Assembly (NCBI GenBank): GCA_944392255.1
Contig: CALXVY010000001.1
Location: 47,367 to 111,366, forward strand
Direction: 5' to 3'
From: an uncultured Alphaproteobacteria bacterium
GTDB taxonomy: Bacteria; Pseudomonadota; Alphaproteobacteria; RF32; CAG-239
DNA: 64,000 nt
Part shown: positions 1-64,000 of the stretch, one piece after another
Layout: every line of letters starts with the position of its first letter
Numbering within the stretch: position 1 is the first letter of the stretch
The notes under the pieces: generated by a model
Seen by the model: only the letters and a program-made list of their open reading frames with translations
The model's database searches: none
Told to the model about the DNA's origin: nothing
Position numbers and translations under genes: made by a program

Positions 1-775
1 CGAGTTGTTTAGAGAAAAACTCAGCATCTTCATCGGTTATATCCATCACTTCATTAACCAAAGATTTGTCATAAAATTCAGGCACAAAACCAGCGCCAAT
101 TCCAGGGATTTTATGTGCACCAGCTTGTCCTCCATTCAAAACCGCACTGGAAGCTGGTTCAACGGCAACCACATAAAAATCCGGATTATAAGTACGCAAA
201 GTAGAAGCAATGCCGGTTAAAGTACCGGAAGTTCCAACCGAGCAGACAAACGCATCAACTTCGCCGGCTGTATCTTCAATAATTTCAATACTGGTGGTAA
301 AACGATGCGCATCAGGATTTGCTTGATTTGAAAATTGACGCAAGAGAATAACATTCTCATTTTTTTCAGCCAACATATCAGCTTTGGCAATTGCGCCTTG
401 CATACCATCTTCTGCGGGGGTCAAAATGACCTCAGCACCAAAGTGACGCATCAACATAATACGTTCTTTGGTCATATTTTCCGGCATGGTAATAACAAGC
501 TTATACCCTTTGGCGGCGCAAATTCCAGCCAAACCGATACCGGTATTTCCGCTTGTAGCCTCAACAAAAACGGTTTCATCGGTAATTTTATGAGTTTTTT
601 CGGCTTGCTCTATCATATTCAAAGCCACACGATCTTTAATGGAAAAAAGTGGATTTAAAAATTCGCATTTTGCCAAAAGATGCGCTTTGACATGAAAATG
701 TTTTGCCAAGCGAGAAAGCCTTAACATAGGCGTTTTTCCGACGAGTTCGGTAACTGAATTATAAATTTTTTTCAT
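1..775 (-). CDS. cysK: Cysteine synthase (O-acetylserine thiol-lyase), 3' end outside window
   Basis: Manual translation from ATG at 775: MKKIYNSVTELVGKTPML...NPLFSIKDR (PLP Lys)...EATSGNTGIGLA...VGTSGT. Absent from the ORF track because it runs off the edge. Confidence 0.92.
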   Translation of the reverse strand, partial: MKKIYNSVTELVGKTPMLRLSRLAKHFHVKAHLLAKCEFLNPLFSIKDRVALNMIEQAEKTHKITDETVFVEATSGNTGIGLAGICAAKGYKLVITMPENMTKERIMLMRHFGAEVILTPAEDGMQGAIAKADMLAEKNENVILLRQFSNQANPDAHRFTTSIEIIEDTAGEVDAFVCSVGTSGTLTGIASTLRTYNPDFYVVAVEPASSAVLNGGQAGAHKIPGIGAGFVPEFYDKSLVNEVMDITDEDAEFFSKQL

Positions 776-885
776 AACATAACCTCAAAACCATTCTAAG
801 ATGTTCATAAAAGGCAATTTATACTTTTATTAGGATTAACATTGAACTACTATTAACACAAGTTTTAAAAACATAAAATAAAGAA

Positions 886-1440
886 ATGAATAAAAAACTA
901 AAAATAATTTTAAGTTTACTAATATTTTTCTCATCGGTTCAAACCGGACAAGCTGCCAGTTTGGATGAGATTTATCGTGACATAGTGAGAGATGACAATA
1001 GTGGCTATTTACCTATTTTTGTCAGAAACCGCAATCGTCCGGAATTATTATTTGAAGACAAACTTCCCAAAGAAGAAATAAAAACAGAAAAAAAACAAGA
1101 ACAGCCGATAGTCAAACTCATTGATGAAAGAAAAATAAAACAAGATGCCATCAAAGCTGAAGAAGAAAGATGGCAAAACACCATAAAAGCCATTCAAACC
1201 AACAATTTTACGGCTAAAGAATTAAAAATTTTAGATAAATATGTTGCAAAAGACAATGCCAAAGCCGTAGAGATAAAAGCTTGGATGTTAGCTAAAGGAC
1301 ATGGCGTAAAACCAAATTTGGTTGAATCTTTTTTACTTTATCGCAAAGCTGAAAAACTTGGCGTAAAAGATGCCAGAAAAAATGCCGCGCAAGTTTATCG
1401 CACCATGAACCGCGACCAAAGAGAAAGTTTAGCAAAATAA
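886..1440 (+). CDS. Exported protein with C-terminal Sel1-like repeat
   Basis: Signal peptide ending GQA-A; Sel1-like AWMLAKGHGVKPNLVESFLLYRKAEKLG. Confidence 0.65.
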   Translation: MNKKLKIILSLLIFFSSVQTGQAASLDEIYRDIVRDDNSGYLPIFVRNRNRPELLFEDKLPKEEIKTEKKQEQPIVKLIDERKIKQDAIKAEEERWQNTIKAIQTNNFTAKELKILDKYVAKDNAKAVEIKAWMLAKGHGVKPNLVESFLLYRKAEKLGVKDARKNAAQVYRTMNRDQRESLAK

Positions 1441-1443
1441 ACG

Positions 1444-1941
1444 TTATTTATTTCCAGCAAACAAATTTTGCACCGCCAACCAATGGGTATAATTAATTTT
1501 GACCTTTTGTGAAAGAATATCTTGAACATTCACCCATTCGGCTTTGCCATTTTCTGGTGTCTTCCATAAATTTTGATTTGTTTCAAAACCATAAGAAGAA
1601 GCATCATAAACAATAAACATCTGTTCATAAATGCAATAAACACCATTAGGTTTAGCATCATCGGCAAAATAATTAATGGTTTGAGAAAACTCTTTCATGC
1701 CATAATCAAGCATAAAATCTATACCTGTTTCTTCATAGAGTTTGCGATACAAACAATCTCTAAAATCTTCTCTTCTACTAATAGAACCACCTGGAAATTC
1801 CGGTAAATCCACTTGTGGCGGATAAGTTAGTAAAACTTTATCATCTTTAAGCAATATGGCAAAATAACCTTTTTGGTGCGTAGGAATAATATCTTCACCA
1901 TATTTTTGTTTACCATATCTGTCAAAATACATATTATTCAT
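1444..1941 (-). CDS. NUDIX-family hydrolase (degenerate box)
   Basis: FPGGSISRREDFRDCLYRKLYEETG resembles the Nudix box; overlaps the gmk stop. Confidence 0.75.
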   Translation of the reverse strand: MNNMYFDRYGKQKYGEDIIPTHQKGYFAILLKDDKVLLTYPPQVDLPEFPGGSISRREDFRDCLYRKLYEETGIDFMLDYGMKEFSQTINYFADDAKPNGVYCIYEQMFIVYDASSYGFETNQNLWKTPENGKAEWVNVQDILSQKVKINYTHWLAVQNLFAGNK

Positions 1942-2599
1942 GAGCAGAAGCTTCTTTGATAAGTTCGTTTACAAAATCATCTAAACCGGTTTGGCGCACG
2001 CGTTTCATACGTTCTCCTGAGATAATCTTTTGCACTTTGGCAATGGTTTCTTCCACATCGACATTAACAATCACATAATCAAACTCTTTCCAGTGGCTCA
2101 TTTTATCCAAAACCATTCCCATACGCTTATTAATTTGCTCTTGGCTGTCGGTTGCACGATGTTCCAAACGTTCACGCAAATCATGAATAGAAGGGGGCAA
2201 AAGGTAAATTGTTACCACATCATTTGGAGCTTTTTGACGCATTTGTCGCGCACCGACCCAATCCATATCAAAAAGCACGTCTTCTCCCACATTCAAAAAG
2301 CTATCAACTTCCGAGCGCAAAGTTCCGTACCTATTGCCATATTGAGAATCAACACATTCATAAAAAGCATCATCTTTCATATATTGATTATATTGTTCAT
2401 CAGAAATGAAATAATAATCCACTCCGTCAACTTCGCCTTCTCTTTTGGCGCGAGTTGTTACCGAAACCGAAAATTTGATATTAGGGTCACGTTTCAAAAT
2501 TTCTTTAGCAATCGTTCCTTTACCAACACCGGAAGGACCTTCAATAATAAACATGGCACCGCGGCGAACTTGTCTCAATTTTTCAATAATGGCATTCAT
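1934..2599 (-). CDS. gmk: Guanylate kinase
   Basis: GPSGVGKGT P-loop, SVSVTTRAKREGEVDGVDYYF, YGT motif. Confidence 0.97.
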   Translation of the reverse strand: MNAIIEKLRQVRRGAMFIIEGPSGVGKGTIAKEILKRDPNIKFSVSVTTRAKREGEVDGVDYYFISDEQYNQYMKDDAFYECVDSQYGNRYGTLRSEVDSFLNVGEDVLFDMDWVGARQMRQKAPNDVVTIYLLPPSIHDLRERLEHRATDSQEQINKRMGMVLDKMSHWKEFDYVIVNVDVEETIAKVQKIISGERMKRVRQTGLDDFVNELIKEASAHE

Positions 2600-2610
2600 A
2601 TCATTTCTCT

Positions 2611-3519
2611 CTATTCAATATTTTGTACTTGCTCTCTGAATTGTTCTATTAAAGTTTTTAAATCCATTCCATAATTTGTCAATTCAATATCGCAAGATTT
2701 TGAACATGTTGTATTAGCTTCACGATTAAGTTCCTGACACAAAAAGTCTAGTCTGCGACCAACCGGCTCATTCAAAGCGAGTAAATTTTGTGCTGTTGCA
2801 ATATGGGCTTTCAGGCGATCAACTTCTTCTTGAATATCCGCTTTGGCAACATACATAGCCACTTCTTGCGCCAGTCTGTCTTCTGAAACCGGATTTGTCG
2901 GATCAAGAAGCAAATCAATTTGTGCTTGCAAACGCGCTTTAAGTTTTTCTGGTTGCGTTTTAGCAAAAGCATCAACTTTGGCAACAATTGAGGAGATATT
3001 TTGCAAAATATCCATCAAAGCTTGTTTGATTTTCTCGCCTTCTTCTTTTCTGTCGTGCTGTAGTTTTTGGCAAGTTTCTTCAAAGCTTGCAAGCAAAGAC
3101 TTAACCAACATATCTGTTTCTTCTTCATTCAAAGAAACATCTTCGGTTTCACACACGCCTTTAATAGCCAATAATTCAGAAGTTGTCGGTTTTTGCAAAA
3201 CATCAATATGCGCTTGATATAACTCGATTGCTTTTGCAGTCAGAGATTGGAGTAAATCTTCATTAATTTTTAGTTGTTGATTTGCAACATTTGAAGACAA
3301 ATCCAAATAAAGAGAAAAACTACCGCGTGCAAAATATTTCATTAAAATATTTTTACAAGGTAAAGCCAAGGCGCTATCAAGCCAAGCCGGAACTTTCATT
3401 TTAATATCAATGGCTTTGTTGTTCACGCTTTTCACTTCCCAAAACCAAGTAAAACTCATTTTATCAAATTGAAATTCGTCATTTTTACGAGAAAAACCGG
3501 TCATACTTGCAATTGTCAA
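2611..3519 (-). CDS. yicC: YicC/YloC family endoribonuclease
   Basis: SMTGF N-terminus, EVKSVN, GRRLDFLCQELNREANT, REQVQNIE; conserved position upstream of gmk. Confidence 0.95.
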   Translation of the reverse strand: MTIASMTGFSRKNDEFQFDKMSFTWFWEVKSVNNKAIDIKMKVPAWLDSALALPCKNILMKYFARGSFSLYLDLSSNVANQQLKINEDLLQSLTAKAIELYQAHIDVLQKPTTSELLAIKGVCETEDVSLNEEETDMLVKSLLASFEETCQKLQHDRKEEGEKIKQALMDILQNISSIVAKVDAFAKTQPEKLKARLQAQIDLLLDPTNPVSEDRLAQEVAMYVAKADIQEEVDRLKAHIATAQNLLALNEPVGRRLDFLCQELNREANTTCSKSCDIELTNYGMDLKTLIEQFREQVQNIE

Positions 3520-3599
3520 AGCAACCTCCTTAAACTTTTTATTAGCATTTACTTATTATAATTTCCAATCGTTAATACTAATTTAAGGAAAAAAACAAA

Positions 3600-4490
3600 A
3601 TGCAAAACCGCAATTTAAATATTTTAATAACCGGAGCATCTTCCGGTATTGGTGAAGCTTTGGCAATATACTATGCCCAAACCAGAGCCAAAAATTTATT
3701 TATCTGCGGAAGAAATCCCGACCGGCTTAAGATTGTAGAAAACAAATGTCGCAACTTTGGTAGTGTTGTCTATAGTAAAATTGTTGATGTAACAGATAAA
3801 GAAACCATGTTAGAGTGGATAAAAGAATGTAATAACATTGCCGAATTAAACTTAGTGATTGCCAATGCCGGTATTGGCGTAATAAACGAAACCAATCAGG
3901 CAATTTATGATACGTTTAATACCAACGTCAATGGTGTATTGAACACTGTTTTGCCAACCATAGACATTTATAAAAATAATATTATTAAAGCCAAAAAAGA
4001 AACCTCTTCTTTAGACCGCTTCATCACCAATATGAAAAACAAAAAGCAAGCCTTTTATATCCCCTTCTGGGATAAAATTCGCTTAGGCCAAAAAGGCAAC
4101 GAGTTTTATCATTTACATAATCATAGCATTGCCATTGTCAGCTCCATTGCCGGTTACCATGGTTTGGCAACCTGTCCGGCTTATAGCGCAACAAAAGCCT
4201 GCGTCAAAGCTTGGGGAGAAGCTTTGCGCGTAAAACTCCGTCCTTCTGGAATTAATGTCAGCATCATCTGCCCCGGATTTGTTCGCTCACGCATCACCGA
4301 TAAAAACACTTGCCCCATGCCTTTTTTCATGGAAGGAGAACAAGCCGCAAAAATCATTGCCGATGGTATAGCTAAAAACAAAGGTATCATTGCTTTTCCA
4401 TGGCAACTTAGATTCGCCACTTGGCTGGTTTCCATTTTGCCCAATTGGCTGAGTGATAAAATCTATGCTAAATTACCAGATAAAGCCTAA
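3600..4490 (+). CDS. SDR family NAD(P)-dependent oxidoreductase
   Basis: ITGASSGIG, ANAG, catalytic YSATK, CPGFV. Confidence 0.93.
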   Translation: MQNRNLNILITGASSGIGEALAIYYAQTRAKNLFICGRNPDRLKIVENKCRNFGSVVYSKIVDVTDKETMLEWIKECNNIAELNLVIANAGIGVINETNQAIYDTFNTNVNGVLNTVLPTIDIYKNNIIKAKKETSSLDRFITNMKNKKQAFYIPFWDKIRLGQKGNEFYHLHNHSIAIVSSIAGYHGLATCPAYSATKACVKAWGEALRVKLRPSGINVSIICPGFVRSRITDKNTCPMPFFMEGEQAAKIIADGIAKNKGIIAFPWQLRFATWLVSILPNWLSDKIYAKLPDKA

Positions 4491-4491
4491 A

Positions 4492-4520
4492 GAAAAAGCG
4501 GAGATTTTCTCCGCTTTTTC
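4492..4520. terminator. Bidirectional intrinsic terminator between SDR and kpsC-like gene
   Basis: gaaaaagcggag-atttt-ctccgctttttc perfect inverted repeat between convergent stops. Confidence 0.8.
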
Positions 4521-5705
4521 CTAAAAATCAGCCCTAATATTATTTTCCTTAAAATATTGATTGCGACATTCAAACAAATAATCCACCGCTTCATCAATTG
4601 AACAAGCTTTTTGAGTTTTTGGATTAACATAATGAGAATACCATACATAACTATAATAAAAAAGCTCTTCTAATGTCCTTCTTTTAGCGCGACGTTTTTT
4701 AAGTTCTGGTGTTTGAAACCACGGGTGTCTGTCGATAGTCACACCCCAACCGGCATAAAATGGTGTTCCATAGGTTATCACCTCTTTACCACACATCAAA
4801 GCTTCAAAGCCCATACCAGAAGACCAAACATACACTTTATCTACATTTTTTAAAACAACAATCGGATTAATATTTTCTGCAAATAAAATTACATTCGGAT
4901 AATGTGTATTATCCAAAGAATAAAATCCCTTTGCCCGTTTTTTTCTTTGAACCAAAGCATCTGGATGAACTTTCACAAAAATCAAACTATTAGGATTTTC
5001 TTTAACAGCATCGAAAAGCATTCTATCAAAATCTTTTTGCTTACCATTTCCGCCAAAAATAATTGAATAATCTCCGAAAGATTGGTCAATTATTAAAACC
5101 TTATTTTGTTTTGTTTGCAAAATCTCAGGAATATAAATTGGTTGGTGATTATATTTGGTAATATAATTATCAACAATTTTTTGCATAGATTTTTTAGACT
5201 GAGCTAAGATTACATCATCTAATTTTTCTTCAGAATTAAGTTTTTGTTCCAATCTGGAAATATATGCTCCGCAAAAATGCGTTGCCATATCATCAATCGT
5301 AAAAGAGATGGCTGTTCGAGCTTCTTTAGGAGCATTCTTGTCGGCCGCTGTTGTTACTGAACGTAAAAAACTATCTTCAGCAATAAAACAACGTTTGTTT
5401 TTCAAAATAAAACGAAAAAGGCGGTTCATCCCCCATTTGAAACACACATCAGCATCTTTTTTTTGCTCTACTATTGGATTTTTAGGAAAAGCATTTTTAA
5501 TATATTTACATTCATCATCCTCTAAAGACCAATATATTTTTTCATTTGGTAAAATATCAAACTTTTTATCAATATTTTTTTGGGCATATTTCAAAAAAAG
5601 TTTAGCACCTTCAATATTAATAATTTTCTTAAATTTATTTTTTAGTTTTGTATTAAAAATCAAAATATTAAACAAATAAATAAATTTTAACATCCATATT
5701 TTCAT
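4521..5705 (-). CDS. KpsC/KpsS-like capsular polysaccharide beta-Kdo transferase (single GT107-type domain)
   Basis: AEDSFLRS, KVHPD and SSGMGFEALMCGKEVITYGTPFYAGWG match KpsC-family motifs; AT-rich, stand-alone. Confidence 0.8.
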   Translation of the reverse strand: MKIWMLKFIYLFNILIFNTKLKNKFKKIINIEGAKLFLKYAQKNIDKKFDILPNEKIYWSLEDDECKYIKNAFPKNPIVEQKKDADVCFKWGMNRLFRFILKNKRCFIAEDSFLRSVTTAADKNAPKEARTAISFTIDDMATHFCGAYISRLEQKLNSEEKLDDVILAQSKKSMQKIVDNYITKYNHQPIYIPEILQTKQNKVLIIDQSFGDYSIIFGGNGKQKDFDRMLFDAVKENPNSLIFVKVHPDALVQRKKRAKGFYSLDNTHYPNVILFAENINPIVVLKNVDKVYVWSSGMGFEALMCGKEVITYGTPFYAGWGVTIDRHPWFQTPELKKRRAKRRTLEELFYYSYVWYSHYVNPKTQKACSIDEAVDYLFECRNQYFKENNIRADF

Positions 5706-5729
5706 GATTCTTCCTTTCCTGTTAAAAAC

Positions 5730-5965
5730 AAAAAAACCACCTTCGGAAAGGTGGCCGGAGAGTTAAGAAATCATACCCACAGATGTGACCGTTTTTGCCT
5801 TTAAATCAAAGATTCTGAACATACGCAAAAACCTCCCCGACCAATAAATAAAATCGGGGATATAATTATCTGCTCTATATTCATCTGAATATAAAGCAAA
5901 CTGACGATATATATCCAATACCGCTGTGAGTAGGGCTTCTTACGACCCCGAACCGTCTCCGGTTC
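5730..5965 (-). ncRNA. C4-antisense-like structured leader with a1b1-type target and overlapping terminator (copy A)
   Basis: Minus strand: gaaccg-GAGA-cggttc (5950-5965); a hairpin gggtcgtaagaagccc; b box tactcacag; closing stem tggtcggggag (5833-5843)/ctctccggcca (5752-5762) enclosing ctgtgggta and tttcttaa; terminator ccacctt-tccg-aaggtgg-T7. Confidence 0.7.
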
Positions 5966-5999
5966 TAATCAACAACACCATTGTTTATTGACTGCTTAC

Positions 6000-6028
6000 A
6001 ATGTAGAAGATTAAAAAAAAGATTTCAA
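6000..6028 (-). promoter_or_regulatory. Putative sigma70 promoter of leader A
   Basis: TTGAAA (6023-6028), 17 bp, TACATT (6000-6005) on minus strand. Confidence 0.5.
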
Positions 6029-6047
6029 TAAAATAAAATCAGGCTTT

Positions 6048-7322
6048 TTATTTTTTTAATTTTTTTTGCAAATAAAACAAAATCAAAAGCCCCGGAAGCG
6101 CCATTAATGTAGTTATAATAAAGAACATACTCCATCCCGTCACTTTGACCAGCGCGCCGGAAGTTGAAGCCAGTAAATCTCTTGCCAAAGACATAAAAGA
6201 AGAAAGAAGCGCATATTGCGTTGCCGTATACGCTGTATTACAAAGAGAAGAAATATAAGCCACAAACGCAGTTGTGCTCATTCCTCCGGCCAAATTATCG
6301 AGAGAAACTGTCCCCATTAGCAAATATAAATCATTACCGGCATGAGCCTGCCAAACATACATCAAAGTTGTCAAACCTTGAAGAATGCTTCCGAGATACA
6401 AACTTTTAACAATACCGAAACGATTAACAATCACTCCACCCAAAATTCCGCCGATAATTGTTGCCGCCATACCATAAAACTTAGTAACAAAAGCAATCTG
6501 CCCTTTAGTAAAGCCCATTGCATCATAAAAAGGCATAGTCATCGGCACCATATAGGCATCGCAAAGCTTATAAAACATTACAAAAAGCAAAACCACAAAC
6601 CAAGACGGACGGGTGATAAAATCAGCTATCGGACTTTTAATCGCCGTTTGATAAAAGTTTTTCAATCTTTGGATAAAACTACCTTCAAATTTAAGTTTCT
6701 GCTCTTTACTTTTCTGTGGTTCACGTGAACATAAAATCGTTACCACACCCAAAACAGCACCCAAAGCCATGCAAACATAAACTTCATTCCATGTTAAAAT
6801 GGTTGCTAAAAGTAAAGCCACAGCACCTGAGAAAACCGAACCTATACGATATCCCAAAATAAACATGGCCGTACCCGCCGCTTGGTCACGATTATCAAAA
6901 CTCTCCACACGATAAGCATCAAGAACAATATCTTGCGTAGCCGAAGCAAAAACGGTTAAAAGAGCCAAAAACATCATCAAATAAACCGATTGTGCCGGCT
7001 CGACCGAAGCCATACTTAAAATGGCTAAAAGCAAAAATATTTGCGAAAAAACGGCCCAACCGCGACGACGCCCGAGTTTTGAAAATAAAGGAATATTAAA
7101 TCTATCCACCAGAGGCGACCAGAGCCATTTGAAACTATACGGCGTTTTAACCAAAGAAAACAGGCCAATCATCTCAAGCCCGACGCCGGAATCTGTCAAC
7201 CACAGAGCCAAAGTCCCGCTTACAAGTAAAAACGGAAAACCGCTGGAAAAACCCAAGCCAATCATTGTCAGCATGCGCCAATCAAAATAAACAGCTAAAG
7301 AATTTTTCCAATTTTGAATCAT
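6048..7322 (-). CDS. ampG: AmpG family muropeptide MFS transporter
   Basis: LGFSSGFP, FKWLWSPLVDR, GRRRGW, SATQDIVLDAYR, TATQYALLSS; start taken at MIQNW (7322). Confidence 0.92.
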   Translation of the reverse strand: MIQNWKNSLAVYFDWRMLTMIGLGFSSGFPFLLVSGTLALWLTDSGVGLEMIGLFSLVKTPYSFKWLWSPLVDRFNIPLFSKLGRRRGWAVFSQIFLLLAILSMASVEPAQSVYLMMFLALLTVFASATQDIVLDAYRVESFDNRDQAAGTAMFILGYRIGSVFSGAVALLLATILTWNEVYVCMALGAVLGVVTILCSREPQKSKEQKLKFEGSFIQRLKNFYQTAIKSPIADFITRPSWFVVLLFVMFYKLCDAYMVPMTMPFYDAMGFTKGQIAFVTKFYGMAATIIGGILGGVIVNRFGIVKSLYLGSILQGLTTLMYVWQAHAGNDLYLLMGTVSLDNLAGGMSTTAFVAYISSLCNTAYTATQYALLSSFMSLARDLLASTSGALVKVTGWSMFFIITTLMALPGLLILFYLQKKLKK

Positions 7323-7370
7323 ATTAACTACCTCTAAACTCAAACATAACATTAAGATGTTAAATAAATC

Positions 7371-7401
7371 ATAATGGCCGATTATAAAAATCGGCCATTA
7401 T
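7371..7401. terminator. Hairpin downstream of secB
   Basis: ataatggccgatt-ataaa-aatcggccattat inverted repeat. Confidence 0.6.
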
Positions 7402-7419
7402 AAAAACACTGTATTTAAA

Positions 7420-7887
7420 CTAATTTTTTTGTTGTGCTGCGTGTTTTTTAGCTTGGAACAATGCAGCAAAATCAATCGGGTTCAACATAAACGGTGGCAA
7501 ACCGGCCTCTGTTAAAGAGGTTGTAATAACTTGACGTGCAAAAGGAAACAAGAGTCTTGGAATTTCAATCATCAAAACAGGCTCAATATGTTCTTGCGGA
7601 ATATTAAGCTGAACGACAGCCGAATAAGTTAATTCAATAATAAAAAACTTTTTATCTTCCGCATCACCATTAATGGTAAAAACCAAATCCACATTAAAAT
7701 AATTTTCTTCCAAAGGGCGAGCATTAACATCGACATTAACATTCACATCAGGATTTTTCTTAATTTCTTTAAAAATTTCCGGAGCATAAGGAATTTCTAA
7801 AGAAAAATCTTTAATATATTGATTATTTATCACAATAGCCGGCAATTGTTGTTTGTTTTCATTTTGCGGCTGATTATCTTGTTGCAT
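7420..7887 (-). CDS. secB: Protein-export chaperone SecB
   Basis: QYIKDFSLEIP, PRLLFPFAR, LNPIDFAALF. Confidence 0.96.
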   Translation of the reverse strand: MQQDNQPQNENKQQLPAIVINNQYIKDFSLEIPYAPEIFKEIKKNPDVNVNVDVNARPLEENYFNVDLVFTINGDAEDKKFFIIELTYSAVVQLNIPQEHIEPVLMIEIPRLLFPFARQVITTSLTEAGLPPFMLNPIDFAALFQAKKHAAQQKN

Positions 7888-8059
7888 AGTTCTCTCCTCA
7901 ACAACATTAAAACTGAAATTATATCAAAATTACACTCAAAAAATGCATAGGTCAATTTTATTTAGATATTTTTTTAATAAAGATAATTTATATTGCTAAG
8001 AACTGAAAAAATACTTATATATATAATATAAAAATATTTTATAAGGAAGAAAGCAAACC

Positions 8060-8710
8060 ATGGGACAATATTTAGATATTATCATTCTTTTATTAGTTGT
8101 TTTATTTATCTTTCAGCGTTTAAAATCTGTCTTAGGAACAAGACCACATGGTGAAAGCACAAAATTATCAGATGAAAGTGCTGCCAAGATTTTTGACATC
8201 ATCATGAAAGAAGCCGAAAAAAACAAACTTTCTGAAGAACAAAAAGACAATATCAAAGATATAAACTTAACCGAAGCCCAAAAAACCTTAGCCAAAATAC
8301 CAAACTTTGAAGAAAAAAACTTTTTAACCGGTGCTAAAAAAGCCTTTGAAATTATCTTAACCGCCTTTAGCAAAGCTGATTTAGAAACCTTAGAAATGTT
8401 GGTCAACAAAACCATTTATAACAAGTTTAAGGATATTATCGAAAAAAGAAAAGAAGAAGGCATAACTGCCGAGTTAGACTTCATTGGTTTTGACAAGGCA
8501 GAAATTGTTGATGCCAAAATCAGCAAAAACAATGTTGCAAAAATCACGGTAGAATTCATTTCTCAGCAAGTAAATTTGCTCAAAGATAAAGAAGAAAAAA
8601 TAATAGAAGGCGATGATCAATACATTCAAACCATCACAGATAAATGGACTTTTGAAAAAGCCATCACGTCAACCAACCCCAATTGGATACTTGTTTCAAC
8701 AAAGAAATAA
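8060..8710 (+). CDS. Tim44/TimA family adaptor protein
   Basis: RLKSVLGTR, FLTGAKKAFEII, DKWTFEK...NPNW; conserved secB/timA/mltA/smr synteny. Confidence 0.9.
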   Translation: MGQYLDIIILLLVVLFIFQRLKSVLGTRPHGESTKLSDESAAKIFDIIMKEAEKNKLSEEQKDNIKDINLTEAQKTLAKIPNFEEKNFLTGAKKAFEIILTAFSKADLETLEMLVNKTIYNKFKDIIEKRKEEGITAELDFIGFDKAEIVDAKISKNNVAKITVEFISQQVNLLKDKEEKIIEGDDQYIQTITDKWTFEKAITSTNPNWILVSTKK

Positions 8711-8714
8711 AAAT

Positions 8715-9866
8715 ATGAAAAAAATTGCTTATATATTCGGACTATGCTTCATTTTAATTTCTTGTGGAGAAGAAACATCCACACCAACAAGCATGGAAGA
8801 TTTAAATTTGAAAAAAAGCAATTATTCAGATTTAAGCAATTGGAAAAAAGATGATATACAAGACGCCATAAAAGCGTTCAAAAAATCTTGTCAAAAAATA
8901 AAAGATAATAAAAACGAATATATTGATAAAAAAGCCGCTATAAAAATTTCTACCAAAGACTATCAAAAGCTTTGTCGCCAAATAACTGAAATTCGTCCTA
9001 CCAAATATAAAGAATTCATAGAACAAAACTTCACTCCCTATTTGGTTGAATATAAAGGTTCTTCTGAAGGAAAATTCACCTCTTATTATGAGGCCGAACT
9101 TCACGCTTCTTATCATAAATCAGATAAATATAAATATCCTGTTTACGGTCGCCCTTATGATATGATAGAACTTAACTTACAAGATTTTGACAAAAGCCTT
9201 CCCAACAAAAGGTTAGTTGGTCGCATCAAAGGCAATACTTTTATCCCTTATTATACCAGAGCCGAAATCCATGATAAGCCATTAAATGCTCCAATTATTT
9301 TGTGGGGAGATAATGAAGTTGATATTTATGTCATGCAAATTCAAGGTTCTGCCGTTGCCAAAATGGAAGACGGCTCATATATCCGCATTGGCTATACAGA
9401 TAACAATGGTCAAGAATTCAAAGGTATAGGCAGTATATTATTAGAAGAAAAACTCATCAAACCCGGACAAGCTTCCATGGGCAAAATAAAAAAATGGCTC
9501 AAAGAAAATCCGGATAAAGCTATTGAACCAATGAACAAAAACAAACGTTATGTCTTTCATCGTTTAGTTAATGCCGATGGACCAATCGGAGCTCAAGGTG
9601 TTTCATTAACCTCTGGCAGAAGCTTAGCTGTTGACCGCACATATATTCCTTTAGGTGCTTTATTATGGTTAGAAACAACCGGTCCTGATAAAGAAAACAT
9701 CAACAAACTAGTCGTTGCTCAAGATATCGGCGGAGCCATTAAAGGAGCTGTTCGAGGAGATTATTTCTGGGGCAGCGGTGGAGATGAAATTTTAGAAAAA
9801 GCCGGAAGAATGCATGCCAAAGGCAAATATTATATACTTATACCCAACTCAACTGAGGTAAAATAA
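8715..9866 (+). CDS. mltA: Membrane-bound lytic murein transglycosylase A
   Basis: Lipobox LISC, FTSYYE, MQIQGS, SLAVD, AQDIGGAIKGAVRGDYFWG; start moved to ATG at 8715. Confidence 0.93.
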   Translation: MKKIAYIFGLCFILISCGEETSTPTSMEDLNLKKSNYSDLSNWKKDDIQDAIKAFKKSCQKIKDNKNEYIDKKAAIKISTKDYQKLCRQITEIRPTKYKEFIEQNFTPYLVEYKGSSEGKFTSYYEAELHASYHKSDKYKYPVYGRPYDMIELNLQDFDKSLPNKRLVGRIKGNTFIPYYTRAEIHDKPLNAPIILWGDNEVDIYVMQIQGSAVAKMEDGSYIRIGYTDNNGQEFKGIGSILLEEKLIKPGQASMGKIKKWLKENPDKAIEPMNKNKRYVFHRLVNADGPIGAQGVSLTSGRSLAVDRTYIPLGALLWLETTGPDKENINKLVVAQDIGGAIKGAVRGDYFWGSGGDEILEKAGRMHAKGKYYILIPNSTEVK

Positions 9867-9867
9867 A

Positions 9868-10377
9868 ATGGTAACAAAAGCAGACAAAATGGTTTTCAGA
9901 GCCTTAAAAACCGCCGTAGAAAAAGACCAACTTCGTTTATACATGGACTATGGCAAAGTCAACCGCCCCGGTTCACCGATATATAATCCTTGGGAATGTC
10001 TGTTACCAATACTTATTCCTGTGCTCATAGGATTAATGCTGATAATTTTTGTCGGCGTCATTTTTGGCTTATTATTCATTGTTGCCATGATAATGGTTTA
10101 TAGCACATATTTTAAGAAAAAACTCTATCACAAAGTTATAGAAAGAACTAAAGCTTATCTTATTTCATCTTTTGACAATTGTGAAAATTTATGGAAATTC
10201 GGAGGCATTGTCTTAGTTAATGCAGAAAATAAAAAACTCGGCTGTGTTGCTCCCGAAGGAGATTGGAAAGAATTTGTCATATTAAATTTTTCTGATTATA
10301 TGTTAGAAAAAAAACCGGAAGAAACAAAATCAGAAGACAAAAAAGCAGATGAAGAAAAACCAACCGAAAATAAGTGA
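9868..10377 (+). CDS. Hypothetical membrane protein
   Basis: Two hydrophobic helices, GAGG RBS, embedded in the mltA-smr operon. Confidence 0.75.
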   Translation: MVTKADKMVFRALKTAVEKDQLRLYMDYGKVNRPGSPIYNPWECLLPILIPVLIGLMLIIFVGVIFGLLFIVAMIMVYSTYFKKKLYHKVIERTKAYLISSFDNCENLWKFGGIVLVNAENKKLGCVAPEGDWKEFVILNFSDYMLEKKPEETKSEDKKADEEKPTENK

Positions 10378-10891
10378 AGAAGACTTAAATCTTTGGCAAG
10401 AAACCACCAAAGACATACAAGCTTTGCCACAAATAGAAGAAATTGAACGCCCAACAAAAGAATTACCGCCCATACGCAATAGCATAGATAATTCTACGGT
10501 TTATCAAGGCAATAAATTAACAGATTTAGCCATCGGACAAATTGCCGACTTGGATAGGAATACCGCCACAAAATTCAAGCGTGGTGAATTTAAAATCGAA
10601 AGAAGATTAGACCTACATGGCTATACCGAAGATGAAGCTTGGAATGCCGTAACAAACTTTGTCAAAAATGCTTACATAGACAATTTGCGTTGCATATTAA
10701 TTGTCACCGGCAAAGGTCGCCCTCACCCCGAAGATGAAGACTTTATGCCTCGCCGTGGAATTTTAAAAGAAAAAGTGCCGCAATGGCTCAATTCAAGAGA
10801 ACTAAGACCTTTAATTTTGAGTATCAGCTATTCACAGATTAAAGATGGTGGAGAAGGCGCTTTATACGTCCTTCTCAGAAGAAAAAGATAA
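10349..10891 (+). CDS. Smr/MutS2 domain protein
   Basis: RLDLHG, LIVTGKG, GGEGALYVLLR. Confidence 0.93.
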   Translation: MKKNQPKISEEDLNLWQETTKDIQALPQIEEIERPTKELPPIRNSIDNSTVYQGNKLTDLAIGQIADLDRNTATKFKRGEFKIERRLDLHGYTEDEAWNAVTNFVKNAYIDNLRCILIVTGKGRPHPEDEDFMPRRGILKEKVPQWLNSRELRPLILSISYSQIKDGGEGALYVLLRRKR

Positions 10892-11608
10892 CTATTGCTT
10901 GTTTTCAGCTTCCGGCTCTGCGAGCCAAATAGCTCCTTTTATTTTGTTTTGTAAAAATTCATTATGAATATTAATTTCTTCTTCAGAAAGAGGAAAATGG
11001 CGAACTTCTCTAACTTTTCCTTCTGCTCCGAATTGAACCTCTGCTGTTTGCTGAGTTGCTTTTTTCTTTTCATCAAACATCATGGCCGGTTCTTGACCGC
11101 CAATCAATTGCAGATAAACCTCAGCTAAGAGCTCAGCATCAAGCAGAGCACCGTGTTTGGTACGATTGGAGTTATCAATATTAAAACGCTTACAAAGTGC
11201 ATCCAAATTAACGCGCGCACCGGGAAACATATTACGGGCAATTTCCAAGGTATCAATAACCTTATCCCATGTAAACTCACGTTTATTTAAAGCTTTTTGC
11301 TCAAAGTTACAAAAAGTGATATCAAATTTAGCATTATGAGCTACCAAAATGCCATCTTCTCCGACAAAATCGAGCCATTCATCAACAATTTGGTCAAATG
11401 TCGGAAAATCTTTCAAAAAGTCATAAGACAAACCATGAACTTTAAAAGCATCTTCGGGAACTTCTCTTTGCGGGTTAATATACTGATGATAGACTTTGCC
11501 GGTGGGAACATGGTTAATGAGCTCTACTGCACCGATTTCAACCAATCTATCTCCCTTATCAGCATCAAAACCGGTCGTTTCCGTATCAAAAACAATCTCT
11601 CTAACCAT
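10892..11608 (-). CDS. dnaQ: DNA polymerase III epsilon subunit
   Basis: DTETTG, VAHNAKFD, HGALLDAELLAEVY. Confidence 0.97.
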   Translation of the reverse strand: MVREIVFDTETTGFDADKGDRLVEIGAVELINHVPTGKVYHQYINPQREVPEDAFKVHGLSYDFLKDFPTFDQIVDEWLDFVGEDGILVAHNAKFDITFCNFEQKALNKREFTWDKVIDTLEIARNMFPGARVNLDALCKRFNIDNSNRTKHGALLDAELLAEVYLQLIGGQEPAMMFDEKKKATQQTAEVQFGAEGKVREVRHFPLSEEEINIHNEFLQNKIKGAIWLAEPEAENKQ

Positions 11609-12194
11609 AATTTTTTCCCTTCAAACCTTTAACAATTTCCAAAGCTGAAACTTTGAGCAAATTAAGCGGTACATCTGTTTCCACCACCCAATCTGCTTTT
11701 GCAACTTTTTCCTTTTGGCTCATTTGCTTACTAATGATTTTATCAACATGCTCTGCAGAAACCTTATCTCTTTGCATGACACGCTGTTTTTGCAACTCTT
11801 CATCAACATTAACGGCAATAACAAAATCACAATATTTATCCCAACCAAGTTCAAACAAAAGCGCGGCATCTAAAAACAAAATATCGTCTGTTTTAGCATT
11901 TTTACGAATAAGTGCTTTTAATTGTCTTTTTAAGAAGGGATGAATCAAACTCTCTAACTTTTGCAATTGTTGTTTATCATCAAAAACAAGCAAACGCAAT
12001 TTTCTTTTATCAAAAACCCCATTGTTTTGGGCTTGCGGAAAGTTTTGCAAAATTACTTTAATAAACTCCGGCTTAAAATAAAGTCTTCTCACCCAAGCAT
12101 CAGCATCAAAAACAGGATATCCGAGTTTTTTAAATATATTAGCCAAAGTAGTCTTTCCACACCCGATAGAACCGGTAATCGCCGCCAAAATCAT
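11601..12194 (-). CDS. coaE: Dephospho-CoA kinase
   Basis: ITGSIGCGKTT, DAD, LESLIHP; start moved to MILAAITG (12194). Confidence 0.93.
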   Translation of the reverse strand: MILAAITGSIGCGKTTLANIFKKLGYPVFDADAWVRRLYFKPEFIKVILQNFPQAQNNGVFDKRKLRLLVFDDKQQLQKLESLIHPFLKRQLKALIRKNAKTDDILFLDAALLFELGWDKYCDFVIAVNVDEELQKQRVMQRDKVSAEHVDKIISKQMSQKEKVAKADWVVETDVPLNLLKVSALEIVKGLKGKNYG

Positions 12195-12229
12195 AATCTG
12201 AGCCTTAACCATTTGATAAATAAAACAAA

Positions 12230-12610
12230 ACGGAGTTATTAACAGAATATTAACTTTTTGTGCATAACTACTCCGCCTCATAGTTCTTATACAATTTAAT
12301 CCGCATTTTGCAAAATCCAAACTCAGAGTTATATACAGGCATCAAAACTTATCCTCCCTTGTGGATATTTAAAAAATCTAAAATTAAAGTTTTGAATCCG
12401 TTAATGGTGTTTATGGGGTTGAAAAAGAATCCAAAAAACTAAATTTTGTTAATCATTTGTTAACGATTCGTTTTAAAGCAAGGCAATGTGGACAACTCTG
12501 TTTATGAAAACTTATCCACAAAACTCACAGGGATATACAAATAACTACAAAAATTTAAAAAATACATTGTTAGCCCTGCGGGGCTGTTAATAAAAAATTA
12601 ACTTTAATCT
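12230..12610. other. oriC: Chromosomal replication origin (oriC)
   Basis: Perfect DnaA box TTATCCACA 12512-12520; variants tgtgcataa 12259-12267, tgtggatat 12360-12368, tgtggacaa 12487-12495; CtrA-type TTAA-N7-TTAAC at 12239, 12449 and 12587; GANTC at 12395, 12427 and 12465; canonical position next to coaE/rho/mnmE/parAB. Confidence 0.85.
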
Positions 12611-12783
12611 TTAATATAATCTCGGCAGGTAATCATATTTTTTACATTCCTCTCTTTTGCCAAATTTAATTGACAAAAATAAAATAAAAGAATATATACA
12701 AATTACCTACCAAACATATTTATTAAAAAGATTTAATAAATTCTTAAATTGCAGAAATTTATTCCCAAAAAGTTAAGGTAAGC

Positions 12784-14037
12784 ATGAATTTAAAAGACTT
12801 AAAGCAAAAATCCCCAAAAGAACTCTTAACAGAGGCCGAGGACCTTGGTATTGAAGATGCTTCTTCAATGCGTAAACAAGATTTAATGTTTGCAATTTTA
12901 AAAAAAGTTGCCAGTGAAGATAATATAATTTATGGAGAAGGTACAATCGAAGTTCTGCAAGATGGCTTCGGTTTTTTAAGATCCAGCCAATCAAATTACC
13001 TTGCCGGTCCGGATGATATTTATGTTTCTCCTTCTCAAGTTAAAAAATTTGGTTTAAGAACCGGCGATACTGTTGAAGGAGAAATCAGAGCTCCTAAAGA
13101 CAATGAACGCTATTTTGCTCTTACCAAAGTAAACCGAATTAATTTTGCTGATCCTGAACTTTCCAAACTCCGAATAAATTTTGATAACCTTACCCCCCTT
13201 TATCCTACTGAAAAATTAGATTTTGACATTATTTGCGGTGACAAAGACTATACCACCCGCGTAATTGATTTGATTGCCCCACAGGGTAAAGGTCAACGTG
13301 GTTTGATTGTAGCGCCGCCGCGCACCGGTAAAACCGTTATGCTGCAAAATATAGCTCATGCCATTGCCACCAATCACCCTGAAGCATATTTAATGGTTTT
13401 GCTTATTGATGAGCGTCCGGAAGAAGTTACTGACATGATGCGTTCTGTTAAAGGTGAAGTTATTTCTTCCACCTTTGATGAGCCGGCATCTCGTCACGTT
13501 CAGGTCGCTGAAATGGTTATTGAAAAAGCCAAGAGATTGGTTGAAACCAAAAAAGATGTTATCATTTTGCTTGATTCTATTACTCGTTTGGGTCGAGCAT
13601 ATAATACGGTTATTCCATCATCAGGTAAAGTTTTGACCGGTGGTGTTGATGCTAACGCTTTGCAGCGTCCAAAACGCTTACTTGGTGCAGCTCGAAATGT
13701 TGAAGAAGGTGGTTCTTTAACCATTATAGCCACAGCTTTGATTGATACCGGTTCCCGCATGGATGAAGTTATTTTTGAAGAATTCAAAGGTACCGGTAAC
13801 TCAGAAATTATTTTGGATAGAAAATTAACCGATAAACGTTTGTTCCCGACCATTGATATTACACGTTCGGGTACACGTAAAGAAGAATTGTTAGTAGATA
13901 AAGCCACCTTGTCCAAGATGTGGGTTTTGCGCCGTGTCTTGATGCAAATGGGCATGACCGATGGTATGGAATTCTTGCTTGATAAGCTTAAACAGAGCAA
14001 AGATAATCAAGATTTCTTCAATAATATGAATTCTTAA
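12784..14037 (+). CDS. rho: Transcription termination factor Rho
   Basis: [45 protein letters not shown]. Confidence 0.99.
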
Positions 14038-14044
14038 AAATTAT

Positions 14045-14070
14045 AAAAGCTCCTGAAAAGGAGCTTTTCT
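14045..14070. terminator. Bidirectional intrinsic terminator after rho
   Basis: aaaagctcct-gaaa-aggagctttt. Confidence 0.75.
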
Positions 14071-14071
14071 T

Positions 14072-14743
14072 TTAACCAAAAATGAAATGATAAATTTCAT
14101 CCATAGTTTTGCATATATGTTTTATGCCTAAAGCTTTGACCTGAGAAATATATTCTTCATTGTTGTTCATTTTGCTTCCGACAAATGCAATCGTTTCCAT
14201 TTGGGCAGCCAATCCGGCTTTAAGTCCAGCAAGAGAGTCTTCAATAACCAAGCAATTTTCAGGTTTTTCGCCCATTTTCTTGGCTGCAAGTAAAAATAAA
14301 TCCGGCGCCGGCTTACCCTGAGCAACCATTTCAGAAAGAAAGACTTTATTCGGCGTAAAAATATTATCAATTTTAACCGCCTTTAGCTTCATTTGGGTTT
14401 TTTCTTTGGTACCTCCGGTAGCAATACATTGTTTGATGTCCGTTCTGGCAAAAATTTTCTTAATATCAGGTGTGAGAGAAATTCCTTTACTTAAAACTTG
14501 CAAATCTAACTTTGTTCCTTCGTCTTCAAATTTTTTATCAACATCAAATCCCATTTTTTGCAAAGTATGCAATCTTGTGGTCCAATGCATGCCGCCTAAG
14601 TAATGGTTTGTAGTTTTTAAATCCCAATCAATATTAAAATATTTTTTAAGGAGTTGACGGCGATTTTCCATCCATAAACATTCAGTATCGGCAATTACAC
14701 CATCAAAATCCCAAATTATCAATTTTTTAGAAAATCTTGTCAT
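14072..14743 (-). CDS. HAD-IA family phosphatase
   Basis: WDFDGVIAD, GKPAPDLF, VIEDSLAG. Confidence 0.92.
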   Translation of the reverse strand: MTRFSKKLIIWDFDGVIADTECLWMENRRQLLKKYFNIDWDLKTTNHYLGGMHWTTRLHTLQKMGFDVDKKFEDEGTKLDLQVLSKGISLTPDIKKIFARTDIKQCIATGGTKEKTQMKLKAVKIDNIFTPNKVFLSEMVAQGKPAPDLFLLAAKKMGEKPENCLVIEDSLAGLKAGLAAQMETIAFVGSKMNNNEEYISQVKALGIKHICKTMDEIYHFIFG

Positions 14744-14941
14744 AATACAATTTATCGTAGAAAAAATTGAGTCCGTTAAAAGCCCGTAGAAGCATTTTTA
14801 AAATATTCTATGATAGTTTTATTAAAAAAATATAAACCCCCTCTCCAAAGTCAAAAAATCGGCTTTTTTTTTGGAGTCGTTTTTTAAAACTTGCTTTCAT
14901 CATACAATCTCGCTATAAAAACAGCATAAGGAGATTTAAAA

Positions 14942-16285
14942 ATGACAAACCAAACCATTTATGCTTTATCCACTGTTTACGGAAAGTCCGGTGTGGCTGT
15001 GATTCGCATTTCAGGAACCAAGGCTTTAAAAGCCATTGAGTTGATGACAAGTATTGATGTAAAGAACATCAAGCCGCGCTATGCTTATTTTTCCAAATTG
15101 CATAATTTGGATAAAACCGAGAATTTGGATGAAAGTTTGGTTTTGTATTTCAAAGCACCAAATTCGTTCACCGGAGAAGACATTGTAGAATTTCAAACGC
15201 ATGGTTCCAAAGCTGTAATTAGCTCAGTAATGAATTGCTTAAGCCAAATAGATGGTTTTAGAATGGCCGAACCCGGAGAATATTCAAAACGCGCCTTTTA
15301 TAATGGTAAAATGGATTTAACCGAAGCCGAAGGTTTGGCTGATTTGATAGATTCTGAAACATCAGAGCAACAAAAATACGCCATGAGACAAATGGAAGGT
15401 GGGTTAAAGAACTTATATGAAAACTGGCGTGCCGAGTTAGTTAAGATGTTGGCGCACCTAGAAGCATTTATAGATTTTCCCGATGAAGATATTCCCTCCT
15501 CTGTTATTGATAATATGAATAACACTGTATTTAAACTCAAAAACGAGATAAATAGCCACTTGAACAGTGATTCAATTGGCGAGAGATTGCGTGAAGGTTT
15601 TAGAGTTGTGATTGTTGGTGCGCCTAATGCTGGAAAGTCAAGTTTATTAAATGCCATTGTCAAAAGAGATGCCGTAATTGTATCAGATATTGCCGGCACC
15701 ACCCGAGATGCCATAGATGTTCACTTAGATTTAAATGGTTATCCGGTAATGTTTACCGATACGGCAGGATTACGAGAAACAGAAGAAGAAATAGAAAAAA
15801 TGGGCATTGATATTGCCTATAGCAAAATTCATGATGCTGATTTGGTAATTTGTTTGTTTGATGCTTCTGTGGACACTGTTCAAGTGTTTGATAAGATAAA
15901 AAATTCATTTAAAAACAAAGCCTTGTTTGCTGCCAATAAAAGTGATAAATTAACATCAGAACAATGTTCAAAATTAGAAAAGTCAGGTTGTTTGGTTATA
16001 TCGGCTAAGCAAAAACAAGGCGTTGATAAAGTTTTACAAGCCATTTCAAAAAATATTGAAGAACGTTTTACTTCTAACTCCAACCTTTTAATCACCAGAA
16101 GTCGTTATAGAGAAGCTTTGCAAGATGTTTTGGAAAATTTGCAGAACTTCGGCTTTAATAAAGAGATTGAATTAACAGCAGAAGATGTTCGCCTTGCTGC
16201 GCGCGCTTTGGGTAAAATTACCGGAAGAATAGAAGTTGACGAGATTTTAGATAAAATCTTTGGTGATTTTTGTATCGGTAAATAA
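14942..16285 (+). CDS. mnmE: tRNA modification GTPase MnmE
   Basis: FTGEDIVE, GAPNAGKSSL, GTTRD, DTAG, NKSD, FCIGK. Confidence 0.98.
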   Translation: MTNQTIYALSTVYGKSGVAVIRISGTKALKAIELMTSIDVKNIKPRYAYFSKLHNLDKTENLDESLVLYFKAPNSFTGEDIVEFQTHGSKAVISSVMNCLSQIDGFRMAEPGEYSKRAFYNGKMDLTEAEGLADLIDSETSEQQKYAMRQMEGGLKNLYENWRAELVKMLAHLEAFIDFPDEDIPSSVIDNMNNTVFKLKNEINSHLNSDSIGERLREGFRVVIVGAPNAGKSSLLNAIVKRDAVIVSDIAGTTRDAIDVHLDLNGYPVMFTDTAGLRETEEEIEKMGIDIAYSKIHDADLVICLFDASVDTVQVFDKIKNSFKNKALFAANKSDKLTSEQCSKLEKSGCLVISAKQKQGVDKVLQAISKNIEERFTSNSNLLITRSRYREALQDVLENLQNFGFNKEIELTAEDVRLAARALGKITGRIEVDEILDKIFGDFCIGK

Positions 16286-16384
16286 TTGTCATAATTTTTT
16301 CATGATTAAAACATTGACGAATAAAATGTTTTGTCTTATAAAGCAAAAACATTTTATATTATTGTTTAACTAAATTTATGTGTT

Positions 16385-16834
16385 ATGGAAAAGGATTTTA
16401 ACTATTCTGTTTTACTTGGATTAAAAACTTATACAGGTTTTATTTTTAATCCTCTGAGATTGTATGAAATTTTTTATGATGAAAATTCTGAGCGAAGAAC
16501 AGTTACAATAGACACTATATTAGCCACACCGGTGTTTGCTGATTTTGTAAAAAAAGCAAAACCATTAGGAAATGGATTTTTTCAGGCAAATGCTTTTAAA
16601 CATATTTATCAATTAGACTTTGATCAGAAACGTATTTTAGTTTTACTGAAAGAGCTTTTTATAGCTATCGTAGAAGATTTTGAAAAGTCTTATAATGAAA
16701 ACGATCCCTATTATAGTTACGTCTATGCAACACTGATACTTTCAATTATTTTGGCAATGCCGGCATATTTTGAAGATGCCTTGATTTTCAAATTTGTGCA
16801 TTTTTGCCGAAGAAATTTCATATTGCATATCTGA
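16385..16834 (+). CDS. Orphan hypothetical protein between mnmE and mnmG
   Basis: 149-aa ORF with own TTGACG-17-TATAAA promoter and downstream terminator; no recognisable motif. Confidence 0.6.
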   Translation: MEKDFNYSVLLGLKTYTGFIFNPLRLYEIFYDENSERRTVTIDTILATPVFADFVKKAKPLGNGFFQANAFKHIYQLDFDQKRILVLLKELFIAIVEDFEKSYNENDPYYSYVYATLILSIILAMPAYFEDALIFKFVHFCRRNFILHI

Positions 16835-16851
16835 AAATTAAAATTCTTAAT

Positions 16852-16881
16852 AAAAGACCGTTTCCAAACGGTCTTTTTTTT
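16852..16881 (+). terminator. Intrinsic terminator
   Basis: aaaagaccgttt-cc-aaacggtctttt followed by T tract. Confidence 0.75.
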
Positions 16882-16961
16882 ATGGCTTTTATTGATTTAT
16901 AATTTTTTTTGATTATAATGCCGGCAAGAATCAAATAAAATTTTTTAAGGCCTTATAAATA

Positions 16962-18809
16962 ATGAATAAAATTTATGATGTAATTGTAGTCGGCGGAGGA
17001 CATGCCGGCTGTGAAGCTTGTGCTGCGGCCGCCAGAACCGGAGCCAAAACTGCTTTAATAACTCACCATATAGATACAATTGGAGCCATGTCTTGCAATC
17101 CGGCTATTGGCGGTTTGGGTAAAGGGCATTTAGTTAGAGAGATTGATGCGCTAGATGGCCTGATGGGACGAGTTATTGATAAAGGTGGCATTCAGTTCCG
17201 TATGCTTAACGCTTCCAAAGGTCCGGCAGTGAGGGGTCCACGCGCGCAAGCAGATAGAGAATTATATAAAAAATATATGCTTGAGGCTTTAAGAGAACAA
17301 GATAATTTGGATATTATTGAAGCAGCTGTCGAAGGTCTGATAATCAAAGACAACCAAGTTGAAGGTGTTATTTTGGCAACAGGTGAAGAAATAAAAGCCA
17401 AAGCTACAGTTTTAACTTCAGGAACATTTTTAAATGGTGTAATGTTTGTTGGCCATGAAGCTACGATAGGTGGTCGTATTGGTGAAGAAAGTTGCACAGG
17501 TATAACACCGTATTTAAAGCAATTAGGCTTAAAAGTAGGCCGCTTGAAAACCGGAACCCCTGCCCGTTTGAACGGTAAAACCATTCATTGGGAAAAGTTG
17601 GCTACACAAGATGGAGATAATCCTCCAGTTCCATTTTCTTATCTAACAGATAAGATTACCAATCCGCAGATTCAATGTTATGTCACTCATACCAATGAAA
17701 GAACACACAAAATAATTCGCGATAATTTTGATAAATGTGCTTTGTTTTCAGGGTTAATTACCGGCATTGGTCCGAGATATTGTCCAAGTATTGAAGACAA
17801 GTTAGTGAAGTTTGCGGATAGAACCAGCCACCAAATTTTTTTGGAACCGGAAGGTTTGAATACGGATGTTGTTTATCCAAACGGCATTTCAACCTCTTTG
17901 CCGGCTGATGTTCAAGATGCTTTCATTCATACTATGGAAGGCTTGGAAGATGTTGAAATTTTGCGTTATGCTTATGCCATTGAATATGACTATGTTGATC
18001 CGCAAGAATTGGATAACAAGTTGGCTGTTAAAAAAGTTCCAGGATTATTCTTGGCCGGACAAATTAATGGTACCACAGGATATGAAGAAGCCGGTGCGCA
18101 AGGTTTGGTTGCCGGTGTTAATGCTGCATTATATGCCGAGGGTAAAGGTCGAGAATTTGTTGTTGATAGAAGTGAAGCCTATATTGGTGTAATGATTGAT
18201 GATTTAATCACCAAAGGTGTTGATGAACCGTATCGTATGTTCACTTCTCGTTCAGAATATCGTTTGTTCCTGCGTGCTGATAATGCCGATCGCCGTTTGA
18301 CTGAAAAAGGACATGATATTGGCTGTGTTGGTGAATATAGATACAGTGTATTTAAAGCTAAAAAAGAGCAAATTGAGCATTATTCTGAACTTTGCCATAC
18401 TTTACAAACAACCTATAAAGAAATTGATGCTTTGGGGTTGAATGTCAAAAGAGATGGCACCAAGAGAACGCCTTTTAATTTGATGAGTTATGAAGACGTT
18501 TCACGTGAAACAATCAATAAACTTTTTCCTGAATTGGTTGATATGCCGGATGTTGTTTATGAAGCCATTGAAATTGAGGCGCGCTATTCAGGTTATATCA
18601 AACGTCAAATGGCAGATATTGAAGTTTTCAAAAAAGACGAGAACCTCAAATTGAAAGAAGACATTGATTATAGCAAAATTGGCGGTCTGTCTCGAGAAAT
18701 GGTAGCCAAGTTGAGCAAAGTCAAACCATCAACCATTGGTGAAGCCTCACGTATCCCAGGGGTGACCCCTGCAGCAATTACAGCTATTTTAGGATACGTC
18801 AAGAAATAA
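16962..18809 (+). CDS. mnmG: tRNA uridine-34 carboxymethylaminomethyl modification enzyme
   Basis: [53 protein letters not shown]. Confidence 0.99.
18497..18512. promoter_or_regulatory. parS: parS site inside mnmG
   Basis: cGTTTCACGTGAAACa, 15/16 match to TGTTTCACGTGAAACA. Confidence 0.85.
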
Positions 18810-18904
18810 AATTATAAATTCGGAGCGGAAAACAATTCCGCTCTTTTTTATTATAATTTACCAAAAATTAAAGAGCAGACTTTATAATAAACATATTCTA
18901 TATT

Positions 18905-20335
18905 ATGGAGTCTGCAATGAGTGAAAATTTCTTTATTCCTGATAGTCTGATAATTAATGGCGGTAATCCGATATCTGGAGATATCAAAATAAGTGGTGCT
19001 AAGAACTCAATTTTAGGTTTGATGGCCGCAGCATTATTGACAGATGATGTTGTAACATTACGCAATGTCCCCTATATAACCGATGTTTTGGAAATGGGGC
19101 ACATTATGCGTGATATTGGCGTAGATGTAGAGTTTAATCCTCAAAAAAGAATATTAAAATTGCATGCCGCAAAAATTGTTAAAAATGAAATTTCTCATCA
19201 AGCAGCACATTTCAGAGCAAGTTATTATCTTTGGGGATCATTGTTGGCGCGTTTTTGCCGTACTAAAGAATTTGATAGCCTGAAAGTTTGTCTTCCCGGA
19301 GGATGTTCTTTTGGCGGAAAAAGACCGACGGATTTTCATGAAGAATTGATTAAAACTGTTTTTGGTGCAACAATCAGTCTTGAAACCAGAGAAAATGAAA
19401 AATATTCATATTTAAATTTTCAGCTTCCTAAAAATGAAAATCCTGATTTATGTCCGGTTTATACAACATTCAAAGCTTCTCACGGAGCAACATTTCACTG
19501 GTTATTGTCAGTGGCTGGTTCCGATAACTGCAAAATGATGTATAATGCATCTTTAGAGCCGGAAGTTTCCAATCTGATAGCTATGTTGCAAAAAATGGGC
19601 TTAGGCTTAATCGGAAGCGAAAGAACAGGTATTATTTATGATGGAAAAAACAGAAAGTTGCTTAAAGGGGTTGATTTTGAGGTGATTCCAGACAGGTTAG
19701 AAGCCGCAACCTATGCATTACTCACATTATCAACGCGCGGAGCTGTAGAACTTGATGGCATCAAATTAGAACATTGTTCTCCATGGTTGGGACAATTGGA
19801 GCGCATGTTTTCGCGCGGGATATATTATTCGACAGATAAGAAAAAAGTTTATTTAGATTTTAGAAAAATAAAACCATATGACGGTTTTATCATGCAAGTC
19901 ACCCCCTTCCCCGGATTTGAAACAGATTTACATCAAATTTGGACACCTGTTTTAGCTCAAGCAAAAACAGAATCAATTATCTCAGATTTAATCTGGGCTG
20001 GAAGATCTGCACATCTTAAACAAATGGAAAATTTTGGCTTACGAAGCAAATTTTATCAGTTTGATGTTAATAGCGGGCAGCAAGGAAGTATAAAAAACTT
20101 ATATATAAACATTGAACCATCAGAATTGCATGCAGCAGAAGCAGAAGGCACAGATTTAAGGGGGACAATGGCAACAATAATGTTGGCAGCAACGGTAAGC
20201 GGAAAAAGTAAAATAAATAATCCGAGTTTTGCATTGAGAGGGTATCCAAACCTGCTTAAAAATCTACAAGACTTAGATGTAGACATTCAATCATCAAAAG
20301 AAGGAAGAGAAATTCAAGCATTACCGGAGATTTAA
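18905..20335 (+). CDS. murA: Divergent UDP-N-acetylglucosamine 1-carboxyvinyltransferase (MurA family)
   Basis: ISGAKNS, RAS, LPGGCSFGGKRPTDFH, EPEV, IPDRLEAAT, PFPGFETDL, DLRG, RGY. Confidence 0.8.
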   Translation: MESAMSENFFIPDSLIINGGNPISGDIKISGAKNSILGLMAAALLTDDVVTLRNVPYITDVLEMGHIMRDIGVDVEFNPQKRILKLHAAKIVKNEISHQAAHFRASYYLWGSLLARFCRTKEFDSLKVCLPGGCSFGGKRPTDFHEELIKTVFGATISLETRENEKYSYLNFQLPKNENPDLCPVYTTFKASHGATFHWLLSVAGSDNCKMMYNASLEPEVSNLIAMLQKMGLGLIGSERTGIIYDGKNRKLLKGVDFEVIPDRLEAATYALLTLSTRGAVELDGIKLEHCSPWLGQLERMFSRGIYYSTDKKKVYLDFRKIKPYDGFIMQVTPFPGFETDLHQIWTPVLAQAKTESIISDLIWAGRSAHLKQMENFGLRSKFYQFDVNSGQQGSIKNLYINIEPSELHAAEAEGTDLRGTMATIMLAATVSGKSKINNPSFALRGYPNLLKNLQDLDVDIQSSKEGREIQALPEI

Positions 20336-21160
20336 ATGCAGAAATTTACTTTACACAGTCATACGCATGCTCTTAATTGTTTTGACGGCAGAAACACTGC
20401 AGAAGAAATGATAAGCAGAGCAGAAGAGCTTGGGTTTGAAGCAATAGGAATTTCTAATCATTTTTGCTATCATCCGAATATGATTCTTTGTAGTCCGATG
20501 TTTTTTAATGATGAAAGCAAAGTATTAGATGCACATTTACGAATAATAGATGAAGTCAGGTCTGCTGCGCAAGGTCACAAAATCAAAGTTTATGTTGGTG
20601 CTGAAGTAGATTTCTTTCCTTCTGCAAAATGGAGAAATACTTTTGAACGTTTAATGAAAAGACTTGATTTTGATTATTTGATTGGTTCAAATCACTACAT
20701 TCGCACAGCAGATGAATCTCAAATATATAACATTTATCACTTAGATTGCTTACCCCCTAACCTCTCGGCAGAAGATTTCAAAGAGTTGGTACAGCAACAT
20801 TGGAATAATGTTGTTTATACGGTAGAGAGTGGATATTTTAATTTTCTGGCTCATCCAGATTATTGTGTTGTAAAAATTCCCGATGTTCCGGAATTTGAAG
20901 AGAATCGTTGGAAGATTGTAGAGGCACTGGATAAAACAAAAATGCCATTTGAAGTCAACACGAGTGGATATAATCGCATTGATATGCAACACCCATGTGA
21001 TTGGATGTTGCAAGAATTATGCAAAAGAGAAGTGCCTACAATTATCAGTGACGATGCTCATTCAACCGAAATGTTAGGACAACACTTTGAAAGAGCCGAA
21101 AACCTACTTAAAAAATTAAAATGCAAAAAACGTTTGAGTTTAGATTTTCTTCAGAAGTAG
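20336..21160 (+). CDS. PHP-family histidinol-phosphatase-like protein (HisJ/HisK type)
   Basis: LHSHT, ISNH, GAEVD, IGSNH, AHPD, EVNTSG, SDDAH. Confidence 0.85.
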   Translation: MQKFTLHSHTHALNCFDGRNTAEEMISRAEELGFEAIGISNHFCYHPNMILCSPMFFNDESKVLDAHLRIIDEVRSAAQGHKIKVYVGAEVDFFPSAKWRNTFERLMKRLDFDYLIGSNHYIRTADESQIYNIYHLDCLPPNLSAEDFKELVQQHWNNVVYTVESGYFNFLAHPDYCVVKIPDVPEFEENRWKIVEALDKTKMPFEVNTSGYNRIDMQHPCDWMLQELCKREVPTIISDDAHSTEMLGQHFERAENLLKKLKCKKRLSLDFLQK

Positions 21161-21279
21161 ATTCAATAAATATGGTTTAAGTTGTTGTTTTTAGATTCTT
21201 TTCTTTTGATTTTAAAAATTGTGTTTATAACTCCATTTTTTATATTTTAAATTTTGCTAAAAAAATCTATAAATATTTT

Positions 21280-21906
21280 ATGCAAAATTTTATGGAAAAA
21301 TATAATGTTTCACGTGAAACATTTGAACTATTAAAAGCTTACGAAACAAGTTTGTTTGAGTGGCAAGAAAAGTTCAATTTGGTCAGCAACTCTTCACTAG
21401 CAGATTGCTGGAATCGTCATTTTGTTGATTCTGCTCAGTTGTTTAAGTTCATTCCCAAAGAAGCAAAAACACTGCTTGATTTTGGCTCTGGAGCTGGCTT
21501 TCCAGCAATGGTGCTCGCTATAATGGCAAAAGAAAAAACACCGTATTTAAAAGTAAGTTTAGTTGAAAGTATTGCTAAAAAAACACTGTATTTAAACGAA
21601 GTTAAAAAAATCTGCAATTTAAATGTTGAAATATTAAATCAAAGAATCGAATCTTTGCCCAAAAAGAAAGTAGATGTCATTACCTCAAGAGCTATGGCAT
21701 CGTTAAAAGAGTTATTGAAATATACTCAATCATTTTGTTCAGAAAAAACAGTTTGCATTTTTCCCAAAGGAAAAAAATATGCTGAAGAAATCGAAGAGGC
21801 CAAAAAAGACTGGAATTTTGACTGTCAGGTTTTTGACAGTGAAACCAGCGATGAAGGAAAAATTTTAGTTATCAAATATATATCGAAGAAAAAAGGAGGT
21901 AAATAA
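21280..21906 (+). CDS. rsmG: 16S rRNA m7G527 methyltransferase
   Basis: FNLVS, RHFVDS, DFGSGAGFP, TSRA; upstream of parA. Confidence 0.97.
   Translation: MQNFMEKYNVSRETFELLKAYETSLFEWQEKFNLVSNSSLADCWNRHFVDSAQLFKFIPKEAKTLLDFGSGAGFPAMVLAIMAKEKTPYLKVSLVESIAKKTLYLNEVKKICNLNVEILNQRIESLPKKKVDVITSRAMASLKELLKYTQSFCSEKTVCIFPKGKKYAEEIEEAKKDWNFDCQVFDSETSDEGKILVIKYISKKKGGK
21306..21321. promoter_or_regulatory. parS: parS site inside rsmG
   Basis: Perfect TGTTTCACGTGAAACA palindrome about 0.6 kb upstream of parA. Confidence 0.92.
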
Positions 21907-22686
21907 ATGCCAAGAGTTATTGCAATTGCCAATCGCAAAGGCGGCGTCGGAAAAACCACAACCACGGTTAATGTTGCTACTGCAATGGCAGCAGCCGGTA
22001 AAAAAGTTTTGGTTATTGATTTGGATCCGCAAGGCAACGCTTCCACCTCAATGGGTGTAAATAAACGTGGACGCATGTCTTCTTCATATGAAGTTTTGAT
22101 TGGTGAAGCAAAATTATCAGAAGCAATTGTTTGGACAGAGATTCCAAACTTTTCAATTGTACCCTCCTCACCTGATTTGGCTGGTGCCGAAATTGAATTG
22201 GTTGATGTTGATAAAAGAGAATTTCGTTTGAAAAATGCTATTGCCGAACAAGCCATCAACTACGATTATATCTTGATTGACAGTCCTCCTTCTTTGAGTT
22301 TGATAACAATTAATGCTTTGGTTGCCGCCAATGCGGTTATTGTACCTTTGCAATGCGAATTTTTAGCCTTGGAAGGAATTACGGATTTAATTCGCAATAT
22401 TAATCAAATCAAAAAAATCTTTAATCCGGATTTGGAATTGCAAGGTGTTGTTTTGACAATGTATGACAAAAGAAACAACTTGTCGCAACAAGTTGAAGAC
22501 GATGTCAGACATTTCTTTGGTAAAAAAGTATATCAAACCGTTATTCCGAGAAATGTACGTATTTCGGAAGCTCCGTCACATGGCAAGCCTGTGCTGATTT
22601 ACGATTTTAAATGTCCGGGGGCACAAGCATATATAAGTTTAACCGGTGAAGTTTTGAAAAGAGAAAAGGAATTATTGGCATGTTAG
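21907..22686 (+). CDS. parA: Chromosome partitioning ATPase
   Basis: KGGVGKTTT, DLDPQGNAS, IPRNVRISEAPSHG. Confidence 0.97.
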   Translation: MPRVIAIANRKGGVGKTTTTVNVATAMAAAGKKVLVIDLDPQGNASTSMGVNKRGRMSSSYEVLIGEAKLSEAIVWTEIPNFSIVPSSPDLAGAEIELVDVDKREFRLKNAIAEQAINYDYILIDSPPSLSLITINALVAANAVIVPLQCEFLALEGITDLIRNINQIKKIFNPDLELQGVVLTMYDKRNNLSQQVEDDVRHFFGKKVYQTVIPRNVRISEAPSHGKPVLIYDFKCPGAQAYISLTGEVLKREKELLAC

Positions 22687-23669
22687 AAGATAATAAGAAA
22701 AAAAGTTTAGGTCGCGGTTTAGGTGCTTTGCTCGGCGGAGATGATGTCGATTTAGATGTGTTGATGGAAATGCCGGTAGAAAAACATCAAAGCGAAAACG
22801 TGCAAAATCGTAGCGTAAATACCATAAATATAAATGATTTGCATGCCGGAAAATATCAGCCTCGTACAGAGTTTGATAAAGAAGCATTAGATGCTTTAGT
22901 TGAATCTATTAAAGAAAAAGGCGTATTACAGCCACTTCTTGTTAGAAAACAAGGTGACAAATATGAGATAATTGCCGGTGAACGTCGTTGGAGAGCTGCA
23001 AAAGAAGCAGGATTAAAAGAAGTTCCGGTTATTGTTAAAGACTTTTCGGATCAAGAGGCCTTGGAAGTAGCTTTAGTTGAAAATTTGCTACGTGAAAATT
23101 TGAGTGCGATAGAAGAGGCCGAAGGTTTACAAAGATTGATAACGGAGTTTTCTCATACACAAGAAGCGTTATCTCAAATTGTTGGAAAATCAAGAAGTCA
23201 TATTGCCAATACGTTAAGACTTTTGAATTTACCGCAAGAAATCCAGAATATGGTAAAAGAAGGCAAGCTTTCAGCCGGACACGCCAGAGCATTGGTTGGT
23301 TTGGATAACGCAGTTGAGTTGGCAAAACAAATCATCTCCAAAGATTTAAATGTTAGACAGGTTGAAGAATTGGTTGCCAAACAAAAAGAACCCAAAAAAG
23401 AAAAAGTCTCTGTTCAAAAAGACCAAGATTTAACGGATATTGAAAATGATTTGAATAAAGAATTGGGTTTGAGAATAAAAATTACGCCAAGCAAGCAAGG
23501 TGGAGGTAAAGTTGTTTTACAATATGCCTCACCTGCCGAGTTGGATATGATTATAGATATTCTGGATAGAAGTAAAAAACAAACACAAAATCAAGCTTCG
23601 AACACTGTATTTAAATCGGAGCCAGTACAACAAAACAATGAAAAATTTACAATAAAAGTCGTTGATTAA
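22680..23669 (+). CDS. parB: Chromosome partitioning protein ParB
   Basis: LGRGLGAL, QPR, IIAGERRWRAA, GKSRSHIANTLRLL, GHARAL. Confidence 0.97.
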   Translation: MLEDNKKKSLGRGLGALLGGDDVDLDVLMEMPVEKHQSENVQNRSVNTININDLHAGKYQPRTEFDKEALDALVESIKEKGVLQPLLVRKQGDKYEIIAGERRWRAAKEAGLKEVPVIVKDFSDQEALEVALVENLLRENLSAIEEAEGLQRLITEFSHTQEALSQIVGKSRSHIANTLRLLNLPQEIQNMVKEGKLSAGHARALVGLDNAVELAKQIISKDLNVRQVEELVAKQKEPKKEKVSVQKDQDLTDIENDLNKELGLRIKITPSKQGGGKVVLQYASPAELDMIIDILDRSKKQTQNQASNTVFKSEPVQQNNEKFTIKVVD

Positions 23670-23980
23670 TGTTTTTGTTCAAATATTTTATAATAGCATT
23701 AATAATTATAGGCACATTTGTTGCTGGTTCATTGGGAATTGGAGGAGAAAACTGGCTGTCAAAAATTGGGTATGCCATATTTTTCATCGTTGGTTTTCTT
23801 ATCTTGAATTTCATTGCCAAAATAGCATGGCGAATATTATTTCTGATTTTGAGTGTATTTTTTGCCATATATTTGTTAAGTTATTTCGGAATTATAGAAT
23901 TTAGTCTTCCGGGATTAAGCAGCGCAACGCAAAAACTTATAGAGGATGTTGATATTAAAAAAGGTCTTACTGAAAAGTGA
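23669..23980 (+). CDS. Small hypothetical membrane protein
   Basis: TAATG coupling to the parB stop; three hydrophobic segments. Confidence 0.65.
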   Translation: MFLFKYFIIALIIIGTFVAGSLGIGGENWLSKIGYAIFFIVGFLILNFIAKIAWRILFLILSVFFAIYLLSYFGIIEFSLPGLSSATQKLIEDVDIKKGLTEK

Positions 23981-24075
23981 GACCTTTTTTAATAAAAAAT
24001 GGTAACCATATCTTTACTAAAAAAGAATATAAGGATAATATTCTAGTAAAATTTTAATAAAGGTAGGACAAAAAG

Positions 24076-25062
24076 ATGGGATTTTTGAAAAAGATATTAA
24101 CGGCATTAGGCGCTTTTCTTCTCATTTTTTGGGGTGGAGCCGGCACACAAAGTAAAAGTTTAATGATGCAAGGCGGCGGATTTATTCTCTTTTTAATTGG
24201 TCTTGTCGTTCTTTATATCTTTGTAAAAATGGCATGGCGAGCCATGGGATGCTTACCGTCATTTTTAATCTTTTCAGGAATTATAACCTTTATCATTTAT
24301 GCCATTGGTGGTTTTAATAATGGAATTACAGGGGTTATACCGACATTAAAATCATTTTTGGGACAAAGTGAAAATCAAACAACACCTTCTATGATGACAA
24401 TAGATGAAAATTTAGAAGGTATGGATGCTGTAGAAGAAGGAATAATAGAAAATGGAGAACTTAATGATATCCCGCAACTAAGACAACCATCTCCTAAAGT
24501 CCAATCATCAAGAACAATGGAACAACTTGTACAAAATTTTGGTGGCAAAAGACAAAAAGCTCAGAGACCGGCATCTCCGCAAGATTACCCATCAATTGTA
24601 GGACCGGTACGTGTTGTTAATGGCGATACCTTAATGATGGACGGATATTATATTCGCCTCTTTGGCATAGATGCTCCCGAGGCAGATCAGACTTGTGCCA
24701 ACAAAATGGGTCGAGCATATCATTGTGGTCGTGTAGCAGCAACATGGTTAAGAGATTGGTTGATGGACAATTCTGTTGAATGTCACATAATGCAACAAGA
24801 TAAAAGAGGCAATATGGTCGGTGTTTGTTCCTTAGGACAATATGACATTGGCGCAGCAATGGTCAATGCCGGCTGGGCGATAGCCTATGAAAAATATTCG
24901 GATATTTATGTTCCTTATCAAGAACAAGCAATGAGCCGACGCGATGGTTTATGGCAAGGAAAATTTTATAGTCCGGAAGATTGGCGAAAAATGAAAGCTA
25001 AAAAGCCGAATATAAAAATAACCAAGCCCAAAAAAGAACGTAAAAGCATGCTTGGTTTTTAG
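24076..25062 (+). CDS. Membrane-anchored thermonuclease (SNase) family protein
   Basis: Three N-terminal TM segments; VVNGDTL, IRLFGIDAPE, MVNAGWA, GLWQG. Confidence 0.88.
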   Translation: MGFLKKILTALGAFLLIFWGGAGTQSKSLMMQGGGFILFLIGLVVLYIFVKMAWRAMGCLPSFLIFSGIITFIIYAIGGFNNGITGVIPTLKSFLGQSENQTTPSMMTIDENLEGMDAVEEGIIENGELNDIPQLRQPSPKVQSSRTMEQLVQNFGGKRQKAQRPASPQDYPSIVGPVRVVNGDTLMMDGYYIRLFGIDAPEADQTCANKMGRAYHCGRVAATWLRDWLMDNSVECHIMQQDKRGNMVGVCSLGQYDIGAAMVNAGWAIAYEKYSDIYVPYQEQAMSRRDGLWQGKFYSPEDWRKMKAKKPNIKITKPKKERKSMLGF

Positions 25063-25070
25063 GAGATAAA

Positions 25071-25535
25071 ATGGACGCTATATATTCATATCTCTCACAA
25101 ACAGAAGCAGATACAATAGCTCTAGGCCAAAAGGTGGCACAAATAGCTCAAAAAGGGGATATTTTCGCACTTGAAGGGACGCTAGGTATGGGAAAAAGTG
25201 TTTTTTGCCGAGCATTTATTCAAAGTTTGGTCGGAAACACAGATGTTCCAAGTCCGACATTTACATTGCTGCAAACCTATGATGCTCCAGATTTCGAAAT
25301 TTATCATTTTGACTTATATCGCCTAAAAGATCCGGATGAGATTTTTGAACTAGGAATGGAAGAGGCCATGTATCAAGGTGTGTGTTTAATAGAATGGCCG
25401 GAAAAAATGGGTGGATATCTGCCACGTCGAGCCATAACAGTTCAAATTACCCCTCAATCAAATGGCAGACTATTTGAATTTTTTGTAACAGAACCGGAAC
25501 GAAAAAAACGTTTTGGTTTATTGAATGGTAAATAA
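25071..25535 (+). CDS. tsaE: t6A biosynthesis ATPase TsaE
   Basis: GTLGMGKS, VPSPTFTL, HFDLYRL, IEWP. Confidence 0.96.
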   Translation: MDAIYSYLSQTEADTIALGQKVAQIAQKGDIFALEGTLGMGKSVFCRAFIQSLVGNTDVPSPTFTLLQTYDAPDFEIYHFDLYRLKDPDEIFELGMEEAMYQGVCLIEWPEKMGGYLPRRAITVQITPQSNGRLFEFFVTEPERKKRFGLLNGK

Positions 25536-25956
25536 AAAAATGGCAAACATTCATGCATCTTGTGTATCCTATTTTGGAAAAGGTATTTTAATCCGAGGAA
25601 AATCCGGAAGAGGCAAGTCAGATTTAGCTTTGCGCTTAATCATGGATAAGGGGTGTATACTTGTTGGCGATGATCGTATAGACATTTTTGCCAAAAAGGG
25701 AAAATTAAAAGCCTATGGTATTAAAACCATAGCCAATATGTTAGAAGTCAGAGGCATTGGTTTAGCGCATTTTCCGTCAAAAAAATCAGCAGAAGTACAT
25801 TTAGTCGTAGATTTGGTAAAAGATTCTTCAGAGATAGAACGTTTGCCAGAAGCAGAATATGTAGATTTAGAAGGTATACAAGTTCCCAGAATAAAAATTT
25901 GTGCCTTTGATATTTCATCCGTAGATAAAATAATTTTAGCATTATCCCTAATTTAG
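25525..25956 (+). CDS. hprK: Short alphaproteobacterial HPr kinase/phosphorylase
   Basis: IHASCV, GKSGRGKSDLAL, LVGDD, LEVRGIG. Confidence 0.9.
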   Translation: MVNKKMANIHASCVSYFGKGILIRGKSGRGKSDLALRLIMDKGCILVGDDRIDIFAKKGKLKAYGIKTIANMLEVRGIGLAHFPSKKSAEVHLVVDLVKDSSEIERLPEAEYVDLEGIQVPRIKICAFDISSVDKIILALSLI

Positions 25957-26058
25957 CCTCTAGATTGTTTGATAAGTTTGATAAGTTTATTGATTTATCA
26001 AAGATGAAGTCATAATATAACATCAATCTAGATTAATTTTTAAGAAAGTATATATACG

Positions 26059-26838
26059 ATGATACAAAAATTTTTACGTAAATTGGGAAAACCGTTAGTA
26101 AAATTTTTCTCAAGCTTGGGAGAATTGTCTATATTCGTCATTCGTTCGGTTGCCAATTGTTTTATGCCTCCGTTTTATATTCGCAATTTTATGCGCCAAG
26201 TAATGGATATCGGTTTTTATTCATTACCGGTTGTAGGTTTAACCACCATTTTTGCCGGTATGGTTATTGCCATTCAAAGCTATTCGGGCTTTTCTCGTTT
26301 TGGTGCAGAAAGTGCGGTTGCTTCTGTGGTTTTAATTTCCGTTACGCGTGAGTTAGCACCTGTTTTGTCAGCATTGATGGTTGCCGGTCGTATCGGTGCA
26401 GCCATGGCAGCAGAAATTGGAACCATGCGTGTTACTGAGCAAATTGATGCCTTAACCACTTTGTCAACCAACCCATATAAATACTTAATCACACCGCGAA
26501 TTGTGGCGGCTGTTATTGTATTGCCTTTGTTGGTTTTGATAGGTGATGTTATTGGTATTTTTGGCGGATATGTCGTTGGTGTTTATCAATTAGGTTTCAA
26601 TCCGGCAAACTATATTAAATCAACAATAGATAACTTAGAAGCATTGGATATTACCACAGGTGTTGTTAAAGCGGCTGTTTTTGGTTTTATTATTGCGGTT
26701 ATGGGTTGCTACAATGGTTTCAAATCCAAAGGTGGTGCGCAAGGTGTGGGTGAAGCCACAACAAACGCGGTTGTATCATCATCAATTTTGATTTTGATTT
26801 TCAACTACATCATTACCGGTATGTTCTTTTCAAAATAA
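26059..26838 (+). CDS. mlaE: MlaE family ABC permease
   Basis: RELAPVL, AGRIGAAMAAEIGTMRVTEQIDAL, GGAQGVGEATT. Confidence 0.95.
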   Translation: MIQKFLRKLGKPLVKFFSSLGELSIFVIRSVANCFMPPFYIRNFMRQVMDIGFYSLPVVGLTTIFAGMVIAIQSYSGFSRFGAESAVASVVLISVTRELAPVLSALMVAGRIGAAMAAEIGTMRVTEQIDALTTLSTNPYKYLITPRIVAAVIVLPLLVLIGDVIGIFGGYVVGVYQLGFNPANYIKSTIDNLEALDITTGVVKAAVFGFIIAVMGCYNGFKSKGGAQGVGEATTNAVVSSSILILIFNYIITGMFFSK

Positions 26839-26857
26839 GCTTTGAGTGGAGAAAAAA

Positions 26858-27622
26858 ATGAGTGATACAAAAATAAAAATAACCAATCTTCACAAAGCAT
26901 TCGGCCGCAAGGTTGTGTTAGATGGTGTTGATTTAGAAATCAAAAAAGGGGAATCTCTGGTTGTTATCGGTGGTTCTGGTACCGGAAAATCTGTTTTAAT
27001 TAAATGCATTCAAGGAATTTTAACGCCGGAACAAGGCTCCATTTTGGTGGACGATGAAGAAGTTGTTGGTGTTTCTGAGAAAGAAAAAGAGAAACTTCAT
27101 GCCAAAATGGGAATGTTATTCCAAGGTGGTGCATTGTTTGATAGCTTGAGCGTATGGGAAAATGTGGCTTTTGGTTTGTTAGAAAATAAAAAAATGGATA
27201 AGAAAAATGCCAAAATGGAAGCCATAAGAGTTTTGCGCCAAGTAGGTTTAGCACCAGATGTTGCCGACTTAGCTCCGTCAGAATTATCCGGCGGTATGCA
27301 AAAACGCGTTGGTTTGGCCAGAGCCATTGCCACAAGACCGGAAATCATCTTTTTTGATGAACCGACCACTGGTTTGGATCCCATTATGTCTGATGTGATT
27401 AATGGTTTGATTATTGAATCTGTAAAAGGTTTGGGCGCAACAGCCTTAACCATTACACATGATATGGCCTCTGCACGCAAAATTGCCGATAGAATAGCCA
27501 TGTTGTATAAAGGCAAAATCATCTGGCAAGGCACGGTTAAAGAGTTGGATAAAACCAATAACGAATATGTCCGTCAGTTTATCAACGGCAGTTCAGAAGG
27601 CCCGATAAAAGTGGAGGTTTAG
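26858..27622 (+). CDS. mlaF: MlaF family ABC ATPase
   Basis: GGSGTGKS, FQGGALFDS, LSGGMQKRV, DEPTTGLDP; start at 26858 or 26846. Confidence 0.93.
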   Translation: MSDTKIKITNLHKAFGRKVVLDGVDLEIKKGESLVVIGGSGTGKSVLIKCIQGILTPEQGSILVDDEEVVGVSEKEKEKLHAKMGMLFQGGALFDSLSVWENVAFGLLENKKMDKKNAKMEAIRVLRQVGLAPDVADLAPSELSGGMQKRVGLARAIATRPEIIFFDEPTTGLDPIMSDVINGLIIESVKGLGATALTITHDMASARKIADRIAMLYKGKIIWQGTVKELDKTNNEYVRQFINGSSEGPIKVEV

Positions 27623-27625
27623 GCT

Positions 27626-28999
27626 TTGGCAAAAAGAGGAACAGATTTTGTCTGCCAAAATTGCGGCGCCGTATATCCCAAATGGCAAGGCAAATGTGAT
27701 GCTTGCGGCGAATGGAATACCATTGTTGAAGAACAAGTGGGTGGTGAAGGATTTTCAAATCTTACACCCAAGCGCAAAGGCAAAATGATAGACTTTGTTC
27801 CTTTGACCGGAGCTGAAGAAAATTTAGAAAGATTATCAACCGGCATCAAGGAGCTTGACCGCGTTTGTGGAGGAGGCTTGGTTGCCGGTTCGGTTATTTT
27901 GGTTGGTGGTGACCCCGGAATAGGTAAATCCACATTATTACTGCAAGCTTGCGCCAAAGTGGCAGAATTGCCAAGCAAACCGGAAGTATTTTACATCTCC
28001 GGAGAAGAGGCAATTGACCAAGTAAGAATAAGAGCCAAAAGATTGGGCTTAGAGAAAGCACCGGTGCATTTAGCTTCAGCAACCGATATCCGAGATATTG
28101 TTGCCACTTTAGAAAAATCCAATGCCAATGTGGTGATAATTGATTCTATACAAACCATGTATTTAGAAGATGTTGAATCCACTCCCGGAAGCGTAACGCA
28201 GGTGAGGGCTTGTTCATATGAGTTAATCAAGCTTGCCAAAAGAAAAGGCTTTACCTTATTTGTGGTTGGTCATGTTACCAAACAAGGCTCAATAGCTGGT
28301 CCGAGAGTTTTGGAGCACATGGTAGACACAGTGCTTTATTTTGAGGGCGAAAGAGGACACCATTTTAGGATATTGCGCGCGGTTAAAAACCGTTTTGGCG
28401 CCACAGATGAAATTGGTGTTTTTGAAATGCAGGACCAAGGTTTGGTTGAGGTTGAAAACCCCTCAGCTTTGTTTTTGGCCGAAAGACAAGGAAATATCTC
28501 GGGTTCATGTGTTTTTGCAGGGATAGAAGGTTCAAGACCTGTATTGGTAGAAATTCAGGCGCTGGTCAGCCCCACGGGTTATGCCAGCCCCAAGCGTGCC
28601 GTTGTTGGTTGGGATTCTAACAGATTAGCCATGGTTTTGGCGGTTTTGGAAGCAAGATGCGGCATGAATTTAAGCTCACAAGATGTTTATTTGAACATAG
28701 CCGGCGGCTTGAGAATAACCGAACCTGCGGCAGATTTAGCTGTGGCCATGGCGGTAATTTCATCTATGACCAACAAGCCTTTACCTCATGATATGGTCAT
28801 TTTCGGAGAGATTGGCTTGTCCGGAGAGATAAGAGCCGTAAGTCAGCCTTCATTAAGATTAAAAGAGGCGCAAAAGCTTGGATTCGCAAGCTGTATTGTT
28901 CCGCCGACACATAGTAAAGATAAAAAGTCCGGTTTGCATACAGATATGAATGTGTATGAAATCGGAAATGTTCAACGCCTGATAAATTGGTTTAACTAA
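27626..28999 (+). CDS. radA: DNA repair protein RadA/Sms
   Basis: C4 zinc finger, GGDPGIGKST, KNRFG; TTG start with GGAGG RBS. Confidence 0.98.
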   Translation: MAKRGTDFVCQNCGAVYPKWQGKCDACGEWNTIVEEQVGGEGFSNLTPKRKGKMIDFVPLTGAEENLERLSTGIKELDRVCGGGLVAGSVILVGGDPGIGKSTLLLQACAKVAELPSKPEVFYISGEEAIDQVRIRAKRLGLEKAPVHLASATDIRDIVATLEKSNANVVIIDSIQTMYLEDVESTPGSVTQVRACSYELIKLAKRKGFTLFVVGHVTKQGSIAGPRVLEHMVDTVLYFEGERGHHFRILRAVKNRFGATDEIGVFEMQDQGLVEVENPSALFLAERQGNISGSCVFAGIEGSRPVLVEIQALVSPTGYASPKRAVVGWDSNRLAMVLAVLEARCGMNLSSQDVYLNIAGGLRITEPAADLAVAMAVISSMTNKPLPHDMVIFGEIGLSGEIRAVSQPSLRLKEAQKLGFASCIVPPTHSKDKKSGLHTDMNVYEIGNVQRLINWFN

Positions 29000-29011
29000 A
29001 GGAAAAAATCA

Positions 29012-29779
29012 ATGAATAGTCTGGATATTGCAATTTTAATCATTGTTGCCATTTCTGCTTTAATTGCATTGGGTAGGGGGCTGATTAAAGAAGTATTATC
29101 AATAATTGGTTGGGTTTTAGCAATTATTGCCGTCATTTATCTTATGCCGATATGCACCCCATTTGCTGAAAAATATATAGAGAACAGTTCTGCGGCAGCA
29201 GTAGCCACGGCTTCAGGGATTGTCATTTTATTTTTCATAATCTGGATTATTCTCACATCAAAGATAATAGGGTCAATCCGCAAGAGCAAATTAAGCGGTT
29301 TAGACAGGATTTTAGGGTTATTCTTTGGTATTTTCAGAGCCTTTTTGTTGGTTGTCTTGGTATATATTTTAATCAACTGGATGGTGCCAAAAGAAAACCA
29401 AGCCAAAGTAATGCAAGAGTCAAAATACTTTAACATTGCCGGTTCTTTTGCCAAACCGATAGAAGATTTGATTCCGGAATCAACCTTAGCCAAAATAAGA
29501 GATAAAACCAGAGCCGTGAGCGGTATGGACGAAGAAAAAGGAGATGAAAAAGTTGAGTATGATGAAAAGAGCAAAACAGATATAGATGTTTTGTTTGAGA
29601 TGTTGGCTCAACCAAAAGTCGCCAAGAAAAAAGAACCAATAAAGGTTATAGACAACAGTAAGGTCAATCAAAAGATTGAGGCTGAAAAGAAAAAGAAAGA
29701 AGAAGCAGCCAAAGCCAAAAGCTATAATGATAGCGAAAGAGGCAATTTAGATAGGCTGATAGAAAACACCGTAGAATAA
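29012..29779 (+). CDS. cvpA: CvpA family membrane protein
   Basis: RGLIKEVLS, LDRILGLFFG; usual position after radA. Confidence 0.92.
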   Translation: MNSLDIAILIIVAISALIALGRGLIKEVLSIIGWVLAIIAVIYLMPICTPFAEKYIENSSAAAVATASGIVILFFIIWIILTSKIIGSIRKSKLSGLDRILGLFFGIFRAFLLVVLVYILINWMVPKENQAKVMQESKYFNIAGSFAKPIEDLIPESTLAKIRDKTRAVSGMDEEKGDEKVEYDEKSKTDIDVLFEMLAQPKVAKKKEPIKVIDNSKVNQKIEAEKKKKEEAAKAKSYNDSERGNLDRLIENTVE

Positions 29780-29780
29780 G

Positions 29781-29809
29781 AAAAAAAGCTCCTGCAAGGG
29801 AGCTTTTTT
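29781..29809. terminator. Bidirectional terminator between cvpA and HTH gene
   Basis: aaaaaagctcct-gcaa-gggagctttttt. Confidence 0.75.
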
Positions 29810-29812
29810 CGT

Positions 29813-30055
29813 TTATAGGGCATCGAAAGAAAGGTCAATTTTCATATCAAAAGCACGGGCAATTTGGTTAAGGTTGCCAAAATTGATTTCGGCGAGCCCA
29901 AGTTCTAGTTTTTCAATATAAGCCGGGGGTACACCGGTTTGGTTGGCAAGCTCAGGTATCGTGATTTTGTGCAAACGCCGGAGGGCGGTCATTTGCTCGG
30001 CAAGGGCAAGTTTGGTTTGTTTGAGATTAATTCGGGCTTGTTTTTTGTTTAGCAT
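29813..30055 (-). CDS. XRE-family helix-turn-helix protein
   Basis: LRRLHKITIPELANQTGVPPAYIEKLELG...NLNQIARAF; AGGAG RBS. Confidence 0.85.
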   Translation of the reverse strand: MLNKKQARINLKQTKLALAEQMTALRRLHKITIPELANQTGVPPAYIEKLELGLAEINFGNLNQIARAFDMKIDLSFDAL

Positions 30056-30078
30056 ATTTCAACTCCTGTTTATAAAGG

Positions 30079-30134
30079 GACAACTTTTGCCGTCAAACAC
30101 GCTGTGTTTGTGGGGTCAAGCTGCCACCAGCTTG
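30079..30134. repeat. Nested palindromic (REP-like) sequence
   Basis: caaacac-gct-gtgtttg and caagct-gccacc-agcttg hairpins between leader B and the HTH start. Confidence 0.45.
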
Positions 30135-30136
30135 TT

Positions 30137-30303
30137 AAAACATACCGCCGAATGTTAAAAAACATCGGCGGTGGAGCTGAAAAACTGTATAGAGGCAGTC
30201 ACCCTTATTCGACCAATAAATTGGCTTATATCGGGCACTCCACCATAAAGTGGATTTCTCTATAATGATGTTTTTCAGACACCACAGGCTGTCTCCAACC
30301 TGC
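30137..30303 (-). ncRNA. C4-antisense-like structured leader with a1b1-type target and overlapping terminator (copy B)
   Basis: Minus strand: gcaggttg-GAGA-cagcctgt (30284-30303); a hairpin ggtgtctgaaaaacatc; b box tatagag; stem tggtggag (30238-30245)/ctccaccg (30169-30176) enclosing ctctata and gtttttcag; terminator-like accgccga...tcggcggt (30144-30172) then atgtttt. Confidence 0.72.
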
Positions 30304-30310
30304 AAGGAGC

Positions 30311-30338
30311 ATTGTAGAGAAAAAGGGAAAAAAAGCAA
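30311..30338 (-). promoter_or_regulatory. Putative sigma70 promoter of leader B
   Basis: TTGCTT (30333-30338), 16 bp, TACAAT (30311-30316). Confidence 0.5.
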
Positions 30339-30369
30339 ATGTTTTTTATGAAGAAGGCACATAAGCCCT

Positions 30370-30426
30370 GCCAAGAATTATATTTGTTCTCGGCACGGAA
30401 TATACGCCAAGAATTATATTTGTTCT
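30370..30426. repeat. 21-bp perfect direct repeat, two copies
   Basis: gccaagaattatatttgttct at 30370-30390 and 30406-30426, 15-bp spacer. Confidence 0.9.
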
Positions 30427-30478
30427 AGCCCCAGTCAGCGCGGCAGTCTAACCGATGCGATCAAACGCGCCGTGTTCG

Positions 30479-31072
30479 TTAGAGGAGCTTGCGGGAGTTA
30501 AGGGCAAGCTGAATGGTGCCTTCGTCCATATAGTCAAGCTCAGCCCCCATCGGGATTCCCTGCGCTAAGGTGGTTATTTTGACGTTAGAGTCCTTAAGGC
30601 GAGAAACCAAGTAGTGGGAAGTGATTTGTCCGTCAACCGTTGCCGGCAAGGCTAAAATAACCTCTGTAATGCCCTCAGAGCGGATTCTTTCAATCAATGG
30701 CTCAATATTCAAATCTTCGGGCGCAATACCATCTAGAGCCGATAAAACCCCGCCCAAGACATGATATTTACCTTTGAAGAAGGAAACACGCTCCATCGCC
30801 CAAAGGTCAGCCACATCTTGCACCACGCAAAGAAGGTGTGGTTCACGGAGGGCAGAAGAGCAAATCGAGCAAGGAGAGGTGGTGTCATAGTTACCGCAAA
30901 TTTCGCAGGTCTTGATATTGTCAGCCACTTGCGTCATTGCCTCAATTAAAGGCAAAAGCAAGGATTCGCGCTTTTTTATAAGTTGCAAAACTATGCGACG
31001 CGCCGAACGAGTGCCTAAAGACGGAAGTTTAGACACCAATTTTATGAGTTTTTCAATATCTTGACCTGCCAT
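30479..31072 (-). CDS. recR: Recombination mediator RecR
   Basis: LPSLGTRSARR, C4 finger, YHVLGG, DEGT. Confidence 0.97.
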   Translation of the reverse strand: MAGQDIEKLIKLVSKLPSLGTRSARRIVLQLIKKRESLLLPLIEAMTQVADNIKTCEICGNYDTTSPCSICSSALREPHLLCVVQDVADLWAMERVSFFKGKYHVLGGVLSALDGIAPEDLNIEPLIERIRSEGITEVILALPATVDGQITSHYLVSRLKDSNVKITTLAQGIPMGAELDYMDEGTIQLALNSRKLL

Positions 31073-31081
31073 AATAGTGCC

Positions 31082-31402
31082 TTAGAAAGGAAGTTTTAAT
31101 CCTGGAATATTCAATCCGCCGGTAACTGAAGAAATGGTTTTGTTCAAGTTTTCATCAACTTTGTTTTTGGCATCGTTATAAGCAGCCATAATCAAGTCTT
31201 CCAAAATATCAACTTCATCGGCATTGATAAGAGATTTATCAAGAGAGATTTTTTTCATTTCAAATTTACCGTTAAGCGTAACATTAACCATGCCACCGCC
31301 ACTGGTGCCGTTAACTTCTTCTTGAGCAGCTTTTTCTTGAGCTTCTTCCATTTTCTTTTGCATCATTTGCGCTTGTTTCATAATGCCTTGAATATTCATC
31401 AT
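31082..31402 (-). CDS. ybaB: YbaB/EbfC nucleoid-associated protein
   Basis: MKQAQMMQ, SGGGMV, LEDLIMAAYNDA; dnaX-ybaB-recR order. Confidence 0.96.
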   Translation of the reverse strand: MMNIQGIMKQAQMMQKKMEEAQEKAAQEEVNGTSGGGMVNVTLNGKFEMKKISLDKSLINADEVDILEDLIMAAYNDAKNKVDENLNKTISSVTGGLNIPGLKLPF

Positions 31403-31404
31403 TG

Positions 31405-33117
31405 TTAGAGTTCCTCATCAAAAAAAGGTTCGGATTCATCAGAAAGTTGAGCACCTTCTTCTTCATCCAGTTGTTTAATACGAGTTAATAAATCAATTTT
31501 AGAACCTTTGAATTCTGCCAAAATGGCTTTAACCAAAGGATATTCTGCCACACTTTTTTTATTTTCTTCCTCGGCAGCATGCTCTTTAGCAGCCATAGTT
31601 TGCCCCATTTGTCCGCGCAGAGTTTCAATTTTCCATGCTTTGCCGGTAGCATTTTCCAATTCTTTATGCAAATTTAAGATAAAATCGTTAGAGATTTTTT
31701 CAGAAATTGTCATTTTGATAAAGCCATCGGAAAATTCTTGAATGGCAATATCATTTTTAATGGCATAGGTAAGCAAAATCTTTTTGTGTTGCTCAAAATA
31801 ATCAGCCATTTCCTCAGGAGATTTAAAAGAAACCTTTGCTTCTGCATGAGCTAAAGCATTTTCGTTTTCAGCCAAAGCTGCAGCATGAGAGGCAATCAGC
31901 ACTGAGGGAGCAGATTCAGTTTTTTTTTCAGCCGAGAAGCTTAAGCTAGAGTTTTTTTTTACGTCGTTTAAAATCTCAAAAGGTGTCGGCAGAGATGCGG
32001 AATATGCCACGCGAATAAGTATCATTTCCAGAGCATCAATTTGCACCGGAGCAATGGCTAATTCGGAAATGCCTTTGAGAAGCATTTGCCAAATTTTAGA
32101 AAGAATGGCAATAGAAATTGAGCCGGAAAGCTTACGGCATAGTTCTTTTTCAGATTCGGCCAGATTATCATCATCAATGGAAGATGGTACGATTTTAGCT
32201 TTAGCCACCATATGCGTGATATTAACCAAATCTTGTAACAAAGTGGTTGGGTTGGCGCCGTTTTTATATTGTTCTTTGATATTTTTCAATACTTCATCGA
32301 CTTTTCCGCCGACAAGGGATTCAAAAAGTTCAAAAGTTTGGTTGCGGTCAGCCAAACCAATCATATTTTTAACCGTTTCGGTTTTAACCATGCCGGAGCT
32401 CAAAGAGATAGCTTGGTCAAGCAAAGACAAACCATCACGGCAAGAACCATCGGCAGCTTTGGCAATAATTTGCAAAGCCTCATCTTCAGCTTGCAAACCT
32501 TCTTTGCTGATAATATTTTTGAAATGGTTAAATAAGGTATCCACAGTCAATCGTTGCAAATCAAAGCGTTGGCAACGAGAAAGTACGGTAACCGGAACTT
32601 TTCTGATTTCGGTCGTGGCAAAAATAAATTTAACGTGAGAAGGAGGCTCTTCCAAAGTTTTGAGCAAAGCATTGAAAGCACTTTTGGAGAGCATGTGCAC
32701 TTCGTCGATGATATAAACTTTATAGCGAGCGTTTGTCGGCTTATAGCGAACACCATCCAAAATTTCGCGGATGTCATCTACACCGGTACGGGAAGCCGCA
32801 TCGAGTTCCAAAACATCAATATGTCTACCTTCGGCAATGGCTTTGCAGTTTTCACAAATTCCGCAAGGATGAACGGTCGGACCATTATGAGCATCTTTTC
32901 CAATACAGTTGAGTGCTTTGGCGATAATACGTGCCGTTGTTGTTTTACCAACGCCGCGGATTCCGGTGAGAATATAAGCATGGTGAAGACGATTATTTTT
33001 TATGGCATTAGTTAAAGTTTGCACTAAAGCATCTTGCCCGAGCAAATCTTCAAAGGTTTGCGGGCGATATTTTCTGGCAAGCACCACATATTGATTATCA
33101 GAATTTTCTTCAGCCAT
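31405..33117 (-). CDS. dnaX: DNA polymerase III subunit gamma/tau
   Basis: LARKYRPQTF, GIRGVGKTT, IIDEVHML, LLKTLEEPP, SRCQRF. Confidence 0.98.
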   Translation of the reverse strand: MAEENSDNQYVVLARKYRPQTFEDLLGQDALVQTLTNAIKNNRLHHAYILTGIRGVGKTTTARIIAKALNCIGKDAHNGPTVHPCGICENCKAIAEGRHIDVLELDAASRTGVDDIREILDGVRYKPTNARYKVYIIDEVHMLSKSAFNALLKTLEEPPSHVKFIFATTEIRKVPVTVLSRCQRFDLQRLTVDTLFNHFKNIISKEGLQAEDEALQIIAKAADGSCRDGLSLLDQAISLSSGMVKTETVKNMIGLADRNQTFELFESLVGGKVDEVLKNIKEQYKNGANPTTLLQDLVNITHMVAKAKIVPSSIDDDNLAESEKELCRKLSGSISIAILSKIWQMLLKGISELAIAPVQIDALEMILIRVAYSASLPTPFEILNDVKKNSSLSFSAEKKTESAPSVLIASHAAALAENENALAHAEAKVSFKSPEEMADYFEQHKKILLTYAIKNDIAIQEFSDGFIKMTISEKISNDFILNLHKELENATGKAWKIETLRGQMGQTMAAKEHAAEEENKKSVAEYPLVKAILAEFKGSKIDLLTRIKQLDEEEGAQLSDESEPFFDEEL

Positions 33118-33145
33118 GTTAATTTATCATTTCATCAAAAAAAGC

Positions 33146-33235
33146 GGTGGAGGACATATAGCCTTGATTAAAATCGTTACGGCTGCTTCCTTCCGGACCT
33201 GACCGGGTTGGCGACAAATCAACCCAACGTCCTCC
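33146..33235 (-). ncRNA. ffs: Small bacterial SRP RNA (4.5S)
   Basis: Core GGTCAGGTCCGGAAGGAAGCAGCC, terminal helix ggaggac/gtcctcc, usual position upstream of dnaX. Confidence 0.95.
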
Positions 33236-33302
33236 TTTGGGTAATATTGCCGAAAACGGAAGAGATTTCAAGCAATATTTATCTTTTCAGACAAGAATTT
33301 TT

Positions 33303-34769
33303 TTAATTACCAACCATAATGTTCATTTTTTGCAAGCTGCGGCGGATGCTGTCACGTTCTTCAGCTTCGTATAAATCTTGTTGGTTTGCCAAATTAAGCT
33401 GATGTCCGTAGATAAGAGATTCCGCCAATGTTTTATCTTTGCCGAAAATAAGTGGTGAGCGATAAGTTTCGGTTATGTTAATATTATCAGTATAAACATC
33501 AATATCATCGGCATCAAAACGTGTTGGAGCCTCATCTATAACCACATCTTCGGTCTTTTTCACTTCGACAATATCCATACTATGTTGGTTGCGTCCGTTT
33601 TCAAACAAGCGGAACATTCCGTTGATTCCGACATATCCATCAGGATTGGTAATAGTGGCTGTATAGTTATTTGCACCTTGTTTGGCAATGGCATTGGAAA
33701 GAGCCACGGCATCATATCCTAAAGCATAAAGAGCTTGGGGACGTTCACCGAAAACATAGGAATATTTATTTACAAAATAGTTGCTGTGACTACGAGAAAT
33801 GGCCGGATACCAACTTCCGATAAGAGTTGATTCGTTATTGAGTTTAGAGTTTTCCCATAGAGAAGTTCCCAAAAACTTAACATCTGGAGCAAATACGTCA
33901 TAATAACCAAACATGGCAACGGCAGATTTAAGTTTTGCGCCTTTTTCAGGAATAAGAACCATGTCAAAATCAATTTCACCTAAAGTATCATGAGTAGAAA
34001 CACGTTTCAACGCTTTGGCAGATTCTGCATCTCCGGCATCAGCTTTAGCTTTAAGAGATGCTTTAAGTTTTTCCATACGAGCATGACGTGTATTATAGTC
34101 GGTCATTTCTCTTAAGATATTAGAAAAATCGGAAGTATTGGGTGGATAAAAGGCAATGCGGGTAATGATGATGCTGTTTTTTTGAGCCGCTTTAACGGCA
34201 GCTTTGGCAACGGCGATTCCGGTAGCATTATCAGGAACCAAAAGAGCTAAACGAGAACGACCTTGCTTAACGGCATAAGAAATAATGCGGCAGACCTGCT
34301 CATCTACAAGCAGACCCAAGGTGTAGACACTGGGTTGTAACACATCTTCTGTGGTGGAAAAAGCAATGACGGGAATATTTCTGCGTGTTGTATCATCGGA
34401 AATGGCGCGTACGGAAGAACTTTTTAAAGGACCGATAATAACTTGCACGTTTTGGTTAATGGCGTTTTGTACGGCAGTACGAGCACCTTCGGGGGTGCTT
34501 TTAGTGTCGTAATATTGTAAAATGAGGTCAGGATTTTTAACATCATCAAGGGCGAGCATTGTTGCATTTTTCAAGCCGTTGCCATAGCGAGCGGCATCAC
34601 CGGTAAGAGGGAGCAAAACACCAACTCTGAAGCTAGATTTTTCAGAAAGATTTATTTCAGAAAAATCTGTGGAAGAAGCGTCAGCCCCGCCTAAATGATT
34701 AACATTAGATGAAGTTGAGCACGCAACGAGAGCCAAACCGAGAAATAATGCAGAAAATTGTTTTAACAC
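33303..34769 (-). CDS. Penicillin-binding protein activator (LpoA/LppC-like lipoprotein)
   Basis: Lipobox LVAC, VGVLLPLTG, IIGPL, ALGYDAV, GINGMFR; divergent from rsmI-yraN. Confidence 0.85.
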   Translation of the reverse strand: MLKQFSALFLGLALVACSTSSNVNHLGGADASSTDFSEINLSEKSSFRVGVLLPLTGDAARYGNGLKNATMLALDDVKNPDLILQYYDTKSTPEGARTAVQNAINQNVQVIIGPLKSSSVRAISDDTTRRNIPVIAFSTTEDVLQPSVYTLGLLVDEQVCRIISYAVKQGRSRLALLVPDNATGIAVAKAAVKAAQKNSIIITRIAFYPPNTSDFSNILREMTDYNTRHARMEKLKASLKAKADAGDAESAKALKRVSTHDTLGEIDFDMVLIPEKGAKLKSAVAMFGYYDVFAPDVKFLGTSLWENSKLNNESTLIGSWYPAISRSHSNYFVNKYSYVFGERPQALYALGYDAVALSNAIAKQGANNYTATITNPDGYVGINGMFRLFENGRNQHSMDIVEVKKTEDVVIDEAPTRFDADDIDVYTDNINITETYRSPLIFGKDKTLAESLIYGHQLNLANQQDLYEAEERDSIRRSLQKMNIMVGN

Positions 34770-34863
34770 TTGCTTTTTATCCTAAAATATATTGTTCTGT
34801 TATATAACGATAACATATTATAAAAATTAGTTTAAAAAAAAACTAATGTAAAGAGAAGAGATA

Positions 34864-35697
34864 ATGAAAAACGGTTTATACATTGTAGCCACCCCAATAG
34901 GAAATTTAGGCGACATATCTTCACGCGCGCTGGAAGTCTTGAAAGAAGCAGATATAATTGCTTGTGAAGATACAAGAGTAACCAAAAAACTTTTTTCTTT
35001 ATTGGGTATAAGTTTGCATAAAACCTTCATAACCCTGCATGATCATAATGAAGATGAACAAGCACAAAAAATTATAGATTATGTTTTATCAGGGCAAAGT
35101 GTGGCTCAAGTCAGCGATGCCGGATCACCGCTTATTTCCGACCCCGGATATAAATTAATCAAAAAATGCAAAGAGGCCGGAATTTATATAACCACGCTGC
35201 CGGGGTGTTGTGCTCTGATTTCAGCATTGCAGCTTTCGGGCTTGCCAACCAATAAGTTTATGTTTGTAGGTTTTATTCCAAACAAAGATAAAGCTCGAAC
35301 AGATTTGTTTAATAAATATAAAAATTTAGATGCAACTTTGATTTTTTATGAAACCGCCCCGAGATTGCTCAAAACATTGGGTGTGGCAAAAGAAATTTTT
35401 GGCAATAGAGAAATGTCGGTGGCACGTGAAATCAGCAAAGTTTATGAAGAATGTCAAACCGCTTTGGTTGAAGATTTGATAGATTTTTATACGCAAAATC
35501 CACCCAAAGGGGAAATGGTTTTTATGGTAGCTCCGGCAACAGAAGATAATCAGGAAGAAATAGATTTAGTTTCTCTGTTAAAAGAAAAGCTAGAAAAAAC
35601 AAGCTTAAAAACCGCTGTCAAAGAAATTGTCGAAACCTATGGATTGAATAAAAATGAAGTTTACGAACAAGCATTGAGGATAAAAAATGTCAAATAA
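34864..35697 (+). CDS. rsmI: 16S rRNA Cm1402 methyltransferase
   Basis: LYIVATPIGNLGDIS, CEDTR, SDAGSPLISDPG, FYETAPR. Confidence 0.97.
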   Translation: MKNGLYIVATPIGNLGDISSRALEVLKEADIIACEDTRVTKKLFSLLGISLHKTFITLHDHNEDEQAQKIIDYVLSGQSVAQVSDAGSPLISDPGYKLIKKCKEAGIYITTLPGCCALISALQLSGLPTNKFMFVGFIPNKDKARTDLFNKYKNLDATLIFYETAPRLLKTLGVAKEIFGNREMSVAREISKVYEECQTALVEDLIDFYTQNPPKGEMVFMVAPATEDNQEEIDLVSLLKEKLEKTSLKTAVKEIVETYGLNKNEVYEQALRIKNVK

Positions 35698-36058
35698 TTA
35701 TCATAATGGTAAATTAGCCGAATATATTGCTCTTTTTTATTTATTATTTCATGGTTACTTACCTATTGCCAAAAACTATATTACCGGTAAAGGTACACAC
35801 GCCGGAGAGGTAGATTTAATCGTCCGTAAAGGAAAAACTTTGGTTTTTGTAGAGGTCAAAGAACGTCGCAGCTTTGAAAAGGCTGCCTATGCCATTTCAG
35901 AAAAACAAAAACAACGCATTGTTAAAGGAGCCGAGGCCTTTTTAGCCAAACACAAGCATTATGATGCCTATGATATTCGTTTTGACGCCATATTGGTGGA
36001 ATATCCGTTTAAGATTAAGCATTTACGCAATGCATGGGTTGCATCTAAGCTATTTTAA
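35687..36058 (+). CDS. yraN: YraN family endonuclease-like protein
   Basis: GEVDLI, FVEVKER, RFD. Confidence 0.93.
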   Translation: MSNNYHNGKLAEYIALFYLLFHGYLPIAKNYITGKGTHAGEVDLIVRKGKTLVFVEVKERRSFEKAAYAISEKQKQRIVKGAEAFLAKHKHYDAYDIRFDAILVEYPFKIKHLRNAWVASKLF

Positions 36059-37283
36059 GTCCTTGCAAACGATTAAGCAAATCTTGCTTAGAGAGAGTAA
36101 AGCCGCTTTCAATCCACATATCTTCCAGATTGTTTAACACTTGTCCGATATGAGGACTTCCTTGAATTCCTGCATTGATAATATCTTGACCGCGCAAAGG
36201 AAAAGTGGGTTTTTCAAAAGCTAAGATAAATTTTAAAATATCATCAAAATCAGGCAAAATTTGTTTTTGTAAAGCTTGCTCAATCATTAACTTATTACGG
36301 GCAAAATCTTTACCATAAGTATAAATAATGCGCTTAAGACAACGAATATCTTCAAAATCGCACAGAGGCACGGAGATACGAGCCAAATCTGTAAACTCTT
36401 GTTTTTGTTTTTTGCTAAATTTCATACGTACGGCAATATTGTTGGCAAAAGCTTCATCAGGGTTAAATAAAATAAACAATCGAGCTAATGGGTTTTTAGG
36501 GAAATTTCCCTGATTAATTTGCTTATCTAAAAATTCTAAACATTCAATATTTTCATCTTTGGGAACAGGCAAAATATAGCTCAAAATCTCATTATCAGCC
36601 ATAATTTTAATGGTTTCTGCTGCATGGGGTGTAACTAAGATTTTACATAATTCATCACGAATTCTTTCCATAGAAAGCTCTTGCAAACCTTCGGAATTTT
36701 CTTTACAAGCTTCAAGCGCTTTTTTATCAATCGGCGTTTTAGCAAAAATGGAATAAAAGCGGAAAAAACGGAGGATTCGAAGATAATCTTCTTTTATGCG
36801 CTGAGACGGATTGCCGATAAAACGAACAACACCTTTTTCCAAATCATCAATTCCGTTATAATAATCAAAAACATTTCCGCGTTCATCAGCATAAACGGCA
36901 TTTATGGTCAAATCACGACGTCCGGCATCGGTTTCCCAATCGGTGGTGAATTCCACTTCCGCATGACGTCCGTCTGTGGAAATATCTTTTCTTAAAGAAG
37001 TAACTTCTAAAACCTTATCATCAATCATCACTCCGACAGTGCCATATTTAATACCCAAAGGAATAGTTTTAATACCATTGTCTTCGCAAGCTTCAACCAA
37101 TTCATCAGGGTTCAAATCGGTAGCCAAGTCCAAGTCAAAACCTTCCAAACCGGCAAGAGTGTCACGAACAGCACCTCCGACAAAACGTAAAGCACCGCCG
37201 TGTTCTTCAACGATGTTAAAAAGTTTGAGAACGTTTTTACTTTTAATCAGTTTTTTTATATCAATATAATTGTCGCGCATCAT
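36045..37283 (-). CDS. cca: CCA tRNA nucleotidyltransferase
   Basis: VGGAVRD, DLDLAT, RRDLTINA, EDYLRILRFFRF. Confidence 0.93.
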   Translation of the reverse strand: MMRDNYIDIKKLIKSKNVLKLFNIVEEHGGALRFVGGAVRDTLAGLEGFDLDLATDLNPDELVEACEDNGIKTIPLGIKYGTVGVMIDDKVLEVTSLRKDISTDGRHAEVEFTTDWETDAGRRDLTINAVYADERGNVFDYYNGIDDLEKGVVRFIGNPSQRIKEDYLRILRFFRFYSIFAKTPIDKKALEACKENSEGLQELSMERIRDELCKILVTPHAAETIKIMADNEILSYILPVPKDENIECLEFLDKQINQGNFPKNPLARLFILFNPDEAFANNIAVRMKFSKKQKQEFTDLARISVPLCDFEDIRCLKRIIYTYGKDFARNKLMIEQALQKQILPDFDDILKFILAFEKPTFPLRGQDIINAGIQGSPHIGQVLNNLEDMWIESGFTLSKQDLLNRLQGLKIA

Positions 37284-37389
37284 GATTGTTAATCCGTAAA
37301 TTTTTTTTAGAAATTAACAGTTTTTAGATATATTTCAAATACTATTATTAAAAAATGAAACAATTTTTAATAACAGAGAGAATGTAAAT

Positions 37390-37908
37390 ATGAAAAAAGG
37401 ACTATCGCTTCTTGTTTTGAGTGTTTTTTTGGCAACAAACGCTCAAGCTGCCCAAACCGCAAAACCGCAACAAATCGGCGAATATGATGATTGGGTTGCT
37501 TACTATTACCAAGATGCATCAGGGCTGACTTGCTATATGGCGTCAACACCAAAAAGAGATGAAGGCAAATATACCAAACGTGGCAATATTTATACGGTGA
37601 TTACCCATCGTCCAGCCGATAAAAGTTATGATGTTGTAAACATAACGGCAGGTTATACTTATAAACCGGAGTCTAAAGTAGAGATAAAAATCGGCAATAA
37701 GACTTTTGATAAATTGTTTGTTAACGGAGATAAAGCTTGGGCAACAAGCGATAAAACCGACAAAGAAATTGTTGAAGCCATGAAAAGAGGCTCTCGTATG
37801 ATTGTGCATGGTACTTCAAGCAAAGGTACCGCTACCAAAGACACTTATTCTTTAGCCGGTTTTTCTCAAGCATATAAAGCTATTAGTGCAAAGTGTAAAA
37901 AGAGATAA
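37390..37908 (+). CDS. Invasion-associated locus B (IalB)-like exported protein
   Basis: Signal peptide, DW..Y..C, AMKRG, DTYSLAGFSQA..C; conserved upstream of rlmN. Confidence 0.82.
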   Translation: MKKGLSLLVLSVFLATNAQAAQTAKPQQIGEYDDWVAYYYQDASGLTCYMASTPKRDEGKYTKRGNIYTVITHRPADKSYDVVNITAGYTYKPESKVEIKIGNKTFDKLFVNGDKAWATSDKTDKEIVEAMKRGSRMIVHGTSSKGTATKDTYSLAGFSQAYKAISAKCKKR

Positions 37909-37910
37909 TA

Positions 37911-38984
37911 ATGAGCGAAAAAATTGAGTTAATCGGCTTAAGCAAGGAAGAATTAGCTGAGGCCATTGCCGAGATTGGCGAAAAACCGTTTCGAGCCAAA
38001 CAAGTTTGGCAATGGTTATATCACCATGGTGTGACCGATTTTGAAAAAATGAGTAATTTGAGTAAAGATTTACGCGCCAAGTTAGCTGAGAAATTTACCA
38101 TCACACGCCCCAAAATCGTAGCTGAGCAAATTTCTTCCGACAAAACCCATAAATGGTTGTTGGAGTTTGCTGATGGACAAAGAATTGAAACCGTTTATAT
38201 TCCGGAAGAAGATAGGGGAACGGTTTGCATTTCCACTCAAGTTGGTTGTGCTGTTGGTTGCACTTTTTGCCATACCGGTTCGCAAAAAATCACTCGAAAT
38301 CTGACAGCAGGGGAAATCGTATCGCAGTTTTTGGTTGCCAGAGATGCTTATAATGAATGGCCAACCCCGACCGATGAGGTCAGATACTTGTCCAATATTG
38401 TGGTTATGGGTATGGGTGAACCGCTGCATAATAAAGAAAATACCTTTAAGGCATTAAAGATATTATCAGATGGCGACGGTGTAGCCATTTCACGCCGCAA
38501 AATCACTTTATCGACATCAGGTATCGTTCCGCATATTGCAGAAGTTGCCAGTGAGCTTGGTTGTCGTTTGGCAATCAGCCTGCACGCATCAAATAACGAA
38601 CTTCGCACCCGTATAATGCCGATTAATAAGAGATATCCGATAGAAGATGTTTTAACCGCTTGCCAAGAGTTTCAAAAAAGAGCCGGCAGCTGCAAATACA
38701 TCACTTTTGAATATTTGCTTTTGAATGGTTTGAATGATTCGCTAGAAAACGCACACGAACTTGTCGATTTGATGAAGAAATATAAGATTGATGCCAAGTT
38801 TAATCTGATTCCGTTTAATCCTTGGCCGGGATGCGATTATCAACCCTCTTCCAAAAATCGAGCCATGGCTTTTTCTAAAGAGCTGGGCAAATTTGGCTAT
38901 GCCGCACCGATTCGTGTGGCAAGAGGACAAGATATCTTAGCCGCTTGTGGACAGCTAAAGTCTAAGAAAGAACAACAAAAGTAA
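37911..38984 (+). CDS. rlmN: Dual-specificity RNA methyltransferase RlmN
   Basis: CISTQVGCAVGCTFC, MGMGEP, SLHA, DILAACGQL. Confidence 0.98.
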   Translation: MSEKIELIGLSKEELAEAIAEIGEKPFRAKQVWQWLYHHGVTDFEKMSNLSKDLRAKLAEKFTITRPKIVAEQISSDKTHKWLLEFADGQRIETVYIPEEDRGTVCISTQVGCAVGCTFCHTGSQKITRNLTAGEIVSQFLVARDAYNEWPTPTDEVRYLSNIVVMGMGEPLHNKENTFKALKILSDGDGVAISRRKITLSTSGIVPHIAEVASELGCRLAISLHASNNELRTRIMPINKRYPIEDVLTACQEFQKRAGSCKYITFEYLLLNGLNDSLENAHELVDLMKKYKIDAKFNLIPFNPWPGCDYQPSSKNRAMAFSKELGKFGYAAPIRVARGQDILAACGQLKSKKEQQK

Positions 38985-39016
38985 AATAAAAAATCCCTTT
39001 GATAAAAAGGGATTTT

Positions 39017-39601
39017 TTAATATCTTTCTCTGCTTCCGCGTTCCATAGTCAAAAGACGATTATTTTGTAATTGTCTTTGTCTTTCATAATCACGAATACG
39101 TTGCTGACGTTTTCGCTCTTCTTCAGGCGTTTCTCTGTGATTGGAATTAATTTCTTTCAAAGTGGCAATTCTTTGGATAACTTCTTGGGCACTTAAGCCA
39201 TCAGCCAAAGTTCTGATTTGGCCAATGATATTTTTAGGAGTAAGGCTCTGTTGAATGAGCTCCATATTTAAAAATTGTTCGTTGGCAATCACACGGTTAA
39301 TTTCCACTTCCAGATTTTCATCATAAAAATCTTCATCTTCATAAGGATTATGATTAGGCATATTCTTAACCGAACCATGGATGATTTTGACAATATATTT
39401 TTTAAATTGTTTGGTAACCAATTTCATAAAGTTAGGTTTTGTAACGGTGGGATTTTTTGAAGCGCGCATGAGAGAAAACAGTAAAAGATTTTTCAAATAT
39501 CTTTTCTGTGTTTTTTTCATTGGAATATTTGTTTGAATGCCGTTTCTAACCATAGCCAGAATTTCTTGGCGTTCTTCTTCAAATTTGTTTACGTCGTCCA
39601 T
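39017..39601 (-). CDS. Hypothetical protein with Arg/Gln-rich C-terminus
   Basis: Open frame; start MDDVNK (39601) preferred over 39631; ends ERQRQLQNNRLLTMERGSRERY. Confidence 0.7.
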   Translation of the reverse strand: MDDVNKFEEERQEILAMVRNGIQTNIPMKKTQKRYLKNLLLFSLMRASKNPTVTKPNFMKLVTKQFKKYIVKIIHGSVKNMPNHNPYEDEDFYDENLEVEINRVIANEQFLNMELIQQSLTPKNIIGQIRTLADGLSAQEVIQRIATLKEINSNHRETPEEERKRQQRIRDYERQRQLQNNRLLTMERGSRERY

Positions 39602-39747
39602 TTTTTTACTTTCCCGAAAAAAATATATCATAAAAATGACTTTGCTTCAATCTGCATTTAAAAAAAACTTGCCAAAAATATAAAAAAGGCTAAAATCAAG
39701 CCAATTTTCTTATTATTTATTGTATTACTAATCTAAAAATTTTTTAT

Positions 39748-41235
39748 ATGGAAAAGATTTTATCAAAAGAACTGTTGTTGCAAAATCTGAACAGTAGTAA
39801 TTTGTTTGTTGTAAAAGCATGTATGCTTAAGGTTTTTAAGGAACTGTTGCAAGGCAAGCAAGGGCTGCTGACAATGCAAGACATCGTTTTCTCTCAAAAA
39901 AGCGAGGTCAAACCGGAAGAGTTTTTTAAGTGTCTGGGAAAATATTTTATAGACATGCCGAAGAGAGATGCTCAGAAATGGGATAATTTTTTCAATATAT
40001 TGGAACAACGCCGTAGTTATATGCCAATCAGCCGTATGGTTGTGTTGGAAATGTACCTCTATGGCAATTTGAATAAAGAAGAAAAGCACAGATGTTGCTT
40101 TTGGCTGAACAATCACTGTCAGTTTGGTCAACATAAAGAACTTATATTGAAAATGTTGTCTAGTCCTGAAGATGCAAAATTATTGCTTTTGGCGAAAAAA
40201 TATTGCCGACAAGAATATGCTTTTTCTCAAGAAGAGGTAGATAAAGTATGTTCATTGCCATTAAGGGCTCCACGAAAACTTGAAATTTATGCTCTGTTCA
40301 TTGCTCAAAAAAATCAAAACTTCAATTTTTGCGTTTTGAAAGAATTAATGCAAAATTTATCAGATGATAAATTAATGGCAACAAGCGATGAAAAGCGTAG
40401 AATGTGGAATATGGTGATTGGTTTATTGCAAACTAATCCTCTTGACGAAGTTATAACCGAGCTCAAAATAGATGTCCGCAATTTTAACCAATTGTATCAG
40501 CAAGGAAAAATAGACAAAGACATTTATCTGAACATCTTAAAAGCATTTGCCGAACAAATATCCTTTGTTCCCACAGAATTAAAAGACCTTTTAGAGGGAT
40601 ATACGCAAATTGCCATAATAGAAAAAAACAGACATCTGTTAAAGCCGCTAATGGATAGCTTATTCCTTTTATTGGAAAAGAAAAATCCGCGTATTACAGA
40701 CAAAGTTTTGACTTTGGTATTGGAAATTCTCCTTTTATGGAAAGAAAAGCAGGGCTTCAATGTGAGCTATCTCTCCAAAATCAGAGCAAAAATATATCAA
40801 GGAGCAATGCTGATAAAAAAAGCAAATATATCAGAACTCAAACAATGTTTGACTTTTGATGAAAATTTGTTTTTGCTTTTGGTTCCAAAAGTTGAAGAAA
40901 GTGATATAAAAGCTTTGTTGCAAGAGGTTGCCCATCAAAAACCGGAATTGTGGTCAGAAACTTTGGATGCCGTACTCTCCAAAACATTGACGGATATAAT
41001 GTTGGTGATAGAAATTCTTGCCGAGATGTATAAGGCAGAAAATACAGCAGATATCCGAAAGATTTTGGCAGAGTCTTTAACAATGTTATTGAATAATTTG
41101 CCTGAAAAAGAGGCTATGGCAGAAAAGGCAGATAAGTTTTTTGCTTTTATGAACGATAATCCTTCCTTAAAGTCATTGGTTGAGAGTTATCTAAAAAATG
41201 CAAATGTCGCAATGGCAAATTATCTGATAGGATAA
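39748..41235 (+). CDS. Orphan helical (Leu/Lys/Glu-rich) protein
   Basis: 495-aa ORF, AT-only leader, no recognisable motif. Confidence 0.75.
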   Translation: MEKILSKELLLQNLNSSNLFVVKACMLKVFKELLQGKQGLLTMQDIVFSQKSEVKPEEFFKCLGKYFIDMPKRDAQKWDNFFNILEQRRSYMPISRMVVLEMYLYGNLNKEEKHRCCFWLNNHCQFGQHKELILKMLSSPEDAKLLLLAKKYCRQEYAFSQEEVDKVCSLPLRAPRKLEIYALFIAQKNQNFNFCVLKELMQNLSDDKLMATSDEKRRMWNMVIGLLQTNPLDEVITELKIDVRNFNQLYQQGKIDKDIYLNILKAFAEQISFVPTELKDLLEGYTQIAIIEKNRHLLKPLMDSLFLLLEKKNPRITDKVLTLVLEILLLWKEKQGFNVSYLSKIRAKIYQGAMLIKKANISELKQCLTFDENLFLLLVPKVEESDIKALLQEVAHQKPELWSETLDAVLSKTLTDIMLVIEILAEMYKAENTADIRKILAESLTMLLNNLPEKEAMAEKADKFFAFMNDNPSLKSLVESYLKNANVAMANYLIG

Positions 41236-41262
41236 ATCTTTTAAGAAAAAGCAAAGTTCTTT

Positions 41263-41757
41263 TTAAGAGCTTTGCTTTTTTTGTTGTTCAACAAAAGGCT
41301 TAAAATAAGCACAGACTTTTTGATAAACCTCTCGTTTGAAATCTACAACACGAGAAGGTGCATCATCAATATCAATCCATTCAAAAGCTTGAAATTCAAT
41401 TTCTTCGGGATTGGTTTTGAAGTTTATCTCATTATCGTTTTCCAAAAATAAAAATAAAAACCAATACTGTTCCTGACCAATATTTTTGCGTCCGAGTTTT
41501 TTAAATTTCTCAACCACTTCATTAGAGAACTTATAGCGTAAAGGCTGCGGATATTCAGCAATAAGTTTAACATTGGATAAACCTGTTTCTTCTTTTAGTT
41601 CACGATAAGCAGCTTGAAGCGGATTTTCGTTTGCTTCAATTCCCCCTTGAGGAAACTGCCAATTAAAGTCACAATTTTCCACTCTTTGGCAAGAGAGAAC
41701 CTTTCCCTGCGTATTACAAAGAATAACAGCGGCATTTTTTCTGTATAAATCAACCAT
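41263..41757 (-). CDS. rppH: RNA pyrophosphohydrolase
   Basis: YR, WQFPQGGI, AAYRELKEETG, GQEQYWF, FKREVY. Confidence 0.94.
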   Translation of the reverse strand: MVDLYRKNAAVILCNTQGKVLSCQRVENCDFNWQFPQGGIEANENPLQAAYRELKEETGLSNVKLIAEYPQPLRYKFSNEVVEKFKKLGRKNIGQEQYWFLFLFLENDNEINFKTNPEEIEFQAFEWIDIDDAPSRVVDFKREVYQKVCAYFKPFVEQQKKQSS

Positions 41758-42920
41758 TATTCAACCACCAAATTAGAGACAGGAACCAAGGCAAACGGTC
41801 GCTCAATAGAAGTAATATTTTGTTCTTTCATTTCTTCATAAGAAAGTTGCGGAGAAAAAGTTTCAACCCAATTTTTAATAGCGGTAATAACAATGGGTTT
41901 AGGTGTCGCAACAATCAAAACTTGTCCTTTTTCACGGGCTGTTTGTTCAGCTTTCAGGAGCAAATTTCTAATATTTTCTTGAGTGAAATCATCGCTAATA
42001 ACAATATCTGCTTTCTTTCTTGGTAAATTTGGTACTTGAATATTATCAATTTCTTGGCCGGAGGTAGCATCAATAGCCAATAAGCCTCGTTGTTGCAATT
42101 CTTGCAAATAATTTGAGAGTTGATTTTTTGTTGTTTCATCCACCAAACCATCAACAATAATCATTCCGCCAATAGGAGCATTAACCGACAGCGCTTTATA
42201 AAAGCGATACATATTTTCTTGAGGCGTTACGGTAATACCCATAGCTAAAGGACCATTATCTGCCTTAAGTACATTTTTAGAGGCCAACAACAAATCCATA
42301 TAGGTTTCATGACCAAATTTTCGAGCATTCGAAATCATTTCCGATGCTTTAATTGTATAAGGAGAGAAAGAAAAAGAAACTTCAGACGGAAGAGCTTTAT
42401 TCATAGATTCAAAAGTCTTGGTATCAATTCCGGTATTTTTAAATATAACAGAAACTTTATAAAAGTTAGGAGCAATTTGAATCTGATGTCCATATTCTAC
42501 CCAAGGTTTTTTGTTTTGGTTAGAAATTTTGGGTAAAGTAAAGTTATCTTTTTTCTCAATCAAATCGGGTATATTTTCTACCACATTCAAAGAATAATGA
42601 TTGGAGGAATCTTTGAGTTTAGCAAGTAAAGGAGCTGCTTTTACAAAATCTTCAATTGTTTCTAACTTAACCGGTTCTTCAGATAAGAAAGAAGGCTTAT
42701 TTTTAGAGGGCAACTTTTGTTTTTTTTCAGGCAGAGTTAAAATATATTTAGGCGATTTATTTTTTTTCTCAAACATAATTCGCTCAATTTTTGTTCTAAA
42801 CTCCGGCTCACTTTTTTTCTTAGCGAAAAAATAACCGGACATCGTAACCATAACCACAGCCATAAATATAAAAAAAGCTAATTTTGATTTTTTAGGATGT
42901 CCGCTCATTTTTTTCTCCAT
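41757..42920 (-). CDS. Divergent polysaccharide deacetylase family protein (YibQ-like)
   Basis: N-terminal anchor, FSFSPY, ARKFGHE, RGLLAID, LVPVS; conserved ctpA-deacetylase-rppH order. Confidence 0.8.
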   Translation of the reverse strand: MEKKMSGHPKKSKLAFFIFMAVVMVTMSGYFFAKKKSEPEFRTKIERIMFEKKNKSPKYILTLPEKKQKLPSKNKPSFLSEEPVKLETIEDFVKAAPLLAKLKDSSNHYSLNVVENIPDLIEKKDNFTLPKISNQNKKPWVEYGHQIQIAPNFYKVSVIFKNTGIDTKTFESMNKALPSEVSFSFSPYTIKASEMISNARKFGHETYMDLLLASKNVLKADNGPLAMGITVTPQENMYRFYKALSVNAPIGGMIIVDGLVDETTKNQLSNYLQELQQRGLLAIDATSGQEIDNIQVPNLPRKKADIVISDDFTQENIRNLLLKAEQTAREKGQVLIVATPKPIVITAIKNWVETFSPQLSYEEMKEQNITSIERPFALVPVSNLVVE

Positions 42921-44222
42921 TTATTTTTGGTTTTCGACACCAGATTTATAAATGTTCAAAGCCTTGACTAAATCTACGGCACGAGATAGCTGATAGTCTT
43001 TTTTCAAAGAATCATCTTTTTTAGAAGTTTTATTTTTTGTGATGGTTTGAGCATCATTTTTCAAAGCATTTCCAAATTCAGCTTCGCTAAAATTCATGCC
43101 TTTATCAATTTCTTCTACCTTAGCCGGTTTAACTTCCACATCAGGAACAATACCGGTAGCCTGAATCGAGCGTCCGGAAGGAGTATAATAACGAGCGGTT
43201 GTTAAACGCATTGCTCCATAGTTTCCAAGAGGAATAACCGTTTGTACTGAACCTTTTCCGAAGGTTTTTTCGCCCAAGATAATAGCGCGTTTATGGTCTT
43301 GCAAAGCGCCGGCAACAATTTCTGATGCAGAAGCAGAACCATCGTTAACCAAAACGACAATAGGTAAATCTTTGGCAATATCGCCTTCTGTTGCCGTATA
43401 TTTAACTGTATCTTCAGGATTTTTAGAACGAGTAGAAACAATTTCGCCTTGATCTAAGAAGAGGTCAGAAACATTAACGGCTTGGTCGAGTAGACCACCT
43501 GGATTATTTCTCACATCCAAGACAATACCGGCAGGCTCTCCTTTAAGTTCTTTTTTTATTTTTTTATAGTCTTTTTCAACCATTTTATCTGTATCTTCAG
43601 AAAAAGAAGTAATACGAATATAAGCCACATCATCGGCTTTAATTTCAGATTTAACGGATTGAATTTTAATTTCTTCACGTTTTAAGGTGACATCAAACGG
43701 CTTTTCATTAGCGCGACGAATAGTCAACTTAACCTTTGTACCAATTTTTCCGCGCATTTTATCAACAGCATCATTAAGGCTCATACCGACAACCTGTTCA
43801 CCGTCAATATGAGTAATATAATCTCCGGGTTTAAGTCCTGCTTTAGAAGCTGGAGTATCATCAATCGGAGAGACAACTTTAACCACACTGTTTTCCATGG
43901 TAACTTCAATTCCGAGTCCACCAAATTTACCTTTAGTTTGCTCATTCATATATTTAAAGCTTTGTTCGTCCAAATAGCTGGAATGCGGGTCAAGAGAAAC
44001 AAGCATGCCGTTCAGAGCAGATTCGATAAGCTTTTTATCTGTCACATCTTCCACATAAGAAGTTTTAGTTCTCTCCAAAACTTCACCAAAGAGGTTAAGC
44101 ATTTCATAAGTATCAGCAGGATTCTCTTTATCTTCTTTGTCAGCGGCAAAAGCCGGAGAAAAGATTACTGCGGTCGAGATTAAAGAAGCTGTAAAAATTG
44201 ACCATTTATTTTTCATATTCAA
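42921..44222 (-). CDS. ctpA: S41 carboxyl-terminal processing protease
   Basis: LDPHS, PDZ GGLG, DVRNNPGG, SASASEIV, GKGSVQ, TARYYTPSG. Confidence 0.96.
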   Translation of the reverse strand: MNMKNKWSIFTASLISTAVIFSPAFAADKEDKENPADTYEMLNLFGEVLERTKTSYVEDVTDKKLIESALNGMLVSLDPHSSYLDEQSFKYMNEQTKGKFGGLGIEVTMENSVVKVVSPIDDTPASKAGLKPGDYITHIDGEQVVGMSLNDAVDKMRGKIGTKVKLTIRRANEKPFDVTLKREEIKIQSVKSEIKADDVAYIRITSFSEDTDKMVEKDYKKIKKELKGEPAGIVLDVRNNPGGLLDQAVNVSDLFLDQGEIVSTRSKNPEDTVKYTATEGDIAKDLPIVVLVNDGSASASEIVAGALQDHKRAIILGEKTFGKGSVQTVIPLGNYGAMRLTTARYYTPSGRSIQATGIVPDVEVKPAKVEEIDKGMNFSEAEFGNALKNDAQTITKNKTSKKDDSLKKDYQLSRAVDLVKALNIYKSGVENQK

Positions 44223-44232
44223 TTCCAGTCAT

Positions 44233-45495
44233 TTAGTTAGTATACCATGGCATCGGATCAATCGGCTGATTATTCCGACGCAATTCCACATAAAGTTTAG
44301 CATCGCGGCTATCCGGCATTTGACCGATAGGCTCTCCGGCTAAGAGCAATTGACCGAGTTCGCAATCAATATCTTCCAAACCGGCAAGCAAAGTCAAATA
44401 ACCAGAGCCGTGCTCAATAATAATCATATTTCCGTATCCGCGGAAAGGACCGGCAAAAATCACCGAGCCGTCAAACGGAGAAATAATCTGAGCCATATTG
44501 CGTGTTTTAATAGTAATTCCTTTACTAAGCACGCCTTTATTTATCTCTTCGCCAAACTGCGCAACAATTGAACCTCGAGCCGGTAGAGGCAATTTTCCTT
44601 TCGCTTTAACAAAAGCCTTACCGATATCTTTTATACTCTCAGAAGAATATTTAATCAAGTCAGCTCTTTGAGTTTGCTCAAGTTTTTTCTTTTCAGCCAA
44701 TTTTCTTTCTTCTTCGGCACGAAGTTTTGCCAAACGTTTGCGTTCTTCGGCTTCTTTTTGAGCTTTAAGACGTCTTTCTTTTTCGAGTTTATTAAGAAGA
44801 TCGCGCAAATCATTGGCTTGAGACGCAAGTTTTTCCACTTTCTTTTTAGCCTGAGCTGTCTGAATTTCAATTTTGTTTCTGAGCTTAGACTTTTTCTGCA
44901 CCAAAGCTTTCATATTTTCATGTTCTTGTTCAAGCTGATGCTTTTGCGAAGTGATTTTAACAACTTGCTTTTCTATTTGGTTTTTCTTAAGTGTGATTTC
45001 AGCAAGTTTTTTACGAATAGTCGCCGCATTATCTTCCAAATAAGGTACGGATTCCCTAAGCAAAATAGCGCTACGTATAGTTTCTACGGGAGTAAGAGGT
45101 TGTACAAAGAGAGCTTCGGTTGGTTTAAGAGCAAGATTTTGCAAAGCCGAAAGGGTTTTAATTAAGTGCACATCTTGAGAAATAAAACCTTGCTCGGCAT
45201 CTTTAAGCTCTTGTTTTAATTTTTTTAGCTGATTTTCCATCGAAGAAATTTTATCTTCGTTGTTTTGAATTTTTTTAGCGGTTTTAATCATTTCAGAGCT
45301 AACCTCTGAGAGCTCTTGATTGATTTTTGATGCTTGTTCTTTCAGTTTTTGATGTTCTTTGTTTTGGAGCTCCACCTGTTTTTCCATGCGCTCCAATTCT
45401 TGTTTGGAAACTTTGGCGGCCATAGCATCAATGCTTGTGTTTGCCAAAGCAAACAACAAAGAAAATGCAAAAGTTATGACCGCCTTTGTTTTCAA
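44233..45495 (-). CDS. envC: Murein hydrolase activator EnvC family (coiled coil + degenerate M23)
   Basis: Signal peptide, long coiled coil, GYGNMIIIEH, LYVELR...PIDP. Confidence 0.88.
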   Translation of the reverse strand: MKTKAVITFAFSLLFALANTSIDAMAAKVSKQELERMEKQVELQNKEHQKLKEQASKINQELSEVSSEMIKTAKKIQNNEDKISSMENQLKKLKQELKDAEQGFISQDVHLIKTLSALQNLALKPTEALFVQPLTPVETIRSAILLRESVPYLEDNAATIRKKLAEITLKKNQIEKQVVKITSQKHQLEQEHENMKALVQKKSKLRNKIEIQTAQAKKKVEKLASQANDLRDLLNKLEKERRLKAQKEAEERKRLAKLRAEEERKLAEKKKLEQTQRADLIKYSSESIKDIGKAFVKAKGKLPLPARGSIVAQFGEEINKGVLSKGITIKTRNMAQIISPFDGSVIFAGPFRGYGNMIIIEHGSGYLTLLAGLEDIDCELGQLLLAGEPIGQMPDSRDAKLYVELRRNNQPIDPMPWYTN

Positions 45496-45509
45496 GATTT
45501 TTCCTTTAC

Positions 45510-47042
45510 TTATTTTTCAATTAAAGAATTACCGTTCATTTCGGCCGGTTTTTCAATATTGAGAAGTTCAAGTAAGGTCGGAGCAATATCAGCGAGTTTA
45601 CCGTCATGCAAGCCTTTAATCTGGGTTTGGCAGTTAACCAAAACACCTTGAACCTTGCCAACGGTATGAGCCGTATAGGGTGCACCGGTTTTTTCATCAA
45701 CCATTTTTTCAACGTTGCCGTGGTCTGCGGTAATAAAAAGTACCCCACCAACTTTTTTGATGGCATCAACCACTTTGCCCAAGCATTCATCAACAGCGGC
45801 AACAGCTTTGAGTGCAGCTTCCATAATACCGGTATGGCCGACCATATCACCATTGGCAAAGTTGCAGATAATAGTATCAAAGCGTTTATTTTCAATGGCA
45901 TCAACCAATTTTTCAGTCACTTCATAAACACTCATTTCCGGTTTGAGGTCATAAGTGGCAACTTTCGGAGAAGGAACAAGGATTCTTTCTTCGCCTTTGA
46001 ACTCGCGTTCTTCACCACCGTTAAAAAAGAAAGTAACGTGAGCATATTTTTCGGTTTCGGCAATGCGGAGTTGGGTCAAACCGTGGTTAGAAACAACTTC
46101 GCCAAAAATGTTGGTGAGTGCTTCCGGACCAAACATGGTTTTCATAAAGCGCTGGTGGTCAACGGAATACTCGGTCAAACCAACGTTAATAGAGGTTTGA
46201 ATGGTTTTCTTACGCGCAAAACCGGTGAAGTCTTTATCAGCCAAAGCATAAAGAATTTCACGAGCACGGTCGGCTCTAAAATTCATCATCAAAACGGCAT
46301 CTCCGTCTTGCATACCTTGATAATCACCGACAACGCAAGGAACAACGAACTCATCATTTACACCTGCGGCATAAGAAGCTTTGATAGCTTCATCGGAAGA
46401 GGCATATTTTTTACCTTCGGCAAAAGCCATATTGTTGTAAGCAAGTTCAATTCTATCCCATCGTTTATCTCTGTCCATGGCATAGAAACGGCCTTCAATG
46501 GTAGCAAGTTTAACATGAGCCATGTTAGCGATAGATTTTTCAAATTCTGCCACAAAATCAACGGCAGATTGCGGCGGTGTGTCGCGACCGTCTAAGAAAG
46601 CGTGAACATAGGTTGTAATACCATTGTCGTTCAAAACTTGGCAAGCGGCAACAATATGGTCTTGAGTGGAGTGAACACCACCGGGGCTCATCAAGCCCAT
46701 CACATGACAAGCTTTGCCATTGGCTTTGAGTGTATTGATAAGTTCATTCAAAACCGGATTTTTGGCAAAAGAGCCATCTTTAATAGCTTGGTCAATGCGT
46801 GGTAAGTCTTGCATAACAACGCGACCGGCACCCAAATTCATGTGTCCTACTTCAGAGTTTCCCATTTGACCATCAGGCAAACCAACGGAAAGACCGGAAG
46901 TTTCAACAAAACAATGCGGGCAAGTTTTCAAAAGATTATGCCAATTAGGAGTAATGCCTTGTTCAATAGCATTATCTTTGGTAATTTTTTCACGATATCC
47001 CCATCCATCGAGGACGAGCAACATAACAGGTTTTTGTGTCAT
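45510..47042 (-). CDS. gpmI: 2,3-BPG-independent phosphoglycerate mutase
   Basis: LDGWG, QMGNSEVGH, DGRD, AETEKYAHVTFF, DMVGH, TADHGN. Confidence 0.98.
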   Translation of the reverse strand: MTQKPVMLLVLDGWGYREKITKDNAIEQGITPNWHNLLKTCPHCFVETSGLSVGLPDGQMGNSEVGHMNLGAGRVVMQDLPRIDQAIKDGSFAKNPVLNELINTLKANGKACHVMGLMSPGGVHSTQDHIVAACQVLNDNGITTYVHAFLDGRDTPPQSAVDFVAEFEKSIANMAHVKLATIEGRFYAMDRDKRWDRIELAYNNMAFAEGKKYASSDEAIKASYAAGVNDEFVVPCVVGDYQGMQDGDAVLMMNFRADRAREILYALADKDFTGFARKKTIQTSINVGLTEYSVDHQRFMKTMFGPEALTNIFGEVVSNHGLTQLRIAETEKYAHVTFFFNGGEEREFKGEERILVPSPKVATYDLKPEMSVYEVTEKLVDAIENKRFDTIICNFANGDMVGHTGIMEAALKAVAAVDECLGKVVDAIKKVGGVLFITADHGNVEKMVDEKTGAPYTAHTVGKVQGVLVNCQTQIKGLHDGKLADIAPTLLELLNIEKPAEMNGNSLIEK

Positions 47043-47119
47043 TATTTTTCCTTTTACAAAATCAAATCAATCTTCTGCGTATTATATATAAATATTTTGA
47101 ACAAAAAAGCACTATTTTT

Positions 47120-47278
47120 TTATAATTTATAAAAGTTTTTTAAGACCGAAATTTTCATAGGGCTGCTTTGTAAAGAGTTCAGAGTTTCGGCTTGTTCTTC
47201 ATCTTGCAGCATACCAAACAAAAAGATAATACCCAAGCAAAGAAAGATAATGACAAATAACATGAGAATTTTTTTCAT
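47120..47278 (-). CDS. Small single-pass membrane protein (52 aa), not in ORF track
   Basis: MKKILMLFVIIFLCLGIIFLFGMLQDEEQAETLNSLQSSPMKISVLKNFYKL; AGGA RBS overlapping the PBP stop. Confidence 0.6.
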   Translation of the reverse strand: MKKILMLFVIIFLCLGIIFLFGMLQDEEQAETLNSLQSSPMKISVLKNFYKL

Positions 47279-47288
47279 AAACTCTGTC

Positions 47289-49091
47289 CTAATTTAGTTT
47301 AGCCGCTGTTATCATGATTTTTTGCCAAATTTCGGCGGGCAAATTGGAGCCGGAAACATTTTTCATCGGAGAATTGTCGTCATTTCCGAGCCAAACCGCA
47401 GCAATCAGCTCATCGGTAAAGCCCACAAACCAAGCATCGCGGTTGTCTTGGCTGGTACCGGTTTTTCCGGCAGCAAAACCTTTGATTCGCGCACGTTTTC
47501 CGGTGCCAGACGAGATGACTTCTTGCAACATATAAGTCAGTTGCTCCACATCACGTTTATCAAGAATTTGATTCTCATCATCAATGTTTCTCTGATAGAG
47601 TTGATATCCGTCTTTGGTATAAATTTCCTTAATGGCATATGGAATAACCGCATAACCGCCGTTAGCAAGCGTGGTATAAGCGGTGGCCATATCCATGACT
47701 TTCACTTCTGAGGTGCCAAGCGCAATTGCCGGAGAATTTTCAATTTCGGTGCTAATACCCATACGATGCGCATTTTTGATAATATCGCTGCGATTAAGCA
47801 TTTCCGAAAGGTGAATGGTTGCAAGGTTGTAAGAATGAGCCAAAGCTTGCGTTAAGGTTACTTCACCGTGATATTTACGGTCGGCATTTTCGGGCTTCCA
47901 TTTGCCGATAGAAAGCGGAGAGTCCATAATTTTATCTTCTGCCGAAAAGCCTTCTTGCAAAGCCGTGAGATAAACAAAAGTCTTAAAAGATGACCCCGGT
48001 TGGCGCAAAGCCTGTGTAGCACGGTTGAATTGACTTTTGGCATAATCCACACCGCCAACCATGGCCTTGATACCACCGCTCTTGTCCATAATTACAATCG
48101 CCCCTTGGTGCACGTTACGAGAAGAGGCATATTTGTTGATGGTGCTTTCCAAAATGTCAGATGCCGCTTGCTGCAAGTCTTGGTCAAGCGTGGTTAAAAC
48201 ATAAATATCATTGGTGCGTTCGCCGATATAAGAGTTAACGTCATTATAAACCCAATCGGCAAAATGCATGGCATCTTTCACATTATATTTCTTTTCCGGA
48301 CCGAGGCGCATTTTAAGTGCGTTGTCCGCTTGCATTTGCGTGATTTTGTCATTATCAACCATGTTGTTGAGAACCACTTTAGCACGCTCTATTGCTCTTT
48401 CTTCCGAGGCAATCGGGTTATAGCGCGACGGTGCTTTGAGCATACCGGCAATTACGGCAGCTTCCTTGAGGTTAAGGTCGCGAGAAGATTTTTGAAAATA
48501 TTTCTGGCTTGCTGCCTCAATACCGTAAGTGCCGGCCCCTAAATAAACGCGGTTCAGATAAAGTGCCAAAATTTGGTCTTTGGTAAATTTGGATTCGAGC
48601 CAAAAAGCAAGCAACAATTCTTGGGTTTTGCGCTTGATATTTTTGTTTGGTGTCAGGAATAAGTTTTTAGCCACTTGTTGCGTGATGGTGCTTCCGCCTT
48701 GTGCGTAACGTCCAAGAAACATATTGGTTAGCATGGCACGCGTGAAGGAAATGACATCAAAGCCAAAGTGCGAATAAAAACGCCTGTCTTCTGTGGAAAG
48801 AATAGCATCAATCACGTAAGGAGGAAGCTCGTCAACGGTAATCACTTCCGAATAAACACTGCCGAAAGTGGTGACTTCATTGCCGTTTTCGGCAGCAATG
48901 GTTGTGGAAGGTTGGCGGGTGCGATTAACAGCTTCTTCAATATCCGGAAGAGTGATGATGCAATAGCCGATATAGAGTAGAAAAGTTATCACCAAGCCGG
49001 CAAAAATTTTTAATTTAATATGCCGATTCTTAACCTTCTGTTTTGACTCTCTTTTTTTTCTTTTTGTTGTCTTTTTCTTAGCTTTTGCCAC
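47289..49091 (-). CDS. Class A penicillin-binding protein (PBP1A family)
   Basis: EDRRFYSHFG, QGGSTITQQ, RK..E, YLN, GSSFK (SxxK), SYN, KTGT. Confidence 0.95.
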   Translation of the reverse strand: MAKAKKKTTKRKKRESKQKVKNRHIKLKIFAGLVITFLLYIGYCIITLPDIEEAVNRTRQPSTTIAAENGNEVTTFGSVYSEVITVDELPPYVIDAILSTEDRRFYSHFGFDVISFTRAMLTNMFLGRYAQGGSTITQQVAKNLFLTPNKNIKRKTQELLLAFWLESKFTKDQILALYLNRVYLGAGTYGIEAASQKYFQKSSRDLNLKEAAVIAGMLKAPSRYNPIASEERAIERAKVVLNNMVDNDKITQMQADNALKMRLGPEKKYNVKDAMHFADWVYNDVNSYIGERTNDIYVLTTLDQDLQQAASDILESTINKYASSRNVHQGAIVIMDKSGGIKAMVGGVDYAKSQFNRATQALRQPGSSFKTFVYLTALQEGFSAEDKIMDSPLSIGKWKPENADRKYHGEVTLTQALAHSYNLATIHLSEMLNRSDIIKNAHRMGISTEIENSPAIALGTSEVKVMDMATAYTTLANGGYAVIPYAIKEIYTKDGYQLYQRNIDDENQILDKRDVEQLTYMLQEVISSGTGKRARIKGFAAGKTGTSQDNRDAWFVGFTDELIAAVWLGNDDNSPMKNVSGSNLPAEIWQKIMITAAKLN

Positions 49092-49192
49092 GATTCGCCC
49101 CTTTTTTATCCTTGCGTCGATTCTTAAAATATTTTAAAACTATATTCATAGATAACATAAAGTTTTAACATCAAAAGATTAAGGAACATTTT

Positions 49193-49393
49193 ATGACTGA
49201 CATTTCTCTTAAAATTAATGAAGATTTGTTGCAAAAATTAGCAAAAATCGCTGAGAAAAGCGGTCAAAATGTAAATGAAGTTGCCATATCGGCACTTTCA
49301 GCTTATGTTGAAGATTATGAAGATGTTTATAAAACCGATTTATGCTCGGTAGATAATTTGGAACGCTCATTCTTTTTATCCATTGGTGAATAA
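49193..49393 (+). CDS. Small ribbon-helix-helix (CopG-like) protein
   Basis: ISLKINEDLLQKLAKIAEKSGQNVNEVAISALSAYV beta-alpha-alpha pattern; AAGGA RBS. Confidence 0.65.
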   Translation: MTDISLKINEDLLQKLAKIAEKSGQNVNEVAISALSAYVEDYEDVYKTDLCSVDNLERSFFLSIGE

Positions 49394-49427
49394 GTTTTAA
49401 ATCCTACTGGCACAAGCAGGAGGAAAA

Positions 49428-52184
49428 ATGACTAAAACGGTTTGTTTGGTTGATGGCTCGGGCTATATTTTCAGAGCTTTTTATGGTATCCCTAATTTAA
49501 CCTCGCCGGATGGTACGCCGGTCAATGCTGTTTATGGTTTTACCAATATGTTTTTGCGTTTAACCCAGAATATTCCATGTGATTATTCTTTGGTTTTGTT
49601 TGATGCCAAAAGACAAAATTTCCGCAACGAGTTTTTTCCTGAATATAAAGGCACCAGAAAAGAAATTCCCGAAGAGCTGATTCCCCAATTTCCTATTATT
49701 AGAGAAGCCGTCAAGGCTTTGAACTTGAACCAACTCGAGATGGAAGGTTATGAGGCCGATGACCTGATAGCTACTTATGCCGAACAGGCTTTAAGCAAAG
49801 GTTATGAGGTGGTCGTGGTTTCTGCTGATAAAGATTTAATGCAGTTGATTCGCCCAGGCGTTCGCTTCTATGACCCGATGAAAGATAAGTTCTTTTCTCC
49901 TGAAGATGTGAAGGAAAAATTCGGTGTTTATCCGGATAGAGTGGTCGATGTTCAGGCTTTGGCCGGAGATAGCATTGATAATGTTCCCGGCGTCCCGGGA
50001 ATTGGCTTAAAAACGGCGGCACAACTCGTTAATGAATTTGGCTCTTTGCAAGAGGTGTTAGACCGCGCCGGAGAGATTAAGCAAAATAAAAGACGAGAGA
50101 CTTTGCTTGAAAATAGAGAAAATGCACTCATTTCTTTGCAACTCGTCACTTTGAAAAAAGATGTTCCGGTCGAAAAAGACATTGAGTCTTATGCTTGCCA
50201 TAAACCGGTGTTTGAAGATATTGAAAAGTTTGTCGATTTATATGGTTTTTTGAGCTTAAAACCACGCTTGCAACGCTGGGCAGAGGTTAGATACAACAGT
50301 CTGCCGGATGAGGAAAATCAAGACCTGAACACCGTATTTAAAGAGGTGGAGAAGCACTATGAGCTGGTGCAAGATGAGCAAAGCTTAATGCGCTGGGTGG
50401 ATTTGATAAAAAACAAGGGCGCCTTTGCTTTTGATACCGAAACCACCGGCATTGACCCCACTTTTGATAAAATTGTCGGCTTTTCCATGGCGGTGGAAGA
50501 GGGCGTGGCTTGCTATGTGCCTTTGAAACATAAATCTCAAAATCGTGATTTGTTTGCTTTGGAAAGTGATGAAATCAAACAGCTTGATTTTGCAACCATT
50601 GCCAAACATTTAGCCCCGATTATGACCGATAAGAGCATTTTGAAAATCGGACATAATATCAAGTTTGATATGCACTTCTTTGCCCAAGTGATTGGCGAAG
50701 ACAAAGAGATTTTTCCGATTGAAGATACGGCTGTTTTGTCTTATGACTTGGACAGCTCCGAGCATGGACACGGCATGGATGAGCTGGCAGAAAAGTTTTT
50801 GTCTTATAAGACCATTCATTATGAAGATGTTTGCGGCACCGGCAAAGATAAAATCACCTTTGACTATGTGCCTTTGGACAAGGCTTTGGACTATGCCGCC
50901 GAAGATGCCGACATCACCTTGCGCTTGTATAATGTTTTGAAGCCAAGGTTGATAAAAGAGAAAAAAATTGCCGTTTATGAAAACTATGACCGCCCGCTGA
51001 TTGCCATTTTGCAAAAAATGGAAAAACAAGGCGTGATGGTTGATAAACAAAAACTCATGAACTTAAGCCAAGAGTTTGATAAAAAATTGAAAGAATACGA
51101 GCAAGAAATTTATAAACTTGCCGGAGAAGAGTTTAACATTGGCTCGCCCAAACAAATTGGCGAAATTTTGTTCGGTAAACTTGGGGCTAAAGGTAAGAAA
51201 ACCGCCACCGGCGCATGGCAAACCGGAGCCGATGTTTTGGAAAATCTGGCAGCCGAGGGCAATTTGCTTGCCGCCAAAATTTTAGATTGGCGCGGTTTCA
51301 GCAAACTCAAGTCCACTTATACCGATGCTTTGCTCAATTTGCTCGATAAAGACAGCCGCTTGCATACAACTTTTAACCAAACCGTGGTGAATACCGGTCG
51401 TTTGGCATCTTCTAACCCCAATCTGCAAAATATCCCGATTAGAAGTGAAGAAGGCAAAAAAATCCGAGAATGCTTTATCGCCAAAGAAGGACATAAGATA
51501 ATCGCTTCCGACTATTCGCAAGTTGAGTTGCGCTTGCTCGCTTCTGTGGCTGATGTTAAGGGCTTAAAGCACGCTTTTGAACAAGGCATAGACATTCACG
51601 CCGCTACTGCAGCAAAAGTGTTTGGCGTGCCTTATGAAGAAGTAGATGCCAATATGCGCCGCCATGCCAAGGCGATTAATTTTGGCATTGTTTACGGCAT
51701 TTCGCAATATGGCTTGGCCAAACAAATTGATGTCAGCAATGAAGAGGCCAAAAAATATATTGATGCTTATTTTGCTCAAATGCCCGAGATTAAAAAATAT
51801 ATGGAACAAACCACGATGTTTGCCCATCAATACGGCTATGTGCTGACGCCTTTCGGGCGCAAATGCTCAATTATGGGCATTAATGATAAAAACAAACGCA
51901 TTGTTGCCAATGCTGAAAGAGCCGCCATCAATGCACCGATTCAAGGTGGTGCGGCAGATATCATCAAACGTGCGATGATTGCCGTGCAAAGAGAGCTGGA
52001 AGAGGGAGGATATAAAACCAAAATGCTTCTGCAAGTGCATGATGAGTTGGTTTTTGAAGCCCCGATTGATGAAGTGGAAAAAGCCGCCGCGATGATAAAA
52101 AAGACCATGGAAAGCGTGGTTGATTTAGCCGTACCTTTTGTTGCCGAAGTTGGTATCGGTGATGATTGGACCCAAGCCCATTAA
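49428..52184 (+). CDS. polA: DNA polymerase I
   Basis: LVDGSGYIFRAFY, EADD, DTET, DYSQVELR, AKAINFGIVYG, QVHDEL. Confidence 0.99.
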   Translation: MTKTVCLVDGSGYIFRAFYGIPNLTSPDGTPVNAVYGFTNMFLRLTQNIPCDYSLVLFDAKRQNFRNEFFPEYKGTRKEIPEELIPQFPIIREAVKALNLNQLEMEGYEADDLIATYAEQALSKGYEVVVVSADKDLMQLIRPGVRFYDPMKDKFFSPEDVKEKFGVYPDRVVDVQALAGDSIDNVPGVPGIGLKTAAQLVNEFGSLQEVLDRAGEIKQNKRRETLLENRENALISLQLVTLKKDVPVEKDIESYACHKPVFEDIEKFVDLYGFLSLKPRLQRWAEVRYNSLPDEENQDLNTVFKEVEKHYELVQDEQSLMRWVDLIKNKGAFAFDTETTGIDPTFDKIVGFSMAVEEGVACYVPLKHKSQNRDLFALESDEIKQLDFATIAKHLAPIMTDKSILKIGHNIKFDMHFFAQVIGEDKEIFPIEDTAVLSYDLDSSEHGHGMDELAEKFLSYKTIHYEDVCGTGKDKITFDYVPLDKALDYAAEDADITLRLYNVLKPRLIKEKKIAVYENYDRPLIAILQKMEKQGVMVDKQKLMNLSQEFDKKLKEYEQEIYKLAGEEFNIGSPKQIGEILFGKLGAKGKKTATGAWQTGADVLENLAAEGNLLAAKILDWRGFSKLKSTYTDALLNLLDKDSRLHTTFNQTVVNTGRLASSNPNLQNIPIRSEEGKKIRECFIAKEGHKIIASDYSQVELRLLASVADVKGLKHAFEQGIDIHAATAAKVFGVPYEEVDANMRRHAKAINFGIVYGISQYGLAKQIDVSNEEAKKYIDAYFAQMPEIKKYMEQTTMFAHQYGYVLTPFGRKCSIMGINDKNKRIVANAERAAINAPIQGGAADIIKRAMIAVQRELEEGGYKTKMLLQVHDELVFEAPIDEVEKAAAMIKKTMESVVDLAVPFVAEVGIGDDWTQAH

Positions 52185-52188
52185 AAAT

Positions 52189-52220
52189 AAAAAACGCAGA
52201 AACAAAATTCTGCGTTTTTT
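52189..52220. terminator. Bidirectional terminator after polA
   Basis: aaaaaacgcagaa-acaaaa-ttctgcgtttttt. Confidence 0.75.
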
Positions 52221-52235
52221 TGTTAGTCTATTAAA

Positions 52236-54752
52236 CTAGGCCGAGTGTCCACCATCGCGAACTTGCGCATTTTGCGGCATCGGCGGTAATTTTGAAAAAT
52301 CAACGGAATGATATTTTTGTGCTTCTTGTTTCATCATTTGAATGATGTTTGGATGTGTATTTTCAATAAATGAAACATATTCTTGAGCTGCTTTATCCCA
52401 GTTTGCTCTTTCGGGTGTTCCTATTTCAGGAATTTTATCACCAAAGAAGTCTTTTTCAAACTTGTCGGTGTCTTTACCGCAATAAAAGTCACCCAACTCT
52501 TTTTCATAAAGCTTATGAGAACAATAAGCCTCAAGATTATGGAAAACATAAGATTTATGAAAATCTCCGTCCGCGAAATACAATATATCATAACTACAGT
52601 CAGAAAATTTATCTTCTGCCGGAATAATTCTGTTTTTTTGTCCTAAGTTAAAAAGCTTATAAGCTCCTTCATCTATATTCATTTCGCTGTTTTTAGTCCA
52701 GGTTGCGGGGCAAATACCAAAAACAGAACTTCGGGGGTATTGAGTGCTAAATATATTTTGCATCCAAAAACGTCCACTGACTTTGGGATTAAAATAATGT
52801 TCACTCAGATTTTGGTCAACATAACTTGGCGATGGTTCAATATCCTTGCCAAAACGTGCGTTAATTTCTTTAGACAAGTGCAAGGTATCAGCATAATTAC
52901 CCACATAAATCGTCATGCCTTTACCATTTTCACCGCCTTTTGCAATCTTATGTTCAATATCAAGCTTTTCAAGCATTTCAGAAATTGCTTTAGTGGTTGG
53001 ATGATTACGGTTTGGCACCACATCCAGATGGAGTTTCCAATCAGCATCAGACGTTCTGGCTTTAGATGAATAGTAATAGTTTTCAATTTTTAAGCCACTT
53101 TTTTGTTTATGTTCTTCAGAGCGAGGTTCTGGAGAATTATATTTTGCTTTTGCCTTTTTTAACTCTATTTGTTTCATAGTATAAGCGCGAATATAGTCCA
53201 ACTCGGCTTTTTCCATTTTAGAAATTTTGCCGAGCTTTTCTTTGGCTTCCAAACTTCTGCGACGTGTTTCACGGCTTCTTTCATAATCATTTTGCGGTGT
53301 GAAAGTCGGTGTTTGTTCCGGTGCCGGTGTCGGTTGTTGCGGCTGAGGTTCCGGCTGCGGCTTTGTTTCCGCTGTTGGCTGCGTTTTTGGTTCTGCTGTC
53401 GGTTCCGGAGCCGGAGTAGATTCTTGCTGGTTTTGTTGCGGTTTGCTTTGTTCTTGTGTTTGCAGTTTGTTTTTCATAATTTGCAAAGCACCTTTGAGCT
53501 TTTCATCTTGAATAGTTTGCACAAATTCATCATTAAGCTCTGGTGCGCCAATCATTTTCATCGCAGGTTTTGCTTCCATGCAAGCAAGCATCAAGCGAGC
53601 TTTGAAGTCAGGAGATTTAATATCACCAAATTCAATGGCTGAGCCTTGTTTTTGAGCCAGAGCCACAATATCGCGAAAACGCTGCATATTTGGCATTTTC
53701 GGCTTTCCGTCTTTATCTTTGGCAGAAAGAGTAATGTTGTTGGCGCTTTTTGCTACAATTGTATCAATACTGCCGTTTTTATGCTTAATTTCTGCATGAT
53801 ATTCAGTAGCTTTAATATCTTCCTTATATTCAGCTTTTTGTTTTGCGGCAGAAGGTTGAAAAATCTCCCGCAAAGCTTTTTTAAAACTTGGGTCAACAAC
53901 AGCATTTTGTGTGTTTTCTGCCTTATTAGGTTTATCTTGCCCTTGGTGAATGTGTAGATTTTGTTTTTCATTTGTTTTGGTAAAATGCAATGAGTTTTGC
54001 ATATAATCGCGCATTGAGGTCATACAATCAGCGCAGAAGGGGTCTTTAAGTTTTTTACGACGGTTGAAACTTTCATCTGTATAAGCATATTCATACATCA
54101 GGCAGTTTTTATCGGTGCAGTGCCAACCGAGGTTATCGACGGCGTTTTGACGTTTTTCGTGTGTCGCATTAAAGGTATGCCCAAGCTCGTGAATGATGAT
54201 ATCTTTGAAATATGTTTTCAAATCTTCGCCGGTATAGCCGAGTGCGGCGCAAGTTCCGGCAGAAATATTAACACTCGTTTCGCTGGAAATTCCGCGGATG
54301 TTGCCGTGAGCTTTTTGTTTGGTAATGTTAACCAAAATTGGAGAGGTAGAAGAGTACATGTTTCCGGCGCTGTCAGCCTGTAAATGGCTGAGTTTTTGAA
54401 TATCAATCATGCCGTTATGGGTAGCTAAAGCAATTTGTTTTTTTAATGAAGCTTTGTACGAGCCATCGGGAAGCTTTTCAAACATCTGCCAAAAGCTTTT
54501 TTCATCAAAATCTTCCGTGCTTTGCCCTGTTCTTTTCATGTTCTCATAGTATTGTTTGTTTTGCTTGGCAAGAATTTGCAAAATATCTAAACTATCGCAA
54601 GTAAGGTTTCCTTCCTTTGTGGCAAAATTGTCTTTATACTCGGGAAAAAGGTTGATGAAGTCTTGCACGGCTTCTTTAGCCCAGTCGATATATTTTTGCT
54701 CTAATCCGTCTTCAAAATTAAAATAGAAAGCTTTCATTGCCTTTTCCGCCAA
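52236..54752 (-). CDS. Large multidomain protein: zincin metalloprotease motif, Pro/Gln linker, lyase-like C-terminal domain
   Basis: HELGHTFNATH...CTDKNCLM...CADC; PAPEPTAEPKTQP linker; DWKLHLDV...GKGMTIYV. Start may be the ATG at 54737. Confidence 0.75.
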   Translation of the reverse strand: MAEKAMKAFYFNFEDGLEQKYIDWAKEAVQDFINLFPEYKDNFATKEGNLTCDSLDILQILAKQNKQYYENMKRTGQSTEDFDEKSFWQMFEKLPDGSYKASLKKQIALATHNGMIDIQKLSHLQADSAGNMYSSTSPILVNITKQKAHGNIRGISSETSVNISAGTCAALGYTGEDLKTYFKDIIIHELGHTFNATHEKRQNAVDNLGWHCTDKNCLMYEYAYTDESFNRRKKLKDPFCADCMTSMRDYMQNSLHFTKTNEKQNLHIHQGQDKPNKAENTQNAVVDPSFKKALREIFQPSAAKQKAEYKEDIKATEYHAEIKHKNGSIDTIVAKSANNITLSAKDKDGKPKMPNMQRFRDIVALAQKQGSAIEFGDIKSPDFKARLMLACMEAKPAMKMIGAPELNDEFVQTIQDEKLKGALQIMKNKLQTQEQSKPQQNQQESTPAPEPTAEPKTQPTAETKPQPEPQPQQPTPAPEQTPTFTPQNDYERSRETRRRSLEAKEKLGKISKMEKAELDYIRAYTMKQIELKKAKAKYNSPEPRSEEHKQKSGLKIENYYYSSKARTSDADWKLHLDVVPNRNHPTTKAISEMLEKLDIEHKIAKGGENGKGMTIYVGNYADTLHLSKEINARFGKDIEPSPSYVDQNLSEHYFNPKVSGRFWMQNIFSTQYPRSSVFGICPATWTKNSEMNIDEGAYKLFNLGQKNRIIPAEDKFSDCSYDILYFADGDFHKSYVFHNLEAYCSHKLYEKELGDFYCGKDTDKFEKDFFGDKIPEIGTPERANWDKAAQEYVSFIENTHPNIIQMMKQEAQKYHSVDFSKLPPMPQNAQVRDGGHSA

Positions 54753-54901
54753 AATTAAACATTAAAAGCATCATACCACAGAATAGATTCGCTGTCTAGA
54801 ATAAATTTTGTCTAAAATAAGCACAAAAACATAAAATATAAGCTTTTTTGCGTTGATATCTTTGCTTTTTTGTTTGGTGAATTCAATATTTGGGTATATA
54901 G

Positions 54902-57394
<2,493 letters not shown>

Positions 57395-57410
57395 TCTGTC
57401 GAAAAAAAAC

Positions 57411-57447
57411 AAACCCCCGCAAGTTTGAAAAAACTTCGGGGGTTTTT
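57411..57447. terminator. Terminator after gyrB
   Basis: aaacccccg...aagttt-gaaa-aaactt-cgggggttttt. Confidence 0.7.
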
Positions 57448-57451
57448 AGTG

Positions 57452-58006
57452 TTATTGAATGCTTGCGTAAAAATAAATATTACCATAGTTTCCTAAAAAA
57501 TGAGCAATATTTGTTTCTCCATCTAAACCTACATCTCCTGAATGGGTATACCAATATTGCCCACAATGCCCACCATCGTTTTTTAAAAGCAGATATTTAT
57601 CTTGATTAAAGCAAGAGGGATATCCAAAAACAGCAAGCTTATCAGAAAGACACAGCAAATCATGATAATTAGCTACAAAAACGTTCAAGGCATATTCATT
57701 CCATGGCTTAGCATTTACGTGAATGTTCTTGCCAAAATTGAAAACCACTTCCGTTGTCACCGGCATAGGTAGGTCTTTCAAGTTGTCAAAAGTCAAAGGC
57801 TGAACATAAAAAATGGTTTTATCGACCACAATTCCGACTAACTCTCCCATATTAGGCGTAATTTTTTTAGAAAAGAATTCTTTACCATCTTTTCTGAAAA
57901 TCAAATCAAAAGGAGAATCTCCGGAGATTTTTTCCAAATATTCTTTGACTTGAGCTACCGTTGGTTGACAAGCATTAAAAACACGAAAAATTTCTTCTTT
58001 TTCCAT
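57452..58006 (-). CDS. Orphan hypothetical protein
   Basis: 184-aa ORF with TTGACA-17-TAATCT promoter and AT-only leader. Confidence 0.65.
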   Translation of the reverse strand: MEKEEIFRVFNACQPTVAQVKEYLEKISGDSPFDLIFRKDGKEFFSKKITPNMGELVGIVVDKTIFYVQPLTFDNLKDLPMPVTTEVVFNFGKNIHVNAKPWNEYALNVFVANYHDLLCLSDKLAVFGYPSCFNQDKYLLLKNDGGHCGQYWYTHSGDVGLDGETNIAHFLGNYGNIYFYASIQ

Positions 58007-58108
58007 AAAATAATTTTTTATAAAAATTAAACATATATTTAGCTGATTAGGGCATAAGATTAAGTAGATAATATAAATTTGTCAATCAAATTTGCCGGAG
58101 GGAGAAAG

Positions 58109-58606
58109 ATGAAATTTGCCATTATTTATTATAGTTTAAGCGGCCACACCAAAGAGATGGGAGAGGTTATTGCCGAAGGGATAAGAAAACAAGGCGGTGA
58201 GGCCCGTCTTTTTTCCATTACCGAAGAAATGGACGCCGAATATATTAATGCTTGCGATGGCGTTATCTTTGGCACACCGACTTATCTGGCAAGTACATGT
58301 TGGCAAATCAAAAAATGGTTGGAAGAGGACAGCCGCCATCTGAAATTGGCAGGTAAGTTAGCCGGTGTTTATGCCACCGCGCACTATGCCCAAGGCGGTG
58401 GAGATATTGCCATTATGACCATTATCGGACATCTGTTGGTCAAAGGTATGTTAGTTTATTCCGGCGGCGGAGCTTGGGGACAACCCTATATTCACTTAGG
58501 ACCTGTGGCTTTGGATGCGGTTGAAGGACATTATGAAAAAAGCAAAGAGATGTTTGAAATCTTTGGTGAGAGAATGGCGCAAAAAGCTAAAGATTTATTT
58601 GCTTAA
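58109..58606 (+). CDS. Flavodoxin/WrbA-like FMN-binding protein
   Basis: IIYYSLSGHT, IFGTPTY, LAGKLAG; GGAGG RBS before ATG at 58109. Confidence 0.88.
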   Translation: MKFAIIYYSLSGHTKEMGEVIAEGIRKQGGEARLFSITEEMDAEYINACDGVIFGTPTYLASTCWQIKKWLEEDSRHLKLAGKLAGVYATAHYAQGGGDIAIMTIIGHLLVKGMLVYSGGGAWGQPYIHLGPVALDAVEGHYEKSKEMFEIFGERMAQKAKDLFA

Positions 58607-58677
58607 AGCCTGATTTTGGTTGACTTGTAAAAGTGCTTCGTTCTAAACTGAACAAAAAAATTTTTAAGGTAAAAACA

Positions 58678-59793
58678 ATGTCTTTAAAGTTCAAACTTGC
58701 TTTTATTTCCGCCTTGTTGTGCAGTTCTGCGGCTTTTGCCGGAGAATGGGAAACCGGCATGGAAGGAAGTGCTACCGGTTTATATGGTTATACCGAAGCA
58801 TCGGATAGATTTTCTGAGCAAAACGGCCACAATCACGGTGTGGGCGATGCCAAACTGAGCGCCTATGCCAAATATTTGTTTGGGGCAGATTGGGAAGCAG
58901 GGATTTATGCCGATTTAATGCTTGGTGTTGACCACGAGTTGGAAGACTATAACCAAGGCAAATGGGGTGAAGAAGTTTATGGCATTGTTGATAGCTCTTA
59001 TGGTCGCTTGATGATTGGTCAAACTTGGAACGTTGCCGCGCAATTTCATACCGGCGCACCGGATGCCGGACCATTGGGCATAGAAAACAGTGATATTGTT
59101 GACTTTATCTTCAATCCCAACTGGCAAAGAAAAGGCAGCAACGCCCGCTTTGCCACCTTGAACACCACTTATATCAATACTGATGGTGTGGCGCCAAAAA
59201 TAAGCTATATCACGCCGGAATATTATGGGACAATGTTAGGTTTTACCTATGTTCCGGAAACCTACAACCGCCGCGGTTTGGTGAGTAAGTCGGCAGACTA
59301 TGAAGACAAAGGCGGCTATATTGTCAGTTTGTATAACTATATAGATTTTGACATTTTTAATTTAACCACCACTTTGGGCTATGCTGATTTTGTTGATAAT
59401 GACCAAGAATATTCTGCCAGCATGAGCTTGTCACACGGCAACTGGACATTTGGTGGCGGTTGGCGTATGACCGAAGCCGATGATAAAAACCCGATTTCCG
59501 CCAAAGCAGATATGCCGGAATTCTTTGATGGATATCGTGAGGGCTATGCTTGGAATGTGGGTTTGGGCTATGAAATCGGACCTTATAAAACCTCTTTGTC
59601 ATACTTTGAATCTCATGCCAAAGAAAGCGATAATGAAGATAGAATTTTGATGTTCTCCAACCGTTATCAAGTCAATAAAAATCTGGATGTATATTTGAGC
59701 GCGGCTAAGGTAGACTTCCGAGGTCAAAACCGCGAGGTTAGTCAGAACAATAAGGGCTATGCGGTCGTGAGCGGTTTGAGTATGAATTTTTAG
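58678..59793 (+). CDS. Outer membrane porin
   Basis: Signal peptide AFA, YGRLMIG, KISYITP, amphipathic strands, C-terminal Phe. Confidence 0.85.
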   Translation: MSLKFKLAFISALLCSSAAFAGEWETGMEGSATGLYGYTEASDRFSEQNGHNHGVGDAKLSAYAKYLFGADWEAGIYADLMLGVDHELEDYNQGKWGEEVYGIVDSSYGRLMIGQTWNVAAQFHTGAPDAGPLGIENSDIVDFIFNPNWQRKGSNARFATLNTTYINTDGVAPKISYITPEYYGTMLGFTYVPETYNRRGLVSKSADYEDKGGYIVSLYNYIDFDIFNLTTTLGYADFVDNDQEYSASMSLSHGNWTFGGGWRMTEADDKNPISAKADMPEFFDGYREGYAWNVGLGYEIGPYKTSLSYFESHAKESDNEDRILMFSNRYQVNKNLDVYLSAAKVDFRGQNREVSQNNKGYAVVSGLSMNF

Positions 59794-59802
59794 GAGAAGT
59801 AA

Positions 59803-60432
59803 ATGCCTAACATTTTGCTATTATCGAACAATGAAGATTTTGCTTTAGATTTAAGCGAGCAAATCACTTTATATGCGCACGATTTTACGGTTTTGCCGCA
59901 AGATGATGAAAACAGCTTAATAGATATGATAATTTTGGATGAAAGAGCTCAAGACTTAAAAACTTTGCGTGCGCATCACCCCAATACGCCGATTATTTTG
60001 CTACAAAAAGAAGGCGATGATTCGGTAGAAAGCTCGGTTTTGAATCAAGTTGTTTTCAAACCGCTGTCTTTGGAAAGTTTGTTAAACCAAATTCAAGCCG
60101 GTATCAATTTGGTAGATAATTCCGAAGCCGGATATTTAAACTTTAATCTCTATGAGTTGCACCCATTGCAAAAAGAAATTTATAATGAACGCAACGGCGA
60201 AACCATAAAACTGACGGAAAAAGAAGTAGCAATCATCAAATTTTTATATAAAAACAAAGATAAAATTGTTTCTAAAAATGATTTGTTGCAAGAAGTTTGG
60301 GGTTATAGTCCCGATGTCAGCACCCATACAATAGAAACCCATATTTATCGCCTGCGCCAAAAGGTTGAACACGAAGATACTTCCGCGCAACTGATTGTCA
60401 CCGAAGACGGCGGATACAAGCTGGTATTATAA
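59803..60432 (+). CDS. OmpR-family response regulator with degenerate receiver
   Basis: LTEKE, LLQEVWGY, THTIETHIYRLRQK, GGY winged helix. Confidence 0.88.
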   Translation: MPNILLLSNNEDFALDLSEQITLYAHDFTVLPQDDENSLIDMIILDERAQDLKTLRAHHPNTPIILLQKEGDDSVESSVLNQVVFKPLSLESLLNQIQAGINLVDNSEAGYLNFNLYELHPLQKEIYNERNGETIKLTEKEVAIIKFLYKNKDKIVSKNDLLQEVWGYSPDVSTHTIETHIYRLRQKVEHEDTSAQLIVTEDGGYKLVL

Positions 60433-60457
60433 AAAAGGCGGAGAAAACTCCGCCTTA
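60432..60457. terminator. Hairpin terminator between regulator and lipoprotein
   Basis: aaggcggag-aaaa-ctccgcctt preceded by an A tract. Confidence 0.7.
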
Positions 60458-60460
60458 ATT

Positions 60461-60877
60461 TTATTTTTCAGGATATAAATTCAAATTAACCTCTTCATCC
60501 AAATAATACATATCGCCGGTCAAAGGGTCTATAATCAGATAACCGATTAACCCGCCGATGAGCAAGTTTCCGGCATAATACCAACCGCTTACGTGCCAAT
60601 CAATCACGGTTGTTTGGGTTTTGTAGCCGTCTTTGGAGGCAATCACAGTATATTTTTGCGGGTTGAAATAACCGCCGGCCGCAGTTTTGAGATTGATTGT
60701 GGTCGGAGTTTGTCCTTCAAAAACAGTTTGTCCGTGCCGGTCGAGGATTTTGATATCCACTTTTTCCAAATTAGCTTTGATTGGAATGGTTTGCGAGTTC
60801 TCACGCATAACCGTAGCGCAAGAAGCAAGAGTTGCGACAATGATGCCGCAGAAAAATAAATAAAACAGTTTTTTCAT
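60461..60877 (-). CDS. Small lipoprotein (PEGA-like domain, C-terminal Gly-rich hydrophobic helix)
   Basis: MKKLFYLFFCGIIVATLASC lipobox; GQTP, SKDGY, GNLLIGGLIG..IDPLTG; AAGGA RBS. The ORF-track start at 61003 lies inside the RNA leader. Confidence 0.82.
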   Translation of the reverse strand: MKKLFYLFFCGIIVATLASCATVMRENSQTIPIKANLEKVDIKILDRHGQTVFEGQTPTTINLKTAAGGYFNPQKYTVIASKDGYKTQTTVIDWHVSGWYYAGNLLIGGLIGYLIIDPLTGDMYYLDEEVNLNLYPEK

Positions 60878-60901
60878 CAGAACATCCTTTGTTGACAAGA
60901 T

Positions 60902-61093
60902 AAAACAAAACCCACCGAAAAAAGGTGGGCGGATGTTCAGAAACCGTTGAATGTTACGGCTCGGCCTATTCGGCATAGCCTTATTTAGCCGACATCCGTC
61001 CATAACGAAGTCGGCATAAATATTTGAAGTCGCTATGCTAAACGACTACATTCACAAGGGTTTCTGAAGCCCTAACGCTCATCTCTAAGCGTC
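60902..61093 (-). ncRNA. C4-antisense-like structured leader with a1b1-type target and overlapping terminator (copy C)
   Basis: Minus strand: acgctta-GAGA-tgagcgt (61075-61092); a hairpin agggcttcagaaaccct; b box tgaatgt; stem tggacggatgt (60992-61002)/acatccgccca (60926-60936) enclosing acattca and ggtttctgaa; terminator cccacc-N7-ggtggg-ttttgtttt; TATAAT at 61102-61107. Confidence 0.75.
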
Positions 61094-61136
61094 AACAAAA
61101 GATTATAAGTTCTGATGAATTTTGTAAAGATAAAAA

Positions 61137-61946
61137 TTAACCTTTCTTAATCTCCACCACCACCGGCACATGGTCGGATGGACGCTCACCAGCGCGCCAA
61201 TCTTTCAAAATTTTGTAGCTGACCACGCGGTCTTTGAGGTTGGGCGAAACCCAAATATGGTCCAAACGACGCCCTTTGTCATTGGTTTGCCAGTTGGGGT
61301 TGCGATAACTCCACCAGGTAAAAATTTTCTCCGGCTCGGGGTGAAATTCGCGCGCAATGTCCACAAAATCAAGCGAGGCTTTAAGGCGGTTCAAACGCTC
61401 CACTTCGATCGGTGTATGCGATACGATTTTCAAAAGCTGTTTGTGATTCCATACGTCATTTTCATAAGGCGCAACGTTAAAATCACCGCAAAGCAGCATT
61501 TTTTTGTTCATGAGCTCACTTTTGTGCTGTTCATAGTATTCCGATATATCATCCATAAATGTCAGCTTGTGCGCAAAAGAAAGATTCTCTATCGGGTCGG
61601 GAATATCTCCGCCCGCCGGAATATAAATATCGTTGATTTCAATATCATCAAACACGCATGCTTTGATATGGCGCGCATCTTTTTTGCCTACCCAGTCGCA
61701 ACGCGCCACATTTTGCAAAGGAACTTTGCTCAAAATTGCCACACCGTTATATCCGGCCATGCCGTAAAGAGCAATTTCAGGGTAGCCTAAAGCACGAATA
61801 GCATCAAAGGGAAAATCTTCTTCCTTGGCTTTTACTTCTTGTAAGCAGATAATGTCCGGATTTTCGGATTCAACTAATTTTTTCAGAGCATCCATACGGA
61901 TTCGAATGGAGTTAGCATTCCATGTGGCGAGTTTGAAGGTCGTCAT
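61137..61946 (-). CDS. xth: Exodeoxyribonuclease III
   Basis: TWNANS, LQEVK, GYNGVAI, GDFNVAP, FTWWSYR, RLDH, SDHVPV. Confidence 0.96.
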   Translation of the reverse strand: MTTFKLATWNANSIRIRMDALKKLVESENPDIICLQEVKAKEEDFPFDAIRALGYPEIALYGMAGYNGVAILSKVPLQNVARCDWVGKKDARHIKACVFDDIEINDIYIPAGGDIPDPIENLSFAHKLTFMDDISEYYEQHKSELMNKKMLLCGDFNVAPYENDVWNHKQLLKIVSHTPIEVERLNRLKASLDFVDIAREFHPEPEKIFTWWSYRNPNWQTNDKGRRLDHIWVSPNLKDRVVSYKILKDWRAGERPSDHVPVVVEIKKG

Positions 61947-61949
61947 TTT

Positions 61950-62567
61950 TTATCTTTTCTTATAGTTAAGCGGATTCTTTTTGTCTTTGCGGAATTGGAA
62001 CAATTTGCTGTCCAAATCAACATCTTTTTGCGCACCATAAAGCGAAACCGTCACTTCCACCGATTGTGGGTCGGTGACTTTCCACTGTTTGAGCTCAAAC
62101 GGCTCTTTGCTAAAAATGAGGGTAATGGGGTTAATATCTTTCTTTTGCGGATATTCAACGACAATCATGATTGTACCGCGGTCTTCATAAAAGTCGATAA
62201 CTTTGAGGTTGCGTCCGTCGATTTTAATATCATTTGCCAAAATGAGAGTAGCCGGAATATCGTCATAATCAATATGTGTCACTTGGTCGAGCTCTTTGTC
62301 ATTATAAACAATAAACTCGCCATTGCCGATGATATCAACATCAACCGGAGCGCCATATTCCATGCGAATTTTGTTAGGTTTGGCAATATAAATTTTTCCC
62401 TCGGCGGTTGAGCCATTGCTTGCCGTTTGCACAAATTCGGCTTCCAAAGTCTTCAGATTATTGAGATAAGACTCAATTTGAGCAATTTGTTCGGCGCTGG
62501 GTTGAGCAGCCTGAACATTAAAAGCAGATAAACTCAAGAACAAAAGCAAAGTCAAAAATTTTTTCAT
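61950..62567 (-). CDS. lolA: Outer membrane lipoprotein carrier LolA family
   Basis: Signal peptide, AEFVQ, GKIYIAKPNKIRMEY, LKQWKVTD; lolA-xth synteny; start at MKKFL (62567). Confidence 0.88.
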   Translation of the reverse strand: MKKFLTLLLFLSLSAFNVQAAQPSAEQIAQIESYLNNLKTLEAEFVQTASNGSTAEGKIYIAKPNKIRMEYGAPVDVDIIGNGEFIVYNDKELDQVTHIDYDDIPATLILANDIKIDGRNLKVIDFYEDRGTIMIVVEYPQKKDINPITLIFSKEPFELKQWKVTDPQSVEVTVSLYGAQKDVDLDSKLFQFRKDKKNPLNYKKR

Positions 62568-62589
62568 ATTGTCAAAACCTTTTTTAATT

Positions 62590-63513
62590 TTAAGCGTTGC
62601 GCGCTTTGAAAATGCCGTTTTCAAAACCTTGAATTTCTTTGTTGCTTTCAGCCATTTCCAAGCGTTTTTCGGTGAGGGCGGCATATTCTTTTTCGCGCTC
62701 AATTCCAATATAGTTTCGATTAAGTTTTTTTGCAACCACCGATGTTGTTCCAGAGCCGACAAATGGGTCAAGAATAACATCACCCTCGTTACTGGAAGCC
62801 AAGATAAGTTTGGCAATCAACTTTTCGGGTTTTTGGGTGGGGTGATTTGTGTTTTCCGGCATCGACCAGAATGGAATGGAAATATCCGTCCAAATGTTGG
62901 AAGGATGGGTCAGGCGGGTTTTGCTTGTGCCGTCATCAACCCAGTCTTTGGGCTTGCCGTTTTTATCACGATACGGGGCAATCACCGGACGTTGAATTTT
63001 AACTGCGTCCAGATTGAAGGTATAATCTTTGCTTTTGGTAAAAAACCAAATATCTTCAAGGCAATTTTTCCAGTTGTTTTGCGCGCCTCTGCCTTTTTCT
63101 CTCTCCCAAGAAATGCGGTTTTGCAAAAGAAAATATTTTCCAGCCACTTCCGGAATGGTAATTGAAGTCTTCCAATCCGAGCAAATGTAAATTGAGCCGT
63201 TTTCTTTGAGCAGATGTGCGGTTTTTTTGAGCCATTTATCCAGCCATTTTTTATATTCTTCCAAGCCCATTTCTTTGAAAGTGGTGCCGGAAAAACTTTT
63301 GGTCAGATTATATGGCGGGTCAACAATAATCAAATCAATTGAAGATTCGGGTAAAAGATCAAGTGCCTTAAAAGTGTCTTGGTGTAAGGTTTTGTTGAGA
63401 ACATAGTCCAAAGAAACACGAGCCGAAATCTTAATGGCTCTTTTGCCATATTCATTGATTTCGGCTTTTGTCAGTTCAATGGTTTTATTACGTGGCGCTT
63501 TGTCTTTTTTCAT
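62590..63513 (-). CDS. Solitary beta-class N6/N4 DNA methyltransferase
   Basis: DPPY precedes HPTQKP and DPFVGSGTT; no adjacent endonuclease. Confidence 0.92.
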   Translation of the reverse strand: MKKDKAPRNKTIELTKAEINEYGKRAIKISARVSLDYVLNKTLHQDTFKALDLLPESSIDLIIVDPPYNLTKSFSGTTFKEMGLEEYKKWLDKWLKKTAHLLKENGSIYICSDWKTSITIPEVAGKYFLLQNRISWEREKGRGAQNNWKNCLEDIWFFTKSKDYTFNLDAVKIQRPVIAPYRDKNGKPKDWVDDGTSKTRLTHPSNIWTDISIPFWSMPENTNHPTQKPEKLIAKLILASSNEGDVILDPFVGSGTTSVVAKKLNRNYIGIEREKEYAALTEKRLEMAESNKEIQGFENGIFKARNA

Positions 63514-63525
63514 TGTAGAAACGAA

Positions 63526-63804
63526 CTATTCTTCGCCAAATTTATTATTAACCAAATCGGTAATGGCTTGCAAAGCTTCTTGAGCTTGCGCGCCGGAGCA
63601 GTTAACTTTGATAGTGGTGCCTTTGGAGGCAGCAAGCATCATCAAACCCATGATAGAGCAACCGCTAACGGTTTGACCGATTCTTTCAACTTCCACTTCG
63701 CAATCAAACGGAGCAACGGTTTTAACAAAAGCGGCAGCAGCGCGGGCATGTAAGCCTTTTTTGTTTTGAATTGTAAGTTCAGCGGTAAGAACATTATCAG
63801 ACAT
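63526..63804 (-). CDS. ptsH: Phosphocarrier protein HPr/NPr
   Basis: GLHARAAA (His15), SIMGLMMLAA (Ser46), FGEE. Confidence 0.95.
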   Translation of the reverse strand: MSDNVLTAELTIQNKKGLHARAAAAFVKTVAPFDCEVEVERIGQTVSGCSIMGLMMLAASKGTTIKVNCSGAQAQEALQAITDLVNNKFGEE

Positions 63805-63806
63805 GG

Positions 63807-64000
63807 CTACATTCCCAACAATTGTGAAGCAATATTAATATATTTTTTGCCGGCTTCTTGAGCACCTTCAACCGTTTCTTTCATGGTTTTGTCTTTGCGA
63901 AGGGAGGCAATTTTGATGAGCATCGGCAAGTTCATTCCGGCCAAAATCTCGACATTGGCTCTGTCCATGATAGAGATAGCCAAGTTAGAAGGTGTGCCGC
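63807..64000 (-). CDS. manX: PTS mannose-type EIIA component, 5' end outside window
   Basis: Manual translation GTPSNLAISIMDRANVEILAGMNLPMLIK...GKKYINIASQLLGM*. Confidence 0.9.
   Translation of the reverse strand, partial: GTPSNLAISIMDRANVEILAGMNLPMLIKIASLRKDKTMKETVEGAQEAGKKYINIASQLLGM

Follow-up and report, generated by a model that had tools for sequence, protein, structure and literature searches.

A family of phage-C4-like RNA leaders with copy-specific address boxes

Three structured leaders in the window

We examined three leaders on the minus strand of the window (the whole analysed stretch of 64,000 nucleotides from contig CALXVY010000001.1). A preliminary description had named their sequence boxes and a 5' hairpin with a GAGA loop; every box was recovered at its place on the minus strand, and the hairpin is present in all three copies. 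These leaders share their layout with the family described below. The 5' end of every leader carries a promoter, a 5' hairpin (H0), an a1 box in the loop of a hairpin (H1) and a single-stranded b1 box. In the middle there is a spacer hairpin, followed by an "Alt" strand able to sequester the 5' arm of a closing stem. The 3' half consists of a Y-shaped RNA, which carries a b' box in a loop and an a' box in the 3' junction, then a terminator and the ribosome-binding site.

Copy 1 begins with the promoter-like site TTGAAA-17-TACATT (6000-6028), followed by H0 (GAACCG-GAGA-CGGTTC, 5950-5965) and H1 (5933-5949), which presents the a1 box TAAGAA (5937-5942). The b1 box TACTCACAG (5924-5932) forms nine base pairs, one of them G-U, with b' (5774-5782) in the P3 loop of the Y-shaped, C4/Xcc1-like unit (5745-5842; fold z-score -3.26). 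The Alt strand TCCCCGA (5854-5860) matches TCGGGGA (5834-5840) within the 5' arm of the closing stem (5833-5842). The a' box (5764-5769) precedes the 3' arm (5753-5762), which is followed by ACC. Downstream lie an intrinsic terminator with a T tract (5725-5756) and a ribosome-binding region (5706-5714) that contains the a2-like box GGAAGAATC, next to the start codon (5703-5705) of a gene for a 394-aa Capsule_synth (PF05159) protein (4521-5705).

Copy 2, a member of subfamily B, has a promoter-like TTGCTT-16-TACAAT (30311-30338) that is conserved in the eight copies of this subfamily. H0 (30284-30303) is followed by H1 (30267-30283) with the a1 box CTGAAAAAC (30270-30278), the b1 box TATAGAG (30258-30264), and the Alt strand TCCAC (30250-30254), whose partner is GTGGA (30239-30243). 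The Y-shaped unit (30162-30244; z-score -2.69) is closed by arms at 30238-30244 and 30170-30176, the latter followed by GCC, and contains b' CTCTATA (30188-30194) and a' GTTTTTCAG (30177-30185). A terminator hairpin with a bulged stem and a T tract (30137-30169) was not called by the scan. Between it and the ribosome-binding site lies a 62-nt repeat element (30075-30136), found in five of the eight subfamily-B copies. The a2 box GGAGTTGAAA at the ribosome-binding site (30057-30066; start codon 30053-30055) can form ten base pairs, one of them G-U, with TTTCAGCTCC. The gene encodes an 80-aa HTH_3 protein (29813-30055), one of eight paralogs.

The promoter-like site of copy 3, TTTACA-15-TATAAT (61102-61128), precedes H0 (61075-61092), H1 (61058-61072) with the a1 box TTCAGAAACC (61059-61068), and the b1 box TGAATGT (61048-61054). 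The stem of its spacer hairpin H2 (61028-61047) covaries in the family, with double changes in all five pairs. The Alt strand GCCGAC (61010-61015) is complementary to GTCGGC (60988-60993). The Y-shaped unit (60919-61001; z-score -3.17) has closing arms at 60993-61001 and 60927-60935, followed by ACC, with b' ACATTCA (60948-60954) and a' GGTTTCTGAA (60936-60945). An intrinsic terminator (60901-60930) shares CCC with the 3' arm. The a2 box GGATGTTC at the ribosome-binding site (60880-60887; start codon 60875-60877) is complementary to GAACATCC, and the gene encodes a 138-aa lipoprotein without a Pfam family, whose N-terminus ends in LASC (60461-60877).

All three promoters had been described as sigma70-like. 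That of copy 1 passes a simple sigma-70 scan; those of copies 2 and 3 fail it, copy 3 because of its 15-nt spacer, and their hexamers were read from the sequence.

A large family of leaders

The leaders belong to a large and previously undescribed family of RNA switches resembling phage C4, in which each copy carries its own matching addresses. The preliminary description had counted three copies; a scan of the 1.64-Mb genome found 15, which form three subfamilies (six A, eight B and one C), and hundreds more were found in relatives. Of 24 other genomes in the bacterial family, 23 have matches resembling Rfam family RF02221, and DNA matches to subfamily C were found in 86 of 121 genomes (G000 included). 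The full leader is present in about 110 of 118 pattern matches from species genomes. All parts are under strong purifying selection, seen in more than 100 genomes and accompanied by compensated changes.

In all 15 copies and in every family member inspected, the unit has the orientation of the gene that follows, and 10-60 nt separate its end from the ribosome-binding site of that gene, leaving no room for a promoter. Most of these genes encode surface proteins, including autotransporters, Opa-like porins, BspA repeats, pilins and capsule glycosyltransferases. The leaders had been described as a dispersed family of cassettes. Only subfamily B, with its HTH genes, looks like a duplicated cassette, of about 550 bp. 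Copy 3 is no recent insertion, since a congener has this leader at the corresponding locus and its b box recurs in five genomes of the genus.

The absence of a phage context was borne out. A scan of 2.9 million viral contigs with the subfamily-A pattern returned one match, due to chance, and the one record labelled 'phage', an unverified contig, carries an autotransporter gene. The genome has no integron integrase (best score 71 bits, cut-off 265). A 522-nt contig assembled from an RNA library spans a leader and the start of the open reading frame, although its ends and strand are not shown and DNA carry-over is possible.

Address boxes

The b1 and b' boxes are hypervariable and complementary within each copy. 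Among 117 unique subfamily-A leaders there are 101 different boxes, and the match between the b' loop and its own upstream region has a mode of 9 nt (range 4-14), compared with 4-5 nt in 2302 non-cognate comparisons. The box differs in all eight subfamily-B copies, where the HTH proteins are nearly identical, and none is shared among 27 leaders from five genomes. Two congeners show a compensated b1/b' change at one locus (L013 and L014). The b boxes are randomised with complementarity kept perfect, in leaders otherwise 82-87% identical.

Covariation between a1 and a' is also strong, with three pairs showing 36-60 double changes and only two unpaired cells each. The combinations are CG 79, AU 23 and GC 13 at alignment pair 83-300, GC 62 and AU 53 at pair 84-299, and AU 56, GC 43, UA 9 and CG 8 at pair 86-298. 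The co-variation of both box pairs between copies, first noted in the window, extends to the family. The predicted duplex energy in trans in subfamily A is -32.4 for cognate and -21.3 for non-cognate combinations; one row of the matrix (C15) is barely specific, at -29.5 against -29.3 and -28.9. In subfamily B the values are -18.8 and -12.2, and the cognate duplex is strictly best in seven of eight rows.

Alternative folds

Folded on their own, the three units (75-98 nt) all adopt the same Y shape (z-scores from -2.7 to -3.3), and among 13 diverse cores 11 of the 14 consensus pairs are maintained through double changes. The competing Alt helix, which had been proposed for all three window copies and is present in each, is paired in 99.5% of cells across the family; its 87 one-sided changes all retain wobble pairs and three cells are unpaired.

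At full length, all three window leaders reach their minimum energy in a closed form, in which a1 and b1 pair with a' and b' and the Alt helix forms; it is 14.6, 7.4 and 9.6 kcal/mol better than a fold with the closing stem forced. Free folds of 108 subfamily-A leaders contain b1:b' in 107, a1:a' in 96, Alt in 107 and the closing stem in none, and blocking a1b1 in these thermodynamic folds restores the closing stem in only three. For the Y-shaped RNA to form, cleavage would thus have to come first, or folding would have to follow a kinetic route.

The terminator had been described as overlapping the 3' arm of the closing stem. The overlap spans 3 nt in copy 3, whereas in copy 1 it is 2 nt and in copy 2 about 1 nt. 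Because terminator and closing stem do not generally compete, we rejected the attenuator reading, in which a terminator/antiterminator switch is the common core.

A box at the ribosome-binding site

The leaders had been said to contain no downstream a2b2 target. This holds for b2, which we found in none of them, and the b' loop is not enriched for downstream complementarity (5.03 against 4.67 nt). However, the ribosome-binding site is overlapped by an a2-like box that tracks a', and the site is complementary to a' and the start of the 3' arm of the closing stem. The cognate a2 duplex is predicted at -10.25 kcal/mol in subfamily A, compared with -9.18 after permutation (0 of 5000 permutations as low), and at -10.09 compared with -8.96 in subfamily C (3 of 5000), tests that overstate significance because the sequences are related. 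The effect is modest, about 1 kcal/mol, and part of it is the generic complementarity of any CUCC or AUCC stem arm to a Shine-Dalgarno sequence. Three-way changes were seen in single examples (B_C2 and L026).

When a1b1 is blocked in subfamily A, leaders whose ribosome-binding site pairs with a' or the 3' arm rise from 28 to 67 of 108. Paired bases at the site rise from 0 to 10 of 10 in copy 2 and from 0 to 8 of 9 in copy 1. In the free fold of copy 3 the site is already paired with the 3' arm (8 of 9), and an ON state is not evident for subfamily A.

Relationship to known RNAs

Among Rfam families, only RF02221 (sRNA-Xcc1) matches all three leaders consistently, and it is also their best match. 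It aligns over the full model (1-87) at 16.6, 22.6 and 37.7 bits for copies 1, 2 and 3, below the cut-off of 53. The genome contains 11 such matches, none at the cut-off, which is reached in only one of 41 genomes. The C4 and c4-a1b1 models gave no score at E<=10 for these leaders. By Rfam score, membership in any of these families is not supported.

The resemblance to phage P1 C4 and its a1b1 target did hold, part by part, against the annotated P1 record and Rfam RF01695 and RF03163 (clan CL00128). The order is the same, from the 5' hairpin through a1 in a hairpin loop, single-stranded b1 and spacer hairpin to the Y-shaped RNA. In both, b' occupies the loop of the second hairpin and a' the junction before the 3' arm of the closing stem; both have U|GG at the 5' end, an ACC-type tail after the stem, and an a-type box downstream, before the regulated gene. 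However, phage P1 itself scores 68.8 and 51 bits on the C4 and c4-a1b1 models. Its closing stem has 17 bp and folds autonomously in the precursor, whereas that of the leaders has 7-10 bp and is outcompeted by the Alt strand and by closure of a1b1 with b'a' in cis. Unlike P1 C4, the leaders have an intrinsic terminator after the unit, a ribosome-binding site matched by a' and the stem arm rather than b', with no b2, and many orthogonal copies per genome; they precede genes for surface proteins and small HTH proteins instead of icd/ant. Published passages on P1 and P7 describe RNase P processing and heteroimmunity through a few changed bases (PMC5320573, PMC11143913).

The leaders share a GAAUAA motif and an RCC tail with sRNA-Xcc1, and a canonical member above the cut-off has upstream complements resembling a1 and b1, as read off the sequence. 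Their genes differ from those of sRNA-Xcc1, which in the passages available stands 5' of, and co-oriented with, a single gene, symE, in Xanthomonas integron cassettes (bioRxiv 10.1101/2025.06.18.660453) and 5' of an ORF6N gene in APSE phage (bioRxiv 10.1101/2020.03.17.996009). The a1b1, Alt and a2 logic is a feature of the leaders that those passages do not describe for sRNA-Xcc1. A large C4-like family is also present in one genome of Acinetobacter baumannii, where the Group 1 RNAs differ in their specificity loops and are cut from longer transcripts at a GGW motif (PMC5320573). Compared by description, these RNAs match the Rfam C4 motif, which the leaders do not, and the available text presents them as sRNA genes with antisense partners, not as surface-protein-gene leaders with private a1b1 addresses.

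Proposed mechanism and alternatives

Immunity in the satellite phage P4 is arranged as seqA - cI/seqB - seqC. The small CI RNA arises by processing of the leader of the operon that it controls and pairs with complementary boxes upstream and downstream on nascent transcripts of the same locus, producing a self-sustaining repressed state through premature transcription termination. The leaders, likened to P4 by description, differ in that their terminator does not generally compete with the RNA fold.

We favour a model, to which we assign a probability of about 0.55, in which a chain of alternative helices gates translation and a processed RNA exerts address-specific control in trans. The helices themselves (a1-b1 with b'-a', Alt with the closing-stem 5' arm, the closing stem, and a' with a2) are supported by sequence, covariation and predicted folding. 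A 5' leader of about 200-300 nt with its own promoter would regulate the single gene 3' of it. Near the 5' end a1-b1 could pair with b'-a' of the same transcript and Alt with the 5' arm of the closing stem; alternatively, this stem could close the Y-shaped RNA, exposing b' in the loop and a' in the 3' junction. The nascent leader would adopt the closed form, with the Alt hairpin and terminator formed, and most transcripts would stop at the terminator. In read-through transcripts a' would be masked, leaving the ribosome-binding site accessible; this is clearest in subfamilies B and C. A cut upstream of the closing stem, likely by RNase P given the U at -1, G at +1 and RCC tail shared with P1 C4, would release the Y-shaped RNA. 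Its a'b' would bind a1b1 only of new transcripts from its own locus, since each locus has a private b address. There the cis a' would be unmasked and, together with the 3' arm, would close the ribosome-binding site and turn translation off.

It is rather unlikely that the leaders are structural switches acting in cis without any trans RNA, as thermosensors, protein- or ligand-responsive elements, or processing or stability signals. The dominance of the closed form in the three window leaders and in 107 of 108 subfamily-A leaders, and the lack of the closing stem in full-length folds, fit such a switch, as does the fact that the assembled RNA-library contigs, whose ends and strand are not shown, reveal no separate small RNA; b1 and b' would then vary since complementarity, not sequence, matters. 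However, a Y fold conserved across subfamilies with compensated pairs would be superfluous, and the U|GG site, RCC tail and part order are those of P1 C4, annotated as a processed trans-acting RNA (P1 record, Rfam; PMC5320573). Nor does a cis helix alone predict randomised boxes in otherwise conserved leaders that all differ within a genome.

Improbable, in our view, are independent small-RNA genes with their own terminators, lying 5' of unrelated, separately transcribed genes, with trans targets elsewhere and a1b1 as a built-in decoy or folding aid. Each unit is indeed followed by a terminator, and sRNA-Xcc1 is reportedly, by the title of Chen et al. 2011, a trans-acting sRNA. Co-orientation with the next gene, the short gap that leaves no space for a promoter, the tracking of a' by a2, and the unenriched b' loop (compared downstream only) all speak against separate transcription units. 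The many C4-like sRNAs of A. baumannii, for which bacterial targets are proposed in the passages available (PMC5320573), would nonetheless offer a parallel. Least credible, to the point of being already contradicted by the conservation of all parts, is that the leaders are functionless remnants of phage immunity or integron cassettes. The nearest Rfam family is known from both settings in the sources cited above, its canonical copies in one genome (G039) precede a weak Rha-like open reading frame, and subfamily B resembles a duplicated cassette; against this stand intact genes of coherent function, the missing integrase and the lack of a true subfamily-A match in viral contigs.

The family stands 5' of surface-protein genes in small-genome gut bacteria, and each leader probably determines whether its gene is translated. 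If the trans-acting model is true, surface-structure genes would be subject to gene-specific, RNA-only autoregulation, by a circuit built like P1 C4 and P4 CI immunity but serving chromosomal genes.

Distribution and classification of the leaders

All of the boxes listed in the preliminary description are present on the minus strand in the three leaders of the window (copy 1, 5730-6030; copy 2, 30137-30340; copy 3, 60902-61110). That description counted three copies only, whereas profile searches built from aligned leaders find 15 in the source genome (1.64 Mb, 36.8% G+C, 43 contigs). These are dispersed singly and fall into subfamilies A (six leaders, including copy 3), B (eight, including copy 2) and C (copy 1).

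In a search of all Rfam families at E<=10, C4, c4-a1b1 and isrK had zero matches on any of the three leaders; the first two are models with which the preliminary description had proposed to check them. The leaders thus do not attain the gathering scores of C4 (RF01695, 45 bits) or c4-a1b1 (RF03163, 46.7 bits), and no C4 at gathering occurs in the window, while phage P1, the positive control, scores 68.8 bits with C4 and 51 bits with c4-a1b1. The one family matched by all three folded units, over the whole model, is sRNA-Xcc1 (RF02221), with scores of 16.6, 22.6 and 37.7 bits for copies 1, 2 and 3 against a gathering cut-off of 53. The 11 copies found with this model in the source genome (E<=10) are all below the cut-off. 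The leaders constitute an annotation gap, being below the threshold of every Rfam 15 family. The sole Rfam family above its gathering threshold in the window is the small bacterial SRP RNA (RF00169, 65.8 bits) at 33143-33238 (minus strand), located between a dnaX-like ORF and ybaB-recR.

Related elements are widespread, although counts across relatives are not independent: of 24 further genomes from the bacterial family, 23 have matches resembling RF02221 at E<=0.5, with as many as 15 in one genome, and the copy-1 leader used as a DNA query has matches in 86 of 121 family genomes including the source genome, often several per genome. The RF02221 cut-off is exceeded in one of 41 genomes, which belongs to another family. 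An exact pattern for the subfamily-A core identifies at least 118 stretches in a species-genome collection; about ten are chance matches in high-G+C genomes and the remainder carry the full leader. The records with full leaders are titled uncultured gut Alphaproteobacteria or 'Azospirillum', and come from humans and herbivores.

Anatomy and predicted folding of the leader

The order of parts is common to all subfamilies. A promoter is followed by hairpin H0, hairpin H1 carrying the a1 box in its loop, the single-stranded b1 box, one or more spacer hairpins, the Alt strand, a Y-shaped RNA, an RCC tail and a terminator, with the ribosome-binding site (RBS) 10-60 nucleotides downstream of the terminator. 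Each unit folded alone gives the same Y shape (z-scores -3.17, -2.69 and -3.26 for copies 3, 2 and 1), which consists of a closing stem (P1), a P2 stem with an internal hairpin, a P3 stem whose loop is b', and a single-stranded junction that is a'. This is the C4-type layout, in which a closing stem surrounds two hairpins, the loop of the second being b' and the 3' junction a'. The upstream boxes also follow that layout, a1 (in a hairpin loop) being complementary to a' and b1 to b'. The Alt strand has complementarity to the 5' arm of P1, over the 3' half of that arm, and to the 5' arm of P2, and the leaders share a U at -1 and GG at +1 as well as the RCC tail.

In nearest-neighbour predictions, which underlie all energies given here and exclude pseudoknots and kinetics, all three copies of the window adopt a closed form as the minimum-energy fold of the full-length leader. 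In this form a1:a' and b1:b' are paired in cis, the Alt hairpin occupies the P1 5' arm, and the terminator is formed; once P1 and P3 open, the cis pairings are nested and require no pseudoknot. Forcing P1 to form costs 14.6 kcal/mol in copy 3, 7.4 in copy 2 and 9.6 in copy 1. The same was seen across minimum-energy folds of 108 subfamily-A leaders, in which b1:b' is formed in 107, a1:a' in 96, the Alt hairpin in 107 and P1 in none. Blocking a1 and b1, which mimics a bound trans RNA, eliminates both b1:b' and a1:a' (0 each), leaves the Alt hairpin in 101 and P1 in three, and raises the number of leaders with the RBS paired to a' and the P1 3' arm from 28 to 67. Under the same block, the RBS bases paired in this way change from none to 10 of 10 in copy 2 and from none to 8 of 9 in copy 1, and 8 of 9 are already paired in the free fold of copy 3.

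The preliminary description lists a terminator that overlaps the 3' arm of the closing stem. The two share 3 nucleotides in copy 3, 2 in copy 1 and about 1 in copy 2, and in copy 2 the terminator forms beside a fully formed P1. Competition between P1 and the terminator, as terminator and antiterminator, is therefore not the common core, and we rejected it.

Trans binding was modelled with the 3' half of each RNA against each a1-b1 segment. Cognate duplexes are predicted at -32.4 kcal/mol versus -21.3 for non-cognate ones in subfamily A, where one row (the C15 leader) is barely specific, and at -18.8 versus -12.2 in subfamily B, where the cognate partner is strictly best in seven of eight rows. 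RNA-library contigs (three runs of one study) span the leader and continue into the ORF; they show no ends, strand or level.

Private b addresses and covariation

Conservation within a subfamily is nearly complete except for b1 and the P3 loop b', which vary between copies and match within each. When b' of 117 unique subfamily-A leaders is compared with the upstream region of its own leader, the longest Watson-Crick match is most often 9 nucleotides (range 4-14); in non-cognate comparisons the mode is 4-5. These leaders have 101 distinct b boxes. The eight subfamily-B copies of the source genome have eight different b pairs despite near-identical HTH products of 79-82 amino acids. All 27 b boxes are distinct across five genomes carrying three to eight copies each, and complementarity of at least 7 nucleotides occurs in just 8 of 134 ordered non-cognate pairs, the background rate. 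Identity of the b region falls to approximately 0.4-0.5 while the remainder of the leader stays 82-87% identical. At orthologous loci the b pair may be kept, changed with compensation, or replaced: the b box TGAATGT is identical in five congeners, a compensated change separates the leaders L013 and L014, which stand at one locus in two congeners, and the leader L029 has another b box at the same locus.

The a boxes fall into at least 14 types. In an alignment of 119 sequences, each of three central a1/a' pairs has 36-60 double changes against 2 unpaired cells, and the observed values were reached in none of 500 shuffles. At an orthologous xthA-lipoprotein locus of a congener (L020), a1 and a' are both switched from CAGAAA to CGAAAA relative to window 60936-61068, and b1/b' and the RBS are identical to those of copy 3 despite this change of a type.

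Covariation is present in all five pairs of the H2 stem. Cells of the Alt helix are 99.5% paired, with 87 one-sided changes that are all wobble-compatible and 3 unpaired cells; double changes in Alt are invisible because the search pattern fixed one side, and P1 is invariant in the subfamily-A alignment for the same reason. From one subfamily to another, Alt varies in step with P1 (GCCGAC/GTCGGC, TCCAC/GTGGA and TCCCCGA/TCGGGGA). With RNAalifold, P1, P2 and P3 are recovered from 13 diverse cores, among them a canonical sRNA-Xcc1 and one core (L013) clipped at the wrong end; of the 14 pairs, 11 show compensated changes.

An a2-like box at the ribosome-binding site

The preliminary description saw no a2 target. 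However, an a2-like box overlapping the RBS tracks a', both in duplex energies and in three-way changes. The subfamily-A RBS reads GGATGTTN and is complementary to the end of a' together with the five bases that open the P1 3' arm; that of subfamily B is GGAGTTGAAA, the complement of TTTCAGCTCC, and that of subfamily C reads GGAG, an a-like stretch, then AATC. Three-way changes are found in the subfamily-B leader B_C2 (CTAAACAAC / GTTGTTTAG / GGAGCTAAA) and at leader locus L026 (TTAGAAAACC / GGTTTTCTAA / GGATGTTA). Predicted duplexes of a' with its own RBS window are at -10.25 kcal/mol versus -9.18 for permuted pairs in subfamily A (0 of 5000 permutations as low; 110 unique pairs) and -10.09 versus -8.96 in subfamily C (3 of 5000; 27 unique pairs, some with start codons taken at an in-frame TTG), a significance that is overstated because the sequences are related. 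The energy effect is modest. No surplus of complementarity to the b' loop, as a b2 target would give, is seen downstream (5.03 vs 4.67 nucleotides).

Genes downstream of the leaders

Cargo in the source genome consists of three lipoproteins (one with a PEGA domain), a secreted 96-amino-acid protein, a GT29 sialyltransferase-like protein, an Mrr-like protein, eight small HTH_3 proteins and a Capsule_synth protein. By crude motifs, the 111 distinct subfamily-A cargo proteins comprise 40 with a lipobox, 16 that are pilin-like, 28 with another signal or membrane N-terminus and 27 others. A Pfam search of 104 of these proteins found 37 families, among them BspA-type LRR (12 members), PEGA (6), Autotransporter (5), OMP beta-barrel (4), Chlamydial PMP repeats, Opacity porin and PilS (3 each), Glycosyltransferase family 2 (2), and Bundlin, Stealth and GT29 (1 each).

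The eight paralogous HTH_3 genes (products of 79-82 amino acids) lie on contigs C1 (two genes), C7, C9, C21, C25, C36 and C2 of the source genome. Some of their products differ by one residue, and each gene stands behind a leader with its own b address. The duplicated subfamily-B unit is approximately 550 base pairs long and ends at the stop codon. In five of the eight subfamily-B leaders, a 62-nucleotide repeat with two short palindromes, ending in GACGGCAAAAGTTG, sits between terminator and RBS (window 30075-30136, minus strand, for copy 2). It is also found on contigs C25, C36 and C1 (139419-139467), with partial copies on C26, C20, C10 and C19, and its 3' half recurs upstream of some subfamily-B promoters, such that the repeat brackets the RNA module. 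It may be REP-like, attC-like or a recombination scar. Immediately upstream of the promoter of copy 2, a direct repeat, GAACAAATATAATTCTTGGC, occurs in two copies about 38 nucleotides apart (window approximately 30372-30430, minus strand); its exact 20-mer is found three times in the source genome, and near-identical variants precede the leader at C1:139500. In addition, an ORF for a 324-amino-acid Xer-type tyrosine recombinase (C9:32848-33645) ends approximately 140 nucleotides upstream of the C9 subfamily-B leader (33784-33991), a proximity that may be coincidental.

Comparison with known C4-like RNAs

In the annotated phage P1 record, a1 (48255-48261), b1 (48269-48276), c4 (48343-48419), a2 (48423-48429) and b2 (48452-48459) precede the icd start at 48470; the Rfam match (RF03163, 51 bits) has two hairpins, of which the second carries a1 in its loop. 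From this annotation and placement, phage P1 C4 and the leaders have the same order of parts. However, the closing stem of phage P1 C4 has 17 base pairs and forms in the minimum-energy fold of the precursor, which has no closed form. According to PMC5320573, RNase P processes C4 at a GGW motif at the 5' end of P1, b' covers the RBS, and a' gives specificity. Relative to this account the roles are swapped in the leaders, where a' matches the RBS and b is the address. In the literature searched, the nearest precedent is a family of C4-like sRNAs that A. baumannii carries in multiple copies (PMC5320573).

For canonical sRNA-Xcc1, two reports place the RNA upstream of and co-oriented with symE in Xanthomonas integrons (bioRxiv 10.1101/2025.06.18.660453) and upstream of an ORF6N gene in an APSE phage (bioRxiv 2020.03.17.996009). 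In a genome from another bacterial family (G039), locus L012 (C1:749239-752323) holds three tandem units of about 994 base pairs, each with a canonical sRNA-Xcc1 (55.8-57.9 bits) followed by a 104-amino-acid ORF and a 136-147-amino-acid ORF that is weakly Rha-like (22 bits, below the cut-off). As read by eye, the canonical copies of this genome also have upstream complements of a' and b'. In the literature searched on sRNA-Xcc1, c4-a1b1 and C4 antisense RNA, we found no description of the leader family, no a1b1/Alt/a2 logic for sRNA-Xcc1 and no C4-like control of surface-protein genes.

The absence of a phage context, noted in the preliminary description, was borne out. A phage immunity reading would place icd/ant or antirepressor genes downstream, and neither cargo nor neighbours are phage immunity genes. 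In 2.9 million viral contigs the subfamily-A pattern has one match, which arose by chance and lacks the leader anatomy. The sole match in a phage collection, L193 (MT836653.1:575-3440), is a true subfamily-A leader preceding an 886-amino-acid autotransporter, on a fecal contig filed as 'UNVERIFIED: Bacteriophage sp.', and we rejected the phage reading on these grounds. The b pair of L193 (TATATCTACA) is that of the C29 leader of the source genome, whose cargo differs (96 amino acids). An integron-cassette reading was likewise rejected, since the source genome contains no integron integrase (best score 71 bits, cut-off 265) and the copies are dispersed singly.

Possible mechanism

The leaders can form four mutually exclusive pairings, and these are conserved. 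We propose, with a probability of roughly 0.55, that a released RNA exerts address-specific control in trans, gating the RBS through the cis a'. By default the leader would close and transcription would terminate. In transcripts that read through, a' would be masked and the RBS free. Cleavage would release the Y-shaped RNA, putatively through RNase P, which processes C4 at its 5' end into a stable RNA of about 77 nucleotides; the features that point to this enzyme in the leaders are U at -1, G at +1 and the RCC tail. The released RNA could then bind, with address specificity, a1b1 on newly made cognate transcripts. Such binding would unmask the cis a' and P1 3' arm and thereby close the RBS. 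This mechanism would account for the existence of a1b1, for a private b that has no downstream copy, for the conservation of Alt and for the match of the RBS to a'.

The main rival is a purely cis-acting structural switch, which explains the folding. However, it leaves unexplained the conserved Y-shaped RNA, the features of the processing site and the orthogonality of b within a genome, and we regard it as rather unlikely. More speculative still, and in our view improbable, is that each leader is a heritable two-state switch made of RNA only, with a private address, in which free RNA converts nascent leaders into more of itself. In its ON state all transcripts would be closed, with a'b' masked, no substrate for processing and the RBS free. 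In the OFF state, free Y-shaped RNA on nascent cognate a1b1 would block closing and expose the cis anti-Shine-Dalgarno element, and the transcripts would become more free RNA. Such a self-templating positive loop may be likened to P4 immunity, which is one. If this two-state model were true, a clonal population would show combinatorial, phase-variation-like surface mixtures of autotransporters, porins, pilins, lipoproteins and capsule enzymes, with at least 15 orthogonal addresses per genome and no DNA change.

Implications

The leaders tie sRNA-Xcc1 to the C4 design. They provide more than 100 natural, mutually orthogonal RNA address pairs on one scaffold and a test bed for the evolution of antisense specificity, in which b1 and b' change together although about 100 nucleotides apart. 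The kinds of cargo, namely autotransporters, Opa-like porins, BspA repeats, pilins, and sialyl- and capsule transferases, are genes that are phase-varied at the DNA level in other host-adapted bacteria. RNA-based control of these genes, if true, would be a new route to surface heterogeneity in abundant, uncultured gut bacteria with small genomes.
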